Virus record (IMG/VR): IMGVR_UViG_3300031521_000025
Coordinates: 1-64,000 of that record
Source of the DNA: a virus
Reading direction: 5' to 3' (one strand)
DNA length: 64,000 nucleotides
Shown: positions 1 to 64,000 of the stretch, one piece after another
How the letters are laid out: every line of letters begins with the position of its first letter
How positions within the stretch are numbered: position 1 is the first letter of the stretch
Position numbers and translations under genes: made by a program
Notes under the pieces: model-generated
The model's input: only the letters and a program-made list of their open reading frames with translations
The model's database searches: none
Told to the model about the DNA's origin: nothing

Positions 1-11
1 ATAATAGATTA

Positions 12-704
12 ATGAAAACAGAAAAAGAAAAGCAATTAGAAATAGACTTGTTAGTTGAAAAGATTCAACGTATTAGCAAAAAGAAAGTAGTATTTAAAGA
101 AGATGTTTATTATGGAGATAGATATCCAAAAAAAACAGATTCAGAAGTTGAAAAAGAAATAAAAGAAGCAATTTTAGAAGTAGTTAATATTGATGATGAA
201 ACCGAAACTTTAAGTGTAAGCAAAGGAGGAGAACTTGTTTCTTTCCAATGTAAGTTTTATACTAATAATAAAGGAAAAAGAGTTAGAGGTGCAGTTCATA
301 ATGTAGCAGAATGGGATGACACAATAGAAAGTATTCAAAGAATTTATCCAGATTATGAAGTTATAAACAAAACATTAAATGGTTTTGCTTTATCTAATTA
401 TAACAGTAAATCGCCTCTTAAAGAAGTTTCTTCTTTACCTATTGAAGAATCAACCGACAACATTGATACAAAAAATTACATAGCTATCGCAAGATGGACA
501 GAAGATGGAGAAGAAAAATGGGATGTAATTGGTGGAATTGGAGAAGAAAAACTTGATCAAAAAGAAGCTGAAGAATTAGCAAGAAAATCTTACTCAAGCT
601 GGAATAAAAACGCTCCAGAAGGGGGAAAAACATCTGATGTACAATACAAAGCATTAGTTGTTACTCAAGCAAGATACGATCAATTACTTAGTGAAGAAAA
701 GTAA
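12..704 (+). CDS. Hypothetical protein with the shared N-terminal 18-aa motif (candidate head-packaged protein)
   Basis: 230-aa ORF; aa13-30 LLVEKIQRISKKKVVFKE; internal LKE and IEE sites. Confidence 0.6.
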   Translation: MKTEKEKQLEIDLLVEKIQRISKKKVVFKEDVYYGDRYPKKTDSEVEKEIKEAILEVVNIDDETETLSVSKGGELVSFQCKFYTNNKGKRVRGAVHNVAEWDDTIESIQRIYPDYEVINKTLNGFALSNYNSKSPLKEVSSLPIEESTDNIDTKNYIAIARWTEDGEEKWDVIGGIGEEKLDQKEAEELARKSYSSWNKNAPEGGKTSDVQYKALVVTQARYDQLLSEEK

Positions 705-724
705 TCAATTGACATTTAATTTAC

Positions 725-768
725 AAAAACCTCTTTTAAGTTATTTTAGAAGAGGTTTTTGTTTTTTT
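725..768 (+). terminator. Intrinsic terminator
   Basis: AAAAACCTCTTTTAA...TTAGAAGAGGTTTTT hairpin plus T-tract after ORF 12..704. Confidence 0.75.
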
Positions 769-810
769 AATTATATTTAATAAAAAACTTTAAACAAAAA
801 ATATAAAATA

Positions 811-2328
811 ATGATATTAAAAGAAGTTAGAAAACCAGCAGAGTTCGAAGAAATTTATGATGATGTAATTACACCTGAAGAGATTCAAAGTGAATTTGAT
901 ATTAATATTGAAGATTTAGAGCAAATTACATTAGAAGAATTATACTCCAAAACACCAAATCCAGACCCTCTTGACGAGTTTGATAACCCACCTTCAGGTC
1001 GATATTTTATTTTATTAGATAAAGAAAAAAATGTAGAATTTTTTATTGATACACAAGAGTATAATTATTGTAGATATGCTTATAAACTTGAAAGATCTTC
1101 AAATTCTGTAAATGAATCACAAACTGCTATTATAGATGCTCAACAATTACCTATTGAAGAAGAAACTTCTGTAGTTATGGAAAGTGATGATTTTAAATCT
1201 TGGATGATTAAAGAAAACAATTATTTCGAAAGAGAAGATGCAAAAAAAGGAGTAACTGTTTATCAATTAATGATATCTCCAGAAACTAATAAAGAATATC
1301 TTGATAGTGGAAAAGTAGTAGATGAAGATTGGGCTGCAGGTAATATAGATATTGTATGGCAAGACGAAGTTCACGAATTTGATGTTCCAATGAATTCTGT
1401 TTACTTAAAACCAGCTAAAGAAAACCAAATAGAAGAGGCAACAGAAGTAGAATTTAATAATGAAGAAAATATTAAAGTTTACAATTATGAGGTTTATATG
1501 AAAAACCCAGAAACTGGAGAAAATGGTTGGTCTATAAGCTTTTTTAATATTTTTGCAAAAGATAAAGAAGAATCAAGACAAATTTTAAGATCAATTCCTT
1601 ATTTTGATGCTGTAATTCTTTATAATGGAGAATCAAAAGCTACAGATAAAGATATAAAAGCTTATGCCGAAGGATACGATTACAAAGAAGTTGAGTCTTC
1701 ATCTGGAGAAAAGGATTCTCTTGAAGAAGGTTTCGAAGATTACGACGAAGATTACGATGATGAAGATAATGTTGAAGAAGTTAACGATACACGCGAGACT
1801 GAAAATTTTAAACTATATTTTAACCATGAAGACAATCTTTTTACAATAGACTTCCTTAATGAAAACTCAAACATATATAAAATTATTAAAAACTCAATGG
1901 GTAAACTTAATAATAATTATATATTTAACTTAGGAGTGGATTTAAACCAAGAAGATTTAGATATATTAATACCTATTTTGGAAAAACATAAACAAGATCC
2001 TGATGTTGAAGTTTTTTTAACAAGTCTAGTTGATTTGAAAAATCCTAAAAAAACTTTAGAAGAATCTGAATCTGCAAATGAAGAAACTTTTTCAGCATAT
2101 GTATGTGAAAGATGTGGGTTTATTTTTGATGTAGAAGAAAATAATTTTGAATTAAAATGTCCAATGTGTAAAAACGCTAACGAAGATGCTTTTGAAGAAG
2201 TTGCAATAACGGTAAATAACAAAGATAATGGTTTTAAAATATCTTCGATAAAGGTTGGCAATGAAGAAAAAATTAAAGATCCAGATTATTTGGAAAGTGC
2301 AGAAGTTTTTATAGACGAAAATAAATAA
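811..2328 (+). CDS. Acidic multi-module hypothetical protein with C-terminal Zn ribbon
   Basis: 505 aa, very E/D rich; CERC...CPMC; modules separated by ILKE/VNE/IEE/LEE sites. Confidence 0.6.
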   Translation: MILKEVRKPAEFEEIYDDVITPEEIQSEFDINIEDLEQITLEELYSKTPNPDPLDEFDNPPSGRYFILLDKEKNVEFFIDTQEYNYCRYAYKLERSSNSVNESQTAIIDAQQLPIEEETSVVMESDDFKSWMIKENNYFEREDAKKGVTVYQLMISPETNKEYLDSGKVVDEDWAAGNIDIVWQDEVHEFDVPMNSVYLKPAKENQIEEATEVEFNNEENIKVYNYEVYMKNPETGENGWSISFFNIFAKDKEESRQILRSIPYFDAVILYNGESKATDKDIKAYAEGYDYKEVESSSGEKDSLEEGFEDYDEDYDDEDNVEEVNDTRETENFKLYFNHEDNLFTIDFLNENSNIYKIIKNSMGKLNNNYIFNLGVDLNQEDLDILIPILEKHKQDPDVEVFLTSLVDLKNPKKTLEESESANEETFSAYVCERCGFIFDVEENNFELKCPMCKNANEDAFEEVAITVNNKDNGFKISSIKVGNEEKIKDPDYLESAEVFIDENK

Positions 2329-2339
2329 AAATAAAATTT

Positions 2340-2371
2340 AAACCCTTTTATAGAAATTTAAAAGGGTTTTT
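2340..2371 (+). terminator. Intrinsic terminator
   Basis: AAACCCTTTT...AAAAGGGTTTT hairpin. Confidence 0.65.
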
Positions 2372-2390
2372 ATATTTAATAAAAAAAGAA

Positions 2391-3425
2391 ATGAATAATT
2401 CTCAAAAACTTCAAATATTAATAGAAAAACTTGAAAGTATATCTAATAAGTTAATTATACTTTCAGAAGATGAAAATGTAATTAATAAAGTTAACAAAAA
2501 AGAAGATATATCTGAATTAAAAAGAAAATTGGATTTATTAATTACTATTGATAAAAATGAAATAATCTTTAAAGGAATTTTAGGTTCTCAAGAATTAAAT
2601 ATCTTCAAAACTTATTATAAAAAATACACTATTAATGTTGAAGGCGATGTTTATATAAAAAGTTTAAATTTAAAAAGAATTCCTATTAATTTTGGTTATG
2701 TAAAAGGGAATTTTGATTGTTCTGATAATCAATTATTAACTTTAAAAAACGGACCAATTGCAGTATCTGGTATTTATAATTGCAGTCATAATCGTTTAGA
2801 ATCTTTAGAATATAGTCCTAAAAAACTTAATAGCAGTTTTTTATGTATGTATAATAGCTTGTTAACTTTAAAAGGATGTACTAATATAATTCCTGGAGTT
2901 TTAAATTGCTCTTTTAATGAATTATCATCTCTTGAAGGATGCGCAAGCAGTATAGGTAAAGATTTTTATTGTCATCATAATAAATTAAAAAGCTTATCTG
3001 GAGGACCACAGCAAGTAGGAATGTCTTACGAATGTCATAATAACAGTTTATTGTCTTTGACAGGAAGCCCTAGTGAAATTAATACAGATTTTAATTGTTC
3101 ATACAACCAATTAACTTCTTTAAAAAACGGACCTCAAAAGGTAAGAATAGATTTCAATTGCTCGTATAACAAATTAACTTCTTTAATCGGTTGTCCACAA
3201 AACATAGGAGATTTTTTTGATTGCTCTAACAATCAATTAATAAATCTAAAAGGAGGTCCAACTTATGTTGGAAATTATTATTCTTGTGCGAAAAATAACA
3301 TTAATTCTTTGGAAGGTATTTCGAAAAAAATAAATGGAGATTTTTGGTGTAATGATAATAGCAAAGTTTTTTCTAAAGAAGAAGTAAAACTAAAAAGTGC
3401 TATTTCTGGAAAAATTATTAGTTAA
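2391..3425 (+). CDS. Leucine-rich-repeat protein (22-aa repeats) with the shared N-terminal motif
   Basis: About 10 repeats of FxCSxNxLxSLxGxPxxV; aa9-26 ILIEKLESISNKLIILSE. Confidence 0.8.
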   Translation: MNNSQKLQILIEKLESISNKLIILSEDENVINKVNKKEDISELKRKLDLLITIDKNEIIFKGILGSQELNIFKTYYKKYTINVEGDVYIKSLNLKRIPINFGYVKGNFDCSDNQLLTLKNGPIAVSGIYNCSHNRLESLEYSPKKLNSSFLCMYNSLLTLKGCTNIIPGVLNCSFNELSSLEGCASSIGKDFYCHHNKLKSLSGGPQQVGMSYECHNNSLLSLTGSPSEINTDFNCSYNQLTSLKNGPQKVRIDFNCSYNKLTSLIGCPQNIGDFFDCSNNQLINLKGGPTYVGNYYSCAKNNINSLEGISKKINGDFWCNDNSKVFSKEEVKLKSAISGKIIS

Positions 3426-4081
3426 ATTTTTTCAATATATAATTGTTTTCCTTTTTGTTTGATTTTATAATTTGTAATCACTCCTTTTTTGATATATTTT
3501 TTTATACATCCTTGAGCGGAAGAAATATTTGAGTAATGATGGTCGATTTCTTTAAAAAGATCAGATAATTTATATTCTGTTTTATCTTTCATAAAATCAT
3601 TTATATTCGCGATTGTTTTTTTGTAAACTGTAAAGTATTCAGATTTAGCATTTCCAGCTTTTGACTTTTTCTGTTCTTCAAACAAAGGCGGTAGTTTAAA
3701 CTTAGGGTTAATTTCAGATTCTGTTAACATTTCTACATTACCATTTTCTGAAACTTCAAAAATCCCTACACCTAGTTTTTGACAAACATAAACAGCAAAT
3801 CTTCTTGATTTTACTGGTCTTCTTTTAGGTTTAGGAACTCCAATGTAAACTTTTTTTGCAAAAGCTTTCCATCTAAATGCTTGTTCTATTACTTTTAAAC
3901 TTAAAGTTGTTTTCACTTCAATTACAAATGCATCTACTATAACATCTTTTTCTTTTTTTACAAAATAGCAATCACATCTAATTGCTCCACCTGTACCTGA
4001 TTTGCTTACTTCTTTATAACAAGTAAGGTTTTTGTTTTCAAAATAAGTTACAATTTTTTTTGCAAGTACAGTTTCTTTCAT
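3422..4081 (-). CDS. PD-(D/E)XK nuclease-like protein
   Basis: EV...RCD...VIEVK...Q motif order typical of the restriction-endonuclease fold. Confidence 0.55.
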   Translation of the reverse strand: MKETVLAKKIVTYFENKNLTCYKEVSKSGTGGAIRCDCYFVKKEKDVIVDAFVIEVKTTLSLKVIEQAFRWKAFAKKVYIGVPKPKRRPVKSRRFAVYVCQKLGVGIFEVSENGNVEMLTESEINPKFKLPPLFEEQKKSKAGNAKSEYFTVYKKTIANINDFMKDKTEYKLSDLFKEIDHHYSNISSAQGCIKKYIKKGVITNYKIKQKGKQLYIEKI

Positions 4082-4275
4082 ATTTTTGTTTTTTTTAAAT
4101 ATAACTTTTTGCGATTTTTATATTTTTATTATATTTAAAATTGGTTATGAGTCCAACACAAATACAAAGGGAGTATATCTAATTTTTATTTTTAGATACT
4201 ACTCCCTTTGTTATTTTTCTTTCAAAAACAGTGTAAATTCGAATTAAATTAATATTTAGACATATATAGCTAAAA

Positions 4276-4938
4276 ATGAATAAACAAGAGAAAATACATA
4301 TGTTAAAAGAGCGTCTAGAGCTTGTAAGTAGTAAAAAAGTTATTCTTAAAGAAGTAAACGAAGGGAAGTATAAATTTGGATGCGCAATGTTGTATTTTGA
4401 CTTTCCTGAATTAAAAGATTTTCAAAAAAAAATATCAACAGATGATATTTATAATAAACCAGGATTCGGACTTGAAACTGAACCTCATTTAACTTTATTA
4501 TATGGTTTTCATTATAAAGAAACAAATAGTGAAGAAGTATTTAAAGAAATTCTAAAAACTAAACTTCCACAATTGCTTTTACATAATGTTTCTTCTTTTA
4601 ACAATAAAGATTTTGATGTACTTAAATTTGATTGCGAACAACAAGTAGGTAGAGGAATATATTCAAAGGAAAAAGATCCTTTGTTTAAAATTAATAAAGA
4701 TTTAACATTAAACTTTTCTTATACGTCAGATTTTCCTGATTATCATCCACACTCTACTATAGCTTATCTTAATTCAGGTACAGCAAAAAAATATATTGAA
4801 ATGTTTAAAGAAGAGTTTTTTACAGTTAATCCTTATAAAATTGTTTATTCGGAACCAATTGATAATGGAAATAAAACTAAAAAGTTTGAACATATTTTAT
4901 CAAAAGAGGAAAAATTACCGAAAACTATAATAAAATAA
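4276..4938 (+). CDS. 2H phosphoesterase, T4 gp57B/Acb1-like (candidate anti-CBASS nuclease)
   Basis: Two HxT motifs: EPHLTLLYG and DYHPHSTIAY; N-terminal shared 18-aa motif. Confidence 0.8.
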   Translation: MNKQEKIHMLKERLELVSSKKVILKEVNEGKYKFGCAMLYFDFPELKDFQKKISTDDIYNKPGFGLETEPHLTLLYGFHYKETNSEEVFKEILKTKLPQLLLHNVSSFNNKDFDVLKFDCEQQVGRGIYSKEKDPLFKINKDLTLNFSYTSDFPDYHPHSTIAYLNSGTAKKYIEMFKEEFFTVNPYKIVYSEPIDNGNKTKKFEHILSKEEKLPKTIIK

Positions 4939-4940
4939 TT

Positions 4941-5567
4941 ATGCTGACTTTAGAATATTTAGGAACTTTAGATGATAGAACTAGAACAGAAGTAGTTCTC
5001 AAAGAATATATTAAGTGTATTAGAGATCCTTTATATACAATTAAAAATTATTTTCCTATTTCAGACCCTGCTACTGGTCTTGAATCTTTATTTAATCCTT
5101 ATCCTTATCAAGAAAGAGCAATAAAAAGTTTTGAAGAGTTTAGTTATAATTTAACTATGAAAACAAGACAAACAGGCTTAACAACTGTTTCTCAAGCTTA
5201 TGTTGCATGGTATATGGCAACAAAAAAGAAAAAAGTCGTAAATGCATTAGCACAAGAGAAAAAAACATCTCGTAAGTTTTTAAAAGGAGTTAGAGAGTTT
5301 TTAGATGGAGCAAGAAAAAAAGCTCCATGGTTAATACCTGATTATATTGTTGGTAATGATGCTAAAGAATCTTTTGGGTTAGTTAACGGTAGTACTATCT
5401 TAGCAGAAGCTAATAAACCTGATGCTTGTCGTGGAGATACAATATCACTTCTATGTATAGATGAATCCATTTCATTTGATACTAACGTATTAATACGAAA
5501 TAAATCAAGCAAAGCTTTAAGTAAAGTAGAAATAGGTAAAATATTTTATGATGAAAGTTATAAATAG
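4941..5567 (+). CDS. terL: Terminase large subunit N-terminal ATPase fragment fused to a split-intein N part
   Basis: YPYQ adenine-binding motif, KTRQTGLTT Walker A, RG...LLCIDE Walker B, then a 33-aa intein-like tail. Confidence 0.9.
   Translation: MLTLEYLGTLDDRTRTEVVLKEYIKCIRDPLYTIKNYFPISDPATGLESLFNPYPYQERAIKSFEEFSYNLTMKTRQTGLTTVSQAYVAWYMATKKKKVVNALAQEKKTSRKFLKGVREFLDGARKKAPWLIPDYIVGNDAKESFGLVNGSTILAEANKPDACRGDTISLLCIDESISFDTNVLIRNKSSKALSKVEIGKIFYDESYK
5466..5564 (+). mobile_element. Split intein N-fragment (IntN, 33 aa, Ser1)
   Basis: SISFDTNVLIR matches intein block A directly after Walker B DE; ends VEIGKIFY like short atypical IntN fragments. Confidence 0.8.
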
Positions 5568-5606
5568 TTGATAATCCTTAGTATTTAAAACAAAAAACAA
5601 ATTGTA

Positions 5607-5831
5607 ATGAAATTAGAAATATTTAAATGCGGAACTCCAGTAGTTATTATTGTAAGTAAACAAAAAGCAACAATTTCTATGGTTCAAATAAAATATGATC
5701 AAATTCTATATGAATGTTCCTTTTACAATCCAGAAATAAATTCTCACCAAACATTATTATTACATAGTGAAGAGTTTTCTATTAGACAAGGAGAAGGTAA
5801 AAATATAATTGGTTTTAAATATAAAATATAA
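5607..5831 (+). CDS. Hypothetical protein lying between the terminase halves
   Basis: 74-aa ORF; GTATTTAA motif at 5581; A-rich start context. Confidence 0.65.
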   Translation: MKLEIFKCGTPVVIIVSKQKATISMVQIKYDQILYECSFYNPEINSHQTLLLHSEEFSIRQGEGKNIIGFKYKI

Positions 5832-5836
5832 AAAAA

Positions 5837-6514
5837 ATGAATTTAGCGTTATTAACTTCTATAGGAAAGTTTGTTTTAAATCCCAAAGTTTACAAAACAA
5901 TAGGGATAATAATAATTGTTTTAATGTTTTTGTATCTTTTTATTGATAGAAACAATCAAGAAGCTAATGCTATTAGACAAACAGCAAATGTCGCTGCTTT
6001 AAATAAACAATCAAAAGAATACAAAGATAAGTTAGATCAAATAGTAATTGAAAACGGCGTTTTAATTCTTTCAAAAAAAGAAATTAAAGAATCTAGCTCA
6101 AAAGAGATAGAATTTATGAAAAAACAATTAGAGGTAAAAGATATTAAAATTAGAAATTTAATATCAATGAATACTGGTTCTATAAAAACCCATAGTCAAG
6201 GAAGTGTTGTTTTACGTGATACTATTACTCAACATGATACTGTTGTAAGTAAAATTGATACTTTAATGTTTGGTGTATGGACTAATCCTTGGGATAGTAT
6301 TAATTTTAAATTAAAGATTCCTGAGTTCAAGCTTGATTTTGATTTATATACTAATGATACTATTTTTTGCGCAGTTTATAGATATAAAGAAAAACCTTGG
6401 AAAATTAAAAATATTCTCCCTTGGAATTTTAGAGAATGGGTTTATGGAGGAAGTGGTAATTTAACAAGACCTAATTCTAAAGTAAATTTAAAGTTTATTA
6501 ATAAAAAAGACTAA
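5837..6514 (+). CDS. Membrane-anchored coiled-coil protein (possible i-spanin-like)
   Basis: N-terminal TM TIGIIIIVLMFLYLFI, then coiled coil and DT-rich beta region; function is inference. Confidence 0.45.
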   Translation: MNLALLTSIGKFVLNPKVYKTIGIIIIVLMFLYLFIDRNNQEANAIRQTANVAALNKQSKEYKDKLDQIVIENGVLILSKKEIKESSSKEIEFMKKQLEVKDIKIRNLISMNTGSIKTHSQGSVVLRDTITQHDTVVSKIDTLMFGVWTNPWDSINFKLKIPEFKLDFDLYTNDTIFCAVYRYKEKPWKIKNILPWNFREWVYGGSGNLTRPNSKVNLKFINKKD

Positions 6515-6955
6515 GTGGATTATAACGAACTTCAAAAATATATAGAAGAAAATAATGTTGACTTACCTGAAGATGGTGATGAAATAGATTTTAATGTTAT
6601 CGATATAGATAATGTTAATGCTCAAGATTCAAAAGAAATAAAAAAAATATCTGAATGGGAAGTTTTAACACCAACCGGATGGAGTGACTTTTCTTCAATA
6701 AAAAAAATAACAAAACCCTATTGTTACGAAATTAAACTTTCTAATGGAAAAGAATTGACAGGCTCTCCTTATCATAAAATTAAAATGTTGGATGATTCTT
6801 TTCAATATTTAAAGTTTGTAAAAAAAGGAGATTTATTAGTTTCTGGAAGTAAAATAATTTCTAAAAAGAAAATAGTAAAAGAAATTGAATTATTTGACTT
6901 GTTAGATGTAGAGAAAGGTAGCGAATATTTTACAAACGAAATAGTGTCAAGCAAC
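6515..6955 (+). mobile_element. Split intein C-fragment (IntC, 147 aa incl. acidic leader)
   Basis: EVLTPTGWSDF, block B SPYH, block F ELFDLLDVE, block G YFTNEIVSSN followed by Cys+1; no block A at its N-terminus. Confidence 0.85.
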
Positions 6956-9496
6956 TGCGCGGCTATCTCATGGATGACTGATATTTGGGCATCGGCAGGT
7001 CTTACTTTAACTAGATCTCAAGGGAGTTGTATCATAATTTCTTGTGTTACAGATGATACTTATGTCTTTACAGATAATGGTATTCAACAAATAAAAGATT
7101 TTATTCCAGAAGATATTGATTGTTCAAAGAAACAAACATGCGAAATAGAGCAATATAATGTTAGAGGAAAAGATATTAAACGCCAAGGTAGTCTTTTTCA
7201 TGTTAATGGTTATTGTGATACAAGAAAAATTACAACAAGTTTTAACTCTGTTGAAAGTAGTAACGAACATAAATATTGGTCATATAAAAATGGAGAATAT
7301 CAATGGACTAAAGCTAAAGAATTAGAAGTAGGAGATTGGTTATGTCACCAATATGGAACAGATTGTTGGGGGAATAATGATGATATTTCCGATTTTGTTA
7401 ATAAGTTAGGAAATGGTAGAAAAGAAGTTAATATTCCAAACTTTTTAACACCTGATTGGTGTTATTTTCTAGGTTTATATATAACAAAAGGGTCGTCGAG
7501 TCATAAGAGTATAACTATATCTTGTGGAGATGGAATTACTGAAATATTTGATAAATTAGGGTTAAGTTACTATAAAAACCCTAGTAATATAGGTGTATCT
7601 TATGAAATTTGCAGAAAAATTTTAATAGAGTTTTTAGAATATTTAGGATTTGATCTTAGTTATACAGCTTCAAAAAAACAAATACCTAAAAGACTAATGT
7701 CTATTAGTAAAGAAAACATGAAAGCTTTACTACAAGGTATATTCGATGGAGATGGTTATTCTACTATAAAAAAGAATAGAGTAGGTATAAATTTAAAATC
7801 ACCTTTGCTTATTGAGCAAATTAGAATTATATTATCTAATTTCGGAATTTTATCTTTGCTATCAATAATTCCGGTAGAAAAAATGAATTCTTATTATAGC
7901 AAAAAAGGAATAGTTCATAGATTTGATTCTCATAATTTAGAAATAGATGGTTTTTTTGCAACAAAGTTTCATGATGAAATAGGATTCAGGTTAGAAAGGA
8001 AGGCTAATACTAGAAAATCAAACAAAGAAGTATTTGCTAGACCAATTCCTAGCGGGATGAAAATTGTAAGAGAATTATGCAAAATAGGAAAAACTTCTGT
8101 AGATACAATTAGAACAAAACACAAAATTTATATTCATTACAATAGTAATCCTGGAAGAGCAAATATAGAAAAATTAATTAATCATATTTCATCGACCAAT
8201 GAAGATTTTTTAAACAATGAAAGAGTAAAAGAAATACAAGATAAAGTTTTAATTGAAAATTCGGTATGGACTCAAATCAAATCTATAGAAGAAAAACAGA
8301 ACTATACTTATGATTTTTCTTTACCTGAAACAAATGATGTAAACTGGTGTCATTCAGTGGTTTACAATTCAATAATCTCCCATAACACACCAAAAGGTAG
8401 CCAAGGATGGTACTTTGACCAGTATACAAACGCTGAAGAAAACGGCTGGAATATAATTGATGCACACTGGACTGAGCATCCGATTTATAACTTAGGTTTA
8501 TATAGATGGAAAATAGATAAAAATCATCCGGATGGAGGCACTTTAGAATTCATGAACGGAGATTCTTGGCCTGATATGACTAATAAAAAAAATGTTCAAC
8601 GTTATAAATGTAAATGCAAAGAGGAATATAATTTTATTAAAGATGGAAAAATAAGAAGTCCATGGTATGATATAGAAGCAAAAAAACTAGGCCCAAGACT
8701 AACTCGTTGTGAATTAGATTGCAGTTTTGCAGGTTCTGGTGGTGAAGTCTTAGATCCAGAAGTTATTAGAGAGCACGAGTTAATTGCGAAAGATATCCCT
8801 CAAATAAATGAAGTTAAAAGTGGCCCTTACAAAAATTACAAACAATACAAACCATATGTTGAAGGGTGTAAATATATTCTTGTTTCTGACGTTGCAACAG
8901 GAGATGGGTCGGATTATTCCACCTTTGTAATCATTAATTTAACTACTTTTGAAATTGTAGCTACTTATAAAGATCAATTTGAAACAACAAAATTTGCAGA
9001 AATAATATTCGAAAAAGCAAAAGAATATGGCAAAGCTTTAGTAATTATAGAACATCAGTTTGGTTTATCTGTTTTGTTAGTGTTAAGAGATTTTTATAAA
9101 TATACTAACATATTTTACTCTACTCTTAAAAAAGATGATCCTACAACTAAAGATAAAAAAAGAAAAATTGGATTTTGGCAATCAGAAAAAACTAGAGCAT
9201 TAGGTGGAGATAAACTTGAAGAAGTTTTAAGAACTAAAGAATTAATTATTCCTTGTACAATGATTATTAATGAAATGTACACATGGGTTTGGAGTAAAAG
9301 AGGAAGAAGAGACCATGCTGAAGGAAAACATGATGACCTACTTATGAGTTTAACAATGGCGTGTTTTTATATATTCTTCATAGAAAGAAAACAAGCTGAC
9401 TATAGAGATGGTATGTTAAAAACAATTGAAAGAAATTTTGTTAACTTAGGAAGCACTTATTCAGATGATAGTTATTTTGATCAATTATTAGAATAA
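6515..9496 (+). CDS. terL: Terminase large subunit C-part: IntC + 29-aa extein + LAGLIDADG intein + ATPase end/nuclease domain
   Basis: GTG start; IntC ends VSSN/C; IIIS/[intein]/TPKG coupling motif; nuclease motifs SDVATGDGSDYS and HDDLLMS. Confidence 0.9.
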   Translation: MDYNELQKYIEENNVDLPEDGDEIDFNVIDIDNVNAQDSKEIKKISEWEVLTPTGWSDFSSIKKITKPYCYEIKLSNGKELTGSPYHKIKMLDDSFQYLKFVKKGDLLVSGSKIISKKKIVKEIELFDLLDVEKGSEYFTNEIVSSNCAAISWMTDIWASAGLTLTRSQGSCIIISCVTDDTYVFTDNGIQQIKDFIPEDIDCSKKQTCEIEQYNVRGKDIKRQGSLFHVNGYCDTRKITTSFNSVESSNEHKYWSYKNGEYQWTKAKELEVGDWLCHQYGTDCWGNNDDISDFVNKLGNGRKEVNIPNFLTPDWCYFLGLYITKGSSSHKSITISCGDGITEIFDKLGLSYYKNPSNIGVSYEICRKILIEFLEYLGFDLSYTASKKQIPKRLMSISKENMKALLQGIFDGDGYSTIKKNRVGINLKSPLLIEQIRIILSNFGILSLLSIIPVEKMNSYYSKKGIVHRFDSHNLEIDGFFATKFHDEIGFRLERKANTRKSNKEVFARPIPSGMKIVRELCKIGKTSVDTIRTKHKIYIHYNSNPGRANIEKLINHISSTNEDFLNNERVKEIQDKVLIENSVWTQIKSIEEKQNYTYDFSLPETNDVNWCHSVVYNSIISHNTPKGSQGWYFDQYTNAEENGWNIIDAHWTEHPIYNLGLYRWKIDKNHPDGGTLEFMNGDSWPDMTNKKNVQRYKCKCKEEYNFIKDGKIRSPWYDIEAKKLGPRLTRCELDCSFAGSGGEVLDPEVIREHELIAKDIPQINEVKSGPYKNYKQYKPYVEGCKYILVSDVATGDGSDYSTFVIINLTTFEIVATYKDQFETTKFAEIIFEKAKEYGKALVIIEHQFGLSVLLVLRDFYKYTNIFYSTLKKDDPTTKDKKRKIGFWQSEKTRALGGDKLEEVLRTKELIIPCTMIINEMYTWVWSKRGRRDHAEGKHDDLLMSLTMACFYIFFIERKQADYRDGMLKTIERNFVNLGSTYSDDSYFDQLLE
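7043..8386 (+). mobile_element. Cis-splicing intein (448 aa) with LAGLIDADG endonuclease domain in terL
   Basis: Starts CVTDDTYV, ends IISHN/T; LAGLIDADG-like YFLGLYITKG and LLQGIFDGDG. Confidence 0.92.
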
Positions 9497-9558
9497 AATA
9501 TTTAGACTTTAAAAAGATAGAAACCAAACTTAATCAATATTTAAAATAAAATATATAA

Positions 9559-10008
9559 ATGGAAATAACATCGCAAAATTATATTAACCCACAATTTGAA
9601 GAACAAAGTTATGTAATTCTTAATATGGTTTTAGCAGCAGCAAAGAGATCAGAGCCAAAGTTAAATACAACAAATAGTTTATCTGAGAAAGATGAAAAGG
9701 TTATGGTTGATTTTGGCGCTAAAGTTTTAAAAGGAAATACAACCGCAGAGTTATATGCAAATAAATTTATTTCTATAGTAGAAAAAATAATAGGTGGAAA
9801 GATTTCTGAAAAAGACTATTTAAAAACTAAAATACAAAATTACATCAAAAGAGATTTTTTAGAAGATAAAAACAATATATTAGAACTTTCATTGTTGAAA
9901 GAAAAACTTGAGAGAATGAGTAAAAAAAAGGTTATAATAGGAGAAGATACAGGTAGTTTGGGGTTTAAAGAAAAAATCAAAACATTGTTTAAAGAAAATT
10001 ATTGTTAG
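9559..10008 (+). CDS. Hypothetical protein carrying the shared 18-aa motif near its C-terminus
   Basis: LLKEKLERMSKKKVIIGE; ATATTTAA at 9537. Confidence 0.6.
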   Translation: MEITSQNYINPQFEEQSYVILNMVLAAAKRSEPKLNTTNSLSEKDEKVMVDFGAKVLKGNTTAELYANKFISIVEKIIGGKISEKDYLKTKIQNYIKRDFLEDKNNILELSLLKEKLERMSKKKVIIGEDTGSLGFKEKIKTLFKENYC

Positions 10009-10040
10009 TAAAAAAAATAACTTATTTTAATAATAAAAGT

Positions 10041-10319
10041 ATGAATAAAATTATTTTAGTGTGTTATGTTAACACAGCAGGATTAACAACTCAAGAAGCA
10101 TATGAGGTTATTAAAAAAGTAAGAAAAGAACTTAATCTTTTTCATGTTGAAGATATAATTCATTATGTTATTCCAAACACTATAGGAGATAGTAGAATTG
10201 AATGTATAAACCCAACTATAGTTTCAGAAGTTGATTATAGTTTAGTGAAAAAAAGGCTTGATAAAATTACAAAAGATTTTGAAGAGAGTTTAGAGAGAAT
10301 AAAAAAGGAAGTTAATTAA
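10041..10319 (+). CDS. Hypothetical protein
   Basis: ATG at 10041 preferred over the TTG at 10002. Confidence 0.6.
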   Translation: MNKIILVCYVNTAGLTTQEAYEVIKKVRKELNLFHVEDIIHYVIPNTIGDSRIECINPTIVSEVDYSLVKKRLDKITKDFEESLERIKKEVN

Positions 10320-10333
10320 CTTCCTTTTTTTTT
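10301..10333. terminator. Bidirectional terminator (perfect 30-bp palindrome)
   Basis: AAAAAAGGAAGTTAA/TTAACTTCCTTTTTT between convergent genes. Confidence 0.8.
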
Positions 10334-10335
10334 GT

Positions 10336-10668
10336 TTAATATTTTAAATGTTCTATTTGTTTTTGAAAGAAAATATTTTCATTTGCTAATACTTTAAAAG
10401 CTCTTTCATAATTTTCACATAATTTTAAAAAATCATTTGCTTCTTTATTTGTCAAATAAAACCATTCTCCTCTTTTGTGTGATCCGAAATATCTTTTATG
10501 TAAATTGGTTTCTATTTTAGTGGAAAATTCAGATTTAAATTTATTTACAATAACTAAAGTTTCACTATTACCTGTTTGTAAAGTTTTTATTCTTTTTTCA
10601 GGTTTAACACCAACCCCAATTTTGTATTCTTCAGTTCCTTCTTTATTAATTAAATAAACATATCTCAT
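10336..10668 (-). CDS. GIY-YIG superfamily protein (T5orf172/MUG113-like)
   Basis: YVYLI...YKIG...RIKTLQTGN...E..LH...GEWF. Confidence 0.8.
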   Translation of the reverse strand: MRYVYLINKEGTEEYKIGVGVKPEKRIKTLQTGNSETLVIVNKFKSEFSTKIETNLHKRYFGSHKRGEWFYLTNKEANDFLKLCENYERAFKVLANENIFFQKQIEHLKY

Positions 10669-10692
10669 ATTTTATAAAATAAGATATTAAAG

Positions 10693-11265
10693 TTAATTTT
10701 CGTTAAAATATTTAATTATATTTTTAAAATCATTAAAATCTTCAATCAAATGCCCACTAAGTTTTATATCACCATTAGGATATATTAATGCTAGTTTTGA
10801 AAGGTTTTTTACGACGATTTCGCAAGCTAAAATGTCACTACTTAGTTTTTTTATATTAGAAATTTTTAGTTTTATTTGAGCAGCCCAAGTTTTTATATTT
10901 TCTTTTGATAATTCTTGATCTACTAAAACTTCTTCTTCGTTTTCATTACTTTCAGGAATTTCTACGTTGAAATCACCATCTTCAGATTCAGTTATATTAA
11001 TATCTGCAGTTTCTGAAACATCTCCTAATTTTTTTGTGTCAATTTTATCCAAAACTTCTGCGGAAACATTAATATTTTCTACAAGAACATCTTCTAAATC
11101 GAAAATAACTTCTTGATCGTCTCTTACAGTTTTTCCAACCACAGTATTATCTCCTGTAATTTTTTCTGGAATTATTTTATAAAAATTAACTATATTTCCT
11201 TTACTAACAGAAATTCTAATAGGCTTTTTTTCTTCAATAGCTGTAAATATCTTTTTTCTATCCAT
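10693..11265 (-). CDS. Hypothetical protein, possible WYL-like N-terminal domain
   Basis: AIEEKKPIRI...IIPEKI...IFDLEDV pattern resembles the WYL fold; weak. Confidence 0.4.
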   Translation of the reverse strand: MDRKKIFTAIEEKKPIRISVSKGNIVNFYKIIPEKITGDNTVVGKTVRDDQEVIFDLEDVLVENINVSAEVLDKIDTKKLGDVSETADINITESEDGDFNVEIPESNENEEEVLVDQELSKENIKTWAAQIKLKISNIKKLSSDILACEIVVKNLSKLALIYPNGDIKLSGHLIEDFNDFKNIIKYFNEN

Positions 11266-11346
11266 TTTAGTGTATTTTTCTTTTAAATATTAAATTTTTA
11301 AAAAAAAATTACTTATATTAAAGTTAAAGTTAAACAAATAAATAAA

Positions 11347-12276
11347 ATGGGATTAGATAAAAAATACGACGCAGGGTTAGTAGTTGATAAAAACTACATT
11401 GCAACTCTTCCAGATTTACAAAATTCAGGAAACATTCACATTCAAGGGCAAAATGTGAAAATTCAAAGAGTAGGGATTCATAATTTTAACTTACCTTTAA
11501 ACTTTCAAACGAAAGAAGGTAATACAATTAATTTGAAAACATCTATTTGTGGATCAGTATCTCTTGAGGCTGACAAAAAAGGAATTAACATGAGTAGAAT
11601 TGTTAGAACTTTTTATGAATATGAAAACCAAGTTTTCAATTTATCATTATTAGAAGATATTTTGAAAAAATACAAAGAAGAACTTGATACTTTTGAAGCT
11701 TCGATTTCTTTAAATTTTTCTTATCCTATTAAGCAAAAATCTTTAAGATCAAGTCTTGACGGTTGGCAATATTACAATGTAACACTTGAAGGAAAGCTAA
11801 ACCAAAAAGGAGATTTTGATAAGTTTATTCATTTTGATTTTATTTACTCAAGTGCATGTCCATGTTCTTATGAGTTAGGAAGACATGCTACTAAAGAAAG
11901 AAACAAAGCAGTAGTTCCTCATTCTCAAAGAAGTACAGCAAGAGTTTCTGTAAAGTTTGATGGGTTTGTTTGGATTGAAGATTTACAACAAATTTGTTTA
12001 GAAGCTTTAAAAACAGAAACACAAGTTATGGTTAAAAGAGAAGACGAACAAGCTTTTGCTGAACTAAACGGATCTTATTTAAAATTTGTAGAAGATGCTG
12101 CAAGACTTCTTTATCAAGAATTAGTTAAAGAAGAAAAGATTACAGATTTTAAAGTTATTTGTTCACACGCTGAATCTCTTCATAACCACAATGCAATCAG
12201 CGTAATTGTTAAAGGTGTTGAAAACGGTTTTAAAGATGATGTTGATTACAATGTTTTTAATTCACTAATTAATTAA
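11347..12276 (+). CDS. folE2: GTP cyclohydrolase I type B (FolE2/MptA family)
   Basis: KGINMSR, SACPCS, PHSQRS, VKREDE, FVEDAAR, ESLHNHNA motifs. Confidence 0.93.
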   Translation: MGLDKKYDAGLVVDKNYIATLPDLQNSGNIHIQGQNVKIQRVGIHNFNLPLNFQTKEGNTINLKTSICGSVSLEADKKGINMSRIVRTFYEYENQVFNLSLLEDILKKYKEELDTFEASISLNFSYPIKQKSLRSSLDGWQYYNVTLEGKLNQKGDFDKFIHFDFIYSSACPCSYELGRHATKERNKAVVPHSQRSTARVSVKFDGFVWIEDLQQICLEALKTETQVMVKREDEQAFAELNGSYLKFVEDAARLLYQELVKEEKITDFKVICSHAESLHNHNAISVIVKGVENGFKDDVDYNVFNSLIN

Positions 12277-12301
12277 TTCAAACCTAAAAAGCCACTAACC
12301 A

Positions 12302-12649
12302 ATGTTTAAAGCACTCGAGCCTTATTTTAAAGAAAACAATGTTTCTTTAAAGCATCAAAAAAGTATTGTTTTTTATTTAGAGCAATATAACCGCGACAAT
12401 ACTAAACAAACTTTTAAAGATTACTGCGAAGTACTTATAAAAAATAGAGTTTTTTCAAAAATAAAAAAAGACCAAATAGATAATTGTGCAAACGAAACAT
12501 TTACAGGTTTAATTATATTAATTTTCCCAGATTGGGATATCAAACAATTAGAGTTTGAAGTCAAAGTTGATGATATCAATAAAACAGTGAAAATAGTTGA
12601 AAAAAACGAATTAGCAAATAGACTTTTTAATACAATAATTAATTTTTAA
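12302..12649 (+). CDS. Hypothetical protein
   Basis: 115-aa ORF in operon. Confidence 0.6.
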   Translation: MFKALEPYFKENNVSLKHQKSIVFYLEQYNRDNTKQTFKDYCEVLIKNRVFSKIKKDQIDNCANETFTGLIILIFPDWDIKQLEFEVKVDDINKTVKIVEKNELANRLFNTIINF

Positions 12650-12652
12650 AAA

Positions 12653-13192
12653 ATGGAATTACAAGAATTAAATGTTAGTTTAATAAACACTAAAGACGAA
12701 ATATGTCAAAAATTTGGTTTTACTTGCACTCAAGTTCCGATTGCAAATTGGCCTTCAGACGACACTAAGTTTTTATTAGCTGACGAAGTATTTGAAATAG
12801 CAAAGCAATTAATAGAAAGATTCAGACCAGATTTGAGATCTTACACTATTGGTTATGTGTTTAAACAAAAAGCTTCAAAAAAAGGAGATGGTTATACTTT
12901 AGGTCAAGCAAAAGTTGAAAGTGACTTGCAAAAAACTTTACATGGTTATGATGCAACTATAATTATAGGTTTTGATACATGGTTAGAGTTAGAGATAGAT
13001 CAAAAGTTTAGACTAATTCATCATGAGTTACAACATTACGAAGTAGATCCTGAAAAAGATAAACTTGTTATAGTTGACCATGTTACAAAAGAATTTCCAG
13101 CTACTATTGAAATATTTGGACCAGGAGATGATTCAGATGTGGCTTTTATTAGAGCTTATCAAAAGTTTCAAAAAGATAATGGAAGATTCTAA
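12653..13192 (+). CDS. Putative phage metallopeptidase
   Basis: HHELQH (HExxH) plus downstream DH..EF. Confidence 0.7.
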   Translation: MELQELNVSLINTKDEICQKFGFTCTQVPIANWPSDDTKFLLADEVFEIAKQLIERFRPDLRSYTIGYVFKQKASKKGDGYTLGQAKVESDLQKTLHGYDATIIIGFDTWLELEIDQKFRLIHHELQHYEVDPEKDKLVIVDHVTKEFPATIEIFGPGDDSDVAFIRAYQKFQKDNGRF

Positions 13193-14166
13193 TGTCGGAT
13201 TCAGTAATAGTACAAAATAATATTGATTTGAGAAAGAAACAACATATTTCTTTCTCAGAATATTATTTATATAGACAATGCCCATTTAGATGGTATCTTC
13301 AATATTATTTAGGAATAAAAGAGCCTGCAAACGAGTTTTTAGTATTCGGCAGTGCAATTCATGAATCAATTGAAGAAATTCTTAAAGATTCGTCGAAAAA
13401 AGACAAAATAGGTGACATTTTAAGAGAAAAAATTAAAGAAAATAGTAATTCTACAATGGCAAATTCTTTTTTTGGAAAGAATATGGCAAAAGATGGAGTT
13501 GATATTCTTAAAAAGTTAAATTTTTATGAAAGATTTAGAGGAATAGATATTGCAGGTATAGAGGATGATCTTTATTTACCTTTAGTAGAAGTTAACGGAA
13601 TTCAAATTTATTTCAAAGGATTTATAGATTTCTTAGGACAGTATCAAAAAGAAGATAGATATATTGTTTTAGATTGGAAAAGCGCAATTAAAGAATGGAA
13701 TCTTGAGAAAAAAATTGGAACAATACCTTTTTCTGAAATAAATAAAAAAATAAAGAACAATGAAGAGTTAACTAGAGAAGAATACGAAAGTTTAAGTGCT
13801 AAATACTTCTTTGGACAAACTGCTTTGTATCAACATTTTACTTCTGAAAAATACGAAATTGATGTAAATAAAATTGATGTTGAATATTGTACTTTAATTA
13901 GACAACCAGCTGATGTTAAAGAATATAGAATTAATGTTACTGATGAATTTAGAGAATGGGCATTAGAAGATATTAAAAAGGTTGCAAAAGAAATTTATAC
14001 TTTTAAAGAAGGTCAATTCCTAAATAAAGTTAAAATTGAAAGAAAACTAAAAAAATATTGCGGATTTTGTTTTTACAAAAAAGACATCTGTAATGATTGC
14101 GAAAAACAATCTTTAAGTAAAGAAGAAGTTAAAATAATAGAAGAAAATTTACAAAAAAATGGATAG
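13192..14166 (+). CDS. Cas4/RecB-like PD-(D/E)XK exonuclease
   Basis: ISFS..Y.QCP, FGSAIHE, KGFID, LDWKS, Q..LY, C-terminal CGFC...C. Confidence 0.85.
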   Translation: MSDSVIVQNNIDLRKKQHISFSEYYLYRQCPFRWYLQYYLGIKEPANEFLVFGSAIHESIEEILKDSSKKDKIGDILREKIKENSNSTMANSFFGKNMAKDGVDILKKLNFYERFRGIDIAGIEDDLYLPLVEVNGIQIYFKGFIDFLGQYQKEDRYIVLDWKSAIKEWNLEKKIGTIPFSEINKKIKNNEELTREEYESLSAKYFFGQTALYQHFTSEKYEIDVNKIDVEYCTLIRQPADVKEYRINVTDEFREWALEDIKKVAKEIYTFKEGQFLNKVKIERKLKKYCGFCFYKKDICNDCEKQSLSKEEVKIIEENLQKNG

Positions 14167-14791
14167 AAGAAAAGTAGGAATAGTTATAGATTTCACATTA
14201 AGATTTCCTGAGTTTGTTTCATGTTATAATTTAATGAAACAAGAAGTTATTAACGGAGAATTATCAGGAAACACAGATGATGATGAAATTAATATAGATG
14301 CCACATATTTTAAAAATTTAAGCAAAAAATGTAGAGAAGCTTATGATTTTTATTTAAACACACCAACTCCAGAGTATAATGACTCTTTTGATTACAGTTT
14401 TAGAAACTATTTCTTTTGTCAAAAGGATTTAGAAAAGTTTTTAGAAAACTGGTCTTTTAATTTATATGCATCTATTGATACTTTAAGAAAGAATAATGTA
14501 GAGTTTATTAACATATGTCAAAGTAAATTATGTGATGTAGTTTTAATCGATAAAACAGTTAATACTAGAAAAATTCCTATAACATTAAGTTTTTTAAGCA
14601 AATCAAGAGTTTTCTTTAAAGAGTTAGTATGGATAAAATCAGGAAACGAATTAAGAAATTTAAGAAAAGATTTATTTGATTTATTCGATCCAACAGAGCA
14701 ATTTGAAAATAAAAAAATTGATTACACAGCAAAAGAAAATAAATTATTAAATTGGTTACAAGAATTAGAAGTAAAATTAAATAAAGAATAA
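14159..14791 (+). CDS. Hypothetical protein
   Basis: 210-aa ORF overlapping upstream stop. Confidence 0.6.
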   Translation: MDRRKVGIVIDFTLRFPEFVSCYNLMKQEVINGELSGNTDDDEINIDATYFKNLSKKCREAYDFYLNTPTPEYNDSFDYSFRNYFFCQKDLEKFLENWSFNLYASIDTLRKNNVEFINICQSKLCDVVLIDKTVNTRKIPITLSFLSKSRVFFKELVWIKSGNELRNLRKDLFDLFDPTEQFENKKIDYTAKENKLLNWLQELEVKLNKE

Positions 14792-14796
14792 AAAAA

Positions 14797-15996
14797 ATGA
14801 AAATAAAAAAAGATAAAAAATCAGAATTTGTTAAAGAGTTAGAAAGCTCAAAAAAAAGACAATATGATAAAAGTTTACCTTTAGAAGTAAGGCAAGAAAA
14901 AAGATATGACAAATTAGATGTTATATTTGAAGAAATTGCTAATAAAGAGAATAAATATTTGTTATATTGCCCAGATATTCCTTTTGCTTGTTCTTTAGTA
15001 AAAATAATTTACGAATACGCAAAAATAATGAAAGATGCAGGATTTAACGTTGTTGTTCTTCATGAAGTTGACGGGTTTGTTCCTAAATGGTTAGATTTCG
15101 AATGGGTAAAAGACATCCCAAAAGGATATTTAAGTTCAAAAAAAGAAAGAACTCAACCTGAATGGAAATTTGCTCCATCTGACACAATTATTATACCTGA
15201 AGGGTTCTTTTCTATAATGAAAAGTTTTTACCAGTTTAATCCTTTACATAAAGTTGTTTTAGCTTTAGGATATAACGGTTTAGCTTCTATGGAGCCAGGA
15301 GTTAACTGGGGTGTTTTAGGCTTTAAAGATGTAATTTGTATTTCTGAAGACATAAAAGACAAATACCAACAAGTTTTCCCAGCATTAAATTATTACGTAA
15401 CAAGTTATGTAGTTAACGAAGAATTACTTACTCCAGTAAATTCAAACGAAGTTGCTCCTACAATAGGTTTAATGATTAGAGATAGAGAGTTAGCTTCTAA
15501 AATTGTAAATATTTTTACAAACAAATACCCTCATTTTAATTATTTCCAATTTAAAGTGTTAAAAAAACAAACAGTTAAACAATACTGTGAAGAATTAAGA
15601 AAATGTGCAGTTATTGTGTTTGCTGATGATAAAAGTGCTATTCCTGCTCCTCTTGTAGAAGCTGTTTGTGCAAAAGTTCCTGTTATAACACATCAAAATA
15701 ATTTCTTGAAAACTTTCGTAGGAATTGAAAGTTTTAACGTAATAGATATCAGTGATGAATTTGCTTTCGCAGATTATTTAGCAGAATTTTGCAACTTATG
15801 GAGTAGCAACTCTACAGCGTTGTTTCAAACAACAGGTTCTTCTGCTGATTTAATCATAGATAACTTCAGAGAAAGTAATGTTAAAGAAAGTTTAATTAAA
15901 GTTGTTAATTTACTTCAAGAAGAAAAAATTAAAACATTTACAGCTATTGACGAAATGGTTCAAAAAGGAGAATTAGATAATTACGAAAAAAAATAA
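14797..15996 (+). CDS. Putative glycosyltransferase (GT-B-like)
   Basis: D.IIIPE motif, C-terminal PAPLVEAVCAKVPVI resembling GT4 motif. Confidence 0.6.
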   Translation: MKIKKDKKSEFVKELESSKKRQYDKSLPLEVRQEKRYDKLDVIFEEIANKENKYLLYCPDIPFACSLVKIIYEYAKIMKDAGFNVVVLHEVDGFVPKWLDFEWVKDIPKGYLSSKKERTQPEWKFAPSDTIIIPEGFFSIMKSFYQFNPLHKVVLALGYNGLASMEPGVNWGVLGFKDVICISEDIKDKYQQVFPALNYYVTSYVVNEELLTPVNSNEVAPTIGLMIRDRELASKIVNIFTNKYPHFNYFQFKVLKKQTVKQYCEELRKCAVIVFADDKSAIPAPLVEAVCAKVPVITHQNNFLKTFVGIESFNVIDISDEFAFADYLAEFCNLWSSNSTALFQTTGSSADLIIDNFRESNVKESLIKVVNLLQEEKIKTFTAIDEMVQKGELDNYEKK

Positions 15997-15999
15997 AAA

Positions 16000-16557
16000 A
16001 TGGCAAAGAAAAATGAAAAAAAATCTGTATTTTCAGATACAGAAGAAATTATAAAAGCACATGTTGAGTCTGAAAATACTAAAGTTGTTGATTTTACATC
16101 TCCAGAAGATTTAATTTCTGAAGAATTAGAAGAACTTCCAAGTACTCCTTCTTTATCTGTAAAGCAAATAACAGATAATTTATCTTTTGATCTACCAACT
16201 TCAGAAGAATTAGCTGAAATTATGAAAAAACTTGAAGAAGAAGATAAAGATTTTATAAACGAAGATGGTGATGAAGACGAAGAAGATGATGATAAAAATG
16301 TTTCGTTAACAGAGCAAGTTGTAACAACAAATTATTATTCAAACAACAATCAAAGCGCTTTTAATGCAAAATCAGAAAACGCAAGAACAGCAAAAGAAGA
16401 GTTAGAAGAATATAAAAAAGGAATACAGGATTTAATAAATTCACATGGTTATTCTTTTTTTAAAGCAAAAGAAATATACGAAAACTCTTTGAAACAAACA
16501 AGTTCAAACCAAGAAACAGGAAATAAAATAGTACAAATAATTAGAGTAAATAATTAA
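16000..16557 (+). CDS. Acidic hypothetical protein
   Basis: 185-aa low-complexity acidic ORF. Confidence 0.55.
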   Translation: MAKKNEKKSVFSDTEEIIKAHVESENTKVVDFTSPEDLISEELEELPSTPSLSVKQITDNLSFDLPTSEELAEIMKKLEEEDKDFINEDGDEDEEDDDKNVSLTEQVVTTNYYSNNNQSAFNAKSENARTAKEELEEYKKGIQDLINSHGYSFFKAKEIYENSLKQTSSNQETGNKIVQIIRVNN

Positions 16558-16558
16558 A

Positions 16559-17185
16559 ATGAAAATATTAGGAATTATAGTTGAAAAAGAAGGCATAGGT
16601 GAAAAAATATATGACCTTGAAAATGTTTTTGAAGATTTTGTAAGAGTTGTAGTAGATGAAAAAAACGATGAAGCTACAGTTTTAAATAAAGCAATTAAAG
16701 AAGCTAAAGATGATTATACCCATATCGTTATATTGCCTCAAGATTTTTCTTTAAACGAAAATTATCTTTCGTTAATTAAAGAATATTGTAAAGATGAAAA
16801 AACAGTTTATTTACCTTTAGTAGAATTACAAGATTTAGAAGGTAATTTTAAAGGCGTTATTAACAGTTCTTTTTGGTGGGCTAACTTTTGTATCGAACAA
16901 GGAAAGTTAGACGATTCTACAGCTTTAAAACAAGTAGATACTACCTTATATAGTGGGTTAATACCTTTATCAGTTGCAAAAAAATATAAATTTAAAAAAG
17001 ATTTAAGAATTTATTACCATTTTGAGTTTTTAAATAAAATTACAAGTAGTAAAGTTGCAGTAGTTGGAGTTCCTAAAATATTATCTACTATTTCTTATGA
17101 TTATACTTTAGAAGGTATTAGTAAAGAAGAAAAAATAGAGTTATTTGAAGCAGCAAGAAAAGAATATTCTAAGTCAAATATTTAA
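16559..17185 (+). CDS. Possible glycosyltransferase-like (GT-A) protein
   Basis: LNKAI....YTHIVILPQD pattern; next to GT-B gene. Confidence 0.4.
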   Translation: MKILGIIVEKEGIGEKIYDLENVFEDFVRVVVDEKNDEATVLNKAIKEAKDDYTHIVILPQDFSLNENYLSLIKEYCKDEKTVYLPLVELQDLEGNFKGVINSSFWWANFCIEQGKLDDSTALKQVDTTLYSGLIPLSVAKKYKFKKDLRIYYHFEFLNKITSSKVAVVGVPKILSTISYDYTLEGISKEEKIELFEAARKEYSKSNI

Positions 17186-17196
17186 TTTATAGTTTA

Positions 17197-17871
17197 ATGA
17201 GTAAAATTCAAGATAAATATTTTGGAAAAAGAGAAGAGCAGGCTATAAAAACTTATTTAAGTTCTGATTCTAAAAGAGAAAAAGATAAACTATTTGAAGA
17301 AATAATTAATCCTGCTTTAATAAAATTAATTGACGGTGTGCAACAAATGCCTATGTTTCAAAAAATAATAGGTATTACTAGGGAAGAGTTAGCAGAAAAA
17401 ACCTATCATCATATAATAAATAATATAGAAAAATTTGATGAATCAAAAGTAGGCAAAGATGGTAAACCTGTTAAAGCTTATTCATATTTCGGAACAGCTG
17501 CTAAAAATTTTATCTTATATGAAAAAATACAAAACGATAAAATGATAGCAAAAAGAGGTGGAGTTTTAAATTCTGATGATTTTTGTAATGTGATTGAAGA
17601 TAAAAGTAGAGGAGAAGCTATATTTAAAGAATCAAGAGAAGAAACTATAAGAAAGTTGAAACATTTTGGTTTAAGCAATAATAGCTCTAAAAACGACTTG
17701 CTAGTTTGTAGTCATTTAGTTTATATGTTGAAAAACTGGGAGCAATTAGAGTTTAGTAATAAAAACGAATTTGTAAGACTTTTATTAAATTACACAGGAT
17801 TAAAAAGTAATACAGTTACTTCTTCTTTAAAAAAAATTAAATTATATTTAAAAGAAAAAGATAATGGATGA
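17197..17871 (+). CDS. Phage late-transcription sigma factor-like protein (T4 gp55-like)
   Basis: KFD...KAYSYFGTAAKNFIL resembles sigma region 2 of gp55-type factors. Confidence 0.65.
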   Translation: MSKIQDKYFGKREEQAIKTYLSSDSKREKDKLFEEIINPALIKLIDGVQQMPMFQKIIGITREELAEKTYHHIINNIEKFDESKVGKDGKPVKAYSYFGTAAKNFILYEKIQNDKMIAKRGGVLNSDDFCNVIEDKSRGEAIFKESREETIRKLKHFGLSNNSSKNDLLVCSHLVYMLKNWEQLEFSNKNEFVRLLLNYTGLKSNTVTSSLKKIKLYLKEKDNG

Positions 17872-18217
17872 AATTTCGAAAATTGAGTTAAACGAAGCAG
17901 GGTTAAAAACATTAACTCAAAATATTTTAAAAGGATTAGTTGAAGACTTAGAAGAAGCTCAAATTAATATAGAAAACTATAAAACAAAAATGGAGCAATC
18001 AACAGGATTTGATGTTTATGGTAGTCTTTTTAACGATTCATTAAAAATTAAAGGTTCTGTTAGAGATAAATTAATAAAAGTAGCATCTATGATTAAAGAT
18101 AAAGCTTCAACATCTAACGCTTCTAATATACAACAGTTTGACAATAAATTTATTTCTTCATTAGCTGATCAAGTTTTAGCAGAACATGATAAACAAAAAA
18201 ACAATAATAATGGATAA
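17864..18217 (+). CDS. Hypothetical coiled-coil protein
   Basis: 117-aa ORF coupled to neighbours. Confidence 0.55.
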   Translation: MDEISKIELNEAGLKTLTQNILKGLVEDLEEAQINIENYKTKMEQSTGFDVYGSLFNDSLKIKGSVRDKLIKVASMIKDKASTSNASNIQQFDNKFISSLADQVLAEHDKQKNNNNG

Positions 18218-18407
18218 ATTATTAATTTATAAAAAATATGAAAATCTAGAAACTATTGAGATTGAAAACAAACTATCTTTTCTTAATAATAAAATTGAAA
18301 TTCTCAAGAAAGATGTTTTGAGAAAAACAAAAGAAATGGAAGAATGTTGTATTGAGTCAATAGAAATTATAGAATTACTCAATGAAAGACAGAATAAGGG
18401 CGTCTAA
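18210..18407 (+). CDS. Hypothetical protein
   Basis: ATG at 18210 overlapping the upstream stop. Confidence 0.5.
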   Translation: MDKLLIYKKYENLETIEIENKLSFLNNKIEILKKDVLRKTKEMEECCIESIEIIELLNERQNKGV

Positions 18408-19296
18408 CCCAGGACAATCGATAGCAAGTGCAATATTAGATAGCAGTGTAGAAAATAACTACACTGCTTTGTCTGTTTTTCACTTTGGCCAAGTAATAAG
18501 TGTATCAGATGATAAAAATTCTAATAGAATTAAAGTTAGAATCCCTTTACTTGATAATAGTTTATATTACAACGAAAAAGGACAATTAGAAGACAACTCA
18601 GGTGATGATAAACTTTCTTGGTGTATACCAGCTTTCGGAAGATTTATAGAAACTCCTGAAATAAATAGTGTTGTTTTAGTAGCTCTACTTGACCCAACTT
18701 CTCCATTTAGCGGTAGAGTTTGGTTTTCTGCAATTAAATCAATGTCAAGTTCTGATTTGTTTAGCGAACTAAAAGGTGAAATTGAAGGAGAAGATGCATG
18801 GGCTTTAGTAGAACAAGCTTTAGAAATAAAAAGAGAACAATTTCCAAATGAAAAAGGAAATAAAATAAATAAAAAAAAATCTGCAGTTAATTTCAAACTT
18901 GGAATTAGAGGAAAGTCTAATAACAAGCTGTTGTTTGACGAAAAAGAAACTACTTTGATTCAAGACGAAGGTAAAGATTCTGAATCTAAATTAGTTTTAT
19001 CTAAATTAGTTTTATTAAAAGGGAAAAATATAGATATTTTATCTTCTAGTTCTACAAAAGAACATAGACCTGTTTTTGCAGACCCTTTATTTGATTATTT
19101 GACAAACATTCACAATATATTAATGCAAATTGCGACTTTATTACTTTCTCCTGGGTCAATAAGTGTTCCATCTCCAGGAGCACCAATAGCTCCAAGCACT
19201 TCAGCTCCTAATATTTTATCTAAAGTAATTTCAGAACAACTTACTTTGGAAAAACTTAAAATAAATGGAAAAAGCAAATATATAAAAATTAACTAA
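18382..19296 (+). CDS. Baseplate spike protein (gp5/VgrG OB-fold N-terminus)
   Basis: GQVISVSD...RIKVRIP...WCIP...PEINSVVLV; followed by a gp25-like gene. Confidence 0.75.
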   Translation: MKDRIRASNPGQSIASAILDSSVENNYTALSVFHFGQVISVSDDKNSNRIKVRIPLLDNSLYYNEKGQLEDNSGDDKLSWCIPAFGRFIETPEINSVVLVALLDPTSPFSGRVWFSAIKSMSSSDLFSELKGEIEGEDAWALVEQALEIKREQFPNEKGNKINKKKSAVNFKLGIRGKSNNKLLFDEKETTLIQDEGKDSESKLVLSKLVLLKGKNIDILSSSSTKEHRPVFADPLFDYLTNIHNILMQIATLLLSPGSISVPSPGAPIAPSTSAPNILSKVISEQLTLEKLKINGKSKYIKIN

Positions 19297-19297
19297 A

Positions 19298-19687
19298 ATG
19301 GCAAAAAAACAATACGGTTCTATTTTATTCCCATTTGAAGAAACCACTGATGGGACACAAAGTATATTAAAAAGAACAGAGAATATAAATGATACGTTAA
19401 TTTCCGCATTAAAGGCGTTTTTTTTAACTAGAAGAGGGCAAAGAAGAGGAAACATCATTGGAAGCGTTTTAGGCGATTATAAGCATACTTTAATAAAAAA
19501 AGAAGCATTATACGCAGTAGAAGATGAAGTTAAACAAGAGCTTAACACTTACTTTAGAGGTGTATCTTTTATAGTTGTAGAAATTTCTCAAAAAACTGAT
19601 AATGAAACTAATGTACCAACTTTAACGGTTAGTATTCAATTTGCACTTCCAGGAAAAGAATTACAAACTTTAGTAGTTTTAATTTAA
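19298..19687 (+). CDS. Baseplate wedge protein gp25-like
   Basis: ILFPF, LKAFFLTRRGQR..G pattern, 129 aa. Confidence 0.75.
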   Translation: MAKKQYGSILFPFEETTDGTQSILKRTENINDTLISALKAFFLTRRGQRRGNIIGSVLGDYKHTLIKKEALYAVEDEVKQELNTYFRGVSFIVVEISQKTDNETNVPTLTVSIQFALPGKELQTLVVLI

Positions 19688-19730
19688 CAGTTTTAGCTAC
19701 AATACAATATTTAAGATAAAACCTATTTTA

Positions 19731-19973
19731 ATGAAAAAAGAAAAAACAAACCTCAAAGAAGAAATGACAACAGCTAGTATTGCAACTACAGACGGCGGAC
19801 TTCCATCTGCTCAAAAAGTGTATGATTTTTATCTTGATAATGTAAAAAAAAGAAAAGACGGTAATTTTACAATCAAAAATGATGATAAATTTTTTTCTGA
19901 TAAAGATATTAACAAACTTTACGAAAGTTTTCAAAAGCATGTTTTTTCTAAAGTGAAAAAAACAAATGGATAA
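19731..19973 (+). CDS. Hypothetical protein
   Basis: 80 aa; NLKEE near N-terminus; ATATTTAA at 19707. Confidence 0.55.
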   Translation: MKKEKTNLKEEMTTASIATTDGGLPSAQKVYDFYLDNVKKRKDGNFTIKNDDKFFSDKDINKLYESFQKHVFSKVKKTNG

Positions 19974-20574
19974 AAATAAAATAACAATAGAAAAACTTAA
20001 AAAAGTTTTTGAAAATAACATGTTTTCTTTATGCAACAAAGATGATAAAGATTTTAATTTAAATATTATTGGTGTTAGAAGTAATGATTTAACACCAAAT
20101 GTATTTAATGATTTAATTTGCATCGCTTGGGTTTATAAAGGAATATGGAATTTAAAAATATATGAAGCTACTACAGATCCTGGGTTGTATTGGTTGCAAA
20201 ACCCTATGAATGTTAAAGGTGCTGCAATAATGGTTCCTGGACAATACCATGGTTGTTATGTAGTAGGGTTACATAAAGATTACAAAGCTTTAAGACAAGT
20301 TAAACCAATGAAATATTATAGAGATTATAATAGAGACAACAAACTTGATTTTAATCAAGTTACTATTGTTGAAGAAATTGGACTTACAAATATCCATAGA
20401 GCAAACGAAGTAAAAACTAGCACAATTGTTGATAAATGGTCTGCAGGTTGTCAAGTTATTGCAAACCCTATAGAATTTGATGAATTTATGACTTTATGTC
20501 AAAAAGCTAAAGAAACTTGGGGAAATAGCTTTTCTTATACATTAATAACAGAAAAAGATTTAGATAATGCTTAA
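19966..20574 (+). CDS. Putative peptidoglycan hydrolase (YkuD/L,D-transpeptidase-like endolysin candidate)
   Basis: ATTDPG, NIH....WSAGCQV (His...Cys catalytic motif). Confidence 0.6.
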   Translation: MDKNKITIEKLKKVFENNMFSLCNKDDKDFNLNIIGVRSNDLTPNVFNDLICIAWVYKGIWNLKIYEATTDPGLYWLQNPMNVKGAAIMVPGQYHGCYVVGLHKDYKALRQVKPMKYYRDYNRDNKLDFNQVTIVEEIGLTNIHRANEVKTSTIVDKWSAGCQVIANPIEFDEFMTLCQKAKETWGNSFSYTLITEKDLDNA

Positions 20575-21637
20575 AGAAGAAAAAAATAATTTAATAATTA
20601 ATTCTTTAATTAAATTATTAGAAGAAAAAACAAATAAAAAAATATTTCTTGAAGAAATTAGTTGGAAAATCCCTACTGATTTTCTTACCTGGATTGTAGA
20701 TTCTTACTCTATTCAATCTAGAAACGGTTTTCACTTTGGAGAATTTGGGGTAAATATAATAGAAAAAGATAAAAAAGAAATTCTTAGCAAACTAAAATCT
20801 TTGATATCTTCAAACCCTAAAATGTTAAGAGAATTTGAAGATCTTAAAGGATATGTTGAAGTTTTTGTTAGAAACGCTAAAATTGCAAAAGATGGAGAAA
20901 CTTATATTGATTATGATGGAAAACGTTATAGTAATAAAAACACAGATATTGTAATAAAAGCTTTTTTAAAAGATAGATACATTAGTTCAATTAAACACAC
21001 AAGTGATAGATCAAAAGAAGAATGGAAAAAAGAGGCTGAAGAAACTTTAAAGGTTGTAAAATATTTGTTTGATACTAAAAATATGAGAAAAGAAACACAT
21101 ATTTTGTTTATTAAATTAGCTCAAGAGTATATAAAAAATAAAACTTTTGAATCAAAAGATTATATAGATGCGTTTGCAAACCTTTATAATAGTAAACCAA
21201 GTTTACCTAACTATAAAGATGCGTTTGCAAACCTTTATAATAGTAAACCAAGTTTACCTAACTATAAAGATGCTTTAAAAGCTGCATTAAAATTTAATCC
21301 AAGAGCTAACGAACAAGTAAGATTTTTAAAAGGAATAACTTTTAAAACAGATATGGAATCTTCTAATCCTTATTATAATTTAGATCTTTCTCAAGTAGAA
21401 GAAAGTAAAAGAGTTCCTTTGCTTAAAGCTATAAATGATGCAAGAAATATATTAAGAGTAGATGTAACTTTTAAAAATAAACCAGCTCAATCTGTTAATA
21501 CTTTAGTAAATCAAATAAGTAAAAAATATGGAGAAGATAAAGATCCTGCTTTTGATGAATACAATAAAGGATTATTCTCTATTATTACAGATGCTGTAAA
21601 AAAATACGTAGTATTAAAACCTCTTAAAAACATTTAA
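20567..21637 (+). CDS. Hypothetical protein with the shared N-terminal motif and an internal duplication
   Basis: aa13-30 SLIKLLEEKTNKKIFLEE; DAFANLYNSKPSLPNYK x2. Confidence 0.6.
   Translation: MLKEEKNNLIINSLIKLLEEKTNKKIFLEEISWKIPTDFLTWIVDSYSIQSRNGFHFGEFGVNIIEKDKKEILSKLKSLISSNPKMLREFEDLKGYVEVFVRNAKIAKDGETYIDYDGKRYSNKNTDIVIKAFLKDRYISSIKHTSDRSKEEWKKEAEETLKVVKYLFDTKNMRKETHILFIKLAQEYIKNKTFESKDYIDAFANLYNSKPSLPNYKDAFANLYNSKPSLPNYKDALKAALKFNPRANEQVRFLKGITFKTDMESSNPYYNLDLSQVEESKRVPLLKAINDARNILRVDVTFKNKPAQSVNTLVNQISKKYGEDKDPAFDEYNKGLFSIITDAVKKYVVLKPLKNI
21166..21273 (+). repeat. Perfect 51-bp tandem duplication
   Basis: Unit starts at 21166 and 21217; AGATGC recurs at 21268. Confidence 0.95.
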
Positions 21638-21639
21638 AA

Positions 21640-23730
21640 ATGTCACAACCAACAGTAAATTATCTTAGTAGAGATTTCCTTAATATAAAAAACGATTTAA
21701 TAAATTGGGCTAAAACGTATCATTCTGATAAATTAGTTTTTTTTAATGATGCAAACACTGATATTATGTATCTTGAAATGGTTGCATATGTTGGAGACAT
21801 GTTATCTTATTATACAGATAAAACATTTAACGAAAATTTCAGAACAACTGCTCAAGCTTTAGAATCTTTAGTAAGAATTTCTAATAATTTAGGTTTTTAC
21901 AACACTGGAGCTATGAGTTCTATCGTAGAGGTAGAAGTAAGTGTTAAAATTCCTTTCACTTCATCTACTATAGGCGCAATCTCACCAGATTATAAATTTT
22001 GTCCTATTTTAAGTACAGGAACTAAATTAAAATCTGATTCAGGTGTAAGTTTTGAAATTACAGAGGCTGTTAACTTTACATTAAGTCAAAATCGAACTGA
22101 AACTCCAAATTATGATGGAAACGGAGCTGTTATAGATTACACAATAACAAAAAAAGTAACAGCAAAAGCAGGAGAAACAAGAATTCAAAGTTTTTATGTT
22201 AGCGAAGCTTTATATAAACCATTTTTGTCGTTTGTTTTAAATGATTTAGATATTACAGAAATTGTAGGGTTAGTAGTAGTACAAGGAAAACAAACAGTTG
22301 CTCCTACAGATTATAGTTTTGTTAATTATAATGTTGCTTATTATCAAGTAAGAGAATTAACTCAATCTAAAGCTTTTTTTGAAACAAATATAGATAATAC
22401 ATCTAGCACTGCTTTAATTAAACAAGGAGCTTATCAACCAATCCCTAGAAGATTTATAGTTAGAAGGGATGCTAAAAACACTACAACTATTACCTTTGGA
22501 AATCAATATAACGAAGATGTTACAGAAAAACTTTATTCTCCAGTAACAGCAGATGAATATTTTAATAATGTTCATGATGATGTTGATTTAGGAACATTAC
22601 CTCCTGTAAATAGCACGATTTTTGTAAAATATAGAATAAAAGGAGGGTCTTCTACAAATGTTGTAAGTGGAACAATTAACTCAATTACAGCAAAACAATG
22701 GGAAGCGGTAGATTTATCTTTACCGATGCCTCTTATAAATAAAATTAGAAGTTCTTTAAAAGTAACAAACCCTTTGGATGCATCAGGAGGTAGAGATACT
22801 CCTACATTAGAAGAATTAAGAGAAATATCTGGAAAAACTTTTGCAGCTCAAGATAGAGGAGTTACTTCTGAAGATATTAAAACTATGGTTAAATTAATGC
22901 CTCCTAAATTTGGCAATCCTTTTAGAGTTTCTTATGATGTTATAGGTCCAAGAGTCGCAAATTCTAAAACAATAGAAATTGATATATTAGCATTAACAGA
23001 TAAGTTAATTAACTCAACTATACAAAGCGAAAGAATATTGATTTCAAGCCAAATTAAAGATTATTTTAAAAATTACAATACTAATGCTGTAAAAAACAAT
23101 ATGTTAGTTGCTGATCCTAATTTATGGTTAGGAGAAAAAGGTTTATTATATATTATTGGACAAACAGAAGATGGCCAATTAAATACAATACAAAAAAATG
23201 CTTCAGGAGCTTGGGTATCCCCTAATCAAATTTTAAAAGAAAATATTAAAAACTTTTTAATAGATAAAAGAGTAATAGGAGATTGGATTGATATTTTAGA
23301 TGGTAAAATTTATAATTTACAAGTAGAATTTACAATTTTTGCAGATTCAAACAATAAACAACAAACATTAATTGATTGTTTACAAAAACTTGTAGCTTAT
23401 TTTGATGTAAATAATTGGCAAATGGGACAACCGATTTACATTTCAAATGTTTCAACAATATTACAAGAAATTAGTGGAGTAATTAGTGTAGCTGATTTAA
23501 AGTTTTATAATATAATAGGAACAGGAGTTGATTCTGTTGATCCTGTATCTGGTAGAAAATATCAACCGCTTGAAATAGGGTTATATCCTGAAATTAACCC
23601 AACATATCTTAATAGCTATGGGAGTAAATTTGAAGTTTTAGCAAATAATAATATAATTAAAGGTTATCCTAATAGTATTTTTGAAGTAAAATACCCAGAA
23701 TCAGACATAATTGGAAAACTTTATAGTTAA
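21640..23730 (+). CDS. Baseplate wedge protein (T4 gp6/baseplate J-like)
   Basis: NYLSRDF..IK..L, AYVGDMLSYY, ASGGRD, AQDRGVT.ED. Confidence 0.88.
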   Translation: MSQPTVNYLSRDFLNIKNDLINWAKTYHSDKLVFFNDANTDIMYLEMVAYVGDMLSYYTDKTFNENFRTTAQALESLVRISNNLGFYNTGAMSSIVEVEVSVKIPFTSSTIGAISPDYKFCPILSTGTKLKSDSGVSFEITEAVNFTLSQNRTETPNYDGNGAVIDYTITKKVTAKAGETRIQSFYVSEALYKPFLSFVLNDLDITEIVGLVVVQGKQTVAPTDYSFVNYNVAYYQVRELTQSKAFFETNIDNTSSTALIKQGAYQPIPRRFIVRRDAKNTTTITFGNQYNEDVTEKLYSPVTADEYFNNVHDDVDLGTLPPVNSTIFVKYRIKGGSSTNVVSGTINSITAKQWEAVDLSLPMPLINKIRSSLKVTNPLDASGGRDTPTLEELREISGKTFAAQDRGVTSEDIKTMVKLMPPKFGNPFRVSYDVIGPRVANSKTIEIDILALTDKLINSTIQSERILISSQIKDYFKNYNTNAVKNNMLVADPNLWLGEKGLLYIIGQTEDGQLNTIQKNASGAWVSPNQILKENIKNFLIDKRVIGDWIDILDGKIYNLQVEFTIFADSNNKQQTLIDCLQKLVAYFDVNNWQMGQPIYISNVSTILQEISGVISVADLKFYNIIGTGVDSVDPVSGRKYQPLEIGLYPEINPTYLNSYGSKFEVLANNNIIKGYPNSIFEVKYPESDIIGKLYS

Positions 23731-23807
23731 TAAAAAAAATAATTAAAAATCCGTGGATTGTATTAAATCTAGTTATATCTTTAGGGTATCAAATTAATTA
23801 AGAATAA

Positions 23808-23838
23808 TTGACAAAAAAAATAAAATAATTATATTTAA
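23808..23838 (+). promoter_or_regulatory. Putative promoter of the leader/tRNA transcript
   Basis: TTGACA (23808) followed by TATATT (23830) overlapping the recurrent ATATTTAA motif (23831). Confidence 0.5.
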
Positions 23839-23850
23839 AATAAAAACAAA

Positions 23851-23916
23851 ATGAAAATTATTAACAACATATTAGAGGTTTTGGAACAGTTACAAGAACA
23901 GTTACTGATGACCTAG
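23851..23916 (+). CDS. Attenuator leader peptide MKIINNILEVLEQLQEQLLMT
   Basis: 21 codons; 11 of codons 8-19 are Leu/Glu/Gln; A-rich start context; not in the ORF track. Confidence 0.8.
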   Translation: MKIINNILEVLEQLQEQLLMT

Positions 23917-23986
23917 TGTATGTAGTTATAATAACAATATAACAAACAAAAAACCCTAGGTTAGTAAAATAGCTTAGGGTTTTTTT
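23902..23986 (+). promoter_or_regulatory. Transcription attenuator (antiterminator/terminator) upstream of the tRNA cluster
   Basis: Terminator CCCTAGGTTA-GTAAAA-TAGCTTAGGG-T7 (23954-23986); TTACT/GACCTAG (23902-23916) can pair with CTAGGTT/AGTAA (23956-23967). Confidence 0.8.
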
Positions 23987-24009
23987 GTGATCTTTGAAAT
24001 ATAATAAAT

Positions 24010-24094
24010 GGTTCAGTGTTGTAACTGGAAAGCCAAGACGGTTTTAAACGCCGTTGTCCTTTGAGGCGTGTGGGTTCGAGTCCCACCTGAACTA
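24010..24094 (+). tRNA. tRNA-Leu(TAA)
   Basis: Acceptor GGTTCAG/CTGAACT, anticodon arm ACGGT-TTTAAAC-GCCGT, long variable arm, GTTCGAG T-loop, A73; no encoded CCA. Confidence 0.9.
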
Positions 24095-24109
24095 CTTTTA
24101 TAAATTTAT

Positions 24110-24182
24110 GTCCGGTTCATATAGTTGGTTAGTATTCATGGTTTTCATCCATGCCACACGAGTTCGAATCTCGTACCGGGTA
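24110..24182 (+). tRNA. tRNA-Glu(TTC)
   Basis: Acceptor GTCCGGT/ACCGGGT, anticodon arm CATGG-TTTTCAT-CCATG, TTCGAAT T-loop. Confidence 0.88.
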
Positions 24183-24191
24183 CAAATAAAT

Positions 24192-24266
24192 GTCAGGTTA
24201 GTGTAATTGGCTAACACGTCTGGTTTTCATCCAGGAGATTACGGGTTCGATCCCCCGTACTTGATA
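24192..24266 (+). tRNA. tRNA-Glu(TTC), second copy
   Basis: Acceptor GTCAGGT/ACTTGAT, D stem GTGT/ACAC, arm TCTGG-TTTTCAT-CCAGG; one extra C in the T arm. Confidence 0.8.
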
Positions 24267-24275
24267 CAGTTAAAT

Positions 24276-24360
24276 GTCATAGTAGGCTAGCGGTCTAGGC
24301 AACAGACCTTCAATCTGTCTTCGAGAAATCGATTCGTGGGTTCGAATCCCATCTATGATA
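24276..24360 (+). tRNA. Atypical long-variable-arm tRNA with TTC anticodon (C33); identity uncertain
   Basis: Acceptor GTCATAG/CTATGAT, arm ACAGA-CCTTCAA-TCTGT, variable arm TCGA-GAAA-TCGA, GTGGG-TTCGAAT-CCCAT, A73. Confidence 0.75.
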
Positions 24361-24383
24361 CTAAAATAATTAAATAGTTATAT

Positions 24384-24456
24384 TGACTTATGATGTAATG
24401 GATAAGCATACAAAATTTTGAATTTTGTTGTCAAGGTTCGAATCCTTGTGAGTCAA
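24384..24456 (+). tRNA. tRNA-Gln(TTG)
   Basis: U1-A72 acceptor TGACTTA/TGAGTCA, arm CAAAA-TTTTGAA-TTTTG, TTCGAAT. Confidence 0.88.
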
Positions 24457-24567
24457 CAAATAAAAACAAAATTAATTACAGATTACTAAAGTGTTAAACG
24501 TTTTTTTAAGAAAAAGGTTAACTTTACAACATTTAGTTATATTTAATAATATATTAAATGCAACTAA

Positions 24568-25407
24568 ATGAAAACTTGTTTAAAATGCAACAAAGAACAT
24601 AATGGATCTTTTGGGTCTGGAAACTATTGCTGCAAATCTTGTGCAAATAGTCATGTTAGAACTGATGAAAGCAAATTATTAACGTCAAAGTCAGTTAAGA
24701 ACAGTGAAAAGGTTATTCAAGCGGTAAAAGAAAGAAGCATCAAAAGAGAAGCTTTGAAAAAAAATAAAAAAACTATAGAAGAAAAATACCCTGATCGATC
24801 AAAAGTTTTTACTCAAAATAAAAAAGAAATTTTATTAAAAACACTAGAGTGGATTAATAATAAAAAGTCTTTAACTTATATATGTAATAAGTTAGAATGT
24901 AGTAGAAATACTTTAAAAAAATTTTTCAAAATAAATAAAATTATTTATAATGGAAACCAAGGAAACAAAGGAGTGTATGTAACAAACCCTTTGGTGGATA
25001 ACTTTAAAGGATCTATTGGTACAGTAAAACAAAGAATTAAAGATGAAAATTTATTAGATTATAGTAAATGTGGAGAGTGTGGAATAAAAGAATGGAATAA
25101 AAAAGAAATAGGTTTAGAACTACACCACAAAAACGGAAACAGAAAAGACAATAGATTAGAAAATTTAATTTACTTATGTCCTAATTGTCATTCACAAACC
25201 GATACTCATAGGGCTAAAAATAAAAAATATTTAAAAAAAATAACTTCAGAAGAACTTTTAGAAATATTAAAAAAAAGCAAAAGTATAAATGAAGCTTTAA
25301 AAGAAGCGAATATGAGTACATCTCAAACTAACTATGCAAGAGCTAAAAGACTTGTAAAAAAGTTTGAGCTATTTAAAGAAGATAACAACCCTTATAGTTT
25401 TAATTAA
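24568..25407 (+). CDS. HNH homing endonuclease
   Basis: CGECG...LELHHKNGNRKDNRLENLIYLCPNCHSQT; N-terminal Zn ribbon. Confidence 0.9.
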   Translation: MKTCLKCNKEHNGSFGSGNYCCKSCANSHVRTDESKLLTSKSVKNSEKVIQAVKERSIKREALKKNKKTIEEKYPDRSKVFTQNKKEILLKTLEWINNKKSLTYICNKLECSRNTLKKFFKINKIIYNGNQGNKGVYVTNPLVDNFKGSIGTVKQRIKDENLLDYSKCGECGIKEWNKKEIGLELHHKNGNRKDNRLENLIYLCPNCHSQTDTHRAKNKKYLKKITSEELLEILKKSKSINEALKEANMSTSQTNYARAKRLVKKFELFKEDNNPYSFN

Positions 25408-25412
25408 ACCTA

Positions 25413-26537
25413 TTAAATTAAAACAACCTTTTTCCCAATTAATTTCTCTAATTTTTCTATTAAGTATTTTTCAGCTTTTTTTTCAGCTACAGGTTCATCT
25501 ATTATCCCTGCTTTATATAATTTAGTATAATACTTAGGGTTATCATTAATATGATCTGTAGCTATTTTTTTTCGTAACTCATAAGAATTACCATGTTCTC
25601 TTTCTACCTCTACTCCTACTATAAATTCTGGGTTAGCTAACTTATAAGTTTGATAAAATTCTTTTTTTGCAATTCTATAAACTTCTTTTGTATCAGGGTT
25701 TATACATAAAAAATCACCTTTTTTAGCAACCATATTCTCACCCCAAGGAGCTAAAAATTTAAAAGTTTGCTTTAAATTGAATTTTTCTAAAAAAGCTTTA
25801 GAAATTTTTACAGCAATACATTCTCCAGTAGGTTCATATACATTTATGTCTGAAGTTGGAATATATCTAGTTTTAAATGTTTTATCATTTATCAAATATT
25901 GTTCTTTTGCTTCTGTTTCTATATTTGTAATAAGATAATCACCATCTTTCGCAACGTTTTCTGTTTCTTTTCCATCCGAAGTCATGGTTACTACTTTTTG
26001 ACCTTTTTTTGCAGGTACAGCTAATACTTTTGCAAACTTTTTAAATATTGTGCCTTCTTTTTCAATATACGAAGCAATATTTAACAATTCCATTCGTTCA
26101 AGTAAAATTTTCTTTTTATTGATACTTTCTGTCATAATCCAATTATTTTTATCTGATAAAGTTTCACTTATTTTAAATCCGAATTTGTTAATCATTATAT
26201 CTTTCATTTTTGGGTTAACAACCTCAATTTTCATCAAGTAATCATCTCCATAAATAGTTTTCAACTCTTCATATTCTTCAATAGCTTTAGTTATAAGAAT
26301 TTTACCTATACCTTCTCCATCGTAATCTTTTGAAACTGCAACATCCCAGGAAAAATCGTCAACATTATCAGATATAAATAAAACACCTACAATATCTTCA
26401 TCATCCATGATATAATAAAGTAATTCTTTACCATAATGAATTTTCAAATTTCTTTCTTTAGTTATTTCTAATGCTTTTTTATATATTTTTTTTTCAGCAT
26501 CTTTTGAAACATTGTATTTTATTAATTTATATGACAT
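25413..26537 (-). CDS. Multidomain protein: GNAT-like + PGDYG-like + DUF5661-like, C-terminal shared motif
   Basis: VAVSKDYDGEGIG (GNAT motif A), GDYL/APWG/GDFL, GVEVEREH..IATDH....YYTKL; ends YLIEKLEKLIGKKVVLI. Confidence 0.6.
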   Translation of the reverse strand: MSYKLIKYNVSKDAEKKIYKKALEITKERNLKIHYGKELLYYIMDDEDIVGVLFISDNVDDFSWDVAVSKDYDGEGIGKILITKAIEEYEELKTIYGDDYLMKIEVVNPKMKDIMINKFGFKISETLSDKNNWIMTESINKKKILLERMELLNIASYIEKEGTIFKKFAKVLAVPAKKGQKVVTMTSDGKETENVAKDGDYLITNIETEAKEQYLINDKTFKTRYIPTSDINVYEPTGECIAVKISKAFLEKFNLKQTFKFLAPWGENMVAKKGDFLCINPDTKEVYRIAKKEFYQTYKLANPEFIVGVEVEREHGNSYELRKKIATDHINDNPKYYTKLYKAGIIDEPVAEKKAEKYLIEKLEKLIGKKVVLI

Positions 26538-26550
26538 TGTATTTTTTTAA

Positions 26551-26904
26551 TTACAAACTCCAAATTTTATTAATAGTAGTAATATTTTTAACTACTTTTT
26601 CTTTTTTTCTTCTTTCTTTATATTCAAGAGAAGTTGAATACCTGAAACATTCTGTACAGCAAAATTTTCTATCTAAACCTTTTGATGTAACAATAAATTC
26701 TTTTTTGCAAAAATGATTTTTGCAAACTTTTTTAATAGTTCTTGGGTTGTGTGTTTTATGATATTCAACCATAGATCTACCTTGAACTTCATTTAAACAC
26801 TTTCTGCAGCAGTATTTTGCTTTATGTTTCCTCCAAGGTAATACAAAAAATTCTGAGCCACAATTATGACAAATAATTTTTATAGGTTCCTTTTTTTTGC
26901 ACAT
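26551..26904 (-). CDS. Cys-rich Zn-ribbon protein (homing-endonuclease-type DNA-binding modules, no nuclease motif)
   Basis: CHNCG..YCCRKC and CKNHFC..FCCTEC. Confidence 0.55.
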   Translation of the reverse strand: MCKKKEPIKIICHNCGSEFFVLPWRKHKAKYCCRKCLNEVQGRSMVEYHKTHNPRTIKKVCKNHFCKKEFIVTSKGLDRKFCCTECFRYSTSLEYKERRKKEKVVKNITTINKIWSL

Positions 26905-26938
26905 TTTGATAAAAAATTCTTATATTTAATATAAAACT

Positions 26939-27550
26939 ATGTTTAATTCACCAAGTTATAACTTTACAATACAAAACATCAGTGATAACAAATCTGATGT
27001 TTTAATTTTATGGACTTCAAGTAGTTTACTTGCAGGTGATGAAAGTTTTGTGAAAATTCATAACGAAGCAGGCTCTACTGTAAGAAAAGAAGTCTATAAT
27101 ATTAAATATGACTATAATACAAATAATTTTAAATTTGGAGATAATATTATTACGAATGCAGGTTTTTTAAAAACAGATAAGCTTGTTCACAGTGTTTTGC
27201 CAAATTATAAAATCATTTCTGATAAAAAACAAAGACTAGCTTTATTAAAAACAACATTGTATAATATAAACGAAACATTAAAATATTTTGAAAAAACTAA
27301 TTACAAGGTACTCAATATTACTTTTCTTCCTATATCAACAAAAATTTACGGAGAGGTTGATAAAGAAACAATTAATGTGTTTTTATCTTGCATTATAGAT
27401 TTTTTTAAAGATTTTCATTCTATTACTATAATATTTGATGATGAAAAAGATAGACAACAATATTTTAACGTATTTAAAAGAAAAAAAATTTATTTTTTAC
27501 AAAAAATTATAATATATGCAAAGTATTTCGGAATTAGTATTAAAATATAA
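26939..27550 (+). CDS. Macro domain protein
   Basis: NIS...DV, IHNEAG, ITNAGFL..K..HSV.P, PISTKIYG; catalytic loop diverged. Confidence 0.7.
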   Translation: MFNSPSYNFTIQNISDNKSDVLILWTSSSLLAGDESFVKIHNEAGSTVRKEVYNIKYDYNTNNFKFGDNIITNAGFLKTDKLVHSVLPNYKIISDKKQRLALLKTTLYNINETLKYFEKTNYKVLNITFLPISTKIYGEVDKETINVFLSCIIDFFKDFHSITIIFDDEKDRQQYFNVFKRKKIYFLQKIIIYAKYFGISIKI

Positions 27551-29897
27551 AGGACCTCACCCTTATTTAAAGATTTTAAGAAAAAAAATCGAAGACGGTT
27601 TCGAATTAGACGAAATGCAAATAAATATGGCAAGCAAAATGTTAGTATCGGTTGCTGCTATAAAAAAAGATAAAACCTTACTTCCTTTAGAGGAAATAAA
27701 AGATTTCAATGTAGATTGGAATAAATATTCAAAAAGACCGCCTTATAATCATCAAAAAATCGCAACTAATTGGCTTTTAAATAAAAATAAGGCAATTTTA
27801 GCAGATGATATGGGGCTTGGGAAGCGAATTGCAAATGATGTTCCTGTTTTAACTCCAGATGGTTGGGTGCTTCACGGATCTTTAAAAGTAGGTGATTATG
27901 TAATTGGATCAGATGGAAAAAAAACTAAAGTATTAGCAACTTATCCAAGTAATTCAGATAATTATTATACTATAACTTTTACTGATGGAACAAAAGTTGA
28001 ATCTTGCGAAAATCATTTATGGGCGGTTACAACATTAAATCGAAAAAAAAACAATTCTGGATATATAAATTTAACCATAAAACAAATGTTAGATAGAAAT
28101 CTAACATTAGAAAATGGAGAATGTAGCTATTATAAACTTAATGGAAATTGCAAATGGTATATTCCTATTGTAAAACCAGTAGAGTTTACTCCAAAACCTA
28201 TTGAACTTGATCCTTATTTAGTTGGAATGATATCTGATATCAAACAATTTATTGCAAAAAAATATAAATATAATTCTATTGATGTTAGACTTAGCTTACT
28301 ACAAGGAATATTAGATACTGAAAAAAGCACTTGTTTAGAAAATGGGTTAATTAAATATTACAGTAAATCAAAAGAATTTTTAAGTGATGTTAAAGAATTA
28401 GTACAATCTTTAGGTGGAACAGCTAAAGAAGAGCAATGTTTTTTGTTAATTAACTTACCTGAATGTATTGTTCCTTTTAATATACAAAGTAAAATTGAAG
28501 ATTTTTCTAAAAAAATCAGACATCAACCTTCAAGAGGTATAAAAAAGATTGAGTTTTCAAGAGAAACAAAAGGGCAATGCATAAAAGTAGATGCAGAAGA
28601 TTCTTTATATGTTATAGATAATTATGTTGTGACTCACAATACCCAGTCAATAGTAATGTCTATTCTTGAAAAGGATGAAAAAACCATTATCATTTGCCCA
28701 AAAACATTAAGGTTAAATTGGAAAATTGAACTTTCATGCTTTACTGATGAAAAGAAAATATCTATAATTGATAACAAATGGGTTGATAATAAAATTGTTA
28801 TTATTAATTATGATAAAATTCATAAATATGTAAACGAGATTGTAAAAGCCAAATTCAAATTAGTTGTTTCAGACGAATCTCATTATGTTAAAAACGGTAC
28901 AAAATCAAGAAGAGGTAAAGTTTTCAACAAAATAGCGAATAAATCAAAAGTTACTTGGTTAATTACAGGAACTCCTATGGCAAACAAACCTATGGATTTT
29001 TTTAATTTATTGAAAATTTGCAAACATGAATTAGGAAAAAATAAAGGTGATTTTGGAAGAAGATATTGTGATGGAAAACAAACCGATTTTGGTTGGGATT
29101 ATAGTGGAGCTTCAAACTTAAAAGATTTACATTATAGAACGCAAGATGTAATGCTTAGAAGATTAACAAACGAAGTTATCGAACTTCCAGATAAGCAAAG
29201 AATTCCATATTATTTAGAGTTTACATCATCTCAATCAAAAGCTTATTTAAAAGCAGTAGAAGATAAGTTTCAAGATATTTATAATAATGTAAGCAACCCT
29301 GATTCAGAACATTATCAAAAGAATTTATTTTCAGGAGAAGGGTTTATTGAACTTTCTGCAAAAAGAATGTTTTGTGCTTTAGAAAAACTTAAAGATGGGT
29401 CTTTAATAGAAATATTAGACAACTTCATTAGTCAAGGACATAAAATTGTAATATTCACAAACTTTACTGCAGTTATAAACTTTATAAAAGAAACATATGG
29501 TAAAAAATGTGTTATTTTAGATGGTAGTGTTAAAGAAAAACAAAGACAACAAAATATTGAAAAATTTCAAACTGATTCTTCTATAGATATTTGTGCTTGC
29601 AACTATATAGTAGGAGCTGAAGGAACTACTTTAACTTCGGCAACAATTATGATTATGAATGATTTGCCTTTTTCTCCTCACTTGGTACTACAAGCAGAAA
29701 AGCGTATTCATAGAATTGGTCAAAAAAATAAAGTACAAATATATTTTCCAATATATAAAAACACAAAAGACGAAGAAATATTTGAAGCTATAAAGCAAAA
29801 AATGGAATATATAAATACAGCGATTGATAACATAGATGGTGTAGATTTCAAATCTGAAGGGGATTTGATTAAATCATTAATAAAATCTAAGAAATGA
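27516..29897 (+). CDS. SNF2-family helicase with intein in Walker A
   Basis: ILADDMGLGK/[intein]/T, DESH, TGTP, QAEKRIHRIGQ. Confidence 0.92.
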   Translation: MQSISELVLKYKGPHPYLKILRKKIEDGFELDEMQINMASKMLVSVAAIKKDKTLLPLEEIKDFNVDWNKYSKRPPYNHQKIATNWLLNKNKAILADDMGLGKRIANDVPVLTPDGWVLHGSLKVGDYVIGSDGKKTKVLATYPSNSDNYYTITFTDGTKVESCENHLWAVTTLNRKKNNSGYINLTIKQMLDRNLTLENGECSYYKLNGNCKWYIPIVKPVEFTPKPIELDPYLVGMISDIKQFIAKKYKYNSIDVRLSLLQGILDTEKSTCLENGLIKYYSKSKEFLSDVKELVQSLGGTAKEEQCFLLINLPECIVPFNIQSKIEDFSKKIRHQPSRGIKKIEFSRETKGQCIKVDAEDSLYVIDNYVVTHNTQSIVMSILEKDEKTIIICPKTLRLNWKIELSCFTDEKKISIIDNKWVDNKIVIINYDKIHKYVNEIVKAKFKLVVSDESHYVKNGTKSRRGKVFNKIANKSKVTWLITGTPMANKPMDFFNLLKICKHELGKNKGDFGRRYCDGKQTDFGWDYSGASNLKDLHYRTQDVMLRRLTNEVIELPDKQRIPYYLEFTSSQSKAYLKAVEDKFQDIYNNVSNPDSEHYQKNLFSGEGFIELSAKRMFCALEKLKDGSLIEILDNFISQGHKIVIFTNFTAVINFIKETYGKKCVILDGSVKEKQRQQNIEKFQTDSSIDICACNYIVGAEGTTLTSATIMIMNDLPFSPHLVLQAEKRIHRIGQKNKVQIYFPIYKNTKDEEIFEAIKQKMEYINTAIDNIDGVDFKSEGDLIKSLIKSKK
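27825..28640 (+). mobile_element. Class 3 intein (272 aa), Arg1, degenerate endonuclease
   Basis: RIANDVPVLTPDGW...ENHLW...GQCIKVD...VVTHN/T (W-C-T signature). Confidence 0.85.
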
Positions 29898-30388
29898 AAT
29901 TAACTATAAATAATATAGGACAGTTTTTTGATCTTAAAAGATCTAACCCTAATAGTTTAAAACCAGGGATGCTTTATATGTTTGAATATAACGCTGATAA
30001 TATCCATGATCAAAGACCTTTAATTTGGGTTTTAGAAGTAAAATCAGATAGAATTTGGGGTTTAAATTTACATTATGATTTAAAAATATTAGCAGATATT
30101 TTAAAATTTAAAGAAAGCGAAATTAAAGGATCTACTTTAAAAGAAAAACAAAAGATACAAGACGAAAAGTTAAGACAAGATAAATTAAAAGGGAAAGATC
30201 TTTCTGAAAAAAATCCAAATGTAGTAGATTCAAAAATAAAAAATGATGAAACAACCGCTAAACTACCTTCAGATATATTAGAAAACTTTAGCAATTACTC
30301 TATAGGAAACAATTCCAAGATTTTAAGAAATTACTTAAATAGAAATATTCGAAATTCTTATAAATTATCTTTTAAAACACCTAAATAA
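29894..30388 (+). CDS. DNA end protector-like protein (T4 gp2-like)
   Basis: PGMLYMFEY...D..PLI...GLNLHY. Confidence 0.65.
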   Translation: MKLTINNIGQFFDLKRSNPNSLKPGMLYMFEYNADNIHDQRPLIWVLEVKSDRIWGLNLHYDLKILADILKFKESEIKGSTLKEKQKIQDEKLRQDKLKGKDLSEKNPNVVDSKIKNDETTAKLPSDILENFSNYSIGNNSKILRNYLNRNIRNSYKLSFKTPK

Positions 30389-30416
30389 CTTTCCTCTCAA
30401 GAAAGTTATTTTTTTT
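30383..30416 (+). terminator. Intrinsic terminator
   Basis: AAATAACTTTC-CTCTCAA-GAAAGTTATTT plus T-tract. Confidence 0.7.
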
Positions 30417-30463
30417 GTTCTTTTTTTAACTTTTTTTTATATTTAAAACAAAAAGTATATTAA

Positions 30464-30862
30464 ATGGCTGGGACTGGCGAAATATTTGATAAAAGAGTTT
30501 ATAATACATATCCTTATATAGTTTTACAAAAAGACATGTACAATGCTCATTTAGGAGAAAACTTAAATCTTTTTGCAAATGTTTATCAAAAGGATAATTT
30601 ATTTGGAGACAAACTCCCTTTAAATTTAGCTGGTTTAATTATTAACTTTAGAGTATATGATGAAAGTAGTAATTTGGTTGCCAAAAGTAAAAGTATGATA
30701 ACTAATTTCGAAACATCAGAAATAAATGCAATAATAGATCCTTTTTTTATTAAATCAAGTGGGATATATTATGGTTATTTTACTTTTTTAGATTTAGATT
30801 CAACTTCTTTTTCTTTACCAACTCCCAATAGTATAACAAGAATTAAAATGCAATTTAACTAA
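30464..30862 (+). CDS. Putative virion structural protein (BppU-like)
   Basis: PLNLAG..INF...G.YYGYF...LPT pattern; first gene of the tail fibre region. Confidence 0.45.
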   Translation: MAGTGEIFDKRVYNTYPYIVLQKDMYNAHLGENLNLFANVYQKDNLFGDKLPLNLAGLIINFRVYDESSNLVAKSKSMITNFETSEINAIIDPFFIKSSGIYYGYFTFLDLDSTSFSLPTPNSITRIKMQFN

Positions 30863-31185
30863 TGGATTATATAGATAAATCAAAAAAAACTGCCTTAGCT
30901 AATGCAATTGTAGTCACACCTAATACTTCAGAAGGGTTAGTTGCAGATAATATTAAAACTGAATTGCAAGGAAAAACAGCAATTGTAAAAGACCCAAATA
31001 CTTATCAAGTATTACATCATATTATTCTTAGAAACGTTAATGATTGGTATAGAGAAGGAAAAACGTTAGTTATTGAAGAAGTTAATAACACTATTCCTAT
31101 TAAATTAACTTTTATAACAAAATTTCATGCAGAAAGCGCAGATAATAGATTTACTAAAATAATGAATGGAGGAATTTTACTATAA
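30862..31185 (+). CDS. Hypothetical protein
   Basis: 107 aa, coupled ORF. Confidence 0.55.
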   Translation: MDYIDKSKKTALANAIVVTPNTSEGLVADNIKTELQGKTAIVKDPNTYQVLHHIILRNVNDWYREGKTLVIEEVNNTIPIKLTFITKFHAESADNRFTKIMNGGILL

Positions 31186-32546
31186 TGGCACTAAATCCAA
31201 ATAAATTTATAGCATCTTACAAAAATACTGACATTGCAATAGTTTTTTTAGATTCTAATGGAATAATTATAAAAAGTATTAACGTTTGTAGATATTTAAG
31301 CAATAATACAGAAGAAAACATTTTATGGGTATTACTTGAAGGAAATAAAACACTCACATTCGAGTTTGATACTGATGAAGATGCAATAATTGGTTCAAAT
31401 TTTCTTCAAGAAGCAGTAAATACTCTTTCAAATAATTGTCAAATTGGTGGATCTGGAGGCGGAGGAAGCGAACCAATCCCAGAACCTGTTGTAAAAACAT
31501 TAACTCAATATAAAACTTTAGCTAGTTCAGGAGAATTAATTCCTTTACAATGGTATGACGTTACAGATACTTTAAATTCTTTAGGACAAGGGTTAGGTCA
31601 AGTTTTTAGAATTTTAGCTTTAACTCCAGATGATTTATATCCACAAGGAATTGTTTTAGGTGTTGTAAAAAATAATGAAAAAATAATTTTTGATTTAAAT
31701 AGTAATAAGGTTTCGTTTTCAATTAACGTACAAGAAACTACTATCAAAACTCTAAATTCAACAGTTGCTTCAGTAAATTCATCGAAAATATTTGCGATAG
31801 CATCTCAAGGTCATGTTGAAAACTGCCAAGATCTATTTTTAGATAATTCAAATGTTAATTTGTTAAATTCTTTACACATAAGAACTTTTAACTCTAATAT
31901 TTCTTTGGAAAATTCAACAAATTGTGTTTTTGAAAATATTTCTGGAGATTTCAGCTCTTTAAATTTAAATAATATTTTTGTTAACAATTCAACATCTTTA
32001 GGAAAGCAAGGAAAAGAAACTTTAGCTTTATCTTCTAATAATGTTAGTTTAACAGCATATGAAAACAAAATTGTTCAAATTTTAGAAGGAACTTTAACTT
32101 CACATGTTATAATTACATTAGTTAATCCTATAGCTGCGGCAAATGCAAGTTTTATAGTTAATATAAGTCCAACATTAGTATTTTCAAATAAAACAATTAG
32201 TATTAAAGATAATTTATCTTCTGAAGTTTTATTAATTATTAAAGAAGGAGATAATGGAAAAACATTTGATTTTAAATACGAAGCAGGAAGTTTTTACACT
32301 TTAGGTTTATTAGACAATTCTATAATAAAAACAAGTTTAACAGTAGATGTTGATAATAAAACAATCTTCTCAAACGTTTTAAACTTTACACCATCTTCTT
32401 TAGAAAATTCTCAATTATACGTTAACGGTATAAAATACGTTTATGGAAATTCTGAAGATTACCATATAGATAATAAAGATTTAATATGGTCAAATAAAAA
32501 ATTTAAATTAGAAACAACTGATAAAGTTGAAATATATTATTGGTAA
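31185..32546 (+). CDS. Putative tail/virion structural protein
   Basis: Gly linker, beta-helix-like N/S-rich repeats, C-terminal LYVNG..Y..DY..L.W....L...D.V...Y module. Confidence 0.55.
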   Translation: MALNPNKFIASYKNTDIAIVFLDSNGIIIKSINVCRYLSNNTEENILWVLLEGNKTLTFEFDTDEDAIIGSNFLQEAVNTLSNNCQIGGSGGGGSEPIPEPVVKTLTQYKTLASSGELIPLQWYDVTDTLNSLGQGLGQVFRILALTPDDLYPQGIVLGVVKNNEKIIFDLNSNKVSFSINVQETTIKTLNSTVASVNSSKIFAIASQGHVENCQDLFLDNSNVNLLNSLHIRTFNSNISLENSTNCVFENISGDFSSLNLNNIFVNNSTSLGKQGKETLALSSNNVSLTAYENKIVQILEGTLTSHVIITLVNPIAAANASFIVNISPTLVFSNKTISIKDNLSSEVLLIIKEGDNGKTFDFKYEAGSFYTLGLLDNSIIKTSLTVDVDNKTIFSNVLNFTPSSLENSQLYVNGIKYVYGNSEDYHIDNKDLIWSNKKFKLETTDKVEIYYW

Positions 32547-35101
32547 TGCAAGAAGGAAGCGTACAATCAAAACAAATTAGCAGAATATTAAGTGGATATA
32601 TTAATATTCCAAATTTTTCTGTTACTGCAAATAGTAGTAGTGTAAATGTTTTTTCATCATTAACTACAATAATAGCAACAGCTGGGTATAAAAATAACCC
32701 TTTAGCTGTAAAACAATCTACTAATGAAACTGAAGACGGTATTATATTTAGTGGTAATAATATAGTTTTAATTAATAAAGTAGCAAGCAATAGAAAAGTT
32801 TTTTCTAACAATTTTGAAGTTTATGGGAAAATAAACTATATAGATTTAACTAATTTTACTGTAAATTTTTATTATTTAACACAATCAGGTATAGAAACTA
32901 GTTATACTTTTACTCAAACAACTAATGTTTCTTTAAAAATACCTTATAGATATTTTTTACATGACTTTCCTTCTGATTCTATTATTAATTTAAAATCTTT
33001 AATTAAAGGAGAAACAGAAGAATCAACAGCTTCTACTCCTGGGTCTTCAAAATCTGATACTTGGAATAATAGTGTAATCGATGTTGTTAATGATCCTTTA
33101 TCTTTATTATTATCTAACGGAGATAAATATTTAGTAGGAACACAACCTATGGGTGATTTTTCTGATTACGAAAATCAAATAGCAACATGGAATGATCCAG
33201 TTTGGTCTTTCGAAGCTCCAACAGATGGTTATACTATAAAAAGTAAAAACTTAGATACAGCATTATATCAATATAACGGAGATTTTCCTTCAGGAGAATG
33301 GATTATTCAACCTTTTTTAACAAGTTCTTTAGGATTACCTTCTAGCGGTACTTGGAATGATGGCCTTTTTAATTTTGAATCATCTACTTCAGTTGACGCA
33401 ATTAGTGAGTTAAACAAAATTATTTTAGCATTAGCTCCTCCAGCTGCACCTGTTTTAACTTCATGGAATGAATTATCAGGAACTCCAAAAGTTTCAGGAA
33501 AAATGAGTTTTAGTACATCTACTCCTTTAATTAACTATAGTCCAGCAGATGCAAACGGAATCCCTAATCCAATTGGACTAAATGGAATTTTTCAATTATC
33601 AGGAAGTAGATTAGGTATTACTTCTAATGGTGGAAACAAATTGTCAGGATTATTTAACTATGATGTTCCTGTAAGTAATACATTACCTACACCTTCTTAT
33701 ATAGCTTGTTCTTTTAGTAAAGCAGATAAAGGTAATTTAGTTTTATATATTAATGACATAGAGGTAGCAAATATTAATTTAGCGAACTCTTCATTAGCTG
33801 TAGATACTACTTTAGGTGGAACACAAACAGGTCTTTATGTATCAGCTTCGTCGTCTGCGCATTTTTCTTCAGGAGCTTCTTTTGATGGAATAAAACATAG
33901 AATAGGAAGTTGGGTTGTTATAAAAAATTCTTTAAGATCAGGGTATAATAAAATACAAGTTAAACATATAGTTTCTTTAGGTGAAATAAAAACTTTAAAT
34001 GCTTTTGATATAGTAGTTGATCGAGATACTACAGCAACTACTTTCAATACACCTACTTTTGGCGCACTTACTTTTTCTCCTAGTTTGAATTATTTATCAG
34101 GGATAGCTTTTTACAGAACAGGAACAGCTCCATATAGTGTTATAATATCTAATGCTTACAAAAATACTTATAATTTAGATAATGACGCTATTTCTTTCAA
34201 TTCTTCAAATGGTTGTAGTATAGCTTCTCAAGCAATTCCTGTAAACACTTCAGGAATTACGCAAACTATATCAATTAATACAACAGCAACTATTAATTCT
34301 TCTTTATTAGTAAAAGAACCTGTTTCTACATTTTGTACTGTTAAAAGAACAGTTCAAGCAACAACTGCGAGTTTAGCAGCTACTATAAATGATATTTTAC
34401 TAGATAATTCTTCTGATTTAAATACTAATTATATAGAAAAATTCACAAGTGAAAGTAGAAGATTACCTTCTACATTAGATTTTGATAATTTTAATTCTTT
34501 CTTATCGTCTACTTGGAATAGTTATTATTCTTTAAAAGATGGAGGCGTTGGGTATAATAACGGATTACAAGTTGTAAAAAATCAATTAATTTATCCAGGA
34601 AAAAATATTAATATCCCTGGAGATTTTAGAACATCAAATATAACAAATGGACCAGTTTTCAACAACGGAGGCAGTTATGGAGGTCCAAGAAATTATTCAG
34701 GAGGAATGACAGCAATAGGAGATAGAACTTATTGTCGTTATTTTAGACAAGTTTCCCCTACAACATCTAATTTTATTTTAAAAATAAAAGGAAATTCTGT
34801 AGTATTCGTTCCTATGACAACTTTATTGTCAAGTGTTGCGAATAGTTGTCGTGTAGAATTAAAAGCTCCTAGTCAAACAGGATGGTTAGATTGCTATAAT
34901 GATTTTGAAACAGAAATGTTTACAGATGGCAAAGGATGTAGAAGTGCTTCTTTAGGAATAGGAAGAGATTTAAATACAGATTGGGGTTTAACAATAGGAA
35001 CAAAAAGTATAGCGAATACAGGTGGGTATTTAGTTTTAAGAATAACTGTAGGACAAAATTTTACAGGAAATATAAGTGAAATTGCAATGCAATTTGTTTA
35101 A
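32546..35101 (+). CDS. Putative tail/virion structural protein with DUF2793-like module
   Basis: ATG at 32546 (TAATG overlap); GDKYLVG...G.F....NQIATW...W.F.AP.DG; S/T/G rich. Confidence 0.6.
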   Translation: MQEGSVQSKQISRILSGYINIPNFSVTANSSSVNVFSSLTTIIATAGYKNNPLAVKQSTNETEDGIIFSGNNIVLINKVASNRKVFSNNFEVYGKINYIDLTNFTVNFYYLTQSGIETSYTFTQTTNVSLKIPYRYFLHDFPSDSIINLKSLIKGETEESTASTPGSSKSDTWNNSVIDVVNDPLSLLLSNGDKYLVGTQPMGDFSDYENQIATWNDPVWSFEAPTDGYTIKSKNLDTALYQYNGDFPSGEWIIQPFLTSSLGLPSSGTWNDGLFNFESSTSVDAISELNKIILALAPPAAPVLTSWNELSGTPKVSGKMSFSTSTPLINYSPADANGIPNPIGLNGIFQLSGSRLGITSNGGNKLSGLFNYDVPVSNTLPTPSYIACSFSKADKGNLVLYINDIEVANINLANSSLAVDTTLGGTQTGLYVSASSSAHFSSGASFDGIKHRIGSWVVIKNSLRSGYNKIQVKHIVSLGEIKTLNAFDIVVDRDTTATTFNTPTFGALTFSPSLNYLSGIAFYRTGTAPYSVIISNAYKNTYNLDNDAISFNSSNGCSIASQAIPVNTSGITQTISINTTATINSSLLVKEPVSTFCTVKRTVQATTASLAATINDILLDNSSDLNTNYIEKFTSESRRLPSTLDFDNFNSFLSSTWNSYYSLKDGGVGYNNGLQVVKNQLIYPGKNINIPGDFRTSNITNGPVFNNGGSYGGPRNYSGGMTAIGDRTYCRYFRQVSPTTSNFILKIKGNSVVFVPMTTLLSSVANSCRVELKAPSQTGWLDCYNDFETEMFTDGKGCRSASLGIGRDLNTDWGLTIGTKSIANTGGYLVLRITVGQNFTGNISEIAMQFV

Positions 35102-35141
35102 TAAATAATTAAGAGAGAACAAACAAATAAAACTATAAATA

Positions 35142-35594
35142 ATGGGAGAAAATAGCTATGAAACAAAATTTTCTGTATTAATTGCCGAAGTTAGATCTTC
35201 TAATGATGTTTTACATGCACAATTAAAGCATTTACAAGAGCTTTTTACTGAAAAACTAGATAGAATTCATACAGAATACAAAACAACTAATGATCAAGTT
35301 GAAAAACATGAAAAGAAAATTGAAGCTTTGCAAGAAAAGCTTACTGAAATGATTTCTTTTAAAGAAAAACTTGAAGATCTTAATACTCGTTTCGATAATG
35401 AAAAAAAATCAACTGAAGAAAGATTTAAAAAAACAGATGATAGTATAGATGGGTTAGAAAAAGAAACTGAGTTAGTTAGAGTTGAACAAAAAAACCCTGG
35501 TTTTTCAAAATACAGTGAATTAGGCAAGTTAGCACAAAATGTATTAATTTTAGCAACCTTAGGTACTTTACTTTATCAAATAATGTCGAAATAA
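35142..35594 (+). CDS. Coiled-coil protein with C-terminal TM helix (holin/antiholin-like candidate)
   Basis: Heptad pattern; hydrophobic C-terminus VLILATLGTLLYQI. Confidence 0.45.
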   Translation: MGENSYETKFSVLIAEVRSSNDVLHAQLKHLQELFTEKLDRIHTEYKTTNDQVEKHEKKIEALQEKLTEMISFKEKLEDLNTRFDNEKKSTEERFKKTDDSIDGLEKETELVRVEQKNPGFSKYSELGKLAQNVLILATLGTLLYQIMSK

Positions 35595-35614
35595 AAGAAA
35601 AAAAATAAGTTAAA

Positions 35615-35666
35615 AAGAAATGCCTTAAAAAAATAATTACATTCTTGTTTTTTTAAGGCATTTCTT
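35615..35666 (+). terminator. Inverted repeat / probable terminator
   Basis: AAGAAATGCCTTAAAAAAA...TTTTTTTAAGGCATTTCTT. Confidence 0.65.
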
Positions 35667-35694
35667 GTATTTAAAATTATAAAATTGAAATATA

Positions 35695-38600
35695 ATGTCT
35701 TTAGATCAAATTACTAAAACAAACATAGCTTACAAAGCTTTATTAGGAAAAGCCCATACTGAAAATATTAAAGGTTTGTCAAATGAAGCAGAAGGTAGTT
35801 TTTTGAATTTACCTTCAAGTAAAATATTCGTTGATGAAATAGACCCTGATCCTACTGTTGCAGTACTTGATGGAATAGCTTTATTAATAACAGCTGATTT
35901 AATAGAAGATAATACATCTAATGGTCACGCTTTTTTTGCTGTTTATACTCAAGATATTGTTTCTTTAGGAGTTTCTGCAGGAGATAGAGTTAAAAACGCA
36001 ATTTCTCCTGCTTTTGGGTTTAAATATGAAGCAAAACCTTATGAACAAACTACAAATAATAAAATTTCTATAGATGACCCAAGAAGTTGGGTATATCAAT
36101 ATGAAGCTGGAGTGTTTTACCAACAAAATATTGTTGCAACAAAACCTGCGACAATTGAATTATATGTATATAAAGGAACTACCTTAATAGACATAGGAAG
36201 TAGAAAAGCAAATACGTCAGGAAATAATATAGAAAGTAAAATATTTAGTAAAAATTTATTAACAAATATTACTACAGATTTAGATATTTATGTTAGCTCT
36301 ATTGGAGATGATTCTTCAGGAGATGGAACAGAAAGTCTCCCTTATTTGACTTTAGAAAAAGTTTTAACCTTATTAAGTTTTTCTACAATTTCAAACAATT
36401 CTACTATAACAATTCATTTAAGTAGTAATTCTTTTGAAATTACATCTTTTGTAGTAGATTTATTTTCAACAATAAATTTTAAAGACAATAGTTCAATAGT
36501 TTTTAAAGGAAGTGATTTAATTTTATCAAAAACACTTACTGGTGTTTTACCAGACTTTTTAATACCTTTTAAATACAACGTAACAGGATTAACTGAAACA
36601 AGCTTAGATTATTATAGAGGTTGTTTCGTGAAAAATAATGATAATAATTATTTTCCTGTAGCTAGTAGTGGTAATGGTTTTTTATATACACAAAAATCTT
36701 TAACTTTTACTACTGTTTACAATTTAACTTCTACAATTACAAGTAGTTTAATAGATCCTTTTGGTGTTTTATCAAAAGGAGTAAAAGAAGGTGCAATTAG
36801 TTTTAAAAACATATTGTTTGATTTTTCTAATAATATTGAAGTTTATTCAGAACTAGGATGTTCTTTTAAATTTGACACTTGTTTCTTCAATAAAAATATC
36901 ACTTTCTTTAGTGATGTTAATCTAAATTCTCAATATACAGTTTTTAAATCATTAGAATTTAAAACAAACGGCTTAGTAAATGCTATAAACTCTTCTATAA
37001 CTGATTTTAAAGCTGGTTTAACAGATTATAATGATAAAGTGTTAGAGAATATCATTTTATACAAAAACAACTCTAATTTCGACTATATAATAGATTCTAA
37101 TTGTTTGATAAAAGGAGATAGTTTAGTTAAAAGTGGTGTTGGTTTGTTGCAAGTTTTTAAATTACAAGAAAAAATTGTAGGAGAAAACATTTGGACTGAA
37201 TTAGATTCTGCGACTGAGTTAATTCAGTTTATAAATAATAAAAATGTTACTTTTGTTTTTGATGATATTCAAAATTATAAATTAACAAATGATCAAATAA
37301 CATCTTTAGGGGATGTTTCTCTTAAAAAATTTATTTTATCAGGAAATATAAATAAAGAATACTTTAATTCACATCTTTGTGGTTTTAAATTAAAAACAGA
37401 TATTGCTTTTATTAATTACCCTATAGTTTTTTGTAGAGAAAACAACAAGATTTACAAATATGTTGCAAGTAGTTCATATACACCCGACAACGAACATGTT
37501 TTAAACACATCTGATGGCGGAAGTTCAAGATATGTTTCTGTTGATTACAACCAAATAAAAATTGATAATAATGGAGATGTAGTAGATCATACTGGAACTC
37601 CAATAACTAATATAAAAACCGCTAATATTGATTCAAATTCATTAGCTATAGGACTTGTTGATAATGATAAATTAGCAACTCAAGGTTATGTTGAACAATT
37701 TGTAAATACAACTTTAGGCGCAATTGTTTCTTTACAAGGAGATTGGGATGCAAATACAGATAGTCCATCTATTGTAGAAGCAACAACTGCAGGATACGCT
37801 TGGAGGGTTTCTGTAAACGGAGCAACTAATCTTGGAGGAATTACAGATTGGAAAATAGGCGATTTAGCTGTTAAAACCGCTACAGGGTGGTTAAAAATAG
37901 ATAATGAAGATATATCAGCACTTTGGGGAAACATTACAGGTGATGTTTTAAATCAAACAGATTTAATAGATTACATAAACAGTGTTCTCCCTTCTACTAT
38001 GACTTTAACAGTTCATAATGAAACTGAATTAGCTAGCGCCATTGCTGCAGTTAATTCAGCGAGTTTATCAGGAACTATTTTGTTTAAAAACAACATTTCT
38101 TTATCTTCACCTAAAACATATAACTTAGAATCAATTACTTTAGATTTAAATAATTATTTTTTAATTCAAAATACAAATCTTTTAAGTATATCAGGTCAAA
38201 GTTTTGCTTTAAAAAATGGTCGTTTAGTATGGGATTCTCTTGTTTACAATGATGTAAAGCATAAAAATGATACAGGTGTAGAACTTTTAGGAGTAGGATC
38301 TCCTAATTCTGTTAGTTTATCAGCTGTGTTTGACAATATAACTTTTACAGATTACATAGGTGTTGATTTAATTGATAACGATATACCTTGTATGACAATT
38401 CCAAATACTTCTGGAAGTGCTGGATCTTTAACTTTAAGTAATTGTTATTTTTTAAGCAATACAGGTGCGCCTGGTGGTGCAGATACTTTAATTAATAGTC
38501 CTTTTGTGATAGGAGCTCCTGTTGTAAATGGATTTACTTTTAATGTATTTAACTATAAAGGTATGTTTGAAAAGTCTGGTGATTTTTCAAAATGTGTTAA

Positions 38601-40752
38601 GTTATTAGTAACAACAGCTAGTAATAAAATTTATATGGTTACTGATGGTTCTGTAAATATTACAAATACAATTGTAGGAAGTTCACCATCAGCAGGTCAA
38701 GCAGTAATAGATTACCCTGCTATCCCTTTAAACGGTATAATTTCTTTAAGTGTATCTGGAGTAGGAGCTTTAATAAATTATAGACCTACTTTAGTAGATT
38801 TAACAGGATCAGAGGTTTTAGTTCAAAAAAATGGAGTTTTATATAAAATCCCTGTAGATAGTACTTTAGCAGCTTATTTATCTAAATCACAAAACTTAAA
38901 TGATGTAGAAAATAAACAAACCGCGTTAAATAACTTAACAGGTGTTTCAAATGCTACCAACGAATTTGTTTTAACTAAAGATACTGATACAGGTAATGTT
39001 ATATGGAAAGCTGGTGGAGGCGGTGGATCTAATTTTAGTAGAACAATTTATGTAGATTCAAAAAACGGAAATGATGCTACTGCTACCGGTCAGTTAGATA
39101 AAATGTTTAAAACATTAGAAGGTGTAGTAAATGCTATAGGGACAACAATTAGTTTATATTCTACAATAACAGGTGATATACAAGCTGGAAATACAATTAC
39201 AAATTGTTCATCTGTAGTAAATATATCAATTGGGCAAACAATAACACATGCAAATATACCGTTCGGAGCAGTTGTTGCAAACATTGTTGGATCTACTATT
39301 ACTATGTCAGAAACAATGACAGCTAGTTCAGGTGCTACTATAAAAATTTGGACACCATACAGTGTAATATGTCAAGGTAATTTTAATCCTGATACTTCAA
39401 AAAATTATTGTATCGATGGAATTCGTTGGTGTTTTCAAACGAATAGTAATTTATTTGTAAATAATTTTAAGTTTTGTCACACTAATTTTACTGTAGAAAC
39501 AAACACTTGGGGTTTTGAAGGTTTATTTGATGCTTATGTTACAGGAAACAATGGATGGTTGTATATGACTAATTTCACTTTAGATGTTGACGTATATCAG
39601 AAGCCAAACACAAATATTTATTTGCAATGCAGAAACTTAACTACGACTGGTAGTAATTATGCTATTGATTATTGGTTTTATCAAAACACTTTCCATGTAA
39701 CGTTTTCTGTAAATAAGATAATTGCTAAAAATGGATATGTTTGTTACTCTCGTACTTATGCAAATACATCATTTCAAATCATTGACTGTACTTATGCTTT
39801 TGGTTATTTAGGCGGAGTGTACTGTAGTGGAGAATCAATTGTTATTAATATTGCTAAATTAGAATCATATGGGTATTCATTAAAACATCCAGATAATGAT
39901 CAGGCTTTTACTTTCAACGGCAATGTCATAGGGGCAGTTTATTGTAACGCAAGAGCTACACTAACCCCACTGACAATAAATGGTTATGTTAGTCATAGTT
40001 CTACTAATTCTATTTATAATGGTGTTTGTATAATAAACGGTGCAGTTGTTTCGACAGTAGAGTGTTATGTTTATGGCGAACTAATTATCAATGGAAACTT
40101 TGGAGGATTGATGAGAGTACTTAACGGAGGACTTGTAGATCTTTACGGACAAATGCAAAATACTGGTATTGATAACGTTTTTAACATAGAATCAGGAGGT
40201 CAACTTGTAAACCATTCAAGCAATATAACTGCATCTATTAGTATGATTTGGAACGTTGCGGGCTTATTAGTCAATAAAGGTTTAATGTATTTTAACCCAA
40301 GTGCTTTAGCAATTACTGGAGGCACTATAGATAATTATGGAACTATGTATTTACATACTAATGCTAATGATACTGACTTTCTTTTAAATAACGGAACAAT
40401 TATAAACAGAAATCATTTCGAATTTCTTCAATCATATGCAGGTAGAATATTTCGAATTGCAATTTCAGGTACAGGTAAGTTTTTTAGTTTATCGGGAATT
40501 ATAAAATCAAATAGAGATAATGATAACGGATGTTTTTACAAAACAGGTGGTTTACTTCAATTAATAAATACTAAAGTTATTTTACCTGCTGGTTATCACT
40601 TAATAGCTACAGATAATTCAACCGTTGGGAAGACTATACAGTTATCTAATGTATTATGTAATGTTATAGACGGAGTATCTAAAGATAAAGATGGTAATGT
40701 AATGTATGATGAAATTGGCGGAACTTTAATTGAAAACATAAATTTAATATAA
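35695..40752 (+). CDS. Large tail fibre/tailspike protein
   Basis: 1685 aa; two IYV..G.D..G....TL beta-helix starts; QGDWDANT fibre module; YLSKSQNLNDV module. Confidence 0.75.
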   Translation: MSLDQITKTNIAYKALLGKAHTENIKGLSNEAEGSFLNLPSSKIFVDEIDPDPTVAVLDGIALLITADLIEDNTSNGHAFFAVYTQDIVSLGVSAGDRVKNAISPAFGFKYEAKPYEQTTNNKISIDDPRSWVYQYEAGVFYQQNIVATKPATIELYVYKGTTLIDIGSRKANTSGNNIESKIFSKNLLTNITTDLDIYVSSIGDDSSGDGTESLPYLTLEKVLTLLSFSTISNNSTITIHLSSNSFEITSFVVDLFSTINFKDNSSIVFKGSDLILSKTLTGVLPDFLIPFKYNVTGLTETSLDYYRGCFVKNNDNNYFPVASSGNGFLYTQKSLTFTTVYNLTSTITSSLIDPFGVLSKGVKEGAISFKNILFDFSNNIEVYSELGCSFKFDTCFFNKNITFFSDVNLNSQYTVFKSLEFKTNGLVNAINSSITDFKAGLTDYNDKVLENIILYKNNSNFDYIIDSNCLIKGDSLVKSGVGLLQVFKLQEKIVGENIWTELDSATELIQFINNKNVTFVFDDIQNYKLTNDQITSLGDVSLKKFILSGNINKEYFNSHLCGFKLKTDIAFINYPIVFCRENNKIYKYVASSSYTPDNEHVLNTSDGGSSRYVSVDYNQIKIDNNGDVVDHTGTPITNIKTANIDSNSLAIGLVDNDKLATQGYVEQFVNTTLGAIVSLQGDWDANTDSPSIVEATTAGYAWRVSVNGATNLGGITDWKIGDLAVKTATGWLKIDNEDISALWGNITGDVLNQTDLIDYINSVLPSTMTLTVHNETELASAIAAVNSASLSGTILFKNNISLSSPKTYNLESITLDLNNYFLIQNTNLLSISGQSFALKNGRLVWDSLVYNDVKHKNDTGVELLGVGSPNSVSLSAVFDNITFTDYIGVDLIDNDIPCMTIPNTSGSAGSLTLSNCYFLSNTGAPGGADTLINSPFVIGAPVVNGFTFNVFNYKGMFEKSGDFSKCVKLLVTTASNKIYMVTDGSVNITNTIVGSSPSAGQAVIDYPAIPLNGIISLSVSGVGALINYRPTLVDLTGSEVLVQKNGVLYKIPVDSTLAAYLSKSQNLNDVENKQTALNNLTGVSNATNEFVLTKDTDTGNVIWKAGGGGGSNFSRTIYVDSKNGNDATATGQLDKMFKTLEGVVNAIGTTISLYSTITGDIQAGNTITNCSSVVNISIGQTITHANIPFGAVVANIVGSTITMSETMTASSGATIKIWTPYSVICQGNFNPDTSKNYCIDGIRWCFQTNSNLFVNNFKFCHTNFTVETNTWGFEGLFDAYVTGNNGWLYMTNFTLDVDVYQKPNTNIYLQCRNLTTTGSNYAIDYWFYQNTFHVTFSVNKIIAKNGYVCYSRTYANTSFQIIDCTYAFGYLGGVYCSGESIVINIAKLESYGYSLKHPDNDQAFTFNGNVIGAVYCNARATLTPLTINGYVSHSSTNSIYNGVCIINGAVVSTVECYVYGELIINGNFGGLMRVLNGGLVDLYGQMQNTGIDNVFNIESGGQLVNHSSNITASISMIWNVAGLLVNKGLMYFNPSALAITGGTIDNYGTMYLHTNANDTDFLLNNGTIINRNHFEFLQSYAGRIFRIAISGTGKFFSLSGIIKSNRDNDNGCFYKTGGLLQLINTKVILPAGYHLIATDNSTVGKTIQLSNVLCNVIDGVSKDKDGNVMYDEIGGTLIENINLI

Positions 40753-40771
40753 ACAATAATCAATAAATATA

Positions 40772-41383
40772 ATGAAAAAACCCAGAATAATAATAGACGA
40801 AAAATTAGAAAGCATATTAATATGTGTAGATAGTACATCTACTATACAATTTGATTATGCATCTTTAACAGTAGATGAAACCGCTAAATTAAATGCATTT
40901 TTAGATGTTTGTGAAACTAAAAAACCGATTATCCCATTGCCAACAGATCCAGGTCAACCAGTATTCTCAGTTCCAGAAACTTGTCCTTTAGATTCTACTT
41001 TAAACCCAAGAGTTTACTATGTAGCTTTTGAAAAAAACAGTAATTCTTTTAAAATGGATATTTTAGTTACTCATTTTAAAGCAAATGGAGATAGAGTAAC
41101 AAAATATGATGCTATTGATACTATTTTAGCAGATATGAGTGAAGAAAGAAAAGTAGATGTTACACCTGCAGGATTTATAGCGGTAGAAGATGCATTAGGA
41201 GTAGTAAGACTAGAGCCTGATACATATATTTTATTACCTGAAGAAAAGCTTACTAAAATAACAGAATATTCGTTTGTTTTAGCTAATTCTATGATTGGGC
41301 AAGGAATGAGTATTCCTCAACTTATTGGAATGTCAGCTCAAGTATGGTATGCAGATGGAAGTTGGTTAAGAATCTACAATTAA
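40772..41383 (+). CDS. Hypothetical protein (possible fibre chaperone)
   Basis: Directly downstream of the fibre gene. Confidence 0.45.
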   Translation: MKKPRIIIDEKLESILICVDSTSTIQFDYASLTVDETAKLNAFLDVCETKKPIIPLPTDPGQPVFSVPETCPLDSTLNPRVYYVAFEKNSNSFKMDILVTHFKANGDRVTKYDAIDTILADMSEERKVDVTPAGFIAVEDALGVVRLEPDTYILLPEEKLTKITEYSFVLANSMIGQGMSIPQLIGMSAQVWYADGSWLRIYN

Positions 41384-41473
41384 TATTTAATATGGAGATA
41401 TCAAGAGAAGAAATTGAACTTATAATTTTTGAATTATATAGGTTTTAAATTTAACATAATATAAATATATAAA

Positions 41474-42151
41474 ATGGCGGTTACTACAGTAATATTTAGA
41501 AAACATGATGCAGGGCAGATTATTTCTTCTGGAAATGGAACTCCTGATAATAATTATTTAGGATCTAACGGAGATAAATATACTGATGAAAGTACAGGTG
41601 TTGAATATTTATATGCAAATAGTAAATGGAATGCATTAGTAGGAGGAGGAGTTTCTAAAACAAAAATACAACTCCTTCCTTCAGATGCAAATTTAACAGG
41701 ATCAATATATGAGCCTTTGTTTGTTGGAATTCAAGGTACTTATATTAACTGGGATGAATTAAGATTTGATGATACTACTTCGCAAAGTGCAAAATATACA
41801 ATTCCTTTAGCATCAACTACTGGTTATGCTGGTGGACAAATAACTTGTAAAATTGAATGGAAAACAACCGCTATCACTGGGGGTGTTGTATGGAAAATAT
41901 CTATGTTAAGTAGAACAACTGGTGATCAAATAGACACAGCTTATTATAGTGGTGCAACTCATAGTGGTACAACTACTGTTACTGGTTCAACAGAATTAAT
42001 AAATACAACAACAATATCTTTCACACCAAATGCAGCTGAATTAACTGCTGCTAAAGATTGTTTTATTCAATTGACTAGATTAACAACAGATGCTGGCGAT
42101 ACAATGGTTGGTGATGCTAAAGTTATTACAATAAATATAAATGAGGATTAG
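41474..42151 (+). CDS. Tail fibre-associated protein
   Basis: N-terminal SGNGTP...G.NGDKYTD..TG.EY.Y....W module shared with 44461..44889. Confidence 0.6.
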   Translation: MAVTTVIFRKHDAGQIISSGNGTPDNNYLGSNGDKYTDESTGVEYLYANSKWNALVGGGVSKTKIQLLPSDANLTGSIYEPLFVGIQGTYINWDELRFDDTTSQSAKYTIPLASTTGYAGGQITCKIEWKTTAITGGVVWKISMLSRTTGDQIDTAYYSGATHSGTTTVTGSTELINTTTISFTPNAAELTAAKDCFIQLTRLTTDAGDTMVGDAKVITININED

Positions 42152-42153
42152 TT

Positions 42154-44043
42154 ATGACATACGATAAAATTATATCTGTTGAAGCACCTTACTACTCATT
42201 AACTACTAGTGGGGTGTATACACCATCTAATACACGAAGTGAATCTTTATCTACAGACGTACCAACTAACTTTACATTAGTTGTTAGTTGTGGTAATATG
42301 GTTAAACCAACAAATTACTATTCTTCAATAGCATATTTTGGAAATAGTAATGGGTGTGGCATTGCTGTTAATAATCAAAATAAAATATCTATTTGGAACA
42401 GTACTGTAGGAATTATACCTTCAAGTTACACGATAACTGGAAATGAATTTGAAATGATTCTAGTTTTAACTAAAAACGGTTCAAATTGGGTTCTGTATAA
42501 AGATAATGTAGTGATATTAAACTATACGGGTAATTTGTCGGGAGTTCCACAAAAGTTATTTACAATAAATACAGTAGGTACTTATATTGATGGTAATCAA
42601 CCAAATACGAATAATAAGTATGCTTTTAATTCTATAACGGTTAATTATGTCAAGCTTTACGATTTGGATAAAGACGTAAAAAACTCATTAGTAGGGTTTT
42701 GGAATGGTGTAAATATATCTGTTTCAACAATTAATGATAGAAGTTATTACCAAAATAATGGTACTGTAAGTGGTTCTATTGCTACTACTCAAGGTAAAGT
42801 TGGTAATTCAATGGTATTTAATGGTTCAAGTGCTATAATTTTAAACAATCCAACATTATTAAGTAATAAGTTTTCAATCAATACTAGATTTAAAGCAAAT
42901 GTGGTTGATATGATATCTCCAATATTTTGCCAAAGATTTGTCAACACGAGTTCTAACGACTATTCTTACATTTTTATTGGAATAGGTGGTTCTGGTGATT
43001 GGATATCAAATCTTAATAAAGGTAAGAAGTTAGTTGTTGGTATGTTTGCTGGTGCTACTGGCTGGTGTGTTAGTAGTTATGCTGATATTGCTGATGGCAA
43101 GTATCATAATTTACAAGTATCATTAGATGGTAGTGCTTTAACTACTTTAAAGGTAATACTTGATGGTAATTCGTTATCATATACTTTCGGTAATCTAACC
43201 AGTTATACTGTTAGTCCAACTAATGCAACTGCTGTATCTTCAATAGGTGCTATGTTTTTAAAAGGTCAAACTGAAGCAATTTATCCAGAATCTTATTTTA
43301 GTGGCGAAATTAATTATGTACAGTTGTTTAACTATGCTAGAACATTTAGAGAATTAAAGCAAGGTAATCAATTAAAACTATTGATAACTGGCAATAATGT
43401 AATTGGTAATACTGTATATTCTCCAATGGGCAATAATGGTACAATAAATGGCAGTACTGTATCTGTAGTTGCTGATTCGACTGGTAATGGGTTTTCATTC
43501 ACTAACAGTGGATATATATCAGTACCAAGTTCAAATGATTATTCTTTTGTTTCACCAACTAAAGATTTACCATTTACCATTTCATTTGATATGACAACAC
43601 CAAGTTGGTTATCAGATACTGTTGAATTAGGTTCAAATATGTACATAATGTGTAAAACTACATCTTCAGTATATGAGTGGATTATAGCAACAGCTAAAGT
43701 TAATGGTATTTATTTTATATACTTAGCCGTTGTTAACTCTAATGCAACAAGTATTATGTATCAAGGGTTTAGTTTACCAAGTACTAATATATACACACAC
43801 AACATATTTACGTATGATGGTACAGCTAGTCCTACAAGTATGACATTTACATCTAATGGTGTTAATATGTCAAGACTTACCCATCTCAACGCTGGTAATT
43901 ACAATGGAACAAGTAACAGAATGTCAGAAACTGGAGTACCTATATTAATTGGTTCACAACCTTCACCAAATAACATAAGTGATTACAGATGTAAAGGTGT
44001 ATTAAATAATATTAAAATTTATAAAAATCAAATCGGAGAATAA
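42154..44043 (+). CDS. Multi-LamG (concanavalin A-like) domain protein, candidate receptor-binding protein
   Basis: LVGFW...DRS...NNGT...GKVGNSMVFNG, FSGEINYVQLFNYA; three LamG-like units. Confidence 0.8.
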   Translation: MTYDKIISVEAPYYSLTTSGVYTPSNTRSESLSTDVPTNFTLVVSCGNMVKPTNYYSSIAYFGNSNGCGIAVNNQNKISIWNSTVGIIPSSYTITGNEFEMILVLTKNGSNWVLYKDNVVILNYTGNLSGVPQKLFTINTVGTYIDGNQPNTNNKYAFNSITVNYVKLYDLDKDVKNSLVGFWNGVNISVSTINDRSYYQNNGTVSGSIATTQGKVGNSMVFNGSSAIILNNPTLLSNKFSINTRFKANVVDMISPIFCQRFVNTSSNDYSYIFIGIGGSGDWISNLNKGKKLVVGMFAGATGWCVSSYADIADGKYHNLQVSLDGSALTTLKVILDGNSLSYTFGNLTSYTVSPTNATAVSSIGAMFLKGQTEAIYPESYFSGEINYVQLFNYARTFRELKQGNQLKLLITGNNVIGNTVYSPMGNNGTINGSTVSVVADSTGNGFSFTNSGYISVPSSNDYSFVSPTKDLPFTISFDMTTPSWLSDTVELGSNMYIMCKTTSSVYEWIIATAKVNGIYFIYLAVVNSNATSIMYQGFSLPSTNIYTHNIFTYDGTASPTSMTFTSNGVNMSRLTHLNAGNYNGTSNRMSETGVPILIGSQPSPNNISDYRCKGVLNNIKIYKNQIGE

Positions 44044-44483
44044 TGAATAAAATTTGGATGACACGCAATGGAATTGTAGAGCAATTCGATGCGGATAGAT
44101 TAGAAAATCTATTAATTAAAGGATGGGTAGTTTGTGATGAACCAATACCACCAATACCTATTATACCAGACCCATATGATATATTTGATGCAAAACAAGT
44201 TTTAAAAGAATTACAAGTAATATTTGCATTAGATATAGGCGTTTTAGCAGGGCAAGCTTCAATGATTATATGGTTTACGGAAAATAAATATTTTTACGAT
44301 TTAAATAGATATTTAATTCTTGCGGAATCTCAAAGTATAATAACGGCAGAATATCACGCATCAGTATGTAATGTTTTTGTTAACCAAAATATAGATTTAA
44401 GTAAAGAACCTTATAGAGCAAGAAAAAAAATAGAAACACCAATTATTAATATTCCAATAGATGGCAGCGGTATTATTATTTAA
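44043..44483 (+). CDS. Hypothetical protein
   Basis: 146 aa, Pro-rich linker. Confidence 0.5.
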   Translation: MNKIWMTRNGIVEQFDADRLENLLIKGWVVCDEPIPPIPIIPDPYDIFDAKQVLKELQVIFALDIGVLAGQASMIIWFTENKYFYDLNRYLILAESQSIITAEYHASVCNVFVNQNIDLSKEPYRARKKIETPIINIPIDGSGIII

Positions 44484-44889
44484 AAAAAAAGAAATGGGGA
44501 AAACCATTTCTACAGGAAACGGAGTTCCTGATAACAATCTTAGTGGAATTAATGGAGATAAATATACAGACTTAGATACAGGTATTGAGTATTCATATAT
44601 AAATAACAAATGGAGTGAACCAGCAGGTTCTGTTTCAAGCATTCCTAATCCAATTGTTTTTACTTATTCTGGAAATTTAATTATAAAATCTATTGAAGAT
44701 TTAGGAGAAAGTTTAACTATTGAAAAAAGATATAGGTATTATTCAGGAGGATCTGCACAAGATGGTTCTCTTGATATTGTAGAGATAAAAAACAGCAAAA
44801 CTAACCAATGGGTTAGATCAACATATATTTACACAAATGGCAAACTAACTTCAATGAATAATGAAATTATAACATCTTGGACAATATGA
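44461..44889 (+). CDS. Tail fibre-associated protein
   Basis: N-terminal module paralogous to 41474..42151. Confidence 0.6.
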   Translation: MAAVLLFKKKEMGKTISTGNGVPDNNLSGINGDKYTDLDTGIEYSYINNKWSEPAGSVSSIPNPIVFTYSGNLIIKSIEDLGESLTIEKRYRYYSGGSAQDGSLDIVEIKNSKTNQWVRSTYIYTNGKLTSMNNEIITSWTI

Positions 44890-45356
44890 TAATAGATTTA
44901 AAAGGTCATATATATGACACAGAACTTGATTTTGATAATCAAACAGAAGATACTAAAAATTTCGTAAATGAAATTTTAATTACAGTTAACTCTACATTTA
45001 CTTTTGATGATTCATATAGAATTATTGAATATAAATATAAAATTGATAACAAATACGAAGTTGTAAAAACACAAGTTTTTTCAGAACCAGCTCCTAGTTG
45101 TGCTATTGAAAGTGTAGAAATTATTGTAAGAGTTGCTAATTTATGGCATGAACCAAATTATAGTATTCAAATAATATTAACTTTAGAACAACAAGTTAAC
45201 TTATTAAGAGCATACCCTGATTTTGCTTTATATACTAGTCAAAGTAATTTACCCACCTATGTAGAAGGAAATAAATTATATACGTATGACAATGTTTTAC
45301 GTAAAGAATATAGAGATTTATTACAACACTTTGGTGGAATAATAACAGATAAATAA
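44886..45356 (+). CDS. Hypothetical protein
   Basis: ATG at 44886 (ATGA overlap). Confidence 0.55.
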   Translation: MIIDLKGHIYDTELDFDNQTEDTKNFVNEILITVNSTFTFDDSYRIIEYKYKIDNKYEVVKTQVFSEPAPSCAIESVEIIVRVANLWHEPNYSIQIILTLEQQVNLLRAYPDFALYTSQSNLPTYVEGNKLYTYDNVLRKEYRDLLQHFGGIITDK

Positions 45357-45382
45357 TTTTATAACAAAATAATTAAAATATA

Positions 45383-47182
45383 ATGGCAACATTTAACGTT
45401 AAAGAAGAATCTGACAAAATGTATGTTTACTGCTCTAAAAATGCAGTATCCGATATAGCTGCTAGTGTTTTTTTTGGAAAAGCAGCTGCTTGGGTAAGTG
45501 GAGGAACTTATTCTTCTGGAGATAGAGTGACATCAAGTTCAATTCAATATAGAAACTTTACAGGAGTTAACACTACGACAGCTCCAGCAAGTGATACAGC
45601 AAACTGGGTTTTTGATTTGGATAATTATCAATCTTATTTAACTACAAAAAATTATGTAGTTGGAAGTAAAACAAATTATAATAATGAACACTATATTTGT
45701 ATAACTAATACATCTGGAACGTTTGATATTACTAAATGGACTAAACAGATTATAAGTAATAGAGATGTTCCTTATAAGTTACAAAATACTGCAATAAATT
45801 TAATAAATTCGGATGCTAGGTTTGTAAGTTATGAGTTATTAGACTATACTAATAATGTTGCATATCACAATATTTATTGTATATTAAGTAATGGAATATG
45901 GGCAGAAACTTTAACTAATCCAACTAAGTACATACGTTTTGTGGGTCAAAGTAATTTAAAAACACAGATGCTTAATCATATAACAGGTTTTTTCTATGAT
46001 AATATGTACATATATAGCGCTGTAAATTTTAACATTTTCAAATGTAATTCATGTATGTTTTATTCTATTAGTTCTTCAAATAATACCTATTATTATTATA
46101 CATTCAGTTTTTTTTATAAAAATGTTGTTCAGAATACTACACCTTCTTGTTGTTACGTATATCATTTCAATAATAACACATTAATCAACGGAGGGTTGTT
46201 TTATGAGCCTATAACATATTATGCAAATACGGTTATTCGTAATAATATTATAAAAGGCGTTTCTTTTATGGGATCTACATATATGATTCAGCGTATACCT
46301 TTAGGTAATTTTGATTACAACTGTTATTGTGGTATAGTTTATATTGATGGTGTTGCAAAATCGACTCTTGTATCTATACAATCTGCAACAGTAAACCAGA
46401 ATATATACTCAGTATATAATACTAATATATCATTAAATCCAGATTATACATTACCAGTAGGGTCCCCTTTAATAAAAACTGGATCAAATGGAAACAATAT
46501 AGGGGCAGAAGGAGTTGGGTATCCACAAACAAATTCAGGTATTTTTGATTCTCTAAACGGAGCTGTGTATAAAAACATTACTAAATACGGAACTACACTT
46601 ACACGCCAGCAAATATCTAAACAAGCTCAAGGTGGAGGTAATAATTATATTACTTTAGAATCAGCTGCGTCATCTGTAAATTTTGAATATAATGGGTTTA
46701 GAATTTATATTTCATCTGGTACTGGTGTAGGACAAACAAGAACAATTTTAACATATAATGCATCTACAAAAGATGCAACTGTAGATTTAAATTGGACTAT
46801 TAATCCTGATTCAACTTCTATTTATGAAATTTTAGATGGAGAAATAACTTCTTCTGTAGGAGATTTAGGTAGTGTTCAAACTGTAAAAAAATTACTTATA
46901 CAGGCAACAAACTTCTATGATGCAACCGGTTATATTTTAACTCAAAGTGTATCTGAAACAGATTGTCGTTTAGATAATCCTGCTGCTTTAACATTTGATT
47001 TAAGAGTAAGTAACTCTAGTGACCTAAGTGCGGTTTCTTATAGAAGATTTGTACAAGATGAATTTTTAAAAATTGATAGTAACGATAAAGGATGTGGAGA
47101 CTCAGCATATAGTTGTGCTAATTTAGTTTCAAGTGTTTTATCATTTAGATATTTCCAAATTAGATTAATGCTTAGAAAATAA
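45383..47182 (+). CDS. Tailspike-like protein with carbohydrate-binding modules and beta-helix
   Basis: AWVSGGTYSSGDRV...W (CBM5/12-like), NNTL/NNII/DYNCY beta-helix, DYTLPVGSPLI.TG..IGA. Confidence 0.65.
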   Translation: MATFNVKEESDKMYVYCSKNAVSDIAASVFFGKAAAWVSGGTYSSGDRVTSSSIQYRNFTGVNTTTAPASDTANWVFDLDNYQSYLTTKNYVVGSKTNYNNEHYICITNTSGTFDITKWTKQIISNRDVPYKLQNTAINLINSDARFVSYELLDYTNNVAYHNIYCILSNGIWAETLTNPTKYIRFVGQSNLKTQMLNHITGFFYDNMYIYSAVNFNIFKCNSCMFYSISSSNNTYYYYTFSFFYKNVVQNTTPSCCYVYHFNNNTLINGGLFYEPITYYANTVIRNNIIKGVSFMGSTYMIQRIPLGNFDYNCYCGIVYIDGVAKSTLVSIQSATVNQNIYSVYNTNISLNPDYTLPVGSPLIKTGSNGNNIGAEGVGYPQTNSGIFDSLNGAVYKNITKYGTTLTRQQISKQAQGGGNNYITLESAASSVNFEYNGFRIYISSGTGVGQTRTILTYNASTKDATVDLNWTINPDSTSIYEILDGEITSSVGDLGSVQTVKKLLIQATNFYDATGYILTQSVSETDCRLDNPAALTFDLRVSNSSDLSAVSYRRFVQDEFLKIDSNDKGCGDSAYSCANLVSSVLSFRYFQIRLMLRK

Positions 47183-47192
47183 TATTATTACA

Positions 47193-48185
47193 ATGGCAGA
47201 TATTAATTCAGGTTTAATAGCTTATTACCCATTTAATGGGAATGCAAATGATGAAAGTGGAAATAATCATAATGCAATATTTAATAATGCATCGTTAACA
47301 CCAGACAGACATGGTTTAGTTGATAGTGCTTATAACTTTGCAGGTAATCAAAATATAGCTGTATTTAACAAAGAAGTATTACCTCTTACTGATATAACTA
47401 TAAGTATGTGGATATATAAAACACCTACAGCTAGTAATGAGAATAATAGACCATTTGGTAATGATAATTCGTTATCAGAATCAGATGGTCTTGCTATGTG
47501 GTTTAATACAAACACACCATCTTTAATTATGCGAAATAATGGTGTTAATAATGATACTAATTGGGGTCTTACAGTATCTAATAATACTTGGTATTTATAT
47601 ACTGTTACTATATCATCAACTACAGGATTACATTTATATCTAAATGGTGTAAATGTTGCAAATAATGCAAATGCGAAAGCATATTCAAGATCAAATAACA
47701 CTTATTTTTATATAGGATCGGCAGGTAACCCCAATTACTATTTCACTGGTAAAATGGATGAAATACGTTTTTATAACAGAGTGTTATCTGATATAGATGT
47801 TTCGACATTATATTTTTCAACAAAGGATGGAAAAGAAAACCTAAATTCAGTATCAATAATACAAAACATAGATATATCTCAATCTTTTGATGAAAAAGTT
47901 GGATTAATTAGTCCGGTTTTAAACCTTGACGTAGCTCAATCTTTAGAAGAAAAAGTAGGTTTAGTAAGTCCAGTAGTTAATCTTGATATAGCTGCAACAT
48001 TAGAAGAAAGAACATTAGCTTTTACTCTTATATTAGGGCAAGAAAACGAAAATCAAAGAAATGTAATTCATCATTGTGGAACATCTTCTCAAAATCAATC
48101 AAATTCAAACAAAATTTGGATAGATAAAGGTTTTGTGAAAATAATAGCTCAAAGTAATATAGAACACAGTCAAATTGTTGTTTAA
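47193..48185 (+). CDS. LamG domain protein
   Basis: GLIAYYPFNGNANDESGN...DR.G...AYNF...FTGKMDEIRFYNRVLS. Confidence 0.88.
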   Translation: MADINSGLIAYYPFNGNANDESGNNHNAIFNNASLTPDRHGLVDSAYNFAGNQNIAVFNKEVLPLTDITISMWIYKTPTASNENNRPFGNDNSLSESDGLAMWFNTNTPSLIMRNNGVNNDTNWGLTVSNNTWYLYTVTISSTTGLHLYLNGVNVANNANAKAYSRSNNTYFYIGSAGNPNYYFTGKMDEIRFYNRVLSDIDVSTLYFSTKDGKENLNSVSIIQNIDISQSFDEKVGLISPVLNLDVAQSLEEKVGLVSPVVNLDIAATLEERTLAFTLILGQENENQRNVIHHCGTSSQNQSNSNKIWIDKGFVKIIAQSNIEHSQIVV

Positions 48186-48265
48186 AAAAAATAAAAGATT
48201 TATTTACTTTTTTGTTTGTTTTTTTTTATATTTAAAATAAAAATAATTACCATATTTTTTAGAAA

Positions 48266-48427
48266 ATGACTTTTAAATATTACATATTACTTTTTGTAAT
48301 TATAAGTTTTCTTATAATAATTATAGGTTTAGAAAAACAAACTAAAAGTGAATATAAAAGATATTTAAAAAAAGGAGGAGTTTTATCTTTCAAAGAATTC
48401 AAAAAAAAATACTATACTGAAGATTGA
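48266..48427 (+). CDS. Small membrane protein (53 aa)
   Basis: MTFKYYILLFVIISFLIIIIG...; stop abuts the next ATG; not in the ORF track. Confidence 0.6.
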   Translation: MTFKYYILLFVIISFLIIIIGLEKQTKSEYKRYLKKGGVLSFKEFKKKYYTED

Positions 48428-48787
48428 ATGAAAATACTTATTGTAGACGACTCTAAAACATCCGTAAAACTCATAGAAGAGCTCATTAAACACGCTTTTA
48501 GAGATTTTGTATACCAAAGTGCATTTAATGGAAAAGAAGGTTTAGAATGCTATAATAAAACAAAAGATTTTGACTTAATTATTACAGATTATCAAATGCC
48601 TTGCATAAACGGTAATTGTTTAATCAAACAAATAAAACAAATAAACTCTAATATTTTAAGTATTTGTATATCTTCTGAAAGTTTTATAAAAGATGATGAT
48701 ATATTTGATTTTATTTTACAAAAGCCAATCCATAAAGAAGAATTTATCTCTATTTTACAAAAAATAAAAAACAACTATAATGTTTAA
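48428..48787 (+). CDS. Stand-alone response regulator receiver (CheY-like)
   Basis: ILIVDDS, DLIITDYQMP..NG, ISS, KP all present. Confidence 0.9.
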   Translation: MKILIVDDSKTSVKLIEELIKHAFRDFVYQSAFNGKEGLECYNKTKDFDLIITDYQMPCINGNCLIKQIKQINSNILSICISSESFIKDDDIFDFILQKPIHKEEFISILQKIKNNYNV

Positions 48788-49820
48788 TACTCATATTCAT
48801 GTTTTCACAAAAGAAGATGTTCCTTCAAATTTTCTTCCTTTTAAATTAGTAAGAATTTTAGCAGACAAAGAAGGATACGAAATAATTGCAAGAGTTTTAC
48901 ATAATTTAAATCCTTGGACAAAAAATGATGTATTTGATAGATATTTAGAGTTTGTAAAAGAGGGAAGACTCGGTAGTCAAACTAACATTTTTGAAGATGT
49001 AGCAAAGTTTTATCCAATAGATACAAAGTTTTTTGTTTTACCTATGGATATGGAATATATGGGTGCAGGAACTACAGCAAGAGTATATAGAGATCAACTT
49101 AAAGAATTAATAGAATTATCTAAAGTTGATAAAAGAGTTGTTCCTTTTGTAATGGTTGACCCAAGAAGACCAGAAATAGAAGGTTTTGTTTTAAACAATA
49201 ATTTTGCAGGTATAAAACTATATCCAAATTTAGGATACTTTCCTTATGATAAAGATTTAATGTGGATATATAATTATTGCAGTAAATTTAATAAACCAAT
49301 TGTTGCGCATTGCACTCCTGATAATCCAGTACATTTTAAAGGATCAAAACAAGAATTAAAAGAATTATTGTTAAAATCTAAAGGTGTAGTAAATTTAAAA
49401 GGATCTAATCAAAAATTATGTGCTCAATTTATGGATCCTTATAATTATGTTTCTATTTTAAATAACTATAAAGATGTAAATATTTGTTTAGCTCATATGG
49501 GCGGAGAACAAGAAGTTTTAAAATATTTAAAAGGAGAAAAAAACACAATTACAGAAAAAATTTTAAATTTAATTGTAATGTATCCTAATCTTTATACAGA
49601 TATTAGTTATACATTATCAAACAAAAAACTATATTCTTTCCTTGATAAATTATTAGATGATGATAGATATAAAAACCGTATTCTTTTTGGAAGCGATTTT
49701 TATATGAATAAAACCAAAGGAGATGAAACTCTATTTAGCAAAAATATTAAAGAAATGTTAGGAGATAAAAAATTTGAATTAATTAGTAACACAAATGTTA
49801 ATAGTTTTTTGAAATCTTAA
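48780..49820 (+). CDS. Amidohydrolase family protein (Amidohydro_2-like)
   Basis: HIH, GIKLYP, AHC, LAHMGG, YTDIS, ILFGSDF. Confidence 0.88.
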   Translation: MFNTHIHVFTKEDVPSNFLPFKLVRILADKEGYEIIARVLHNLNPWTKNDVFDRYLEFVKEGRLGSQTNIFEDVAKFYPIDTKFFVLPMDMEYMGAGTTARVYRDQLKELIELSKVDKRVVPFVMVDPRRPEIEGFVLNNNFAGIKLYPNLGYFPYDKDLMWIYNYCSKFNKPIVAHCTPDNPVHFKGSKQELKELLLKSKGVVNLKGSNQKLCAQFMDPYNYVSILNNYKDVNICLAHMGGEQEVLKYLKGEKNTITEKILNLIVMYPNLYTDISYTLSNKKLYSFLDKLLDDDRYKNRILFGSDFYMNKTKGDETLFSKNIKEMLGDKKFELISNTNVNSFLKS

Positions 49821-50323
49821 ATTTGTGATTCTAAATATTTCTCTTTGTTAAATTTATCTAGCAAGTTATTTAAATTTCTTTTAGAATTTACACCTACTTC
49901 ATCATGCACAGTAGGTTTTAAATAAGGAACAATAGCAGGTGTCGTTATCATATTTGCTTTTTCTCCTTTATAGTTATAGTTTACCCATTCTATTTGAGGA
50001 ACTAAAGTATCTTTATTTATTTTTTCTAAAATTTTAGGAAACAATTTCAAAAAAGTAGGTAAATCTTGTTTTAAGTTAGAAATTATTTCGTTTATCAACT
50101 CTTTATATTCTTTTGAAGTAGCATTATTGTTTGGTTGCTTACAAAGACGAGATAATTGCAAATTTCTTATTTCTATTCTTGCTTTAAGTATTTTTCTTTC
50201 TAAAATTCTTTTTTTTTGTGTTTTATTTAAAGTAATTTCATTTTCTATTAAAATAACTTTAGTTTTTGAAAGACTTTGGAGTTGTTCTACTAAAAAGTCT
50301 AATTTGTTTTTAACTTTATTCAT
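49817..50323 (-). CDS. Hypothetical protein with the shared N-terminal motif; paralog of the C-terminal part of 50328..51713
   Basis: FLVEQLQSLSKTKVILIE; LPTFLKLFPKI shared. Confidence 0.65.
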   Translation of the reverse strand: MNKVKNKLDFLVEQLQSLSKTKVILIENEITLNKTQKKRILERKILKARIEIRNLQLSRLCKQPNNNATSKEYKELINEIISNLKQDLPTFLKLFPKILEKINKDTLVPQIEWVNYNYKGEKANMITTPAIVPYLKPTVHDEVGVNSKRNLNNLLDKFNKEKYLESQI

Positions 50324-50327
50324 TTTT

Positions 50328-51713
50328 TTAAGCTAAATTTCGGTTTAAATAAGTTTTTTTGTTAAAATTGTCTAAAACACTTTGCATATGTGACTTAAAA
50401 TCTTCGCTTATTGTGTCCGTACCTTTTCTTATTCCTAAATACCAAGCAATTGCATAAGGAATAATTACATCTTTATTATTTAATTGAGTTTTAAACACAA
50501 GAGGTTTAGATTTATTTAATTCTTCATTTATTTTAGGGAATAATTTTAAAAATGTAGGTAAATATTCATTTATATTGTTTTTTATTTCTTTTACAAAATC
50601 AATATAATTCGAATGTGTTTCATTATTTTTAATTTCTTTATAAATAGAGTTTAGTTTTAAACCATCAACTTCTTTTTTTGCGTTTAAAATATCTTGATTT
50701 AATTGTTTTTCAAGTTTTTCTTTTTTTGATAGCCCAAAGATTTCTACCAACAAAACTTCTTTTCCTGTAGTTCTTTCTAATTGTTCTATTAAAATTTTAA
50801 GAACAACTTCTTCTTTTTTTAAACTTTTTTGATCACTAAAGTATTTAGAATAATAAATATTATAAAGAGTAATTCCTTTACTTGTTAATTTAGATGTTAT
50901 TCCATAAGAGTTTAATTGCCCTTGAACAACTTTTGCCATCATTGTATCACAAATAAGATTAACTTCTTTGTATTTTCCTACATTTACTAAATCAATAGAT
51001 CCAGAGCATTTAAAAGAAACAGGTTTTACTCCACTTGGAGTTTTAAGATTTATTTCAAAAGGAGAGCGGTTTGAATATTCTCCTTTTACTACATAAGGAA
51101 GATCTTCTTTTTTTACAATATTTTTTTGAACATCTCCAGATAAGTTTTTAATTATAGCATCTATGTTAATTTCGGTTGTTTTAGGTTCATAGATTTGAAC
51201 CTTTGCCGTGTGATATTTAATATATTCGTTAGAAACAGCAGATCCTCCTTTTGTTATTCCAATTTCTTCATGAGACTTCATATATTTCTCCATACTACCT
51301 GTATCATTAGATAGTAAAATTGTTTTAGCAATATCATTATAAACAGGACTCCAAAATATATTTCCTGTTTTTGAATTACCCACTTCACTATCTTTTGAAG
51401 AAACTGCAATCGCAGCAGGGTAAATGTTATTATTATATTTACAAGTAAATATCCCAAAGATAAAAGCACCATATTCAAATTTACTATGTTCAGCTTCAAT
51501 AATTTTACTTGATATAGTGTCAACAATTTTACTTTTTATATCTTGTTCTATTTCTTTTTTGTATTTCAAATGTTCTGAATTTAAAAAATCAACAGATACA
51601 GAACAGTTATCTATTCTTGTTTTTTTTCTTTCCCAAAAATGTGTATCTTTTTCTTTAGTTCGAGCTTCTCTCGATGCATCGCGATATTTTAATTCTTTTA
51701 AAAGAAGTTTCAT
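50328..51713 (-). CDS. Two-module hypothetical protein with the shared motif internally
   Basis: MKLLLKE start; ILIEQLERTTGKEVLLVE; LPTFLKLFPKI. Confidence 0.65.
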   Translation of the reverse strand: MKLLLKELKYRDASREARTKEKDTHFWERKKTRIDNCSVSVDFLNSEHLKYKKEIEQDIKSKIVDTISSKIIEAEHSKFEYGAFIFGIFTCKYNNNIYPAAIAVSSKDSEVGNSKTGNIFWSPVYNDIAKTILLSNDTGSMEKYMKSHEEIGITKGGSAVSNEYIKYHTAKVQIYEPKTTEINIDAIIKNLSGDVQKNIVKKEDLPYVVKGEYSNRSPFEINLKTPSGVKPVSFKCSGSIDLVNVGKYKEVNLICDTMMAKVVQGQLNSYGITSKLTSKGITLYNIYYSKYFSDQKSLKKEEVVLKILIEQLERTTGKEVLLVEIFGLSKKEKLEKQLNQDILNAKKEVDGLKLNSIYKEIKNNETHSNYIDFVKEIKNNINEYLPTFLKLFPKINEELNKSKPLVFKTQLNNKDVIIPYAIAWYLGIRKGTDTISEDFKSHMQSVLDNFNKKTYLNRNLA

Positions 51714-51812
51714 TATATTCTTTATTTGTGTTTTTAAATATGATATTTTTAATTATCTCACAAAAAGTAAGCTAATCATCAAGGTTGAAATAATAAGCTT
51801 AAATTAATAGGT

Positions 51813-52364
51813 TTAAATAAGTTTGAAATCTAAATTTGTTTGTTTAAAATGTTTTAACATTTTAATTAAAGCTGCGTAAACAAAAGGATCTTGTGCTTTA
51901 AGAAAGTTATCTGTCCAAAAACATTTAGCTTCTTTTTCTAGCTTACTTCCATCAGTAGTAGCTTTTCCTTTTTCTTTGTTTGTTAAATCAACAGTAAACA
52001 AATAATAAACAGTATCTGAACTTTTAATTCCAAACATTTCTCCTAATTCAACAATATCTTCTTTAGTTATAGAGTAACCAGCTTCTTCTTTAAGTTCTAT
52101 AATGGCAGTTTCTAAAGGACTATTATTTTTTTCAACACTTCCTGTTAAAGAAGAAATAATTTTTTTATTTAAATCCCAACAAGGAGTTAATTCATCTCTT
52201 AAAAGAATTTCAAATTTACCTTTTTGATTTCTATATGGTAAAATTACAATTTTTTTTCCATCACAACTTTTCTCATGACTATAAACGTAACCATTTATTC
52301 CTTTTTTTTCATCAACAAGTTCTCTTAACTCTATCCATTTATTGGTTTTAAGGATGTTTATCAT
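51813..52364 (-). CDS. Nudix hydrolase
   Basis: Nudix box GSVEKNNSPLETAIIELKEEAG. Confidence 0.88.
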   Translation of the reverse strand: MINILKTNKWIELRELVDEKKGINGYVYSHEKSCDGKKIVILPYRNQKGKFEILLRDELTPCWDLNKKIISSLTGSVEKNNSPLETAIIELKEEAGYSITKEDIVELGEMFGIKSSDTVYYLFTVDLTNKEKGKATTDGSKLEKEAKCFWTDNFLKAQDPFVYAALIKMLKHFKQTNLDFKLI

Positions 52365-52600
52365 TTTTTTATTTTTATTGTTAAACTTTGATTAAAACTA
52401 TTTTCTTTGCTAAAAAAAACTAATTCGCAAAAATTGTTTATTTTTTTGCAAATTTGGTAAAGTTCATTGAACTCGTTGCTACTAAAACAACTTGTTGTTA
52501 GTTCAACTTCAATAACTTCTTTTTCTAAAAAACAATAATTAAATAAAACTAAATTGTTTTTGTTTAACCATTCTAAAATAAAATCTAGATTTTTATCCAT
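52361..52600 (-). CDS. Hypothetical protein
   Basis: 79 aa, ATGA overlap with the Nudix gene. Confidence 0.5.
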   Translation of the reverse strand: MDKNLDFILEWLNKNNLVLFNYCFLEKEVIEVELTTSCFSSNEFNELYQICKKINNFCELVFFSKENSFNQSLTIKIKK

Positions 52601-52712
52601 AATATTTAATGTTTTGTTTTAAATATCAAAAAAAACACATATTGCTGGAAAATAACTATAGATTTTTAAAAAAAGTTATAAAAAAAAACTTATTTTAAAA
52701 TAAAAAAGATAA

Positions 52713-53390
52713 ATGGAAATAAATTATTTTAATTACATTGGACAAGCAGCTGTTTTTGTAATAACAACTAAAGTTTTAGTTACTTTTTATAAAAACCAAG
52801 CAAGTAAAATAAAAGAGAAGAAAGCAAAAAAGCTTCAGGAAGTAGAAAAAGACAAAGAAATAGAAGATTGGGAAATAGGGGATTTAATTCAAGTATCTCC
52901 AGAAAAGTTCGGAAAAGAATTTGTCGAAATTAATTCAAACAGACCAGGTGTTTTGTTTGCAACATTATCAAAATGGAATAAAGAGAAATGCGAAGCTGTT
53001 TTTAATAATGGATTATCAGTTATTTTTTTAATTAACGAAATAGTAGCTAATCATTCTTTTCTTGCAAGAAAAGATAAAAACCAAATGACAAGTTTTATGG
53101 AAAAAACAAAAAACAAACCATTTGATCAATTATTACAAGAATATCAAAAAGAATCCAAAAATACTGACAAGTTTTCTACAATTAGTGGAGAAATTAAAAG
53201 TTTAAACCCAGAAGTGATTCAAAATTGCTCGTTTAATTTTGAAGAAATCGAAGTTTTAGGAGTTCCTCTTATTGAAATGCATAAAAATGAATTAGATCTA
53301 GTAATGGATTTAGCTATTTCTTTTGAAAACTACGAACTCGCAGGCGCTATAAAAAACTTTATTGAAGAAAGATTTCCTGAAGTAAAATAA
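52713..53390 (+). CDS. Membrane-anchored protein with C-terminal UVR-like motif
   Basis: N-terminal hydrophobic helix; MDLAISFENYELAGAIK. Confidence 0.55.
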   Translation: MEINYFNYIGQAAVFVITTKVLVTFYKNQASKIKEKKAKKLQEVEKDKEIEDWEIGDLIQVSPEKFGKEFVEINSNRPGVLFATLSKWNKEKCEAVFNNGLSVIFLINEIVANHSFLARKDKNQMTSFMEKTKNKPFDQLLQEYQKESKNTDKFSTISGEIKSLNPEVIQNCSFNFEEIEVLGVPLIEMHKNELDLVMDLAISFENYELAGAIKNFIEERFPEVK

Positions 53391-53425
53391 TTTTTTTTGT
53401 TAAATTTTATATTTAAAGTAAAAAA

Positions 53426-53656
53426 ATGATACTTAAAGAATATAGTTTAAAAGAAAAATCCAAATTAGTTAAACTCATTAACTATTTACAACCTTTAGTT
53501 CCAGAAGATAGTATGGAAAAAGTTTTAGATTTTTACGAATATTTCGATGAAAGTTTTTATGAAATTGAAAATATAGCTGTTTATGATGAATTTATGGACA
53601 GTTTAAAACAACTAGCTGAGAAAAATACAATTAAATTACCAGAAGAATTATTATAA
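53426..53656 (+). CDS. Hypothetical protein
   Basis: 76 aa, starts MILKE like 811..2328. Confidence 0.55.
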   Translation: MILKEYSLKEKSKLVKLINYLQPLVPEDSMEKVLDFYEYFDESFYEIENIAVYDEFMDSLKQLAEKNTIKLPEELL

Positions 53657-53657
53657 A

Positions 53658-53819
53658 ATGTCAAAAATTATAGATTTAGATTCTCTTTCTTTAGAAGAAA
53701 AAGAATCTATTATTGTTTTATTACAAAAAGAAATTCAAGAAGAAAAAGAAAAAAAAGAAGCTGCTAAAAACGTAGCAGCTTACAAAGAACTAATGAGTTG
53801 TATAACTAAAAAAAGTTAA
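53658..53819 (+). CDS. Small hypothetical protein (53 aa)
   Basis: MSKIIDLDSLSLEEKE...; follows the upstream stop by 1 nt. Confidence 0.5.
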   Translation: MSKIIDLDSLSLEEKESIIVLLQKEIQEEKEKKEAAKNVAAYKELMSCITKKS

Positions 53820-53996
53820 TCAACTTTCAGTTTTTATACAAAAAATTAAATAACTAGTAGCAACAGGTGCTCCAATAGGAACAAGCTTGTCTACATAATA
53901 GTTTTGTTCAACTAAATCATCTACAAAAGATTTTAAACCATTAACAGTAATTGTAATTGGTTGGTAAATAAATGTTTCTTGTTTTGGTACTGCCAT
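53820..53996 (-). CDS. Small hypothetical protein (58 aa)
   Basis: MAVPKQETFIYQP...; A-rich start, fills the gap exactly. Confidence 0.5.
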   Translation of the reverse strand: MAVPKQETFIYQPITITVNGLKSFVDDLVEQNYYVDKLVPIGAPVATSYLIFCIKTES

Positions 53997-54017
53997 TTTT
54001 TATGTTTTAAAGTTAAA

Positions 54018-55550
54018 TTATTCTAAATCTTTCCAATTCTTTCCGAACTTTAAAGAAGTTTTTGCAATTAATTGCTTTTCAGGTTCTTCTAATATTTTTA
54101 TTATATCTTCAACAATTTCAGTATTATTTATTAGACTAACACTAAGGTTAAATAAAATTGAATCATGTTTTTGTAATAATATTCTATTTGTAGAAGGGTA
54201 TTGTTGTAAATATTTTTTTAATTTATCTATTTTTGTTATTAAAAAGTCTGCAGCTGTAGATTGAATAAAGTTATTTAAATAAGCCCATTCTTTTTCTGGA
54301 TATATATTCCTACCAAAATAATTAATTATTTTATTTGAATTCTTAAACTCTAATTCTAGTGCCATCTTCGTTTCTTCAAAAGGCTTTACAAACTCTTCTA
54401 ATTGTTCTTGAAGTTTTTCTTCGTTTAAATTAAAATTTGGAAATTCTCCTTTTAAAGATTTTATTGAATTCGAAATAGATTGTCCGTATAAAATACTATA
54501 ATTGATTCTTTTAGCAACATCTCTATAACTTTCATCATTAAACAACTCTTTAGCTAACTTTAAATGAGGATCTTCTGAAAAATCTAAACCACAAAGTTGT
54601 CTTAATAAAGAATATTCAAAATAATCATAATCAAATTCTAATAACATACATTTTTTTTCTGCGATTACTATATCTCTATTGTTTTTAGATAAGTTTTGGA
54701 TATTAAAATTCTTTTTTGAAGAATATATTCTACCTGTAATTTTATCAGTGCCTTTATAAGCTTGTTTTAAATATTCTTCATTTTCTAAGTTATTTAATAT
54801 ACTAAAATAAATATTATCTTCTAAGTTTAAAATTTTTTCTTTATCAATTCTAACTTTTAAAGAAGATAAATAACTTTCAACTTCATAAGCTTTATTCCAA
54901 ATGGCTAATGTTTCTTGAGATAAACCAAGATTGTTAAATTTATCAACCCATTCTAAACAAGCAACTCCTATATGTAAATCTATTTTATCATCAAATAAAT
55001 GTAATTTTTTGAAATCTTTTAAAGAAATATAATAGTTTGTGGTTTTTAAATAAGATTGAAAATAAAAATAATTATCCCAAGAATAAAAAACACAATCTGG
55101 AAATAATTCTTTTAGTTGCTTAATTAATTTTTTTGTATTTAAAGTTTTAGCATAAAAAAAGTTATAAATTTTCTTATCTATATAATAAACTTTATCACCA
55201 GATGTTATAGTTAAAAAAAGATCAGTTTCAAAAACAAATACTGATTTTGATAAAGTTATGTTTTCAAATTCTAAATAATTTTTTACAATAGTAAATTTTT
55301 TTATTAAGTTTTTGTAACAATGATAAAGAAAATTGTTTAAAGATTCTTCATATTTATCAGATTCTGTTTCAGAAAATATATAATATACATTTTCTTTTAT
55401 TTTTTTATTAGAAACATTTAATTCTGGATATAAACCAATAGCTCTATTCATACCTACAATTAATACAGGCTTATCTCTATTTTCTATAGAAGTAGAACTA
55501 ATTGTTTCTAATAAAGGGTGTTCATCACCAACTATATATCCTAAATACAT
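54018..55550 (-). CDS. Family A DNA polymerase-like protein (no recognisable exonuclease domain)
   Basis: TGRIYS..NIQNL, motif A LEFDY, motif B R..AK.INYSILYG, NNFIQSTAAD, motif C KHDS. Confidence 0.8.
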   Translation of the reverse strand: MYLGYIVGDEHPLLETISSTSIENRDKPVLIVGMNRAIGLYPELNVSNKKIKENVYYIFSETESDKYEESLNNFLYHCYKNLIKKFTIVKNYLEFENITLSKSVFVFETDLFLTITSGDKVYYIDKKIYNFFYAKTLNTKKLIKQLKELFPDCVFYSWDNYFYFQSYLKTTNYYISLKDFKKLHLFDDKIDLHIGVACLEWVDKFNNLGLSQETLAIWNKAYEVESYLSSLKVRIDKEKILNLEDNIYFSILNNLENEEYLKQAYKGTDKITGRIYSSKKNFNIQNLSKNNRDIVIAEKKCMLLEFDYDYFEYSLLRQLCGLDFSEDPHLKLAKELFNDESYRDVAKRINYSILYGQSISNSIKSLKGEFPNFNLNEEKLQEQLEEFVKPFEETKMALELEFKNSNKIINYFGRNIYPEKEWAYLNNFIQSTAADFLITKIDKLKKYLQQYPSTNRILLQKHDSILFNLSVSLINNTEIVEDIIKILEEPEKQLIAKTSLKFGKNWKDLE

Positions 55551-55603
55551 TTGCTTTTTTACTAGTAAAATAAGTAAAAAAAAGCAAAATAGGTAATTAT
55601 TAC

Positions 55604-58600
55604 TTAAGTATAAGCACTATTTAATCCAGGTATTAATTTACCGCTTTGAGATGTTACATTTACATTATCTTTTTGAGGAATATCATACGAAGGTTTTGTA
55701 AAACTCATTTCTTTTTGAATATTTAATACGGCTTGTGCTTGTCTAACAGTTTTTTTATACTGTCTGGCTTTAGAAGCATCATTTAAATCAGTATTTTGTT
55801 GTTTTAAACCATCAACATTAATTTTTAAATCTTCAACAGCTGTAAACATTAAAGCTTCATCTTCAGGATCAGGATCCATTCCAGAGTCGGTAGTTTGACT
55901 ATCTGTTCTAATACAATCAGGAATATAATAAATATCTTCAATATCATAATCTTTTCTATGATAAAATCTACAATATTCAGAAGACGGTTCATCTTCATGT
56001 ATAATATCAATATTTAGAGAAACTTGAACACCCATTGGCATTGCTCCTACCTTTGATGCATTTAAATCTACAGCCATGTTTTCGTAATCATCTACATTTA
56101 ACCCTGTTATTCTTCCTGTAGCGTCTATAAAATCACCAATTCTTATTCTTATAATTGGTTGTTCTTTCATTTTTCCATCGTTTCTATACCAAGGATAACA
56201 ACATTGAGCTAAAAATGTTAATTTACTCCATAACATTTCTGGAGTTCCTGTCATTTGTCCAGGAACAATTCCTGAATACATTCCTCTTGTAAAAGAAGGA
56301 AACCCTAAAGTTCCAGAACCCCATTCAGGTAAATACTTTCTTAACTCTTCCAATCTTTCTTTGTCAGTTAATTGATTTTCATATATATCTTTTGCTTCTG
56401 CTTTATTTTTTTTTGCAATTTTAGCTAACTCAGGATCTTTATTTATTTCTTTTTGTTCAGCCATATCTTTAGCAGCTTTTATTCCCGCTAAAAGAACTTC
56501 TGTTGAAAAATCAGAAGCCATATAAAAAGATATTGTTAATTGTCTTGATGTTGATTTATATATTCCAACCTTTTCACTTCTACCGTAAAACTCTTGAGTA
56601 CTCCATTCAGGTGTGTAACTATCATTATAGCTTTGAATGTAAGCAGGAAAAACCATTCTATTTGGAATTTCAGATCTTAATTGTCCGTTTTTAATAGGGT
56701 TTTTTGTGTAAAAATCGCCATTAGTATGTCTACCATGTAGTTTTTCAATAAAAAATTTATATGAACCAGGTGTGTAATTTCTATATTGGTTCAACATTTC
56801 TTCTAATTTCTTAGTAGTAGGGACATCAGGTGTTCCATATGTATAAGGGTTTTGCCCTTCAGGTACAGAAAATCCTTTATTTATTGTTCCGCCTGAAAAT
56901 TTATACGATGTTAAGTTTGCAATTTTTCTTCCATTCGCTGAATCTTGAGTAGAAATATTTTCTCCATGTTTTGGAAAAGTAGAAGCATTTGAAGTCAACC
57001 CAGAAGATTCGTAAGAAGTTCTAGGATCAGTACTAGTTGCTGAATCTTTAGAGTTTGAAGAATTATCTCCTATGTTTGTAGAAGTAGGATGATGTTGAGC
57101 AAAAAGTTTTTTTGCTTTTTGCGATTTTGCTTCGTTAATTTCTAAAGTTGTCTTTTTTTCGTTTTCTTTAGCTGATTTATCAGAAGAAGTTGTGCTGAAT
57201 CCTTCACTTGTTGAAGATTTTTGTGATAAAATATCTCTTACATAGTTGATTTTTTTTTCATATGTTTTATCATTTGAATTAATTAAAGGATCTTTTGAGA
57301 AATCAATACCACTTTCTGAAGCATTTTGAGACTCTACCGCAGATGAAAAATATTTATTTGTTGCGTCTAAAAAATCTGTATTATTTGTAGCATTTTTTTC
57401 GCTTTTTGATTTGTCAAGAGATGCGCTTTGTGTTAATTCTTTCCCTGTATCTCCAGTAGCAGATACTAATCCAGGATTAGGGTTATTATTTACGAAACCT
57501 TTATCTAAAATTTCTTTTTGTTGTTTTATTATTTTTTCTGGATTGTTTTCTGTAACATTATTAGGGTTAACGATTTTTTTGTCTATTTTTTTTTCAACAG
57601 TTAAATCATCTAAAGAATATCTAGTTTTAATATTATTTTTTCTTGCAAAATCTTTAGCTTGTTTATCTAAGCCACCGTAATATTTTTGAATACTCAAATC
57701 AAATTGAATTCCTTTATATTCTACTCCAAGACCTCCTCCAAAACTTAAAGTACTTGGATCAAGATGAAATCCCCAATCAGCATATAATTTATTATCTTTT
57801 AGTTTGTCAATAATTGTATTAAAAGATATTTTTTGTGCAATAGCATGTTTTGCAACATCTTTATAATAATTAGCGGTTGACTTTAAACCATAGTTGTTGT
57901 CAATAATGTTTTTGTTTTGATTAGCTTTCCCTAAAAGAGTATTTTGCATTATATACAAATCTTTTTTTGTATCACTAAAAGTTTTTACATTTTTTGCATC
58001 TAATTGATTTTCATCGCTAATATTTTCAACATCTTTATAATATTTAGAAGTATCTTTATTTTCTTCAGTTATAATAACTTTTTCTTCTAATTGATTAGAG
58101 TTACTTAATTGACTTATTTCTTTATTGTAATAAAGCTCAGTTTCTTTATCAGCTTCGCTATTTTGTTGAACTTCACTTAATTGGTTTAAATTACTTAAAT
58201 TTTCAACATCTTTATAATATTTAGAAGTATCTTTATTTTCTTCAACCACAATAACTTTTTCTTCAAGTTGGTTTAAGTTGCTTAAAGGGATAACTTCATC
58301 TTTATAATACTTAGAAGTGTCTTTATTCTCCTCAATTATAATAGCCTGTTCTTCTAATTGATTAGAATCACTTAAAGGTGTAACAACATCTTTATAATAT
58401 ACAGAAGTGTCTTTGTTTTCCTCGATTACAATAACTTGCTCTTCAAGTTGATTTGAGTTACTTAAAGGAGTAACAAGATCTTTGTAATACTTAGAAGTAT
58501 CTTTATCTTCCTCAACTACAATAACTTTTTCTTCCAACTGGTTTGAATTGCTTAATTCAGATAATTGAGAATAATATTCTTTGGTTATTTTACCGTAATC

Positions 58601-58861
58601 AGTTTGAGGCGCAAAAGTTAATCCAAGCTCTTTTATTTTTTCATAATAAGCTATAATATTATCATCTGTTGTCTTATGAGTTTCTTGTTGTTGTTTTAAA
58701 TATATTAAACCTAAGTTAGCAACATTTTTATAATAAGATGTTAATTCAAGTTCAGTAAATTTTTCTGAAGAAATAATTTTACCTTTTAGTGCTTCTTGTA
58801 AAAAAACAACTTCTTTTAAGCTGTTTTTAATACTTTCTTCTATATTTTTTAAATCTGCCAT
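55604..58861 (-). CDS. Baseplate/tail-tube-initiator-like structural protein with N-terminal repeats
   Basis: Start ATG 58861 (MADLK); FPAYIQSYNDSY..EW....YGRSE....Y....R.LTISF and PIIRIRIGD; downstream of tape measure. Confidence 0.6.
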   Translation of the reverse strand: MADLKNIEESIKNSLKEVVFLQEALKGKIISSEKFTELELTSYYKNVANLGLIYLKQQQETHKTTDDNIIAYYEKIKELGLTFAPQTDYGKITKEYYSQLSELSNSNQLEEKVIVVEEDKDTSKYYKDLVTPLSNSNQLEEQVIVIEENKDTSVYYKDVVTPLSDSNQLEEQAIIIEENKDTSKYYKDEVIPLSNLNQLEEKVIVVEENKDTSKYYKDVENLSNLNQLSEVQQNSEADKETELYYNKEISQLSNSNQLEEKVIITEENKDTSKYYKDVENISDENQLDAKNVKTFSDTKKDLYIMQNTLLGKANQNKNIIDNNYGLKSTANYYKDVAKHAIAQKISFNTIIDKLKDNKLYADWGFHLDPSTLSFGGGLGVEYKGIQFDLSIQKYYGGLDKQAKDFARKNNIKTRYSLDDLTVEKKIDKKIVNPNNVTENNPEKIIKQQKEILDKGFVNNNPNPGLVSATGDTGKELTQSASLDKSKSEKNATNNTDFLDATNKYFSSAVESQNASESGIDFSKDPLINSNDKTYEKKINYVRDILSQKSSTSEGFSTTSSDKSAKENEKKTTLEINEAKSQKAKKLFAQHHPTSTNIGDNSSNSKDSATSTDPRTSYESSGLTSNASTFPKHGENISTQDSANGRKIANLTSYKFSGGTINKGFSVPEGQNPYTYGTPDVPTTKKLEEMLNQYRNYTPGSYKFFIEKLHGRHTNGDFYTKNPIKNGQLRSEIPNRMVFPAYIQSYNDSYTPEWSTQEFYGRSEKVGIYKSTSRQLTISFYMASDFSTEVLLAGIKAAKDMAEQKEINKDPELAKIAKKNKAEAKDIYENQLTDKERLEELRKYLPEWGSGTLGFPSFTRGMYSGIVPGQMTGTPEMLWSKLTFLAQCCYPWYRNDGKMKEQPIIRIRIGDFIDATGRITGLNVDDYENMAVDLNASKVGAMPMGVQVSLNIDIIHEDEPSSEYCRFYHRKDYDIEDIYYIPDCIRTDSQTTDSGMDPDPEDEALMFTAVEDLKINVDGLKQQNTDLNDASKARQYKKTVRQAQAVLNIQKEMSFTKPSYDIPQKDNVNVTSQSGKLIPGLNSAYT
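57993..58585 (-). repeat. About 7 imperfect 87-90-bp coding repeats
   Basis: TSKYYKDxxxxLSNSNQLEEKVIVVEENKD units. Confidence 0.9.
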
Positions 58862-58868
58862 TTTTATA

Positions 58869-61730
58869 TTACTTTTGTTGAACTGATATTTTACCTCCAC
58901 CGAATAAAGGATCACTACTTGAATTAACTATTACTGTGTTATTGTTGTTATTTGTATTATTATTTGCTACTGAAGCGCTTGTACCTCTTGCGTTTTGATC
59001 TGATCTTTCACCAGTTGCTCTTGTAGGGACAATATCTTTAACTGAACTAAGAGCCATTGAATATTCTCCTTTATCTCCTTTAATATTTGCTTCAGGAGTA
59101 ACAGGAGAAGCATTAGATGCTACACCAAACATTTCATCCCATGAATTTGCACTAATATCTTTTTTTGCTGGTTCTGAATCAAAAAAGTTTAAATATTTTA
59201 CTAAAGAGTTAAATCCGTCTATTAATTCATCTAAACCATTAGAGAACCACCCTAAAATATCATTTATAGGTAAAAAATAATTAATAAAATCAAGTATAGT
59301 ACTTCCAACTTTATTAAATATATTAGAAAACCAATTAGAAGTGTTTTGCCATATATTAGAAAACCAACTTGCCGTGTTTTGCCATATATTAGAAAACCAA
59401 TTAGAAATATCTTTCCACATGTCAGAAAACCAATCTCCAATTTTATCTGCAACCCAAGAAATACCTTTCCATAGTAATTCAAAAGATTTATAAACTAAAT
59501 ATCCAACTGCAATTAAAGGTAAAAAAGCTATTTTAATAATATCCCATATAACATCTTTAAATTCGTAAATAACATATCCTAATAAAGCTATTGCTGCAAC
59601 GACTGCTATTACAGGCCATGATATAGTTAAAAGCGCAAAACCGGCTGCTAAAGCTTCTGCAGCTAATAAACCTAAAGGAATAACGTTTGCTAAAGCTGCA
59701 AAAGCCATAGCTGTTAAAGAAGGTAAATAAGCAATAGCTATAATACCAATAACATACCCTAAATATTCTCCTAAAGTTTGCAAAGTGCTTGAAACTACTT
59801 CAACGACTGGCATGATGTAAGAACTTATACTATCCCAAATAGAAGAAAGAGCTCCAAAAACATATGTAAACGTTTCACCTACTCCTGTTATAACACCTAT
59901 AAGAAAATCTAATCCAGTAATTATAAAAGCAATTGAAATTGCAAAATCAAGAATAGGTTTAACAAATGACCAAATTGCAGAAGTAATATCAATAAATGCT
60001 TTTATTAAAGGGCCAAAAACTTTAGCTAATGGGTCAACTATTGTACTCCGTAAACTTCCTGATAGCATAGAAAGTGATTCTAGTATTGTTCTGTTTTTAA
60101 CTTCTTCGTTTTTTATCTGTAATTTTTGAAAGAAATTAGCCTTTTCTGGACTCATTAGTTTTTCAAGAGCAATACCTGTCTCTTCTGACATTTTTCCTAA
60201 ACGACTAACAGCTTGAATAGCTTCTTGATCTATTCCTGCTCCTTTTAGGGTTGCTATACCAGCGTTAGTAACTCCATGCTCTCCCATCATACCTTTAGCT
60301 TTTAAATCTTTAGCTAAATTTCCAACCATTATTCCTATTGCTTTATCGCCTTGGCCTGTTTGTTTTAAAGCATATATTTTAGCCATATTGTTTGCTGTAT
60401 TCCCTAATTCTAACGCAGCAAATGATTGTTGTTTGGTAAATAAATCTGTAACTGATTCTAATCCACCGATTGAACCCATTAAAGTGTTTACATTTGAACC
60501 TAAGAGTGTAGCATATAAAGCTAAGTTTTTCATACCTTGAAGTTGAGTGAAATAATAACTTCCTGCTAATGCTGCTACTTGTTGTAAATTTTTAACTGCT
60601 GCTTCCATACTTAATCCTGCGTCTTTTGCAGCATCTGCAGTTTCTGTAGCTAAAAGTGTTGATTCTTTTAACCCAGTATTGTAATTCATTGTTAATTCTC
60701 TTACAGCTTCTGATAAATTAACACCCCAAAGTTTGCTATACTTTGCAGCTTCTTTTCCGAAATATAACATTTCGTCTCCAGCTTCTTTCAAGTTTGTTTT
60801 CATTCCAGCTATTTGGCCAAACCCATCTGTAAATAACCCACCCATTGCTTTTGAAAAATCTTCCATAGAAAGATTACTCATTAATAGTTGTGTTTTTAAA
60901 CTTTCAGCAGAGCCAGTCATGTTACCCATTGCATCAGAATTTATCATAAATGCATTAAATAAACCGCTAGAATTTCTAGTCATTTCAATTAAGACACTGT
61001 TTAGCTCGGTTATCTGTTTCCAAACCATTTCTGCAACATCTTTAAGGATATCAAAAGCTACTTTTACTAACATTAACTCTTCGGCTGTATATCCAGCTTC
61101 AACTCCTGCAGTAATAATAGAGTTTTCGAAAGAAGTCATAAAGTTATCTTTTAACGCATTTTGCACGTTGTTAATACCTCCTTGAAAAGTTTTTAAATTA
61201 TCCATAGCAAATCCTTTATCTAAAAGACTTTTCATTTTGTCTTCAAATTCAGCTCCAGATATTGCACCAAAATCAAGTTCGTCTTTTAATTTATCTATTT
61301 GTAAAGATAAATCTTTTGCTGCTTTTTCAGCAACATCTATTTTAGAAAACTTTGATTGATAATTGTCAAATGATTTAATAAGTTTTTCGTTAGCTTTTTC
61401 TGTAGCTTTTTCTTGACTTTCTATTTGTTTGTTTATTATTAAAGCTTTTGCTCTTTGTTTGTCTAAATTTTTCTCTAAAGCTTCAATTTTTTCAAGATTT
61501 TCAGGCTCTTTTCTCCTAACATCATCAAGTTTTTTTTGAGCTTTTACTATTCTTTCTGTTATAGTATTAGCTGTAACTTCTAATTCTTCTAAATTTTTAG
61601 TAGCTTTATCAAAATTTAAAGCAGCACCTTCAGGAGTACTAGCTTTATTTGTTACAGACGATTTTCCTGAGGTTTTAATTATAGAACTAAAACCTTGCCC
61701 CATAAGATCAAATAATTGGCCGAATTTCAT
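58869..61730 (-). CDS. Tape measure protein
   Basis: 953 aa, helical, Ala/Gly rich, hydrophobic C-terminal segments, 11-aa W/F periodic repeats. Confidence 0.8.
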   Translation of the reverse strand: MKFGQLFDLMGQGFSSIIKTSGKSSVTNKASTPEGAALNFDKATKNLEELEVTANTITERIVKAQKKLDDVRRKEPENLEKIEALEKNLDKQRAKALIINKQIESQEKATEKANEKLIKSFDNYQSKFSKIDVAEKAAKDLSLQIDKLKDELDFGAISGAEFEDKMKSLLDKGFAMDNLKTFQGGINNVQNALKDNFMTSFENSIITAGVEAGYTAEELMLVKVAFDILKDVAEMVWKQITELNSVLIEMTRNSSGLFNAFMINSDAMGNMTGSAESLKTQLLMSNLSMEDFSKAMGGLFTDGFGQIAGMKTNLKEAGDEMLYFGKEAAKYSKLWGVNLSEAVRELTMNYNTGLKESTLLATETADAAKDAGLSMEAAVKNLQQVAALAGSYYFTQLQGMKNLALYATLLGSNVNTLMGSIGGLESVTDLFTKQQSFAALELGNTANNMAKIYALKQTGQGDKAIGIMVGNLAKDLKAKGMMGEHGVTNAGIATLKGAGIDQEAIQAVSRLGKMSEETGIALEKLMSPEKANFFQKLQIKNEEVKNRTILESLSMLSGSLRSTIVDPLAKVFGPLIKAFIDITSAIWSFVKPILDFAISIAFIITGLDFLIGVITGVGETFTYVFGALSSIWDSISSYIMPVVEVVSSTLQTLGEYLGYVIGIIAIAYLPSLTAMAFAALANVIPLGLLAAEALAAGFALLTISWPVIAVVAAIALLGYVIYEFKDVIWDIIKIAFLPLIAVGYLVYKSFELLWKGISWVADKIGDWFSDMWKDISNWFSNIWQNTASWFSNIWQNTSNWFSNIFNKVGSTILDFINYFLPINDILGWFSNGLDELIDGFNSLVKYLNFFDSEPAKKDISANSWDEMFGVASNASPVTPEANIKGDKGEYSMALSSVKDIVPTRATGERSDQNARGTSASVANNNTNNNNNTVIVNSSSDPLFGGGKISVQQK
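59317..59457 (-). repeat. 33-bp (11-aa) tape-measure repeats
   Basis: WFSDMWKDISN / WFSNIWQNTAS / WFSNIWQNTSN / WFSNIF. Confidence 0.85.
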
Positions 61731-61835
61731 TTTTGTTTTAGTTTAAATATAAAGAAGTTAATCTGTTTTTGAGTAATTGTTAATAAAAGATAAAAAAAAA
61801 TCTTATATTTAAATTAAAAAAGTAAATTTAAAAAT

Positions 61836-62756
61836 ATGGATGAAATTTTAGAAAAAGCAGAAGATAGAGGATCAACTGTTAGTACCTCTAACATTAATAA
61901 CGCAGATGGAGAAGCAGAATATGTTTATTTGCCATCTAAAGGTGTTTTTTATAAAGGTAAGTTTAAAGGTCTAGATAAATTAAAAGTTAGAAAATTAGAT
62001 TACACAGATGAAGATATTCTTACAACAAAATCTTATTATGACAATAATACTTTGTTTGATGAAATACTAAAAAACACTATTGTTGACGAAAATGGATTTA
62101 AAGCAGAAGATTTAGTTCCAATCGATCGTGATACTATTATTTGGTGGTTAAGAATAGGTTCGTTTGGTTCTGAATACCAAATACCTTATACTTGTACTAA
62201 CCCTAAATGTAAAGTGAAAACTAATATTATTTGGGATTTGTCTGATTTCGACATGCCTGATTTACCTATTGAAGTTGAAGAAGAAATAGTTGAAACAGGT
62301 GGAATTCTTATTACTTTACCTCTTTCTAAATTAAAGTGTAAAATAACTGTTGCGTCTATAGGAAAAGAGCTTAAAGTTCATAAGTTTTTAACAAAAAGAA
62401 AAGAAACCGTTAATAAAAAGAACCCAAGTTTAAATATTACAAAAGAATTTACAATAACTGGTCGTCTTTTAGCTGCTATTGAAAAAGTTTATGATATTTC
62501 AGGTAAAGAATATTCAGGGATTGATGAAACTATAAATTGGTTAAATTCAGCATATAACGGAAAACCACTTCCTATTATAGATTCTCGCTATATAATTAAA
62601 AAAATTAAAGAAATCACAATGGAAGTTAATACAAAGAAAGATATAGAATGTCCTTCTTGTAACCACATTGAGGAGGGTGTGAGAATGCCAATGAGCATTT
62701 ACTTTTTTTGGCCTGAATTTGAAGAGTTATCGGGAGTATCTAATAAAATCAATTAA
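61836..62756 (+). CDS. Baseplate hub/tail assembly chaperone (T4 gp26-like)
   Basis: LPSKG, EDILT, D...DR..I...LRI.SFG.EY, CxxxxC and CPSC, C-terminal FFWP. Confidence 0.8.
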   Translation: MDEILEKAEDRGSTVSTSNINNADGEAEYVYLPSKGVFYKGKFKGLDKLKVRKLDYTDEDILTTKSYYDNNTLFDEILKNTIVDENGFKAEDLVPIDRDTIIWWLRIGSFGSEYQIPYTCTNPKCKVKTNIIWDLSDFDMPDLPIEVEEEIVETGGILITLPLSKLKCKITVASIGKELKVHKFLTKRKETVNKKNPSLNITKEFTITGRLLAAIEKVYDISGKEYSGIDETINWLNSAYNGKPLPIIDSRYIIKKIKEITMEVNTKKDIECPSCNHIEEGVRMPMSIYFFWPEFEELSGVSNKIN

Positions 62757-62877
62757 TTTTTTAGTCTTCTGGGGGAGAATAGATTACCAATCAACTTTAA
62801 GAATGCCAATAAAAAAAAGAAGAGATTGGTTAAAATTAACCCAAGAGAATTTAAAAATATTATATGGAAAAAAATAA
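62710..62877 (+). CDS. gp51/gpT-like extension probably reached by ribosomal frameshift
   Basis: +1 frame after T7 run: GLNLKSYREYLIKSINFLVFWGRIDYQSTLRMPIKKRRDWLKLTQENLKILYGKK; ends at a terminator. Confidence 0.7.
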   Translation, partial: GLNLKSYREYLIKSINFLVFWGRIDYQSTLRMPIKKRRDWLKLTQENLKILYGKK

Positions 62878-62915
62878 CAAAAAAGGTGAAACAATAAAAT
62901 TTCACCTTTTTTGTT
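62876..62915 (+). terminator. Intrinsic terminator
   Basis: AACAAAAAAGGTGAAA...TTTCACCTTTTTTGTT. Confidence 0.8.
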
Positions 62916-62976
62916 GAAATAATTTGGTTTGAATAAAAAAAAATAATAAATTTAACAAATTTTAAAAACAAAAAAA

Positions 62977-63471
62977 ATGAATAGACCAATAGAAAGAATA
63001 GATTATTTTCTTGATAATATTGATTGGGTAAACCTAATTAGAAATATTTGGAAAATTGAAGGCGATTTAATTTTTCAACTTGAGGGGTTTGAATTGGAAA
63101 AATTCGCGAAAGAATTATCTCTTTGTAAAGAAGATATAAGAAAAAAATGGAGACAAGAAAGTGATTTAAGAATATCACAAGTGTTAATTACCAATAACTA
63201 CCTTCCTTACATACCAGGGTTTTGGTATGGACTTGAAGATTGGCAAATTTTATTAAAACAAGGAATAAATCCAAGAAATTTTTTACTTTGGGGAACTTTT
63301 GGAGTTAACAGAGATACATTTAAATGGATTTTAGTTAAAAACATGAGTTTTTCTCATATTAAAAACATTTTAAATGATTTTCAAAGCAAAAATCAACTAC
63401 TACATCCAGAATTTTTAAAAGCTTTCAAAGATGAATTAAAATATGACTTTAAAACCATTGAAAATGAATAA
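62977..63471 (+). CDS. Hypothetical protein
   Basis: 164 aa; RP.ERI, W....DLR..Q.L, WGT.G motifs. Confidence 0.6.
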   Translation: MNRPIERIDYFLDNIDWVNLIRNIWKIEGDLIFQLEGFELEKFAKELSLCKEDIRKKWRQESDLRISQVLITNNYLPYIPGFWYGLEDWQILLKQGINPRNFLLWGTFGVNRDTFKWILVKNMSFSHIKNILNDFQSKNQLLHPEFLKAFKDELKYDFKTIENE

Positions 63472-64000
63472 AAAAGTCACATTACATGATAAAAATTTTG
63501 TCTTATTTAAGACACAAGATCAAATAAACAATACAATAAAGAAAATTGCAACAAGTATAAACAGTATGAACCCTATTAATTCAGTGTTTATCCCTGTTTT
63601 AAACGGTTCTTTTATGTTTACAAGTGATTTGTGTAAAGAACTAAAAATACTTCCGGAAATTCAATTTATTAAAGTCAAATCTTATGAAGATTTTGAATCA
63701 TCTGGCAAGGTTACTGAATTAATAGGCTTAAAAGATTCTTTAGAAGGAAAAACTGTTTTTATTATTGAAGATATAGTTGATACTGGTATAACAATATCAA
63801 ATCTTTATAATAAAATTAAACTTATGAATCCTAAAGAAATTTATGTAGTTACTTTATTGTTTAAACCAGATAAATATAATGGAGGTCTTGATATAAACAT
63901 TTTATATGGTTTTTCAATTGCAAATGATTTTGTGGTTGGTTATGGAATGGATTATAATGAACTCGGTAGAAATCTTAAAGAAATTTATGTTTTAAAAGAA
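63464..64000 (+). CDS. hpt: Hypoxanthine phosphoribosyltransferase (runs off the window end)
   Basis: Manual translation: VLNGSFMFTSDL, IIEDIVDTG PRPP loop, FVVGYGMDYNELGRNL; missing from the ORF track because no stop is in the window. Confidence 0.92.
   Translation, partial: MNKKVTLHDKNFVLFKTQDQINNTIKKIATSINSMNPINSVFIPVLNGSFMFTSDLCKELKILPEIQFIKVKSYEDFESSGKVTELIGLKDSLEGKTVFIIEDIVDTGITISNLYNKIKLMNPKEIYVVTLLFKPDKYNGGLDINILYGFSIANDFVVGYGMDYNELGRNLKEIYVLKE

Follow-up and report, generated by a model that had tools for sequence, protein, structure and literature searches.

Eight predicted proteins of the window, a 64,000-nt stretch that forms the start of a 111-kb jumbo-phage fragment (about 41% complete, 26% GC), carry copies of one short peptide tag. 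We found this motif to be real, specific, and conserved at the protein level, and judging by sequence comparisons we think it probable that the tag serves a T4-superfamily jumbo-phage lineage as a portable module for capsid loading and maturation cleavage, i.e., a longer counterpart of the capsid-targeting sequence (CTS) of T4. The first-pass annotation of this DNA had listed eight ungapped copies on cargos that it called unrelated except for one pair, and this description held up when the letters were checked: all eight peptides were found exactly as quoted, N-terminal in five proteins (ORFs 12, 2391, 4276, 20567, and 49817) and internal or C-terminal in three. The coordinates given with that description were ORF boundaries, and the motif cores were located separately (Table 1). 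Only the cargos of ORFs 49817 and 50328 were akin (37.5% identity over 128 residues). The similarity in ORF 50328 lies downstream of its tag; the tag connects a 300-aa N-terminal portion to a C-terminal portion paralogous to the ORF 49817 cargo.

Table 1. Tag copies and tagged proteins in the window.
Feature	Position	Strand	Description
ORF 12-704, leader	12..101	+	Full 30-residue N-terminal form; core 48-101, ending F-K-E
ORF 12-704, cargo of 230 aa		+	Fold of cargo unassigned
ORF 2391-3425, tag core	2415..2468	+	N-terminal; 344 aa, leucine-rich-repeat-like cargo
ORF 4276-4938, tag core	4300..4353	+	N-terminal; 220 aa, 2H phosphoesterase cargo
ORF 9559-10008, tag	9892..9945	+	Near C-terminus, residues 112-129 of 149
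ORF 20567-21637, tag	20603..20656	+	N-terminal, divergent: first Glu replaced by Lys; 22.4 bits in full profile
ORF 25413-26537, tag	25416..25466	-	Extreme C-terminus; 374 aa, GNAT acetyltransferase + DUF5661
ORF 49817-50323, tag core	50243..50296	-	N-terminal; 168 aa
ORF 50328-51713, tag	50742..50795	-	Internal, residues 307-324 of 461

The motif stood out clearly when an HMM built from the eight copies was run over all six translated frames of the 111-kb contig. The copies themselves scored about 21-34 bits (21.6-32.1 bits by best domain), well above the best match outside the eight (7.9 bits) and the top score from residue shuffles (12.0 bits, n=30). Leave-one-out profiles regained ORFs 12, 2391, 4276, 9559, and 49817 at E<1e-3 and ORF 25413 at E=0.045, the latter still above all non-family segments; ORF 50328 was found at E=0.25, ranking slightly below the best unrelated matches. 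The copy in ORF 20567, which lies directly upstream of a baseplate wedge gene, was not regained by its leave-one-out profile; this motif is divergent, yet it is kept (at residues about 52-72) in the orthologue from a related phage, G007. Since the copies encode the same residues by different synonymous codons, the eight are not a DNA repeat.

Searches of the window's own 111-kb contig for an S77 or S78 protease and for portal and capsid genes gave nothing; PF03420 had no match there because the head module of this contig is missing, and the link between tag and head module therefore rests on relatives. Two related phages supplied the missing region: G007, and a second phage represented by two pieces, G006 and G008. 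G007 shares synteny and 49 proteins (25–79% identity) with the window's contig and has 22 tagged ORFs in 63% of its genome, 13 of which bear a near-identical 30-residue leader. This is the leader of ORF 12, which also occurs on P0002, an unrelated 241-aa protein. Other window copies have counterparts in G007 as well: G007_18035, the orthologue of ORF 2391-3425, retains the N-terminal tag, and the counterpart of ORF 9559-10008 is a 653-aa fusion of N-domain, tag, and 2H domain. A megablast search with the first 20 kb gave no match among cultured phages, and a search started from the helicase led to no related viral loci. A degenerate DNA pattern also matched five contigs of 46% GC, which carried no tag and were set aside as chance matches.

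Across three contigs, 32 tagged proteins fell into 23 cargo clusters, and an exhaustive profile search of public metagenomes returned 169 leader-bearing clusters at 50% identity, 151 representatives of which sorted into 108 cargo clusters. Several of these hits share one 193-kb contig. The leader was N-terminal in 142 of these 151 (94%), only internal or C-terminal in nine, and present in more than one copy in 11. Copies in internal or C-terminal places (about 6%), and some in tandem, count against a reading of the T4-CTS type. The cargos are mostly small and without a known family; those that could be named include a 2H phosphoesterase, a GNAT enzyme, LRR proteins, NUDIX proteins, and ferritin-like proteins, e.g., a rubrerythrin/EncFtn-like protein in G007. 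One short leader is thus common to unrelated proteins, and cargo is exchanged at the leader boundary.

This boundary is sharp. Homology of the leaders spans the start codon (ATG) to a Glu codon, while the upstream DNA and the next codons are unrelated, so that the conserved block (18 residues for the core, 30 with the full N-terminal leader) stops at Leu/Phe-x-Glu, which is the cleavage motif of the T4 protease gp21. A second candidate site lies mid-tag: among the 32 tagged proteins of the three contigs, 31 had L-x-E at this first site and 29 closed the tag with [LIVMF]-x-E. The motif L-x-E carries low information in a Lys/Glu/Leu-rich proteome, which counts against reading it as a cleavage site. 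The C-terminal copy in ORF 25413 ends in V-V-L-I-stop, without the final Glu, and this also counts against cleavage. Within the leaders pS was 0.48 and pN 0.11, and pN rose to 0.67 immediately after them; selection on the leader acts at the peptide level.

In G007 the head genes run in the order portal, 302-aa protein, protease, 225-aa protein, acidic 490-aa protein, and gp23-like capsid protein. The portal is gp20-like (phrog_213, 1.6e-51), and the major capsid protein (phrog_138, 2.3e-57) had matches in 2,464 phage records, for the most part T4-type phages. PF03420 identified an S77 protease in all three (G007, 77 bits; G006 and G008, 72 bits each); it also matches phrog_207 and is homologous to T4 gp21 (PDB 5JBL, E=7e-13). 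In the alignment to 5JBL the lineage protease has His and Ser at two positions that are Ala in the crystallised chain, and we read these as its probable catalytic residues. A T4-type head module adjoining an S77 protease was thus found in the lineage (G007) and not in the window's contig. The tag occupies the extreme C-terminus of the 302-aa protein, whose gene lies between those of portal and protease; the G006 orthologue of this protein is without the tag, which counts against capsid loading, and a homologue search with the 302-aa protein returned only itself. Proteins in the scaffold position likewise held no significant motif copy, a further point against capsid loading. One tag-like internal stretch in these proteins was rejected as not significant (at most 1.2 bits).

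The 2H phosphoesterase cargo gave a parallel in other phages. ORF 4276 has both H-x-T motifs of the 2H domain, and Foldseek searches with its AF2 model matched LigT, Usb1, and cGAMP phosphodiesterases. In this model the domain begins at residue 35 with pLDDT >90 and the tag forms a helix that is not part of the 2H fold, its confidence dropping toward the tag–domain junction (pLDDT 83, 66, and 45 over residues 1-30). None of 31 loci with 2H homologues carried the present tag. In two unrelated phages with an S77 protease, the 2H homologue was nonetheless one of several ORFs under a shared leader: MKHIKLFEEFVTE, a T4-like leader, on at least 12 ORFs in G003, and MIKLVDLLKE on at least four ORFs in G002. 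In the alignment the terminal Glu of both leaders falls in the same column as that of the present tag, a few residues before the domain. Like the present tag these leaders are genome-specific, end in hydrophobic-x-Glu, and precede many unrelated small ORFs as well as a 2H cargo; they differ in being T4-like, 10–13 residues long, and N-terminal as far as seen, whereas the present tag is longer, of different sequence, and flexible in position. G003 had been considered as a relative of the window's phage and was ruled out, as the two have only five proteins in common.

The first-pass annotation had proposed that the tag targets its cargos to the capsid and contains a prohead-protease site. The S77 protease and T4-type head module of the lineage favour this proposal, as do the end of the conserved module exactly at Leu/Phe-x-Glu, the more than 100 unrelated cargos under one leader, the copy on the protein encoded between portal and protease, and the T4-CTS-like leaders on 2H cargo in unrelated S77 phages. 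The results on head module, boundary site, spread, and cargo parallel thus support capsid loading with circumstantial evidence. They also bear on the alternative of a docking or oligomerisation peptide that binds a non-capsid hub (e.g., a replication or takeover factory) and works without proteolysis. A plain binding peptide would be tolerated in N-terminal, internal, C-terminal, and tandem positions, as the tag is, and the single long helix predicted by AF2 fits such a role; however, the precise stop at L/F-x-E, the presence of the protease, the tagged protein of the head module, and the 2H cargo of the other S77 phages all speak against it, and we regard it as unlikely.

A good deal less probable is a recognition leader shared by substrates of a modifying or exporting enzyme, as in RiPP-like systems. 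Such systems do place hypervariable followers behind a conserved leader, as we observed here, but searches for radical-SAM (PF04055) in the window's contig, G007, and G006 (three incomplete contigs) found none, and the cargos are folded enzymes and proteins of up to 631 aa, unlike short core peptides. The leader is also highly charged and hence not a secretion signal. We give slightly less credence still to a recombination or expression cassette, in which a 5' coding module would be kept by gene conversion for a translation-start or regulatory role while its peptide had none: the G007 leaders do have ~90% DNA identity and are grouped in two arrays, and conserved 90-bp blocks could promote cargo swapping, but the peptide is kept despite high synonymous divergence and different codons in the window's contig, the DNA upstream of the leaders is not conserved, and internal or C-terminal copies could not serve as translation starts.

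Under capsid loading, a tagged protein would dock on the scaffolding core during prohead assembly through the amphipathic helix of the tag (about ...QLEIxLLxEKIQRIS). A Gly/Asn-Lys-Lys break would follow, and beyond it the extended V-(V/I)-(L/F)-x-E would be offered to the gp21-like S77 prohead protease, with the mid-helix L-x-E as a possible second cleavage site. The cut would release the cargo within the head, small tag fragments would exit, and the cargo would then be ejected into the host along with the DNA. An internal tag would mark the point for cutting a multi-domain precursor apart, and a C-terminal tag would be clipped at its internal site, like T4 Alt, which is processed at both ends.

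Much of this scheme has a precedent in T4, where the CTS (MKTYQEFIAE; PMC8442874) is a short leader on unrelated, fast-evolving proteins (the internal proteins IPI–III) that is removed by gp21, as are the propeptides of Alt and gp24 (PMC9026906, PMC8442874, PMC3012670). Cleavage by gp21 is after Glu in L/I-X-E, and the processing of Alt at both termini offers a precedent for a C-terminal site (PMC9026906). As in the present lineage, T4 combines a hydrophobic-x-Glu leader end with a gp20/gp21/gp23-type head module, and cargo is exchanged exactly at the leader boundary. The two peptides have no sequence similarity, and at 18–30 residues the present tag is two to three times longer than the T4 CTS (~10 residues). 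Unlike the T4 CTS, it has two candidate cleavage sites and, by prediction, a long amphipathic helix that leads into an extended site, and it is used in internal, C-terminal, and tandem positions too. We know of no T4 CTS placed in any of these three ways. The numbers differ as well: T4 has a handful of tagged genes, whereas here one genome, of which 63% is covered, has at least 22, and public data add up to 169 clusters.

Two further systems invite comparison. In phiKZ, 201phi2-1, and SPN3US, which are also jumbo phages with a gp21-related protease, head and ejection proteins bear long N-terminal propeptides that are cut by gp175/gp245 at (S/A/G)-x-E; many of the head proteins have such removable, multi-site propeptides, and paralogues have identical N-termini in common (PMC5694885). 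Propeptides of the phiKZ type are 80 to >100 residues long, specific to a protein family, and cut at small-x-Glu, whereas the present tag is one short module on unrelated cargos with Leu/Phe-x-Glu. The cargo-loading peptides of encapsulins are likewise short and portable, and they bring unrelated enzymes, including ferritin-like ones, into an HK97-fold shell; they are usually C-terminal, bound directly to the shell protein, and uncleaved, and we saw no sequence similarity between them and the present tag.

We tentatively take the comparison with T4 one step further. The tag may address proteins to the capsid in a novel way that differs from the T4 CTS, with a helix and a cleavage strand working together at any position in a protein. 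By this means one lineage could load more than 100 unrelated proteins, including a 2H phosphodiesterase that might destroy nucleotide immune signals on arrival, and could cut multi-domain precursors into effectors inside the head. If the proposed function is correct, a large part of the small, fast-evolving genes of this lineage serves delivery with the DNA, far beyond the few internal proteins of T4, and more than 100 ORFan families become candidate factors for host takeover or anti-defence in the first minute of infection. There would also be a sequence rule by which to predict injected proteins of uncultured T4-type phages from metagenomes, and a second loading peptide, unrelated in sequence and tolerant of position, useful for packing foreign proteins into T4-type heads.

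Promoter motifs did not set the tagged genes apart from those for replication, which we count against capsid loading. An ATATTTA-type motif stands ahead of head and tail genes, but replication genes have it too, and the expression of the tagged genes could therefore not be dated by it. At the tag end, F-x-E was found in 63 and L-x-E in 58 of the 151 database representatives; Phe is thus as common as Leu at P3 of the present tag, a departure from the T4 logo.

All eight peptides that the first-pass annotation had quoted as a shared tag, and as a candidate capsid-targeting and protease-cleavage signal, were present as quoted, and we located their exact coordinates. When an HMM of these peptides was searched against every stop-to-stop segment of the source contig (G000), the members scored 21.6–32.1 bits (best domain) and the next best segment 7.9 bits; 30 shuffles of the same segments reached a maximum of 12.0 bits. 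Leave-one-out profiles recovered five members at E<1e-3, followed by ORF 25413 (E=0.045, above every non-family segment) and ORF 50328 (E=0.25, ranking just below the best unrelated hits). ORF 20567 was not recovered by its leave-one-out profile, and we kept it as a divergent member because its motif is conserved in the orthologue of a related phage. The cargos had been described as unrelated except for one pair, and outside the tag we likewise saw kinship only between the 49817 and 50328 proteins. The proposed cargo identities also stood: ORF 2391 is LRR-like, ORF 25413 joins GNAT to DUF5661, and weak Pfam matches, both H-x-T motifs, an AF2 model and Foldseek all agree on a 2H enzyme for ORF 4276, while searches gave no identity for the remaining tagged window cargos. 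In a 17-homologue alignment neither H-x-T motif of this 2H phosphoesterase varied, and its confident AF2 model matched LigT, Usb1 and cGAMP phosphodiesterases by Foldseek. In that model, which covers one protein and says nothing on scaffold binding, residues 3–28 form a single helix outside the globular domain, with confidence dropping from 83 to 45 toward the junction; from residue 35 onward the domain lies above 90. This picture is consistent with a detachable extension.

G000, a viral contig whose first 64 kb form the window, is linear, 111,457 bp long and estimated to be 41% complete, with 26% GC. Scaling its 111 kb up from the completeness estimate implies a jumbo phage with an AT-rich genome of about 270 kb. 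PHROG matches identified a split terminase, baseplate wedge and hub, a tape-measure-like protein, helicase, DNA polymerase, ribonucleotide reductase and a sigma factor. Genes for a portal, a capsid protein or a prohead protease were found nowhere in the 111 kb. A homologue search with ORF 12-704 found a 241-aa database protein (P0002) whose first 30 residues are those of ORF 12 except at one position, and which is unrelated to it beyond residue 30. Starting from P0002 we reached three viral contigs. One of them, G007 (136.6 kb, 63% complete, 26% GC), shares synteny and 49 proteins with G000, most syntenic genes being 45–79% identical; the other two, G006 (29 kb) and G008 (58 kb), are 100% identical where they overlap and therefore belong to one further phage. 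In the suggested search for the motif over genome and relatives, scaffold proteins included, the G000-derived profile found 22 tagged ORFs in G007 and several more in the G006/G008 phage; scaffold-position proteins had no significant copy. A near-identical 30-residue leader, whose second half is the 18-mer originally noticed, opens 13 G007 ORFs and, in the window, ORF 12-704. Clustering the 32 tagged proteins from G000, G007 and G006 by cargo gave 23 clusters. One G007 protein with the full leader (488 aa) contains a rubrerythrin/ferritin-like domain, whose EncFtn-like match is weak, and a second leader-bearing protein of this kind was present among the database matches; a ferritin-like protein with a putative head-address leader recalls encapsulin cargo.

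An S77 prohead protease scored above the Pfam cut-off in each of G007, G006 and G008. That of G007 is homologous to T4 gp21 (PDB 5JBL, E=7e-13) and, at the two aligned positions occupied by Ala in the crystallised gp21 chain, carries His and Ser, which we read as its probable catalytic residues. In G007 the portal gene is followed by genes for a 302-aa protein, the protease, a 225-aa protein, an acidic 490-aa protein and finally a gp23-like capsid protein, which matched 2,464 phage records, mostly from T4-type phages. The 302-aa protein carries a clear tag copy at its extreme C-terminus, absent from the G006 orthologue, and stands where T4 has core genes 67 and 68.

Homologues of the ORF 4276 2H cargo were present in 31 further viral contigs, and the present tag occurred in none of them. 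Many open with a short helix whose C-terminal end reads hydrophobic-x-Glu, the final Glu aligning with the tag's Glu column a few residues ahead of the domain's first strand; others begin straight at the domain. G003, whose complete genome measures 256 kb and encodes an S77 protease, is unrelated to the window phage; its 2H leader, MKHIKLFEEFVTE, is common to at least 12 ORFs and is closely similar to the T4 capsid-targeting sequence (CTS; MKTYQEFIAE, PMC8442874). In G002, a T4-type phage (155 kb; S77 protease at E=1e-30), the 2H leader is MIKLVDLLKE, common to at least four ORFs. The same 2H enzyme is thus joined to three different genome-specific, multi-copy x-Glu leaders in three lineages with gp21-type proteases. 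Of the comparative evidence, this parallel argues most strongly for the tag as the local equivalent of a CTS. We consider it rather probable that the tag is a capsid-loading and cleavage module. In T4, L/I-X-E sites are cut by gp21 behind the Glu, and ten IPIII residues suffice for capsid targeting of a protein (PMC9026906, PMC8442874, PMC3012670). From this model and the anatomy of the tag we infer four steps, in which the tag helix would dock cargo onto the assembling core, the protease would cut at the end of the tag and probably also at its middle site, tag fragments would exit the head, and cargo would be ejected together with the DNA. Column counts gave a mid-tag L-x-E in 31 of 32 copies and a terminal [LIVMF]-x-E in 29 of 32.

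Several copies are not N-terminal. A 653-aa G007 protein fuses an ORF 9559-like domain, the tag, the 2H phosphoesterase and an extension of ~320 residues; in G000 the two domains lie in separate genes 5 kb apart, each keeping a tag. Since ORF 50328 likewise consists of an N-terminal part, the tag and a paralogue of the 49817 cargo, the tag marks domain joints too, as expected if it is cleaved. Copies at the C-terminus find a precedent in T4 Alt, both ends of which are processed by gp21 (PMC9026906). Such variable placement would also suit a peptide that docks onto some non-capsid hub, but we find that unlikely, as it leaves the exact x-Glu boundary, the head-module copy and the 2H parallel unexplained. 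Still less credible is a recognition leader for a maturase, to which folded enzyme cargos are ill-suited and for which no radical-SAM gene was found in the incomplete contigs G000, G007 and G006. A DNA-level cassette, the least probable reading, is contradicted by synonymous divergence in the leaders (pS=0.48, pN=0.11; pN=0.67 in the 20 codons downstream); by these values selection works on the peptide, and recent duplication does not account for the leaders. Codons also differ among G000 tag copies for identical residues, so the tag is no DNA repeat. In the long leaders, homology spans start codon to Glu codon, the DNA upstream and the codons after being unrelated.

An exhaustive search of 1.84 billion cluster representatives with a profile of 18 long leaders (A2) matched 169 proteins at E<=0.001, of which 33 reached E<=1e-10. 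Among 151 examined (median length 130 residues), the tag lay within the first 12 residues in 142 and was solely internal or C-terminal in nine; 11 had two copies, some in tandem, and the tag ended in F-x-E in 63 and L-x-E in 58. With tags masked, these proteins formed 108 cargo clusters, 94 of them singletons, and only ~10 cargos had a Pfam family (rubrerythrin/EncFtn-like, NUDIX, LRR, DUF3008). Double tags, in tandem or a few residues apart, occur in P0023, P0089, P0144, P0063 and P0122, mid-protein in the last two. Reviews have proposed that T4-like phages use CTSs to vary head contents (PMC9026906), and the tag principle is already known from T4; our literature search found no published leader of this sequence or length, nor internal or tandem use.

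Coordinates of tag-associated and neighbouring features
Contig	Position (strand)	Locus	Feature
G000	20567-21637		Divergent tag, protein upstream of baseplate wedge
G007	55815-57539		Counterpart of the above; 48-residue N-terminal extension makes the tag internal
G000	24568-25407 (+)		HNH homing-endonuclease gene
G000	25413-26537 (-)		Convergent GNAT-tag gene
G007	74496-76457 (-)	L059:14496-16457	653-aa fusion
G007	121097-122563	L062:1097-2563	488-aa ferritin-like protein
G003	177-200 kb	L043-L044	MKHIKLFEEFVTE and variants, most in one array adjoining 2H phosphoesterase gene
G002	Starts 24584, 25633, 82056, 106662	L081-L088	10-residue leader MIKL(V/I/L)D(L/I)LxE, at least four unrelated ORFs including 2H homologue
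G000	Genes 61836, 58869(-), 2391, 50328(-)		Examples with upstream promoter-like motif

A gap of 5 nt lies between the end of the HNH gene and the stop codon of the GNAT-tag gene, whose tag ends early, before the usual final Glu. In G007 the GNAT has a gene of its own (146 aa), and the tag is on the next gene (142 aa), so this locus may have been remodelled by the HNH insertion. Many window genes have a promoter-like motif, (T)TATATTTAA(A/T), 15–35 nt upstream, and G007 and G006 head genes have it too. Because it precedes head, tail and baseplate genes but also nrdJ and helicase genes, it looks like a promoter in general use by the phage, not one reserved for late genes.

Follow-up and report, generated by a model that had tools for sequence, protein, structure and literature searches.

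GOS-TerL is a class-1 split intein of a myovirus-type terminase large subunit (TerL) which possesses Ser1 and Cys+1 and was tested in 2015 by Bachmann and Mootz (J Biol Chem; summarised in PMC11766414). According to the published description, its IntN consists of 37 aa and can be trimmed to 27 aa, and its IntC consists of 115 aa (PMC11766414). This short Cys-free IntN has already been used for labelling. The GOS terminase locus was described as a fractured gene with an endonuclease (Dassa et al. 2009, PMC2677866).

In this study, we analyzed the terminase locus of an uncultured, T4-like phage. The locus lies in the window, that is, the whole stretch of viral DNA that was analyzed (64,000 nucleotides). 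We think that TerL of this phage is very probably produced as two polypeptides which are joined post-translationally by a natural, atypically split class-1 intein of the AceL/GOS-TerL family. The assignment to a split intein rests on homology, on the insertion site, on the catalytic residues, on the conserved split and on how a contiguous relative is predicted to fold. That the halves splice, and by which chemistry, is inferred by analogy with GOS-TerL.

Arrangement of the terminase genes

The features of the locus are as follows.

4941-5567, + strand: TerL-N ORF, 208 aa; LLCIDE (Walker B) ends at residue 175 and is followed by the 33-aa IntN and the stop
4941..5465, + strand: TerL N-extein, residues 1-175; N-subdomain of the ATPase with Walker A (TRQTGLT) and Walker B (LLCIDE) including the catalytic Glu
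5466..5567, + strand: IntN, 33 aa, Ser1, Cys-free; the stop codon is 5565-5567
5607..5831, + strand: intervening ORF, 74 aa, small phage protein without a Pfam or PHROG family
5837..6514, + strand: intervening ORF, 225 aa, DUF6549 (Pfam E 3.7e-14) with an N-terminal membrane helix
6515-9496, + strand: TerL-C ORF, 993 aa, GTG start, 947 nt downstream of TerL-N
6515..6655, + strand: leader of IntC, residues 1-47, GTG start, net charge -11
6656..6955, + strand: core of IntC, residues 48-147, with the WEVLTP strand, block B (SPYH), block F (LFDLLDV) and block G
6956..7042, + strand: extein segment of 29 aa between the two inteins, starting with Cys+1 (CAAISW...)
7043..8386, + strand: second intein, contiguous, 448 aa, with a LAGLIDADG endonuclease domain, Cys1, HN end and Thr+1
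8387..9496, + strand: rest of the TerL C-extein, 369 aa and stop codon; end of the ATPase domain and nuclease domain

The N-extein matched the PHROG terminase large subunit (E 5.7e-29), and in the comparison with structures of T4 gp17 (E 3.1e-9) the last residues to align were the IDE of Walker B. The remaining part of the terminase was found in TerL-C, in which residues 625-965 and 815-954 matched PHROG terminases; the part of the C-extein at 8387..9496 was 92.7% identical to P0008. Only one TerL N-domain was present in the 111-kb virus record. Its identity to Flavobacterium phages and other myoviruses among the cultured phages was at most 38%, and nucleotide and protein searches of cultured phages gave no match to the DNA of the locus or to either ORF in the gap.

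The initial annotation had read TerL-N as ending in LLCIDE plus a Cys-free 33-aa tail with Ser1, and this is what the ORF contains. The second ORF, which the annotation had placed about 950 bp further on with blocks B, F and G, without block A, and with an SSN/Cys junction, was also confirmed.

Properties of the two intein halves

The IntC is formed by the first 147 residues of TerL-C and ends in SSN, and the codon of Asn147 (6953-6955) is followed directly by that of Cys+1 (6956-6958) and by AAISW. Residues 46-149 matched chain B of PDB 6DSL (CatC, a consensus atypical TerL intein) with an E value of 3.9e-12, and the gp41-1 intein was a further match (E 1.7e-4). Judged from the sequence alignments, these similarities are far above chance. 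Together with the gp17 alignment, the CatC match bears out the earlier proposal that the terminase is split after the Glu of Walker B by an atypically split intein. In addition, the IntC matched 474 representative clusters at E<=1e-3. Block B of TerL-C contains S84 and H87; block A is absent from this ORF.

The IntN, which has a net charge of +2 and six basic residues, aligned with the first approximately 33 residues of contiguous TerL inteins inserted at the same site (L008, P0009 and L091) and with the IntN tails of six further split loci. These contiguous inteins hold both an IntN-like and an IntC-like part. That of L008 is 45-47% identical to the IntC, and its model, obtained from a family alignment, had a pLDDT of 91.4 and a predicted HINT fold. 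In this model, the span corresponding to the IntN would form a strand-strand-helix unit upstream of the WEVLTP strand. The best structural match of the model was the VidaL intein (6VGV, TM 0.77), followed by gp41-1 and Cat (6DSL_B, rmsd 2.1 A). The IntC folded alone, with an alignment of only four rows, gave a pLDDT of 48.

As read from the residues, the class-1 catalytic set is complete: position 1 and position +1 are nucleophiles, block B contains the (S/T)xxH motif, and the intein terminates in Asn. The combination of Ser1 and Cys+1, a feature of the GOS-TerL subtype, can be read straight from the sequence. The split position is near the N-terminus of the intein, and the 33-aa IntN and the 147-aa IntC are located on separate polypeptides. 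Across the clade, Ser176 of TerL-N (Ser1) and S84, H87, N147 and C148 of TerL-C do not vary.

In two respects these residues had been judged differently before. The initial annotation held that known TerL inteins start with Cys; this belief fails because GOS-TerL was published with Ser1 (PMC11766414), and the pairing of Ser1 with Cys+1, which had been called unusual, is in the published description the defining feature of that intein. Likewise, Ser in place of the penultimate His had been regarded as unusual, and we found it in 22 of the 150 top-ranking representative clusters of the family and in one contiguous relative.

Relatives and orthologues without the intein

We compared the locus with orthologues that lack the intein. 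In P0011, P0013, L002 and L003, the IDE runs directly into (C/V)A(S/A)I(S/T)W, and the extein segment at 6956..7042 is collinear with them. The previously predicted junction CIDE-CAAI thus agrees with these orthologues. The predicted spliced TerL would consist of 573 aa, compared with 571-574 aa in the orthologues.

Four relatives, whose exteins are 58-99% identical to that of TerL-N, have all kept Ser1, an IntN of 31-33 aa and the position of the stop. These relatives are independent of each other, and P0164 is a fifth variant with Ser1, a short IntN and the same stop position. In L001, the two halves are 141 nt apart and the gap is empty.

These data bear on the possibility that the gap of 947 nt with its two ORFs was misjoined into one continuous terminase gene during assembly. 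We consider this extremely improbable, because identical copies of both TerL-N and TerL-C were recovered on separate contigs from JGI, ENA and Logan, the stop of the IntN and the start of the IntC have homologous counterparts in L001 and in six split loci at greater distance, and a misassembly would not produce matching intein halves.

The intervening region and the second intein

No endonuclease was found in the gap, whose two ORFs are the 74-aa ORF and the DUF6549 ORF, and tblastn of the genome with the endonucleases of L084, L086 and L087 gave no match in the gap or elsewhere. No remnant of an endonuclease was detectable in the gap, and the DUF6549 ORF did not resemble the endonuclease genes found at related loci. 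The atlas neighbours of the 74-aa ORF are viral hypothetical proteins with a small beta-barrel-like fold, and this ORF is missing from L001. The DUF6549 ORF, whose atlas clusters are viral DUF6549 proteins, shares the frame of TerL-C and is separated from it solely by its own TAA stop. Neither a group I intron nor another RNA family was detected in 5300-6800, and a promoter and terminator scan of 4700-6900 gave results below the expectation from shuffled sequences.

The second intein matched the Pfam families Intein_splicing (2.8e-12) and LAGLIDADG_3 (3.6e-8). It is absent from L001 and from the orthologues without the first intein, which read IS-TPKG at this position.

Proposed splicing of TerL

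We propose the following course of the reaction. The 33-aa IntN, as a strand-strand-helix unit, would dock into the incomplete HINT domain of the IntC. Ser1 would then carry out an N-O acyl shift at the Glu175-Ser bond, and the resulting oxoester would be attacked by Cys+1 to give a thioester branch. Cyclisation of Asn147 and an S-N shift would yield a Glu-Cys peptide bond, by which Walker B would run straight into the remaining ATPase. The second intein, 29 residues downstream, would also have to splice in cis to release the mature TerL. GOS-TerL provides the precedent that the chemistry of Ser1 with Cys+1 is workable in the AceL/GOS-TerL family.

However, according to the published description, the close homologue AceL-TerL is inactive with Ser1/Cys+1 (PMC11766414), so that activity with Ser1 is not automatic in the family. 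This inactivity speaks for a rival explanation, namely that the split intein has decayed and its halves no longer splice, in which case the terminase would be either a non-covalent complex that the intein halves hold together or a dead gene whose function has passed to another copy in the unsequenced part of the genome. The virus record is about 41% complete, and a second intact terminase gene may therefore exist elsewhere. Moreover, the IntN diverges quickly; compared with L001 it showed 39% identity, with pN approximately equal to pS over 31 codons. On the other hand, five lineages keep all of the catalytic positions, and the exteins and the IntC are under purifying selection (dN/dS of about 0.18 for the IntC core against L001). 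An unspliced intein would place about 180 foreign residues right behind the catalytic Glu, and the presence of a second intein in the same gene suggests a routine reliance on splicing. Weighing these points, we think that such decay is improbable and that the two halves are very probably joined by the split intein.

The leader of IntC

The IntC starts with 47 residues ahead of the family-wide WEVLTP start. The final approximately 9 residues of this leader correspond to the family-wide start of IntC, and the first 38 form an extension specific to a subclade, with an IDIDNV motif common to six representative clusters. Its GTG start lies at the position of the ATG start in L001, and the comparison with L001 (pN 0.285, pS 0.724; dN/dS of about 0.14) indicates purifying selection.

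The initial annotation drew attention to the acidity of this leader and suggested an electrostatic association with a Lys-rich IntN. The leader is real and conserved, and its net charge here is indeed -11; its acidity, however, varies from -1 to -11 (-11, -8, -1, -3, -5 and -11), and such a leader is absent from most family members. We examined from these data whether the leader could be a capture arm that pairs with the IntN and speeds the association. The leader of -11 does face an IntN of +2 with six basic residues, the leaders of all six motif-bearing members are net negative, and purifying selection acts on the leader. In contrast, this wide span of charges, and the fact that the conserved part is a hydrophobic and acidic motif rather than charge as such, argue against a role of charge. 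Leaders of at least 25 aa occur in only 6 of the 105 split family members, and approximately 94% of these members manage with leaders of about 9 aa. Basic IntNs are also paired with short-leader IntCs, for example in L086 (counted from the sequence), and P0070, a contiguous Ser1 relative, carries the same segment as an internal loop. We therefore regard an electrostatic capture arm as unlikely. The most likely reading is that the leader is a flexible, conserved extension located where the intein is split.

We also considered that the leader might be a decayed copy of an IntN, and rejected this. Smith-Waterman comparison with 12 IntNs and shuffled controls gave p 0.97 for the leader of the present locus, p 0.3-0.8 for that of L001 and p 0.05 for that of P0007, and hhalign of a leader profile against an IntN profile gave a probability of 3.8%.

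Sister phages

Sister phages seem to possess a gene for an adaptor that consists of intein parts only, an IntC of the type found in the window being fused directly to another IntN. The IntC module of this adaptor is 94.6% identical to the IntC of the window; the fused IntN is a different one, of 33 aa. A further feature of the sister phages is that nearly identical exteins bear an exchanged IntC allele. IMG/VR was scanned for the adaptor locus with P0008, with the DUF6549 protein and with the IntC alignment, and none was found.

A single joint reading of this arrangement may be put forward tentatively, and we hold it to be somewhat doubtful as a whole. That is, the leader-bearing IntC might be a portable module, and the TerL of the sister phages might be assembled from three genes by two successive trans-splicings, in which one and the same Cys would be +1 for the first intein and residue 1 for the second. 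The TerL-C of the window would then have the architecture expected from the product of the second reaction, and the leader would be functional in fragment capture or solubility and not a passive linker.

Significance and comparison with known systems

The Ser1 split type is already described and tested (GOS-TerL, 2015), and what the present locus offers to intein biology is a further natural example of an atypically split TerL intein with Ser1 and Cys+1. For protein engineering, it adds a Cys-free IntN of 33 aa and an IntC variant with a conserved N-terminal extension. The short Cys-free IntN had initially been put forward as an aid to semisynthesis; such use is already published for GOS-TerL, which already fills this niche. 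For phage biology, the packaging motor would depend on a single trans-splicing and a single cis-splicing step, located at two motifs of the ATPase. The relatives provide the most interesting material, namely the genes that seem to encode intein-only adaptors and the exchange of the IntC allele on nearly identical exteins. The comparative set, which includes Cys1 split inteins, contiguous Cys1 inteins, one contiguous Ser1 intein and intein-less orthologues at several distances, is suited to asking what lets a serine oxoester pass to cysteine.

The arrangement of an N-half with IntN, a gap, and an IntC with the C-half on one strand of a phage genome is that of the fractured genes (Dassa, London, Stoddard, Schueler-Furman, Pietrokovski 2009). 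The fractured-gene relatives L084, L086 and L087 have a gene for a TnsA/Vsr-like endonuclease in the gap, and the GOS locus likewise contains an endonuclease, whereas the present gap contains none. VidaL is also an atypically split mini-HINT domain, but in spite of its structural match with the L008 model the identity of the two is only 28%.

Cat and AceL-TerL belong to the same family as the present intein and share with it the split site, the SxxH block B and Cys at +1; the IntC core could be aligned with CatC over about 100 residues with approximately 36% identity (counted from the alignment). AceL-TerL and Cat differ in that they start with Cys1 and carry His at the penultimate position; their IntN has 25-30 aa, and their IntC, of 104 aa, lacks a long leader. 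As far as the published description of GOS-TerL allows the comparison, the present intein shares with it a myovirus-type TerL as host, the atypical split, a short IntN and Ser1/Cys+1, and differs in its IntC, which is 147 aa long with 38 aa of extra leader, compared with the 115 aa of GOS-TerL.

The terminase genes and their split

The initial annotation described a split terminase at this locus, and its description agrees with the window sequence to the base. The features are as follows.

4941-5567, TerL-N: 208 aa; residues 1-175 form the N-terminal portion of a large terminase of the T4 type (PHROG, E 5.7e-29)
C-terminal tail of TerL-N, IntN: 33 residues, Ser first, Cys-free, then a stop codon
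5607-6514, gap ORFs: a 74-aa ORF and a DUF6549 protein with a membrane helix
6515-9496, TerL-C: 993 aa, GTG start; residues 1-147 are IntC, ending SSN
7043-8386 (TerL-C residues 177-624), second intein: contiguous, with a LAGLIDADG domain (Pfam)

TerL-N aligned with T4 gp17 structures as far as the Walker B IDE and no further. The two terminase genes are separated by 947 nt, and the SSN of IntC is followed by Cys and then AAISW. The second intein, with Cys1 and Thr+1, is inserted at IS/TPKG; it is present in the related proteins P0007, P0008 and P0012 and absent from the split relative L001. Without both inteins, the window TerL is a 573-aa protein. No RNA family was found at the locus, and no second terminase N-domain was found in the phage record, which is itself only about 41% complete.

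Upstream of TerL-N, the ORF 4276-4938 weakly matched 2H phosphoesterase / 2'-5' RNA ligase-like proteins and, faintly, Acb1; in L001, a segment resembling it by eye forms the middle of a 653-aa ORF. Beyond the window, the same genome contains Intein_splicing matches with stops between the parts (G000:C1, about 66.0-67.2, 74.5-76.2 and 95.2-95.5 kb).

Intein identity and splice junctions

The proposal that the terminase is split by an intein was borne out by comparison with known inteins. IntC residues 46-149 matched the Cat intein (PDB 6DSL, chain B), a consensus of the atypical kind derived from AceL-TerL and GOS-TerL, with E 3.9e-12; their match to the gp41-1 intein had E 1.7e-4. In an exhaustive profile-free search, 474 representative clusters matched IntC at E<=1e-3; among the best 150, IntC was located at the very N-terminus (split forms) in 105 and internally in 37.

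In the intein-less orthologues P0011, P0013, L002 and L003 (571-574 aa), IDE runs straight into the C-extein, and later IS runs into TPKG. Since these proteins read through both sites at matching length, both predicted junctions are exactly right, including the one placed after the Walker B IDE by the initial annotation.

The Walker B site is also occupied by mini-inteins that are contiguous (L008/L082, P0009, L091); in these, an IntN-like stretch of about 33 residues leads into the IntC core. We folded the L008 intein with a family alignment of 24 rows, the window's two intein fragments among them. The model (pLDDT 91.4) matched VidaL (6VGV), gp41-1 and Cat (6DSL_B, rmsd 2.1 A). Its IntN equivalent is a strand-strand-helix unit, and the split falls just ahead of the WEVLTP strand, a modelled position that matches the short-IntN/long-IntC layout of atypically split inteins.

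In the loci L094 (4860-5264) and L124, the insertion site of related inteins lies before C..(L/V)DE, a few residues ahead of Walker B, and not after Glu. The protein P0140 has an intein at each of the two sites, with 6 extein residues in between.

Conservation of the split

Separate JGI, ENA and Logan contigs carry proteins identical to those of the window. Relatives whose N-exteins are 98.9%, 79.4% and 58.3% identical, as well as the further variant P0164, all keep Ser1, an IntN of 31-33 aa and the same stop position. In L001, the partner IntC gene lies 141 nt downstream and starts with ATG where the window has its GTG. The pN/pS values against L001 were 0.147/0.584 for the N-extein, 0.237/0.664 for the IntC core and 0.285/0.724 for the IntC leader; IntN was nearly neutral (0.41/0.44 over 31 codons), though its key positions nonetheless persist. 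The terminase at this locus is genuine and conserved, and its predicted trans-splicing is almost certainly functional.

P0008, the TerL-C of a sister phage, shares the window's 29-aa extein at 100% identity, the second intein at 92.4% and the C-extein at 92.7%. Identity falls to 38% in the IntC core; its IntC has a 9-aa leader and ends SGN. This IntC is nearer (41-48%) to IntCs on terminases with exteins only 26-39% identical. In sequence, this looks like an intein allele replaced at one site rather than diverged in place.

The IntC leader

The long leader noticed at the start of IntC is real; its 47 residues are the maximum among the split members of the best 150 clusters. Most of these have about 9 residues ahead of WEVLTP, and only 6 of 105 have at least 25. 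Six leader-bearing clusters share an IDIDNV..Q-type motif, and three of the six have M.Y.EL..(Y/H)I in common at the N-terminus as well; the net charges of the six leaders are -11, -8, -1, -3, -5 and -11. Comparison with IntNs by sequence and profile ruled out a decayed IntN copy as the leader.

The intein of the protein P0070 (801 aa, 69-kb Logan contig) occupies the same place at Walker B and is contiguous, with Ser1 and Cys+1. Here the leader-motif segment forms a loop inside the intein, with the IntN-like part on one side and the IntC core on the other, so the leader acts as an added stretch where the intein is split. P0070 is either an ancestral or a re-fused form. The leader subclass is worth a bench test.

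Possible intein-only adaptors among the relatives

In clustering at 90%, TerL-C of the window groups with two 180-aa proteins, P0165 (Logan, 5 contigs) and P0166 (ENA). Over residues 1-147 they share 94.6% identity with the window leader and IntC, but this stretch ends in SHN. The next residue is Cys, and the protein stops 32 residues later. Of 11 usable family IntNs, 10 significantly resemble this tail, with a score reached by none of 300 shuffles. The contigs are equal in size to those holding P0002 and P0008; from this we infer adjacency, which suggests a possible three-gene terminase with an intein-only middle gene.

The representatives also include zero-extein proteins (P0015, P0142) and mini-extein proteins (P0122, 9 residues; P0140, 6 residues). 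The contigs of P0142, P0122 and P0140 are much longer than the gene, and P0015 is on a 932-nt contig. P0165, P0166, P0015 and P0142 are 150-180 aa long and consist of IntC, immediately a Cys1 IntN of 33-38 aa, and a stop. One Cys therefore does double duty, as +1 of the first intein and as the opening residue of the second. Such an architecture suggests three-piece terminases joined via an intein-only adaptor. With the terms tried, our literature search did not find this arrangement described, and scans of IMG/VR found no example. These relatives also merit a bench test.

Comparison with known systems

In related split loci, the gap between the halves ranges from 65 nt to 1.5 kb. Three of them hold endonuclease-like genes.

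L084, 3559-5007: 482-aa gene between the intein halves; zinc finger, DUF7487 repeats, TnsA-like C-terminal nuclease
L086, 3484-4992: 502-aa gene between the intein halves; same domains
L087, 4523-5005: shorter zinc-finger gene between the halves; C-terminal sequence similar, judged by eye

These genes are free-standing and overlap at one end with the IntN stop and at the other with the start of IntC; they give their loci the fractured-gene layout of Dassa 2009. The window differs from that layout in having a gap without an endonuclease: family searches and comparison with the endonucleases of the related loci found nothing nuclease-like in either gap ORF, and no related locus fetched held a counterpart of the two. 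TerL-N, the 74-aa ORF, the DUF6549 gene and TerL-C are tightly packed on one strand. The DUF6549 ORF shares its frame with TerL-C, and its single TAA adjoins the TerL-C GTG, which suggests that translation of the two may be coupled.

The initial annotation regarded Ser1 with Cys+1 as unusual. This is already the published state of GOS-TerL, an atypical split intein found in nature whose IntN has 37 aa (PMC11766414); a labelling paper followed in 2017. Ser1 is a minority state in our sample, seen in five split proteins of the window clade and one contiguous relative (P0070); Cys1 is found in six other split loci and 32 contiguous relatives. Nor is the penultimate Ser exceptional, as had been thought: among the best 150 clusters the intein ends SN/C in 22 and HN/C in 113, and SN/C also occurs in the contiguous L008 and the Cys1-type split L084. 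GOS-TerL, which is the terminase locus that Dassa et al. described in 2009, reacts at 2.4e-3 per s at 37 C (PMC11766414, citing Bachmann and Mootz 2015). The split intein of the window belongs to this known GOS-TerL type and is not a new kind.

Follow-up and report, generated by a model that had tools for sequence, protein, structure and literature searches.

Leader-peptide attenuators of enterobacteria include trpL, hisL, leuL and pheL, the multivalent thrL and ilvL/ivbL, and pheM of the pheST synthetase operon. The phage locus described here shares with them a promoter, a short open reading frame (ORF) with cognate codons, mutually exclusive 1:2, 2:3 and 3:4 hairpins among its predicted folds, and a terminator placed before the regulated genes. 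As in the thr and ilv leaders, several amino acids would be sensed by a single leader, and its putative sensor contains rare codons as seen for CUA in leuL. The locus differs from the enterobacterial attenuators in being a phage element and in that the genes to be regulated are tRNA genes and not biosynthetic or synthetase genes. Its output would therefore be a direct replacement of the molecule whose shortage is sensed. The host type is also different, being one without use of Shine-Dalgarno sequences and with very short 5′ leaders. A search with the Rfam leader families (His_leader, Leu_leader, Trp_leader and Thr_leader) gave His_leader as the best match with 23.6 bits against a cut-off of 49 (E = 0.22), and this sub-threshold match consists mostly of the terminator. 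The leader resembles these families in its working but is a member of none of them.

T-box riboswitches bind uncharged tRNA directly, need no translation, and control synthetase and amino-acid genes in Firmicutes. They are similar to the proposed phage leader in that the state of a specific tRNA pool is read out by a terminator/antiterminator switch, but the model for the phage leader requires translation. No T-box-like element was found at the locus in the Rfam search.

For fifty years the discussion of phage tRNA genes has centered on which tRNAs are carried, and to our knowledge very little is known about how the expression of these genes is controlled. Phage tRNA genes have been studied as a means of compensating for codon usage, and as decoys or replacements in the face of defences that cleave tRNAs (PMC10264068, PMC11555353). 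The subject of these papers, phage-borne tRNAs that sustain translation in infection, is close to ours, but their abstracts treat which tRNAs are carried and why, and not a sensing leader that controls transcription. A full-text search covering part of the journals found no published account of attenuation or leader peptides before phage tRNA genes. The mechanism as such is classical, but tRNA genes as its target are not, and neither are the phage setting and a leader of this “checklist” form.

The window, i.e., the whole stretch of DNA that was analyzed, is the first 64 kb of the 111-kb IMG/VR record IMGVR_UViG_3300031521_000025. The record has 27% G+C, is estimated to be ∼41% complete, and contains T4-like baseplate, terminase and helicase genes. 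As judged from 98 long ORFs of the genome, the phage genes have no Shine-Dalgarno sequence and carry A-rich leaders instead. The motif (T)TATATTTAA is found 14–45 nt upstream of the ATG of 34 long ORFs. We take this motif to be similar to the Bacteroidota −7 element TAnnTTTG, and from this resemblance the host is likely a member of the Bacteroidota. Continuing 3′ of the baseplate wedge gene, the order is promoter motif, 21-codon ORF, terminator, five tRNAs, and HNH gene, with the following features:

Ending at 23730: baseplate wedge gene, after which the leader unit comes next
23808–23838, plus strand: promoter, TTG, 19 nt, then TTATATTTAA, the recurrent promoter-like motif of the phage
23851–23916, plus strand: leader ORF, 21 codons and a TAG stop, peptide MKIINNILEVLEQLQEQLLMT
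23862–23928, plus strand: predicted hairpin 1:2, which takes in the greater part of the ORF (strand 1, 23876–23891; strand 2, 23897–23914)
23872–23907, plus strand: putative regulatory codon run, codons 8–19, in which 11 of 12 codons specify Leu, Glu or Gln and the tRNAs further downstream can read 10 of 12
23884–23905, plus strand: 12-nt tandem duplication (GAACAGTTAC twice, at 23884 and 23896), giving EQLQ/EQLL
23901–23920, plus strand: region 2, putative antiterminator strand, the ORF end including the stop codon, pairing with 23956–23967
23948–23988, plus strand: intrinsic terminator (regions 3 and 4), 16-bp stem (23948–23985), 6-nt loop, seven U, and an A-tract upstream
24010–24095, plus strand: predicted tRNA-Leu (UAA)
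24110–24183, plus strand: predicted tRNA-Glu (UUC)
24192–24267, plus strand: predicted tRNA-Glu (UUC)
24276–24361, plus strand: tRNA with long variable arm and ambiguous anticodon (Leu-CAA by ARAGORN, UUC with C33 in the Rfam alignment)
24384–24457, plus strand: predicted tRNA-Gln (UUG)
24568–25407, plus strand: HNH endonuclease gene, preceded by a separate promoter motif at 24537–24546 and closing a cassette that is missing from the closest relative

The leader ORF carries the same signals as the genes of this phage. A promoter scan gave the match TTGACA-16-TATATT (11/12) at the leader promoter, and the ATG lies 20 nt downstream of the start of the promoter motif, with motif and spacing as seen for the phage's genes. 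Its start context is A-rich and Shine-Dalgarno-less, again like that of the real genes when compared with the 98 long ORFs.

The 21-codon ORF and its codon content are as the original prediction had them, with codons 8–19 reading TTA GAG GTT TTG GAA CAG TTA CAA GAA CAG TTA CTG. Leu, Glu and Gln together account for 19% of the codons in this genome's long ORFs, and the six codons readable by the cluster for 17%. Some of the leader codons are rare in this phage, namely CAG (present twice; 0.16% of phage codons), CTG (0.06%), and GAG and TTG (∼0.8% each). Among ∼100,000 stop-free 12-codon windows in the six frames of the 111-kb genome, at least 10 of 12 cluster-readable codons were found at two loci only. 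The other one, at 107254, was considered as a second leader and rejected, as it is out of frame within a fibre gene. The eleven matching codons of the leader are not fully independent, since four of them are supplied by the 12-nt GAACAGTTAC duplication. The GAACAGTTAC repeat was also considered as a recurrent DNA-binding site, an idea that was rejected because the repeat is absent elsewhere in the genome.

The tRNA genes behind the leader form the only tRNA cluster of the phage. The anticodons had been predicted as UAA, three times UUC, and UUG, which holds for four of the genes, while the third UUC, belonging to the fourth gene, is ambiguous. ARAGORN reads this gene as Leu-CAA, and in the Rfam alignment it has a perfect 5-bp anticodon stem and the loop CCUUCAA, which reads as UUC with C33; the body of this tRNA has a long variable arm. 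The count of ten readable codons is unchanged under either reading. TTA, GAA and CAA make up 15.7% of the phage codons, and all members of the cluster are U34 tRNAs of split codon boxes. Such a set is in line with codon compensation, the phage being AT-rich, and equally with the targets of wobble-specific nucleases. The sole other tRNA in the record is a tRNA-Met at 91830, with a promoter motif directly upstream. A leader before this tRNA was rejected, as no leader ORF is found there and the promoter motif abuts the gene. The phage is thus able to set a promoter beside a tRNA gene; at the cluster, an ORF and a terminator are interposed.

The intrinsic terminator that had been placed between ORF and tRNAs is present, and its 16-bp stem (3:4) has a fold energy of −20.3 kcal/mol. 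tRNA-Leu begins 23 nt beyond it. Hairpin 1:2 has −17.1 kcal/mol (z = −2.68) and was equalled by 1 of 200 shuffles, and the free RNA is predicted to fold into the ORF hairpin followed by the terminator. The proposed complementarity between the ORF end, stop codon included, and the 5′ arm and loop of the terminator was also borne out. UUACU..GACCUAG (23902–23916) is complementary to CUAGGUUAGUAA (23956–23967), forming a duplex of −12.9 kcal/mol. A duplex this strong is reached in 1.4% of dinucleotide-shuffled sequences and in 3% of the other windows of the genome (p = 0.012–0.03). Region 2 is the best partner for the terminator 5′ arm and loop across the whole upstream region, and 2:3 evaluated as a fold gives −13.7 kcal/mol (z = −2.25). 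As the terminator is far more stable than the antiterminator, any switch must be kinetic.

The effect of a ribosome was simulated with a 30-nt footprint at each codon, folding the RNA that is made before the 3′ arm of the terminator emerges. With the A site on codons 6–15 the 2:3 helix is part of the minimum-energy structure, and with the A site on codons 16–22 it is missing. The folding check that the original prediction had suggested, with the ORF end blocked, agrees with its model, as a ribosome at the stop codon masks the antiterminator in these constrained folds and one at codons 6–15 frees it. The idea that a stalled ribosome relieves termination stands in silico as far as the alternative folds go, but not for codons 16–19 as sensors. 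A ribosome on these codons itself covers the antiterminator strand, so that only codons 8 to ≈15, with about the first seven of the Leu, Glu and Gln codons, can act as sensors, and stalling at codons 16–19 would, through the overlap with region 2, favor termination rather than read-through. For a ribosome at the stop codon the folding further predicts a weak alternative, in which region 1 pairs with the terminator arm.

An independent promoter between the terminator and tRNA-Leu (23987–24009) had been named as evidence that would speak against the model. The promoter scan and motif search recognized no promoter-like site and no phage motif in this stretch. A TATAAT hexamer is found at 23999–24004 and could be an unrecognized promoter. 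Strong terminators are few in the genome. On the plus strand, those near 724, 2343, 30377 and 68840 are followed by a promoter motif within ∼10–15 nt or less, and those at 23954 and 79530 have no such motif behind them. The terminator of the leader unit is exceptional in lying downstream of a promoter and mini-ORF and upstream of tRNAs. No terminator besides this one was found for the baseplate operon.

The trp/his/leu-type architecture of the original prediction can therefore be recognized in silico, with promoter, gene-like start, cognate codon run, terminator, and exclusive 1:2, 2:3 and 3:4 pairings. Judging from the sequence and the folding models, we put the probability that a leader-peptide (ribosome-mediated) transcription attenuator gates the tRNA cluster at roughly 65%. 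The phage would then probably make its Leu, Glu and Gln tRNAs only when ribosomes slow on the corresponding codons. The sequence elements and their statistics are observed here, the alternative folds are seen in silico, and an independent analogue is present in another phage (see below); from these we infer that the leader ORF is translated, that translation is coupled to RNA polymerase, and that regulation results.

Transcription would start a few bases past the TTATATTTAA motif, and the 21-codon leader would be translated immediately. When Leu-UUA/UUG, Glu-GAA/GAG and Gln-CAA/CAG are decoded fast, the ribosome would reach the TAG and cover region 2, the terminator hairpin would form, and transcription would end 23 nt short of tRNA-Leu. 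An untranslated leader would likewise lead to termination, since the 1:2 hairpin would then sequester region 2. If the ribosome instead stalled on codons 8 to ≈15, it would cover region 1 and leave region 2 free to pair with the terminator 5′ arm, so that no terminator forms and the polymerase enters the five tRNA genes. The outcome would be a negative feedback that matches the supply of three decoding capacities to the need of phage translation.

Units of the same kind were found in the Cellulophaga phages phi4:1 (KC821632.1) and phi17:2 (NC_021798.1), which are near-twins. The tRNA array of either phage contains three such units, in each of which a promoter, a short ORF and a terminator precede a block of tRNAs. 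Two of the three leaders are unannotated, and the third is annotated as gp075 with its start placed inside its promoter. The units of phi4:1 are:

Unit 1: promoter TATGTTTG, ORF MKIQRLHLQELEQPIISGGTGV, terminator, and tRNAs Pro, Glu, Gln, His, Leu-UAG, Leu-UAA and Arg-ACG
Unit 2: the gp075 frame, probably with a GTG start, and a block of Ala, Lys, Ile, Gly, Met, Asp, Thr, Val, Arg and Met
Unit 3: a leader beginning MKTNYCTYNNSNWSFSY and a block of Tyr, Ser, Asn, Trp and Phe

In unit 1, codons 4–14 are all readable by the seven tRNAs behind them, and every one of these tRNAs is represented at least once. The leader of unit 2 lists K, T, G, I, V, D, A and R. For every leader, its first 16 residues were compared with the amino acids served by the three blocks. 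The unit 1 leader had 11, 5 and 1 residues fitting blocks 1, 2 and 3, respectively, the unit 2 leader 2, 14 and 0, and the unit 3 leader 0, 3 and 13. The counts form a clean diagonal, i.e., leader composition tracks the unit's own tRNA block. In all three units a strong terminator lies a few bases upstream of the first tRNA, and the best complement to its 5′ arm is found in the 3′ part of the leader ORF (p = 0.054, 0.098 and 0.024 for units 1–3, compared with 0.012 for the leader of the IMG/VR phage).

The Cellulophaga phage units thus share with the IMG/VR phage the order of parts, an MK start of the leader, a leader composition that lists the block, the complementarity between the ORF 3′ end and the terminator arm, the position of the terminator, and a Bacteroidota-type promoter. 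They differ in having larger blocks of 5–10 tRNAs each, and in that the matching codons stand at the start of the leader with a non-matching tail that carries region 2, whereas the codon run of the IMG/VR phage reaches into region 2. The baseplate search did not reach phi4:1, from which we take its lineage to be unrelated to the IMG/VR phage at the level of the baseplate protein. A search for further relatives with the phi4:1 helicase recovered phi4:1 alone.

No homologous leader locus was found in the collections searched (IMG/VR, INPHARED, GTDB, and JGI metagenomes). In the closest relative found (L082, from a JGI metagenome; 66% baseplate identity) the leader, tRNAs and HNH gene are all missing, and the baseplate gene runs straight into minus-strand genes. 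Synteny with the phage restarts at 26127, which marks the 1.7 kb that hold the leader, the tRNAs and the HNH gene as an insertion or deletion in a variable spot. Of five relatives in the JGI metagenomes none has tRNAs beside the baseplate gene. The baseplate-neighbor search in IMG/VR gave relatives at 25–28% identity only, none with the leader; 60 closer baseplate relatives exist outside this comparison. Blastn of the leader region against INPHARED gave no match, no homologous locus was found in the GTDB genomes, and a pattern search of IMG/VR with the back-translated leader peptide and the anticodon arm of the odd tRNA gave no matches. The HNH-neighbor search returned one locus, which is unrelated.

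As a control set we used 398 short ORFs (ATG, 10–45 codons) located ≤320 nt upstream of 331 tRNA groups from ∼90 loci in other phages. Residues whose tRNA occurs in the group behind were counted, and the best 12 codons were given a binomial score. The leader ranked first, with 1.2e-7 compared with 4.3e-4 for the best control. A further 62 tRNA groups, from 28 flavobacterial-type contigs sharing a tRNA-Glu/Gln motif, gave one comparable match, which is phage phi4:1. The design was not found in three T4-like IMG/VR records with large tRNA arrays, in Prevotella phage Lak-A1 or Flavobacterium phage immuto, in 80 random IMG/VR tRNA clusters, or in the crAss-like cr130_1 and DAC17. The survey upstream of tRNA clusters that had been proposed thus has a mixed outcome: codons track anticodons in phi4:1 and phi17:2, but the 331 control groups are without a comparable leader. 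The leader-terminator-tRNA design is rare among phage tRNA groups and not general.

The same parts could also make up an independent mini-gene or a ∼140-nt structured small RNA, with the tRNAs coming from leaky read-through or an unrecognized promoter and the codon match being coincidental. A promoter, two hairpins and a terminator are the anatomy of a small RNA too. The ORF would then be an amphipathic Leu/Glu/Gln helix, residues that are typical of helical peptides. The terminator would also end the long upstream structural operon, and it is the sole one of the baseplate operon; TATAAT is present before tRNA-Leu at 23999–24004. We nevertheless regard this explanation as unlikely, as it does not account for the exact match between ORF composition and adjacent cluster, for the complementarity of region 2 to the terminator arm, or for the threefold recurrence in phi4:1 with each amino-acid set fitting its own block, and Rfam gave no above-threshold match. 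Chance would mean a fortuitous short ORF of common codons in an AT-rich spacer near a terminator. Very many windows were scanned, the duplication raises the codon count, and one out-of-frame window elsewhere scores equally. Still, coincidence seems very improbable to us when the codon run and both folds (1:2 and 2:3, each p ∼0.005–0.03) fall together with the spacing of the promoter and the position of the terminator, and when the arrangement recurs independently in phi4:1.

It could further be that the leader is translated but acts by another route, where stalling alters the processing or stability of the tRNA precursor or blocks Rho, or where the peptide acts in trans. The codon match and the gene-like signals speak for translation here as well, and in favor of another route are the far weaker antiterminator and the partial overlap of the codon run with region 2. 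Yet the unusual 2:3 complementarity is seen in four of four units in two phages, as is the strong intrinsic terminator directly before the first tRNA, and these are needed by hairpin competition and not by the other routes. We judge such routes to be slightly less likely than the mini-gene or small RNA.

Under the attenuator reading, stalling could be triggered by phage demand for TTA, GAA and CAA, by amino-acid limitation, or by host tRNA-cleaving defences. The anticodon-nuclease or starvation trigger put forward originally is speculative, and the data agree just as well with a simple feedback in which the codon demand of the phage is what counts. More tentatively, and with some doubt, the leader might be an on-demand sensor for counter-defence, where a host anticodon nuclease, or some other response that depletes tRNAs, causes stalling, the terminator is bypassed, and the phage replaces exactly the U34 Leu-UUR, Glu and Gln tRNAs; the “checklist” leaders might then represent a general surveillance of the tRNA pool in Bacteroidota phages. 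If the attenuator is real, it would be a new use of attenuation in which the regulated product is the sensed molecule itself, and phages would be able to monitor the translation capacity of their host in real time. A short ORF that lists the tRNAs behind a terminator would then be a signature for finding such sensors.

In their units, phi4:1 and phi17:2 differ by one synonymous CAG-to-CAA change in the leader ORF of unit 1, by a 1-nt indel in a T-run that precedes the unit 1 promoter, and by one substitution ahead of the unit 2 promoter. Both phages carry the design and have a cultivable host, Cellulophaga baltica, so that a direct bench test is feasible.

The promoter-like motif (T)TATATTTAA recurs throughout G000, the whole 111-kb virus record, where at least 34 long ORFs have it 14–45 nt 5' of their ATG (for example at window positions 773, 2372, 26922, 30439 and 61805), several times immediately 3' of a terminator. 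Its occurrences in G000 share no conserved −35-like element. Window 23982–24005, the stretch 3' of the leader terminator, repeats the promoter region imperfectly in inverted orientation, matching it at 75% over 24 nt. Its minus strand reads ATTATATTTCAA, with a single mismatch to the promoter motif, and is directed into the bidirectional terminator.

The motif is also found as GTATTTAA 12 nt upstream of the 5' end of a lone tRNA gene, which is immediately followed by a terminator:

G000 91780–91950, beyond the window: single tRNA-Met (CAU) gene

This locus lacks a leader and forms a minimal tRNA transcription unit. Leader ORFs are present 5' of the tRNA blocks of Cellulophaga phage phi4:1 (KC821632.1; positions in locus L224):

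8562–8630: leader ORF
9486–9605: leader ORF
11268–11366: leader ORF

Two of the three are unannotated, the other being gp075. The annotated start of gp075 is a TTG lying inside a repeated promoter, a 34-nt stretch of which is identical 5' of units 1 and 2, and the GTG at about 9522 is more likely to be the start.

Six flavobacterial-type IMG/VR contigs share a conserved ORF of 46–48 aa, with 7 nt between its end and the tRNA gene that follows:

L236, 10132–10272: conserved ORF
L240, 10423–10563: conserved ORF
L243, 5752–5895: conserved ORF
L253, minus strand, 6306–6449: conserved ORF
L254, 747–890: conserved ORF
L245, minus strand, 1426–1572: conserved ORF

The tRNA behind it is a single tRNA-Gln in five contigs, and in L245 a tRNA-Ala followed directly by tRNA-Gln. 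With the consensus M..NQ.SNNGNTQLN..R..FN.KV.K.S.LG..KKV.W...RRNR.I, the product is a small basic protein in tight linkage to the tRNA, and the ORF is not an attenuator.

In the window cluster (24010–24457), U34 is present in four or more of the five tRNAs, the fourth gene being added to the other four if its anticodon is UUC instead of CAA. These tRNAs read the split NNA/NNG boxes Leu-UUR, Glu and Gln. The U34 tRNAs for these boxes form the set that requires xm5(s2)U34 modification, of which Lys-UUU is the usual fourth member; Lys-UUU is absent from the cluster. The fourth tRNA (24276–24361) has A73 and a long variable arm of the Leu/Ser type. Its anticodon stem is perfect and the loop CCUUCAA gives UUC with C33, while ARAGORN calls Leu-CAA via a shifted stem. 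It shares ∼70% identity over 84–97 nt with a stretch in phiEa21-4-type Erwinia and Salmonella phages, annotated in some records as tRNA-Glu.

Compared with L082, the closest relative found, window 23731–26126 is a variable spot (L082 8071–8561) flanked on one side by a conserved baseplate gene and on the other by minus-strand genes that are likewise conserved. It holds the leader, the tRNAs, an HNH endonuclease gene and an extended 374-aa protein in the window, but one unrelated 142-aa gene in L082. The cassette may have been mobilised by the HNH gene. The helicase gene (27516–29897) carries a ∼270-codon insertion at 27825–28640 that the L082 homolog lacks, which fits the intein of the original prediction.

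Follow-up and report, generated by a model that had tools for sequence, protein, structure and literature searches.

A phage tRNA(UUC) with a long variable arm and C33 belongs to an apparently undescribed class of probable glutamate tRNAs

A five-gene tRNA cluster in an IMG/VR virus record

The window, by which we mean the whole 64 kb stretch of DNA that was analysed, is the first part of a 111,457 bp IMG/VR virus record (GC ~27%; CheckV completeness 41%). ORFs of at least 150 aa span ~83% of the record, and coding of this density argues against frequent indel errors, an indel-prone assembly and general decay. On the plus strand, the window contains a cluster of five tRNA genes (24010..24456) with a spacing of 8-22 nt. 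Genes near the cluster include a baseplate wedge protein, a helicase and an HNH endonuclease. The tRNA genes are:

24010-24094, plus strand: tRNA-Leu(UAA)
24110-24182, plus strand: tRNA-Glu(UUC) of normal length
24192-24266, plus strand: tRNA-Glu(UUC) of normal length, directly upstream of the long-arm gene
24276-24360, plus strand: long-arm tRNA(UUC), the subject of this report, between the Glu(UUC) and Gln(UUG) genes; 85 nt to the discriminator A73; 44.8 bits on Rfam RF00005
24384-24456, plus strand: tRNA-Gln(UUG)

Outside the cluster, the record has one further tRNA gene, for tRNA-Met, which brings the known tRNA genes of the phage to six; three of them have the anticodon UUC. GAA is the second commonest codon of the phage (68.1 per 1000, or 6.8% of codons). 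UUA and CAA, at 60.4 and 28.1 per 1000 codons, are each read by a tRNA that neighbors the long-arm gene in the cluster, and UUG, the codon for a CAA anticodon, stands at 7.7 per 1000. No GluRS, TyrRS/TrpRS, CCA-adding enzyme or RtcB was found in the 111-kb record (41% complete). A search of the same record for Rnl1 gave no match, and its control was likewise without a match.

Fold of the long-arm tRNA

The long-arm gene folds into a cloverleaf with the following elements:

24276..24282, plus strand: 5' strand of the acceptor stem, GUCAUAG, paired with 24353-24359 (7/7 pairs)
24285..24300, plus strand: D arm GGCU/AGCGGUCU/AGGC, Glu-type, with a 3' strand one base short relative to related tRNAs
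24302..24318, plus strand: anticodon arm ACAGA/UCUGU (5/5 pairs), with the loop CCUUCAA at 24307-24313
24308, plus strand: C33, as read from the sequence; this base is nearly always U in elongator tRNAs
24309..24311, plus strand: anticodon UUC, reading GAA and probably GAG
24319..24335, plus strand: variable region of 17 nt, composed of CU, stem UCGA, loop GAAA, stem UCGA and UUC
24336..24352, plus strand: T arm GUGGG-UUCGAAU-CCCAU, identical in sequence to that of the nearest relative, L300
24360, plus strand: discriminator A73, as read from the sequence

The acceptor stem begins with the pairs G1.U72, U2-A71 and C3-G70. U8-A9 lie between the acceptor stem and the D arm, and A26 follows the D arm. 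The anticodon loop consists of C32, C33, U34, U35, C36, A37 and A38, and both G18G19 and the T loop match the consensus. The CCA end is not encoded, the bases after A73 being C-T-A. The score of 44.8 bits on RF00005 compares with a gathering threshold of 29 and with 42.0 bits for the sibling tRNA-Leu. An earlier note on this DNA had described a cloverleaf with a UUC anticodon, C33, a long arm capped by a GAAA tetraloop, A73 and a defective D stem, and the sequence and the RF00005 alignment confirmed each of these features.

The note had described the D-stem defect as a G-G mismatch. G11.G24 is unpaired, and the RF00005 alignment shows one non-canonical pair there. The best reading is that a 4-bp D stem has lost a base from its 3' strand. 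When aligned with 20 close relatives, this strand reads GG-C in the window and GGYC in the relatives. The gap, at D-stem alignment column 25, is unique to the window, the D stem being intact in 20/20 Glu-type relatives. The missing base accounts for the apparent G-G mismatch and also for the displaced D stem in the fold returned by ARAGORN. A 3-bp D stem is still possible in the window tRNA.

Evidence for a UUC anticodon preceded by C33

ARAGORN alone labels the gene tRNA-Leu(CAA), that is, an ordinary class II tRNA reading UUG. The gene does match the sibling tRNA-Leu(UAA) in its 85-nt length and its anticodon index, and A73 is present. The ARAGORN fold, however, slides the D stem by one base (G10:A26 mismatch), places a 2-nt spacer before the anticodon stem, and also needs mismatched C.U where the loop closes and a pyrimidine, U, at position 37. 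Infernal rejects it: the RF00005 covariance model aligns the stem ACAGA/UCUGU and the loop CCUUCAA, i.e., the UUC register. ViennaRNA gives -19.2 kcal/mol for the UUC register against -17.6 kcal/mol for the CAA register, with pair probabilities of ~0.61-0.69 against ~0.03.

The relatives described below point the same way. In an alignment of 27 sequences (the window and 26 relatives), the anticodon stem in the UUC register is 99.3% paired with compensatory changes at 5/5 pairs, whereas in the ARAGORN register pairing falls to 49.6% and the pair that would close the loop forms in 0/27. Among CCTTCAA tRNAs picked by the D arm alone, 40/40 have 5/5 pairs in the UUC register, which indicates that this register is no artefact of how the relatives were selected. 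ARAGORN itself labels all of the long-arm relatives Glu(ttc), and the codon that a CAA anticodon would serve is a rare one in this phage. The loop thus has C at position 33 and UUC as its anticodon, and we regard a tRNA-Leu(CAA) as very improbable.

Two further readings were considered and rejected. A shifted anticodon UCA, in an opal/Sec-like loop CUUCAAU, would leave the flanking bases unpaired in that register. A reverse-strand reading (loop UUGAAGG, Phe GAA) conflicts with the T-loop and D-loop consensus, which sit on the plus strand.

Long-arm tRNA(UUC) relatives in phage tRNA arrays

Two rules are treated as near-universal: long variable arms occur only in Leu, Ser, Tyr and Sec tRNAs, and elongator tRNAs have U33. 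We searched for relatives of the window tRNA using degenerate DNA patterns that place a UUC loop at long-arm distance from a T loop. The C33-loop pattern retrieved 21 well-formed tRNAs in viral contigs and ~25 in metagenomes, and the U33-loop pattern (CUUUCAA) gave 53 matches, 44 of them unique. The total is 70 unique long-arm UUC tRNAs. The earlier note took the restriction of long arms to Leu, Ser, Tyr and Sec as established; the long-arm phage tRNA-Glu(UUC) class breaks this rule.

Across 185,579 prokaryotic species (one genome each), the C33-form pattern gave 10 matches, none of which has a full acceptor stem plus a full anticodon stem and none of which is well-formed. The class thus appears to be phage-only. 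Its members sit in the tRNA arrays of large uncultured phages, some also with a tmRNA, where they usually follow tRNA-Asp and adjoin a normal tRNA-Glu. Searches of viral contigs with the flanking proteins (baseplate wedge, helicase) revealed no syntenic relatives, and an exact 22-mer of the anticodon arm had no match. In cultured phages, neither the cluster nor the window tRNA was matched, and a search with a class member matched only 31 nt of the T arm of a roseophage tRNA-Ser. In a literature search, which was not exhaustive, we found no description of a long-arm phage tRNA-Glu or of C33 in phage tRNAs. The class of long-arm phage tRNA-Glu(UUC) is apparently undescribed.

We defined the class operationally and built a covariance model (R1) from 26 members with the window left out. 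R1 scores the window tRNA at 66.5 bits (E 1.5e-16), and the window's other tRNAs at 37.3, 35.1 and 31.8 bits. The gene shares with the class the 7/5 cloverleaf, the 5-bp anticodon stem, the 7-nt loop C-Y-U-U-C-A-A, the hairpin arm, A73, and a location within a phage tRNA cluster that has other Glu tRNAs close by, and it lacks the intact 4-bp D stem of the Glu-type subtype. Cloverleaf pairing reaches 97.8% and 99.1% in two alignments of the class.

Two subtypes and the place of the window tRNA

The class divides by D arm. An anticodon-blind scan with the Tyr-type D-arm signature UAUACAARYGG..AAAGUR returned the loops CCUUCAA (22; UUC with C33), CUGUAAA (7; true tRNA-Tyr(GUA)), CUCAUAA (4; long-arm CAU), UUCUCAA (2; CUC) and CUUUCAA (2; UUC with U33). 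The 70 unique tRNAs fall into those with a Glu-type D arm (30 with U33 and one, L224, with C33, to which the window is added), those with a Tyr-type D arm (6 with U33, 24 with C33) and those with another D arm (9 with U33, 0 with C33). In the sister, Tyr-type subtype the variable arm is also like that of tRNA-Tyr. By its D-arm sequence, the window tRNA is a member of the Glu-type subtype. A Tyr-derived body for the window tRNA was therefore rejected; a Tyr origin holds for the sister subtype. Over the segment 8-26, the window tRNA is most similar to short phage tRNA-Glu (best 0.55, median 0.40), with best similarities of 0.50 to Ser, 0.45 to Tyr and 0.39 to Leu (Leu median 0.12).

The nearest relative, L300, is 83.5% identical to the window tRNA. 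It has the loop CUUUCAA (U33) and a D arm, GGCU-AGCGGUCUA-GGCC, with an intact 4-bp stem. Between the two sequences, three pairs of the acceptor stem and one pair of the anticodon stem have changed at both bases in a compensatory way, which indicates that the structure has been under selection along the lineage. The Glu-type alignment (the window and 20 relatives) is 99.1% paired, and its covariation of 0.62 compares with 0.18 for shuffled alignments, 0/500 of which reach it. U13.G22 is found in 19/21 of these Glu-type sequences and G1.U72 likewise in 19/21. The variable arms of the relatives end in (A/G)UUC or CUC.

Which amino acid the tRNA is likely to carry

With the loop masked, profile scores of the window tRNA were lowest for Leu (11.7 bits), followed by Tyr (18.3 bits) and Ser (20.2 bits), and pairwise matches over the whole sequence gave no separation of these types. 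A73 and a long arm are common to Leu, Tyr and the long-arm UUC class, and are non-discriminating. A Leu anticodon (NAG or YAA) is absent from the supported register. The earlier note spoke of a Leu-like body, a description at odds with the last place of Leu in both the masked profile and the D-arm similarity. Its suggestion that Leu could be inserted at GAA fares no better, given a D arm closest to that of short tRNA-Glu and nearest relatives that ARAGORN calls Glu(UUC). From these comparisons Leu is the least likely amino acid. Among the three inferences of the note, a variant tRNA-Glu, perhaps one resistant to nucleases, fits best; some of the nearest relatives are the sole Glu tRNA seen in their array.

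[quoted passage not shown] The four strong anticodon-loop determinants and U2-A71 are present in the window tRNA. The E. coli core determinants are not: the 11-24 pair is defective, and a 17-nt arm replaces the deleted residue 47. U13.G22 is possible only with a shifted D register, and the U13-G22:A46 triple is not assertable. The U33 of the GluRS set is also absent, the base at 24308 being C.

The acceptor end is that of the short Glu tRNAs in these phages, where G1.U72 and A73 occur together in 24/28. True tRNA-Tyr has G1-C72 in 22/24, and tRNA-Ser has G73 in 9/13 and never A73. The long-arm tRNA(UUC) is the sole Glu tRNA within the fetched locus in L323, L315, L224 and L220, and all four loci contain a separate tRNA-Tyr; the L323 array has 22 tRNAs, nearly one per amino acid. 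Other long-arm tRNAs in the arrays keep their own acceptor marks (A1-U72 and G73 in Trp, G73 in Asp, U1-A72 in Gln). This suggests a general pattern in which a tRNA in these arrays would retain its own identity and acquire an added arm. Taken from sequence, the window tRNA most likely carries Glu and decodes GAA.

The anticodon plays no part in recognition by LeuRS and SerRS, and the long arm, A73 and U35 might let TyrRS (or LeuRS) load the tRNA, so that Tyr or Leu would deliberately be placed at GAA. Tyr identity depends critically on A73 and U35, and the variable arm of bacterial tRNA-Tyr is long (PMC9976931); by analogy, some tyrosylation of the window tRNA may occur. In the sister subtype both the D arm and the variable arm are Tyr-type, and Candida tRNA-Ser(CAG) with G33 provides a precedent (PMC5041475). 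However, of the Tyr features, G34, G1-C72 and the Tyr-type D arm are all missing from the window tRNA, whose D arm is Glu-type, neither Tyr- nor Leu-type, whose end is G1.U72, and whose Leu profile score is the lowest. In several arrays, the class supplies the sole Glu tRNA beside a separate tRNA-Tyr, and mischarging there would mistranslate the commonest codons. As GAA makes up 6.8% of codons in this phage, a proteome-wide substitution would be very costly. We give mischarging as the purpose of this tRNA little credence.

C33 in phage tRNAs

U33 is conserved in elongator tRNAs and matters for the architecture of the anticodon loop; only two exceptions are listed: many eukaryotic initiators have C33, and Candida tRNA-Ser(CAG) has G33 (PMC5041475). 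In the phage arrays, C33 is present in 24/30 of the long-arm relatives with a Tyr-type D arm and is rare in the Glu-type subtype (2/32, the window and L224). It also occurs in short phage tRNA-Glu (L013, loop CCUUCAA; L052, loop CCCUCAA) and in ~20 of some 410 non-Glu array tRNAs, almost always as C32-C33 or U32-C33. On these counts C33 is tolerated and recurrent in these phages. Since C33 is the norm in a sister subtype that shows covariation, it is compatible with function, and its rarity in the subtype of the window indicates a derived change in the window lineage.

Published effects of U33C vary from one system to another. The U33C change leaves gamma-toxin cleavage of a tRNA-Glu stem-loop unchanged, whilst a purine at 38, where the window tRNA has A38, lowers cleavage by at least 90% (PMC2275089); this enzyme is not bacterial. 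In yeast, again not bacterial, a U33C suppressor tRNA loses both its Elongator-dependent U34 modification and its suppressor function (PMC11096365). The commonest loop of short phage tRNA-Glu is the U-rich UUUUCAU. Taken with the indifference of gamma-toxin to U33C, this leaves a general logic of fewer U and less cleavage unsupported. We therefore rejected protection by C33 against tRNA-Glu nucleases as a known fact.

A more specific proposal is that selection for escape has repeatedly placed C33 beside U34, independently in the long-arm Tyr-type, long-arm Glu-type and short bodies of phage tRNA-Glu. Together with the arm, this change would block a host enzyme whose recognition depends on U33-U34 or on the class I shape, be it an anticodon nuclease or the machinery that modifies the wobble uridine and is required by such nucleases, with Glu charging and GAA decoding kept. 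From the distribution of C33 in sequences, we offer this as a tentative idea, and on balance an unlikely one. If true, the tRNA would be a natural elongator proof against nucleases and an exception to two textbook invariants at once.

A working tRNA-Glu, a decaying copy or a decoy

In our judgment the window tRNA is probably a working or recently working long-arm tRNA-Glu(UUC) of a phage-specific class, decoding GAA and likely carrying Glu. It would be transcribed together with its four neighbor tRNAs, and host enzymes would process the transcript and add the CCA end. Glutamate charging would proceed via U34, U35, C36, A37, U2-A71, the G1.U72/A73 end and the Glu-type D arm, and the tRNA would then decode GAA, and probably GAG, in a phage with a high demand for this codon. 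The long arm would be an inherited class trait with no sign of Leu identity, and C33 a derived change in the lineage that has arisen repeatedly in phage tRNA-Glu and is compatible with function. The putative purpose of the arm and C33 is to alter the shape and loop read by host anticodon nucleases or wobble-modifying enzymes. The outcome would be a Glu decoder that survives an attack on tRNA-Glu during infection.

Two tRNA(UUC) genes, at 24110-24182 and 24192-24266, lie beside the gene and directly upstream of it; the window tRNA is thus redundant and could be decaying. On such a reading it would be a former long-arm tRNA-Glu with two lesions, the change of U33 to C and the loss of a D-stem base, and poor or no function. 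Among 21 Glu-type sequences the D-stem gap is found only in the window and C33 only in the window and L224, the nearest relative keeps U33 and all four pairs of the D stem, and the D-stem defect is enough for ARAGORN to misfold the gene. Yet all the other helices are intact (7/7, 5/5, 5/5 and a 4-bp variable stem), G18G19 and the T loop keep to the consensus, and a 3-bp D stem can still form. The gene scores well on R1, at 66.5 bits, and at 44.8 bits on Rfam it stands above the sibling tRNA-Leu with 42.0. C33, as the norm in the sister subtype, is not disabling by itself, the density of ORFs speaks against indel errors and general decay, and the compensatory double substitutions relative to L300 favor function. 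We consider decay unlikely, whilst leaving it a real chance.

A non-decoding decoy would mimic tRNA-Glu and so titrate or inhibit a host enzyme, either an anticodon nuclease or a modification enzyme, with C33 weakening the U-turn and the tRNA rarely used by the ribosome. The importance of U33 for loop architecture (PMC5041475), the loss of wobble modification and suppression in the yeast U33C suppressor tRNA (PMC11096365), the share of UUC among the tRNA genes known for the phage (3/6) and the standing of tRNA-Glu(UUC) as a known nuclease target (PMC11042736) all fit such a role. Against this, members of the class, those with C33 included, fill the sole Glu slot (L224, L220), which is impossible for a pure decoy, and the acceptor stem and discriminator are conserved as in charged tRNAs. 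A decoy therefore has a slim chance in our view, and the working tRNA-Glu remains our preferred reading.

Discussion

With canonical class I tRNA-Glu(UUC) the window tRNA shares the UUC anticodon, A37, U2-A71 and the U13.G22 D arm of its subtype, and its G1.U72/A73 end is like that of the short tRNA-Glu of the same phages. Unlike canonical tRNA-Glu, which has U33 and a 4-nt variable loop without residue 47, it has a 17-nt hairpin arm, C33 and a defective 11-24 pair. It resembles bacterial class II tRNAs in its long arm with a short stem and a tetraloop, and in A73 (Tyr, Leu), and differs from them in the anticodon of a class I amino acid, a D arm that is not Tyr-, Leu- or Ser-type, and G1.U72. 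The sister subtype is closer to tRNA-Tyr in its D arm and variable-arm design. Nematode nev-tRNAs, which are eukaryotic, likewise have class II bodies with a long arm and class I anticodons (Gly/Ile) and are charged with Leu; they keep Leu identity, unlike the window tRNA, which shows no sign of Leu.

Further comparisons come from the literature. A38 is shared with the tRNA-Glu of phage Sf14 (loop CUUUCAA; PMC12482277). Candida tRNA-Ser(CAG) also has a long arm, an anticodon foreign to the tRNAs that usually have such a body, and a base other than U at 33 (PMC5041475). There, the base is G33, Ser identity is kept and the codon is reassigned, whereas the window tRNA has C33, and its acceptor end, D arm and place in the array point to the amino acid of its own anticodon. 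Allo-tRNAs (Mukai et al. 2017, PMC5389517) similarly have non-standard long arms and many anticodons and are found in metagenomes and phages, but with 8/4 or 9/3 acceptor/T-stem pairs in place of the standard 7/5 seen here. Phage tRNAs linked to escape from defence, such as those of van den Berg 2023 (PMC10264068), T5 tRNA-Tyr against retron PtuAB (PMC11555353) and T5 tRNA-Lys against PARIS (PMC11464382), have in common with the window tRNA a loop unlike the host type and a tRNA species that is attacked. The window tRNA differs from these in a change at the near-invariant position 33 plus a whole extra arm, and its own resistance is putative, U33C having given no protection against gamma-toxin.

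tRNA-Glu(UUC) is among the preferred targets of target-activated LshCas13a (PMC11042736), and for phage tRNAs with altered loops, escape from anticodon nucleases has been either demonstrated or proposed (PMC10264068, PMC11555353, PMC11464382). By analogy with these systems, it is attractive to see the window tRNA as a possible spare, differently shaped Glu decoder.

The window tRNA and its ~70 relatives break the long-arm rule, and about a third of them break the U33 rule as well, under structural selection. As ARAGORN mislabels the window tRNA Leu(CAA), automatic annotation of such phages yields a wrong tRNA repertoire. If the tRNA is charged with Glu, GluRS tolerates a tRNA core far from the E. 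coli identity set, which would matter for tRNA engineering and for identity prediction in metagenomes. If the arm and C33 protect the tRNA from tRNA-cutting defences, they would represent a counter-defence of a new kind and offer tRNA scaffolds that resist nucleases.

Long variable arms on other class I anticodons

The target, the long-arm tRNA(UUC) with C33 at window 24276-24360 (+), carries the anticodon of an amino acid whose tRNA normally has a short variable loop (class I). Arrays of related uncultured phages (loci numbered with L, coordinates within each locus) contain long-arm tRNAs for seven further isotypes of this kind:

L013:3592-3677, Val(UAC)
L013:5017-5100, Trp(CCA)
L004:13096-13183, Asp(GUC)
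L049:11046-11129, Gln(UUG)
L081:14-108, Pro(UGG)
L052:7518-7598, Cys(GCA)
L007:4089-4174, Phe(GAA)

Several of these non-Glu tRNAs retain the usual acceptor-end marks of their own isotype. The combination of a long arm with a class I anticodon is therefore not restricted to Glu.

Tyr-type bodies and position 33

The Tyr-type D arm, characteristic of the sister subtype of long-arm UUC tRNAs in which C33 is the norm, was also found with other anticodons. Matches to the D-arm pattern, which was scanned blind to the anticodon, include long-arm tRNAs of four loci (L089, L118, L153, L189) with the loop CUCAUAA, whose CAU anticodon is of the Met, Ile2 or initiator type; in some of them the 1-72 pair is odd or mismatched. 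In three long-arm tRNAs, a Tyr-type body bears a CUC anticodon preceded by the normal U33 (the loops are CUCUCAA and UUCUCAA):

L046:1236-1320
L005:5374-5462
L028:3983-4071

On the Tyr-type long-arm body, C33 accompanies U34 and not C34. Across the analysed loci of these phage arrays, roughly 20 of the ~410 tRNAs other than Glu have C33, among them Tyr with the loop CCGUAAA and Val with the loop CCUACAW, as well as Ile, Phe, Leu and Pro tRNAs, a rate apparently far higher than that of cellular tRNAs. Thr(GGU) accounts for three of the tRNAs with G33, and Ser(CGA) and Gln(UUG) for one each.

The tRNA cluster of the window

Three of the six known tRNA genes of the window's phage have a UUC anticodon. 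Two lie directly upstream of the target, each with G1.U72, A73 and the loop UUUUCAU:

24110-24182, tRNA(UUC)
24192-24266, tRNA(UUC)

The T loop of the second contains one additional base (an Infernal insert), and its D-arm segment is most similar to tRNA-Leu (0.57, versus 0.48 for Glu). The cluster (24010-24456, +) is flanked by:

23808-23835 (+), strong predicted sigma-70-like promoter match (TTGACA-16-TATATT, 11/12)
23948-23985 (+), terminator-like 16-bp hairpin with a T run
24568-25407 (+), 279-aa HNH endonuclease ORF that matches PHROG HNH families (E about 1e-22)

The predicted promoter precedes the hairpin, with the cluster close behind. The HNH ORF starts ~110 bp 3' of the cluster; placement just downstream of a tRNA cluster is typical of homing endonucleases.

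Unusual decoding tRNAs and tmRNA

Phage tmRNA genes lie inside or adjoining four of the related arrays, and their conserved tag peptide begins N-terminally with AEDIMSIPTSLT:

L004:8579-8929
L049:3987-4358
L054:8226-8576
L058:6101-6460

For one tRNA of a huge-phage array (L047:4556-4638), ARAGORN calls an anticodon of four bases, CCAA, in a loop of 8 nt; the body of this tRNA is resembled by that of L081:5018-5100, which is called Asp(GUC) and has an odd loop. Finally, genes for long-arm tRNA-Glu with the anticodons UUC and CUC share a phage contig with a tRNA of the amber-suppressor type (L005:516-588, anticodon CUA, labelled Pyl by ARAGORN), which may indicate stop-codon recoding in this phage.
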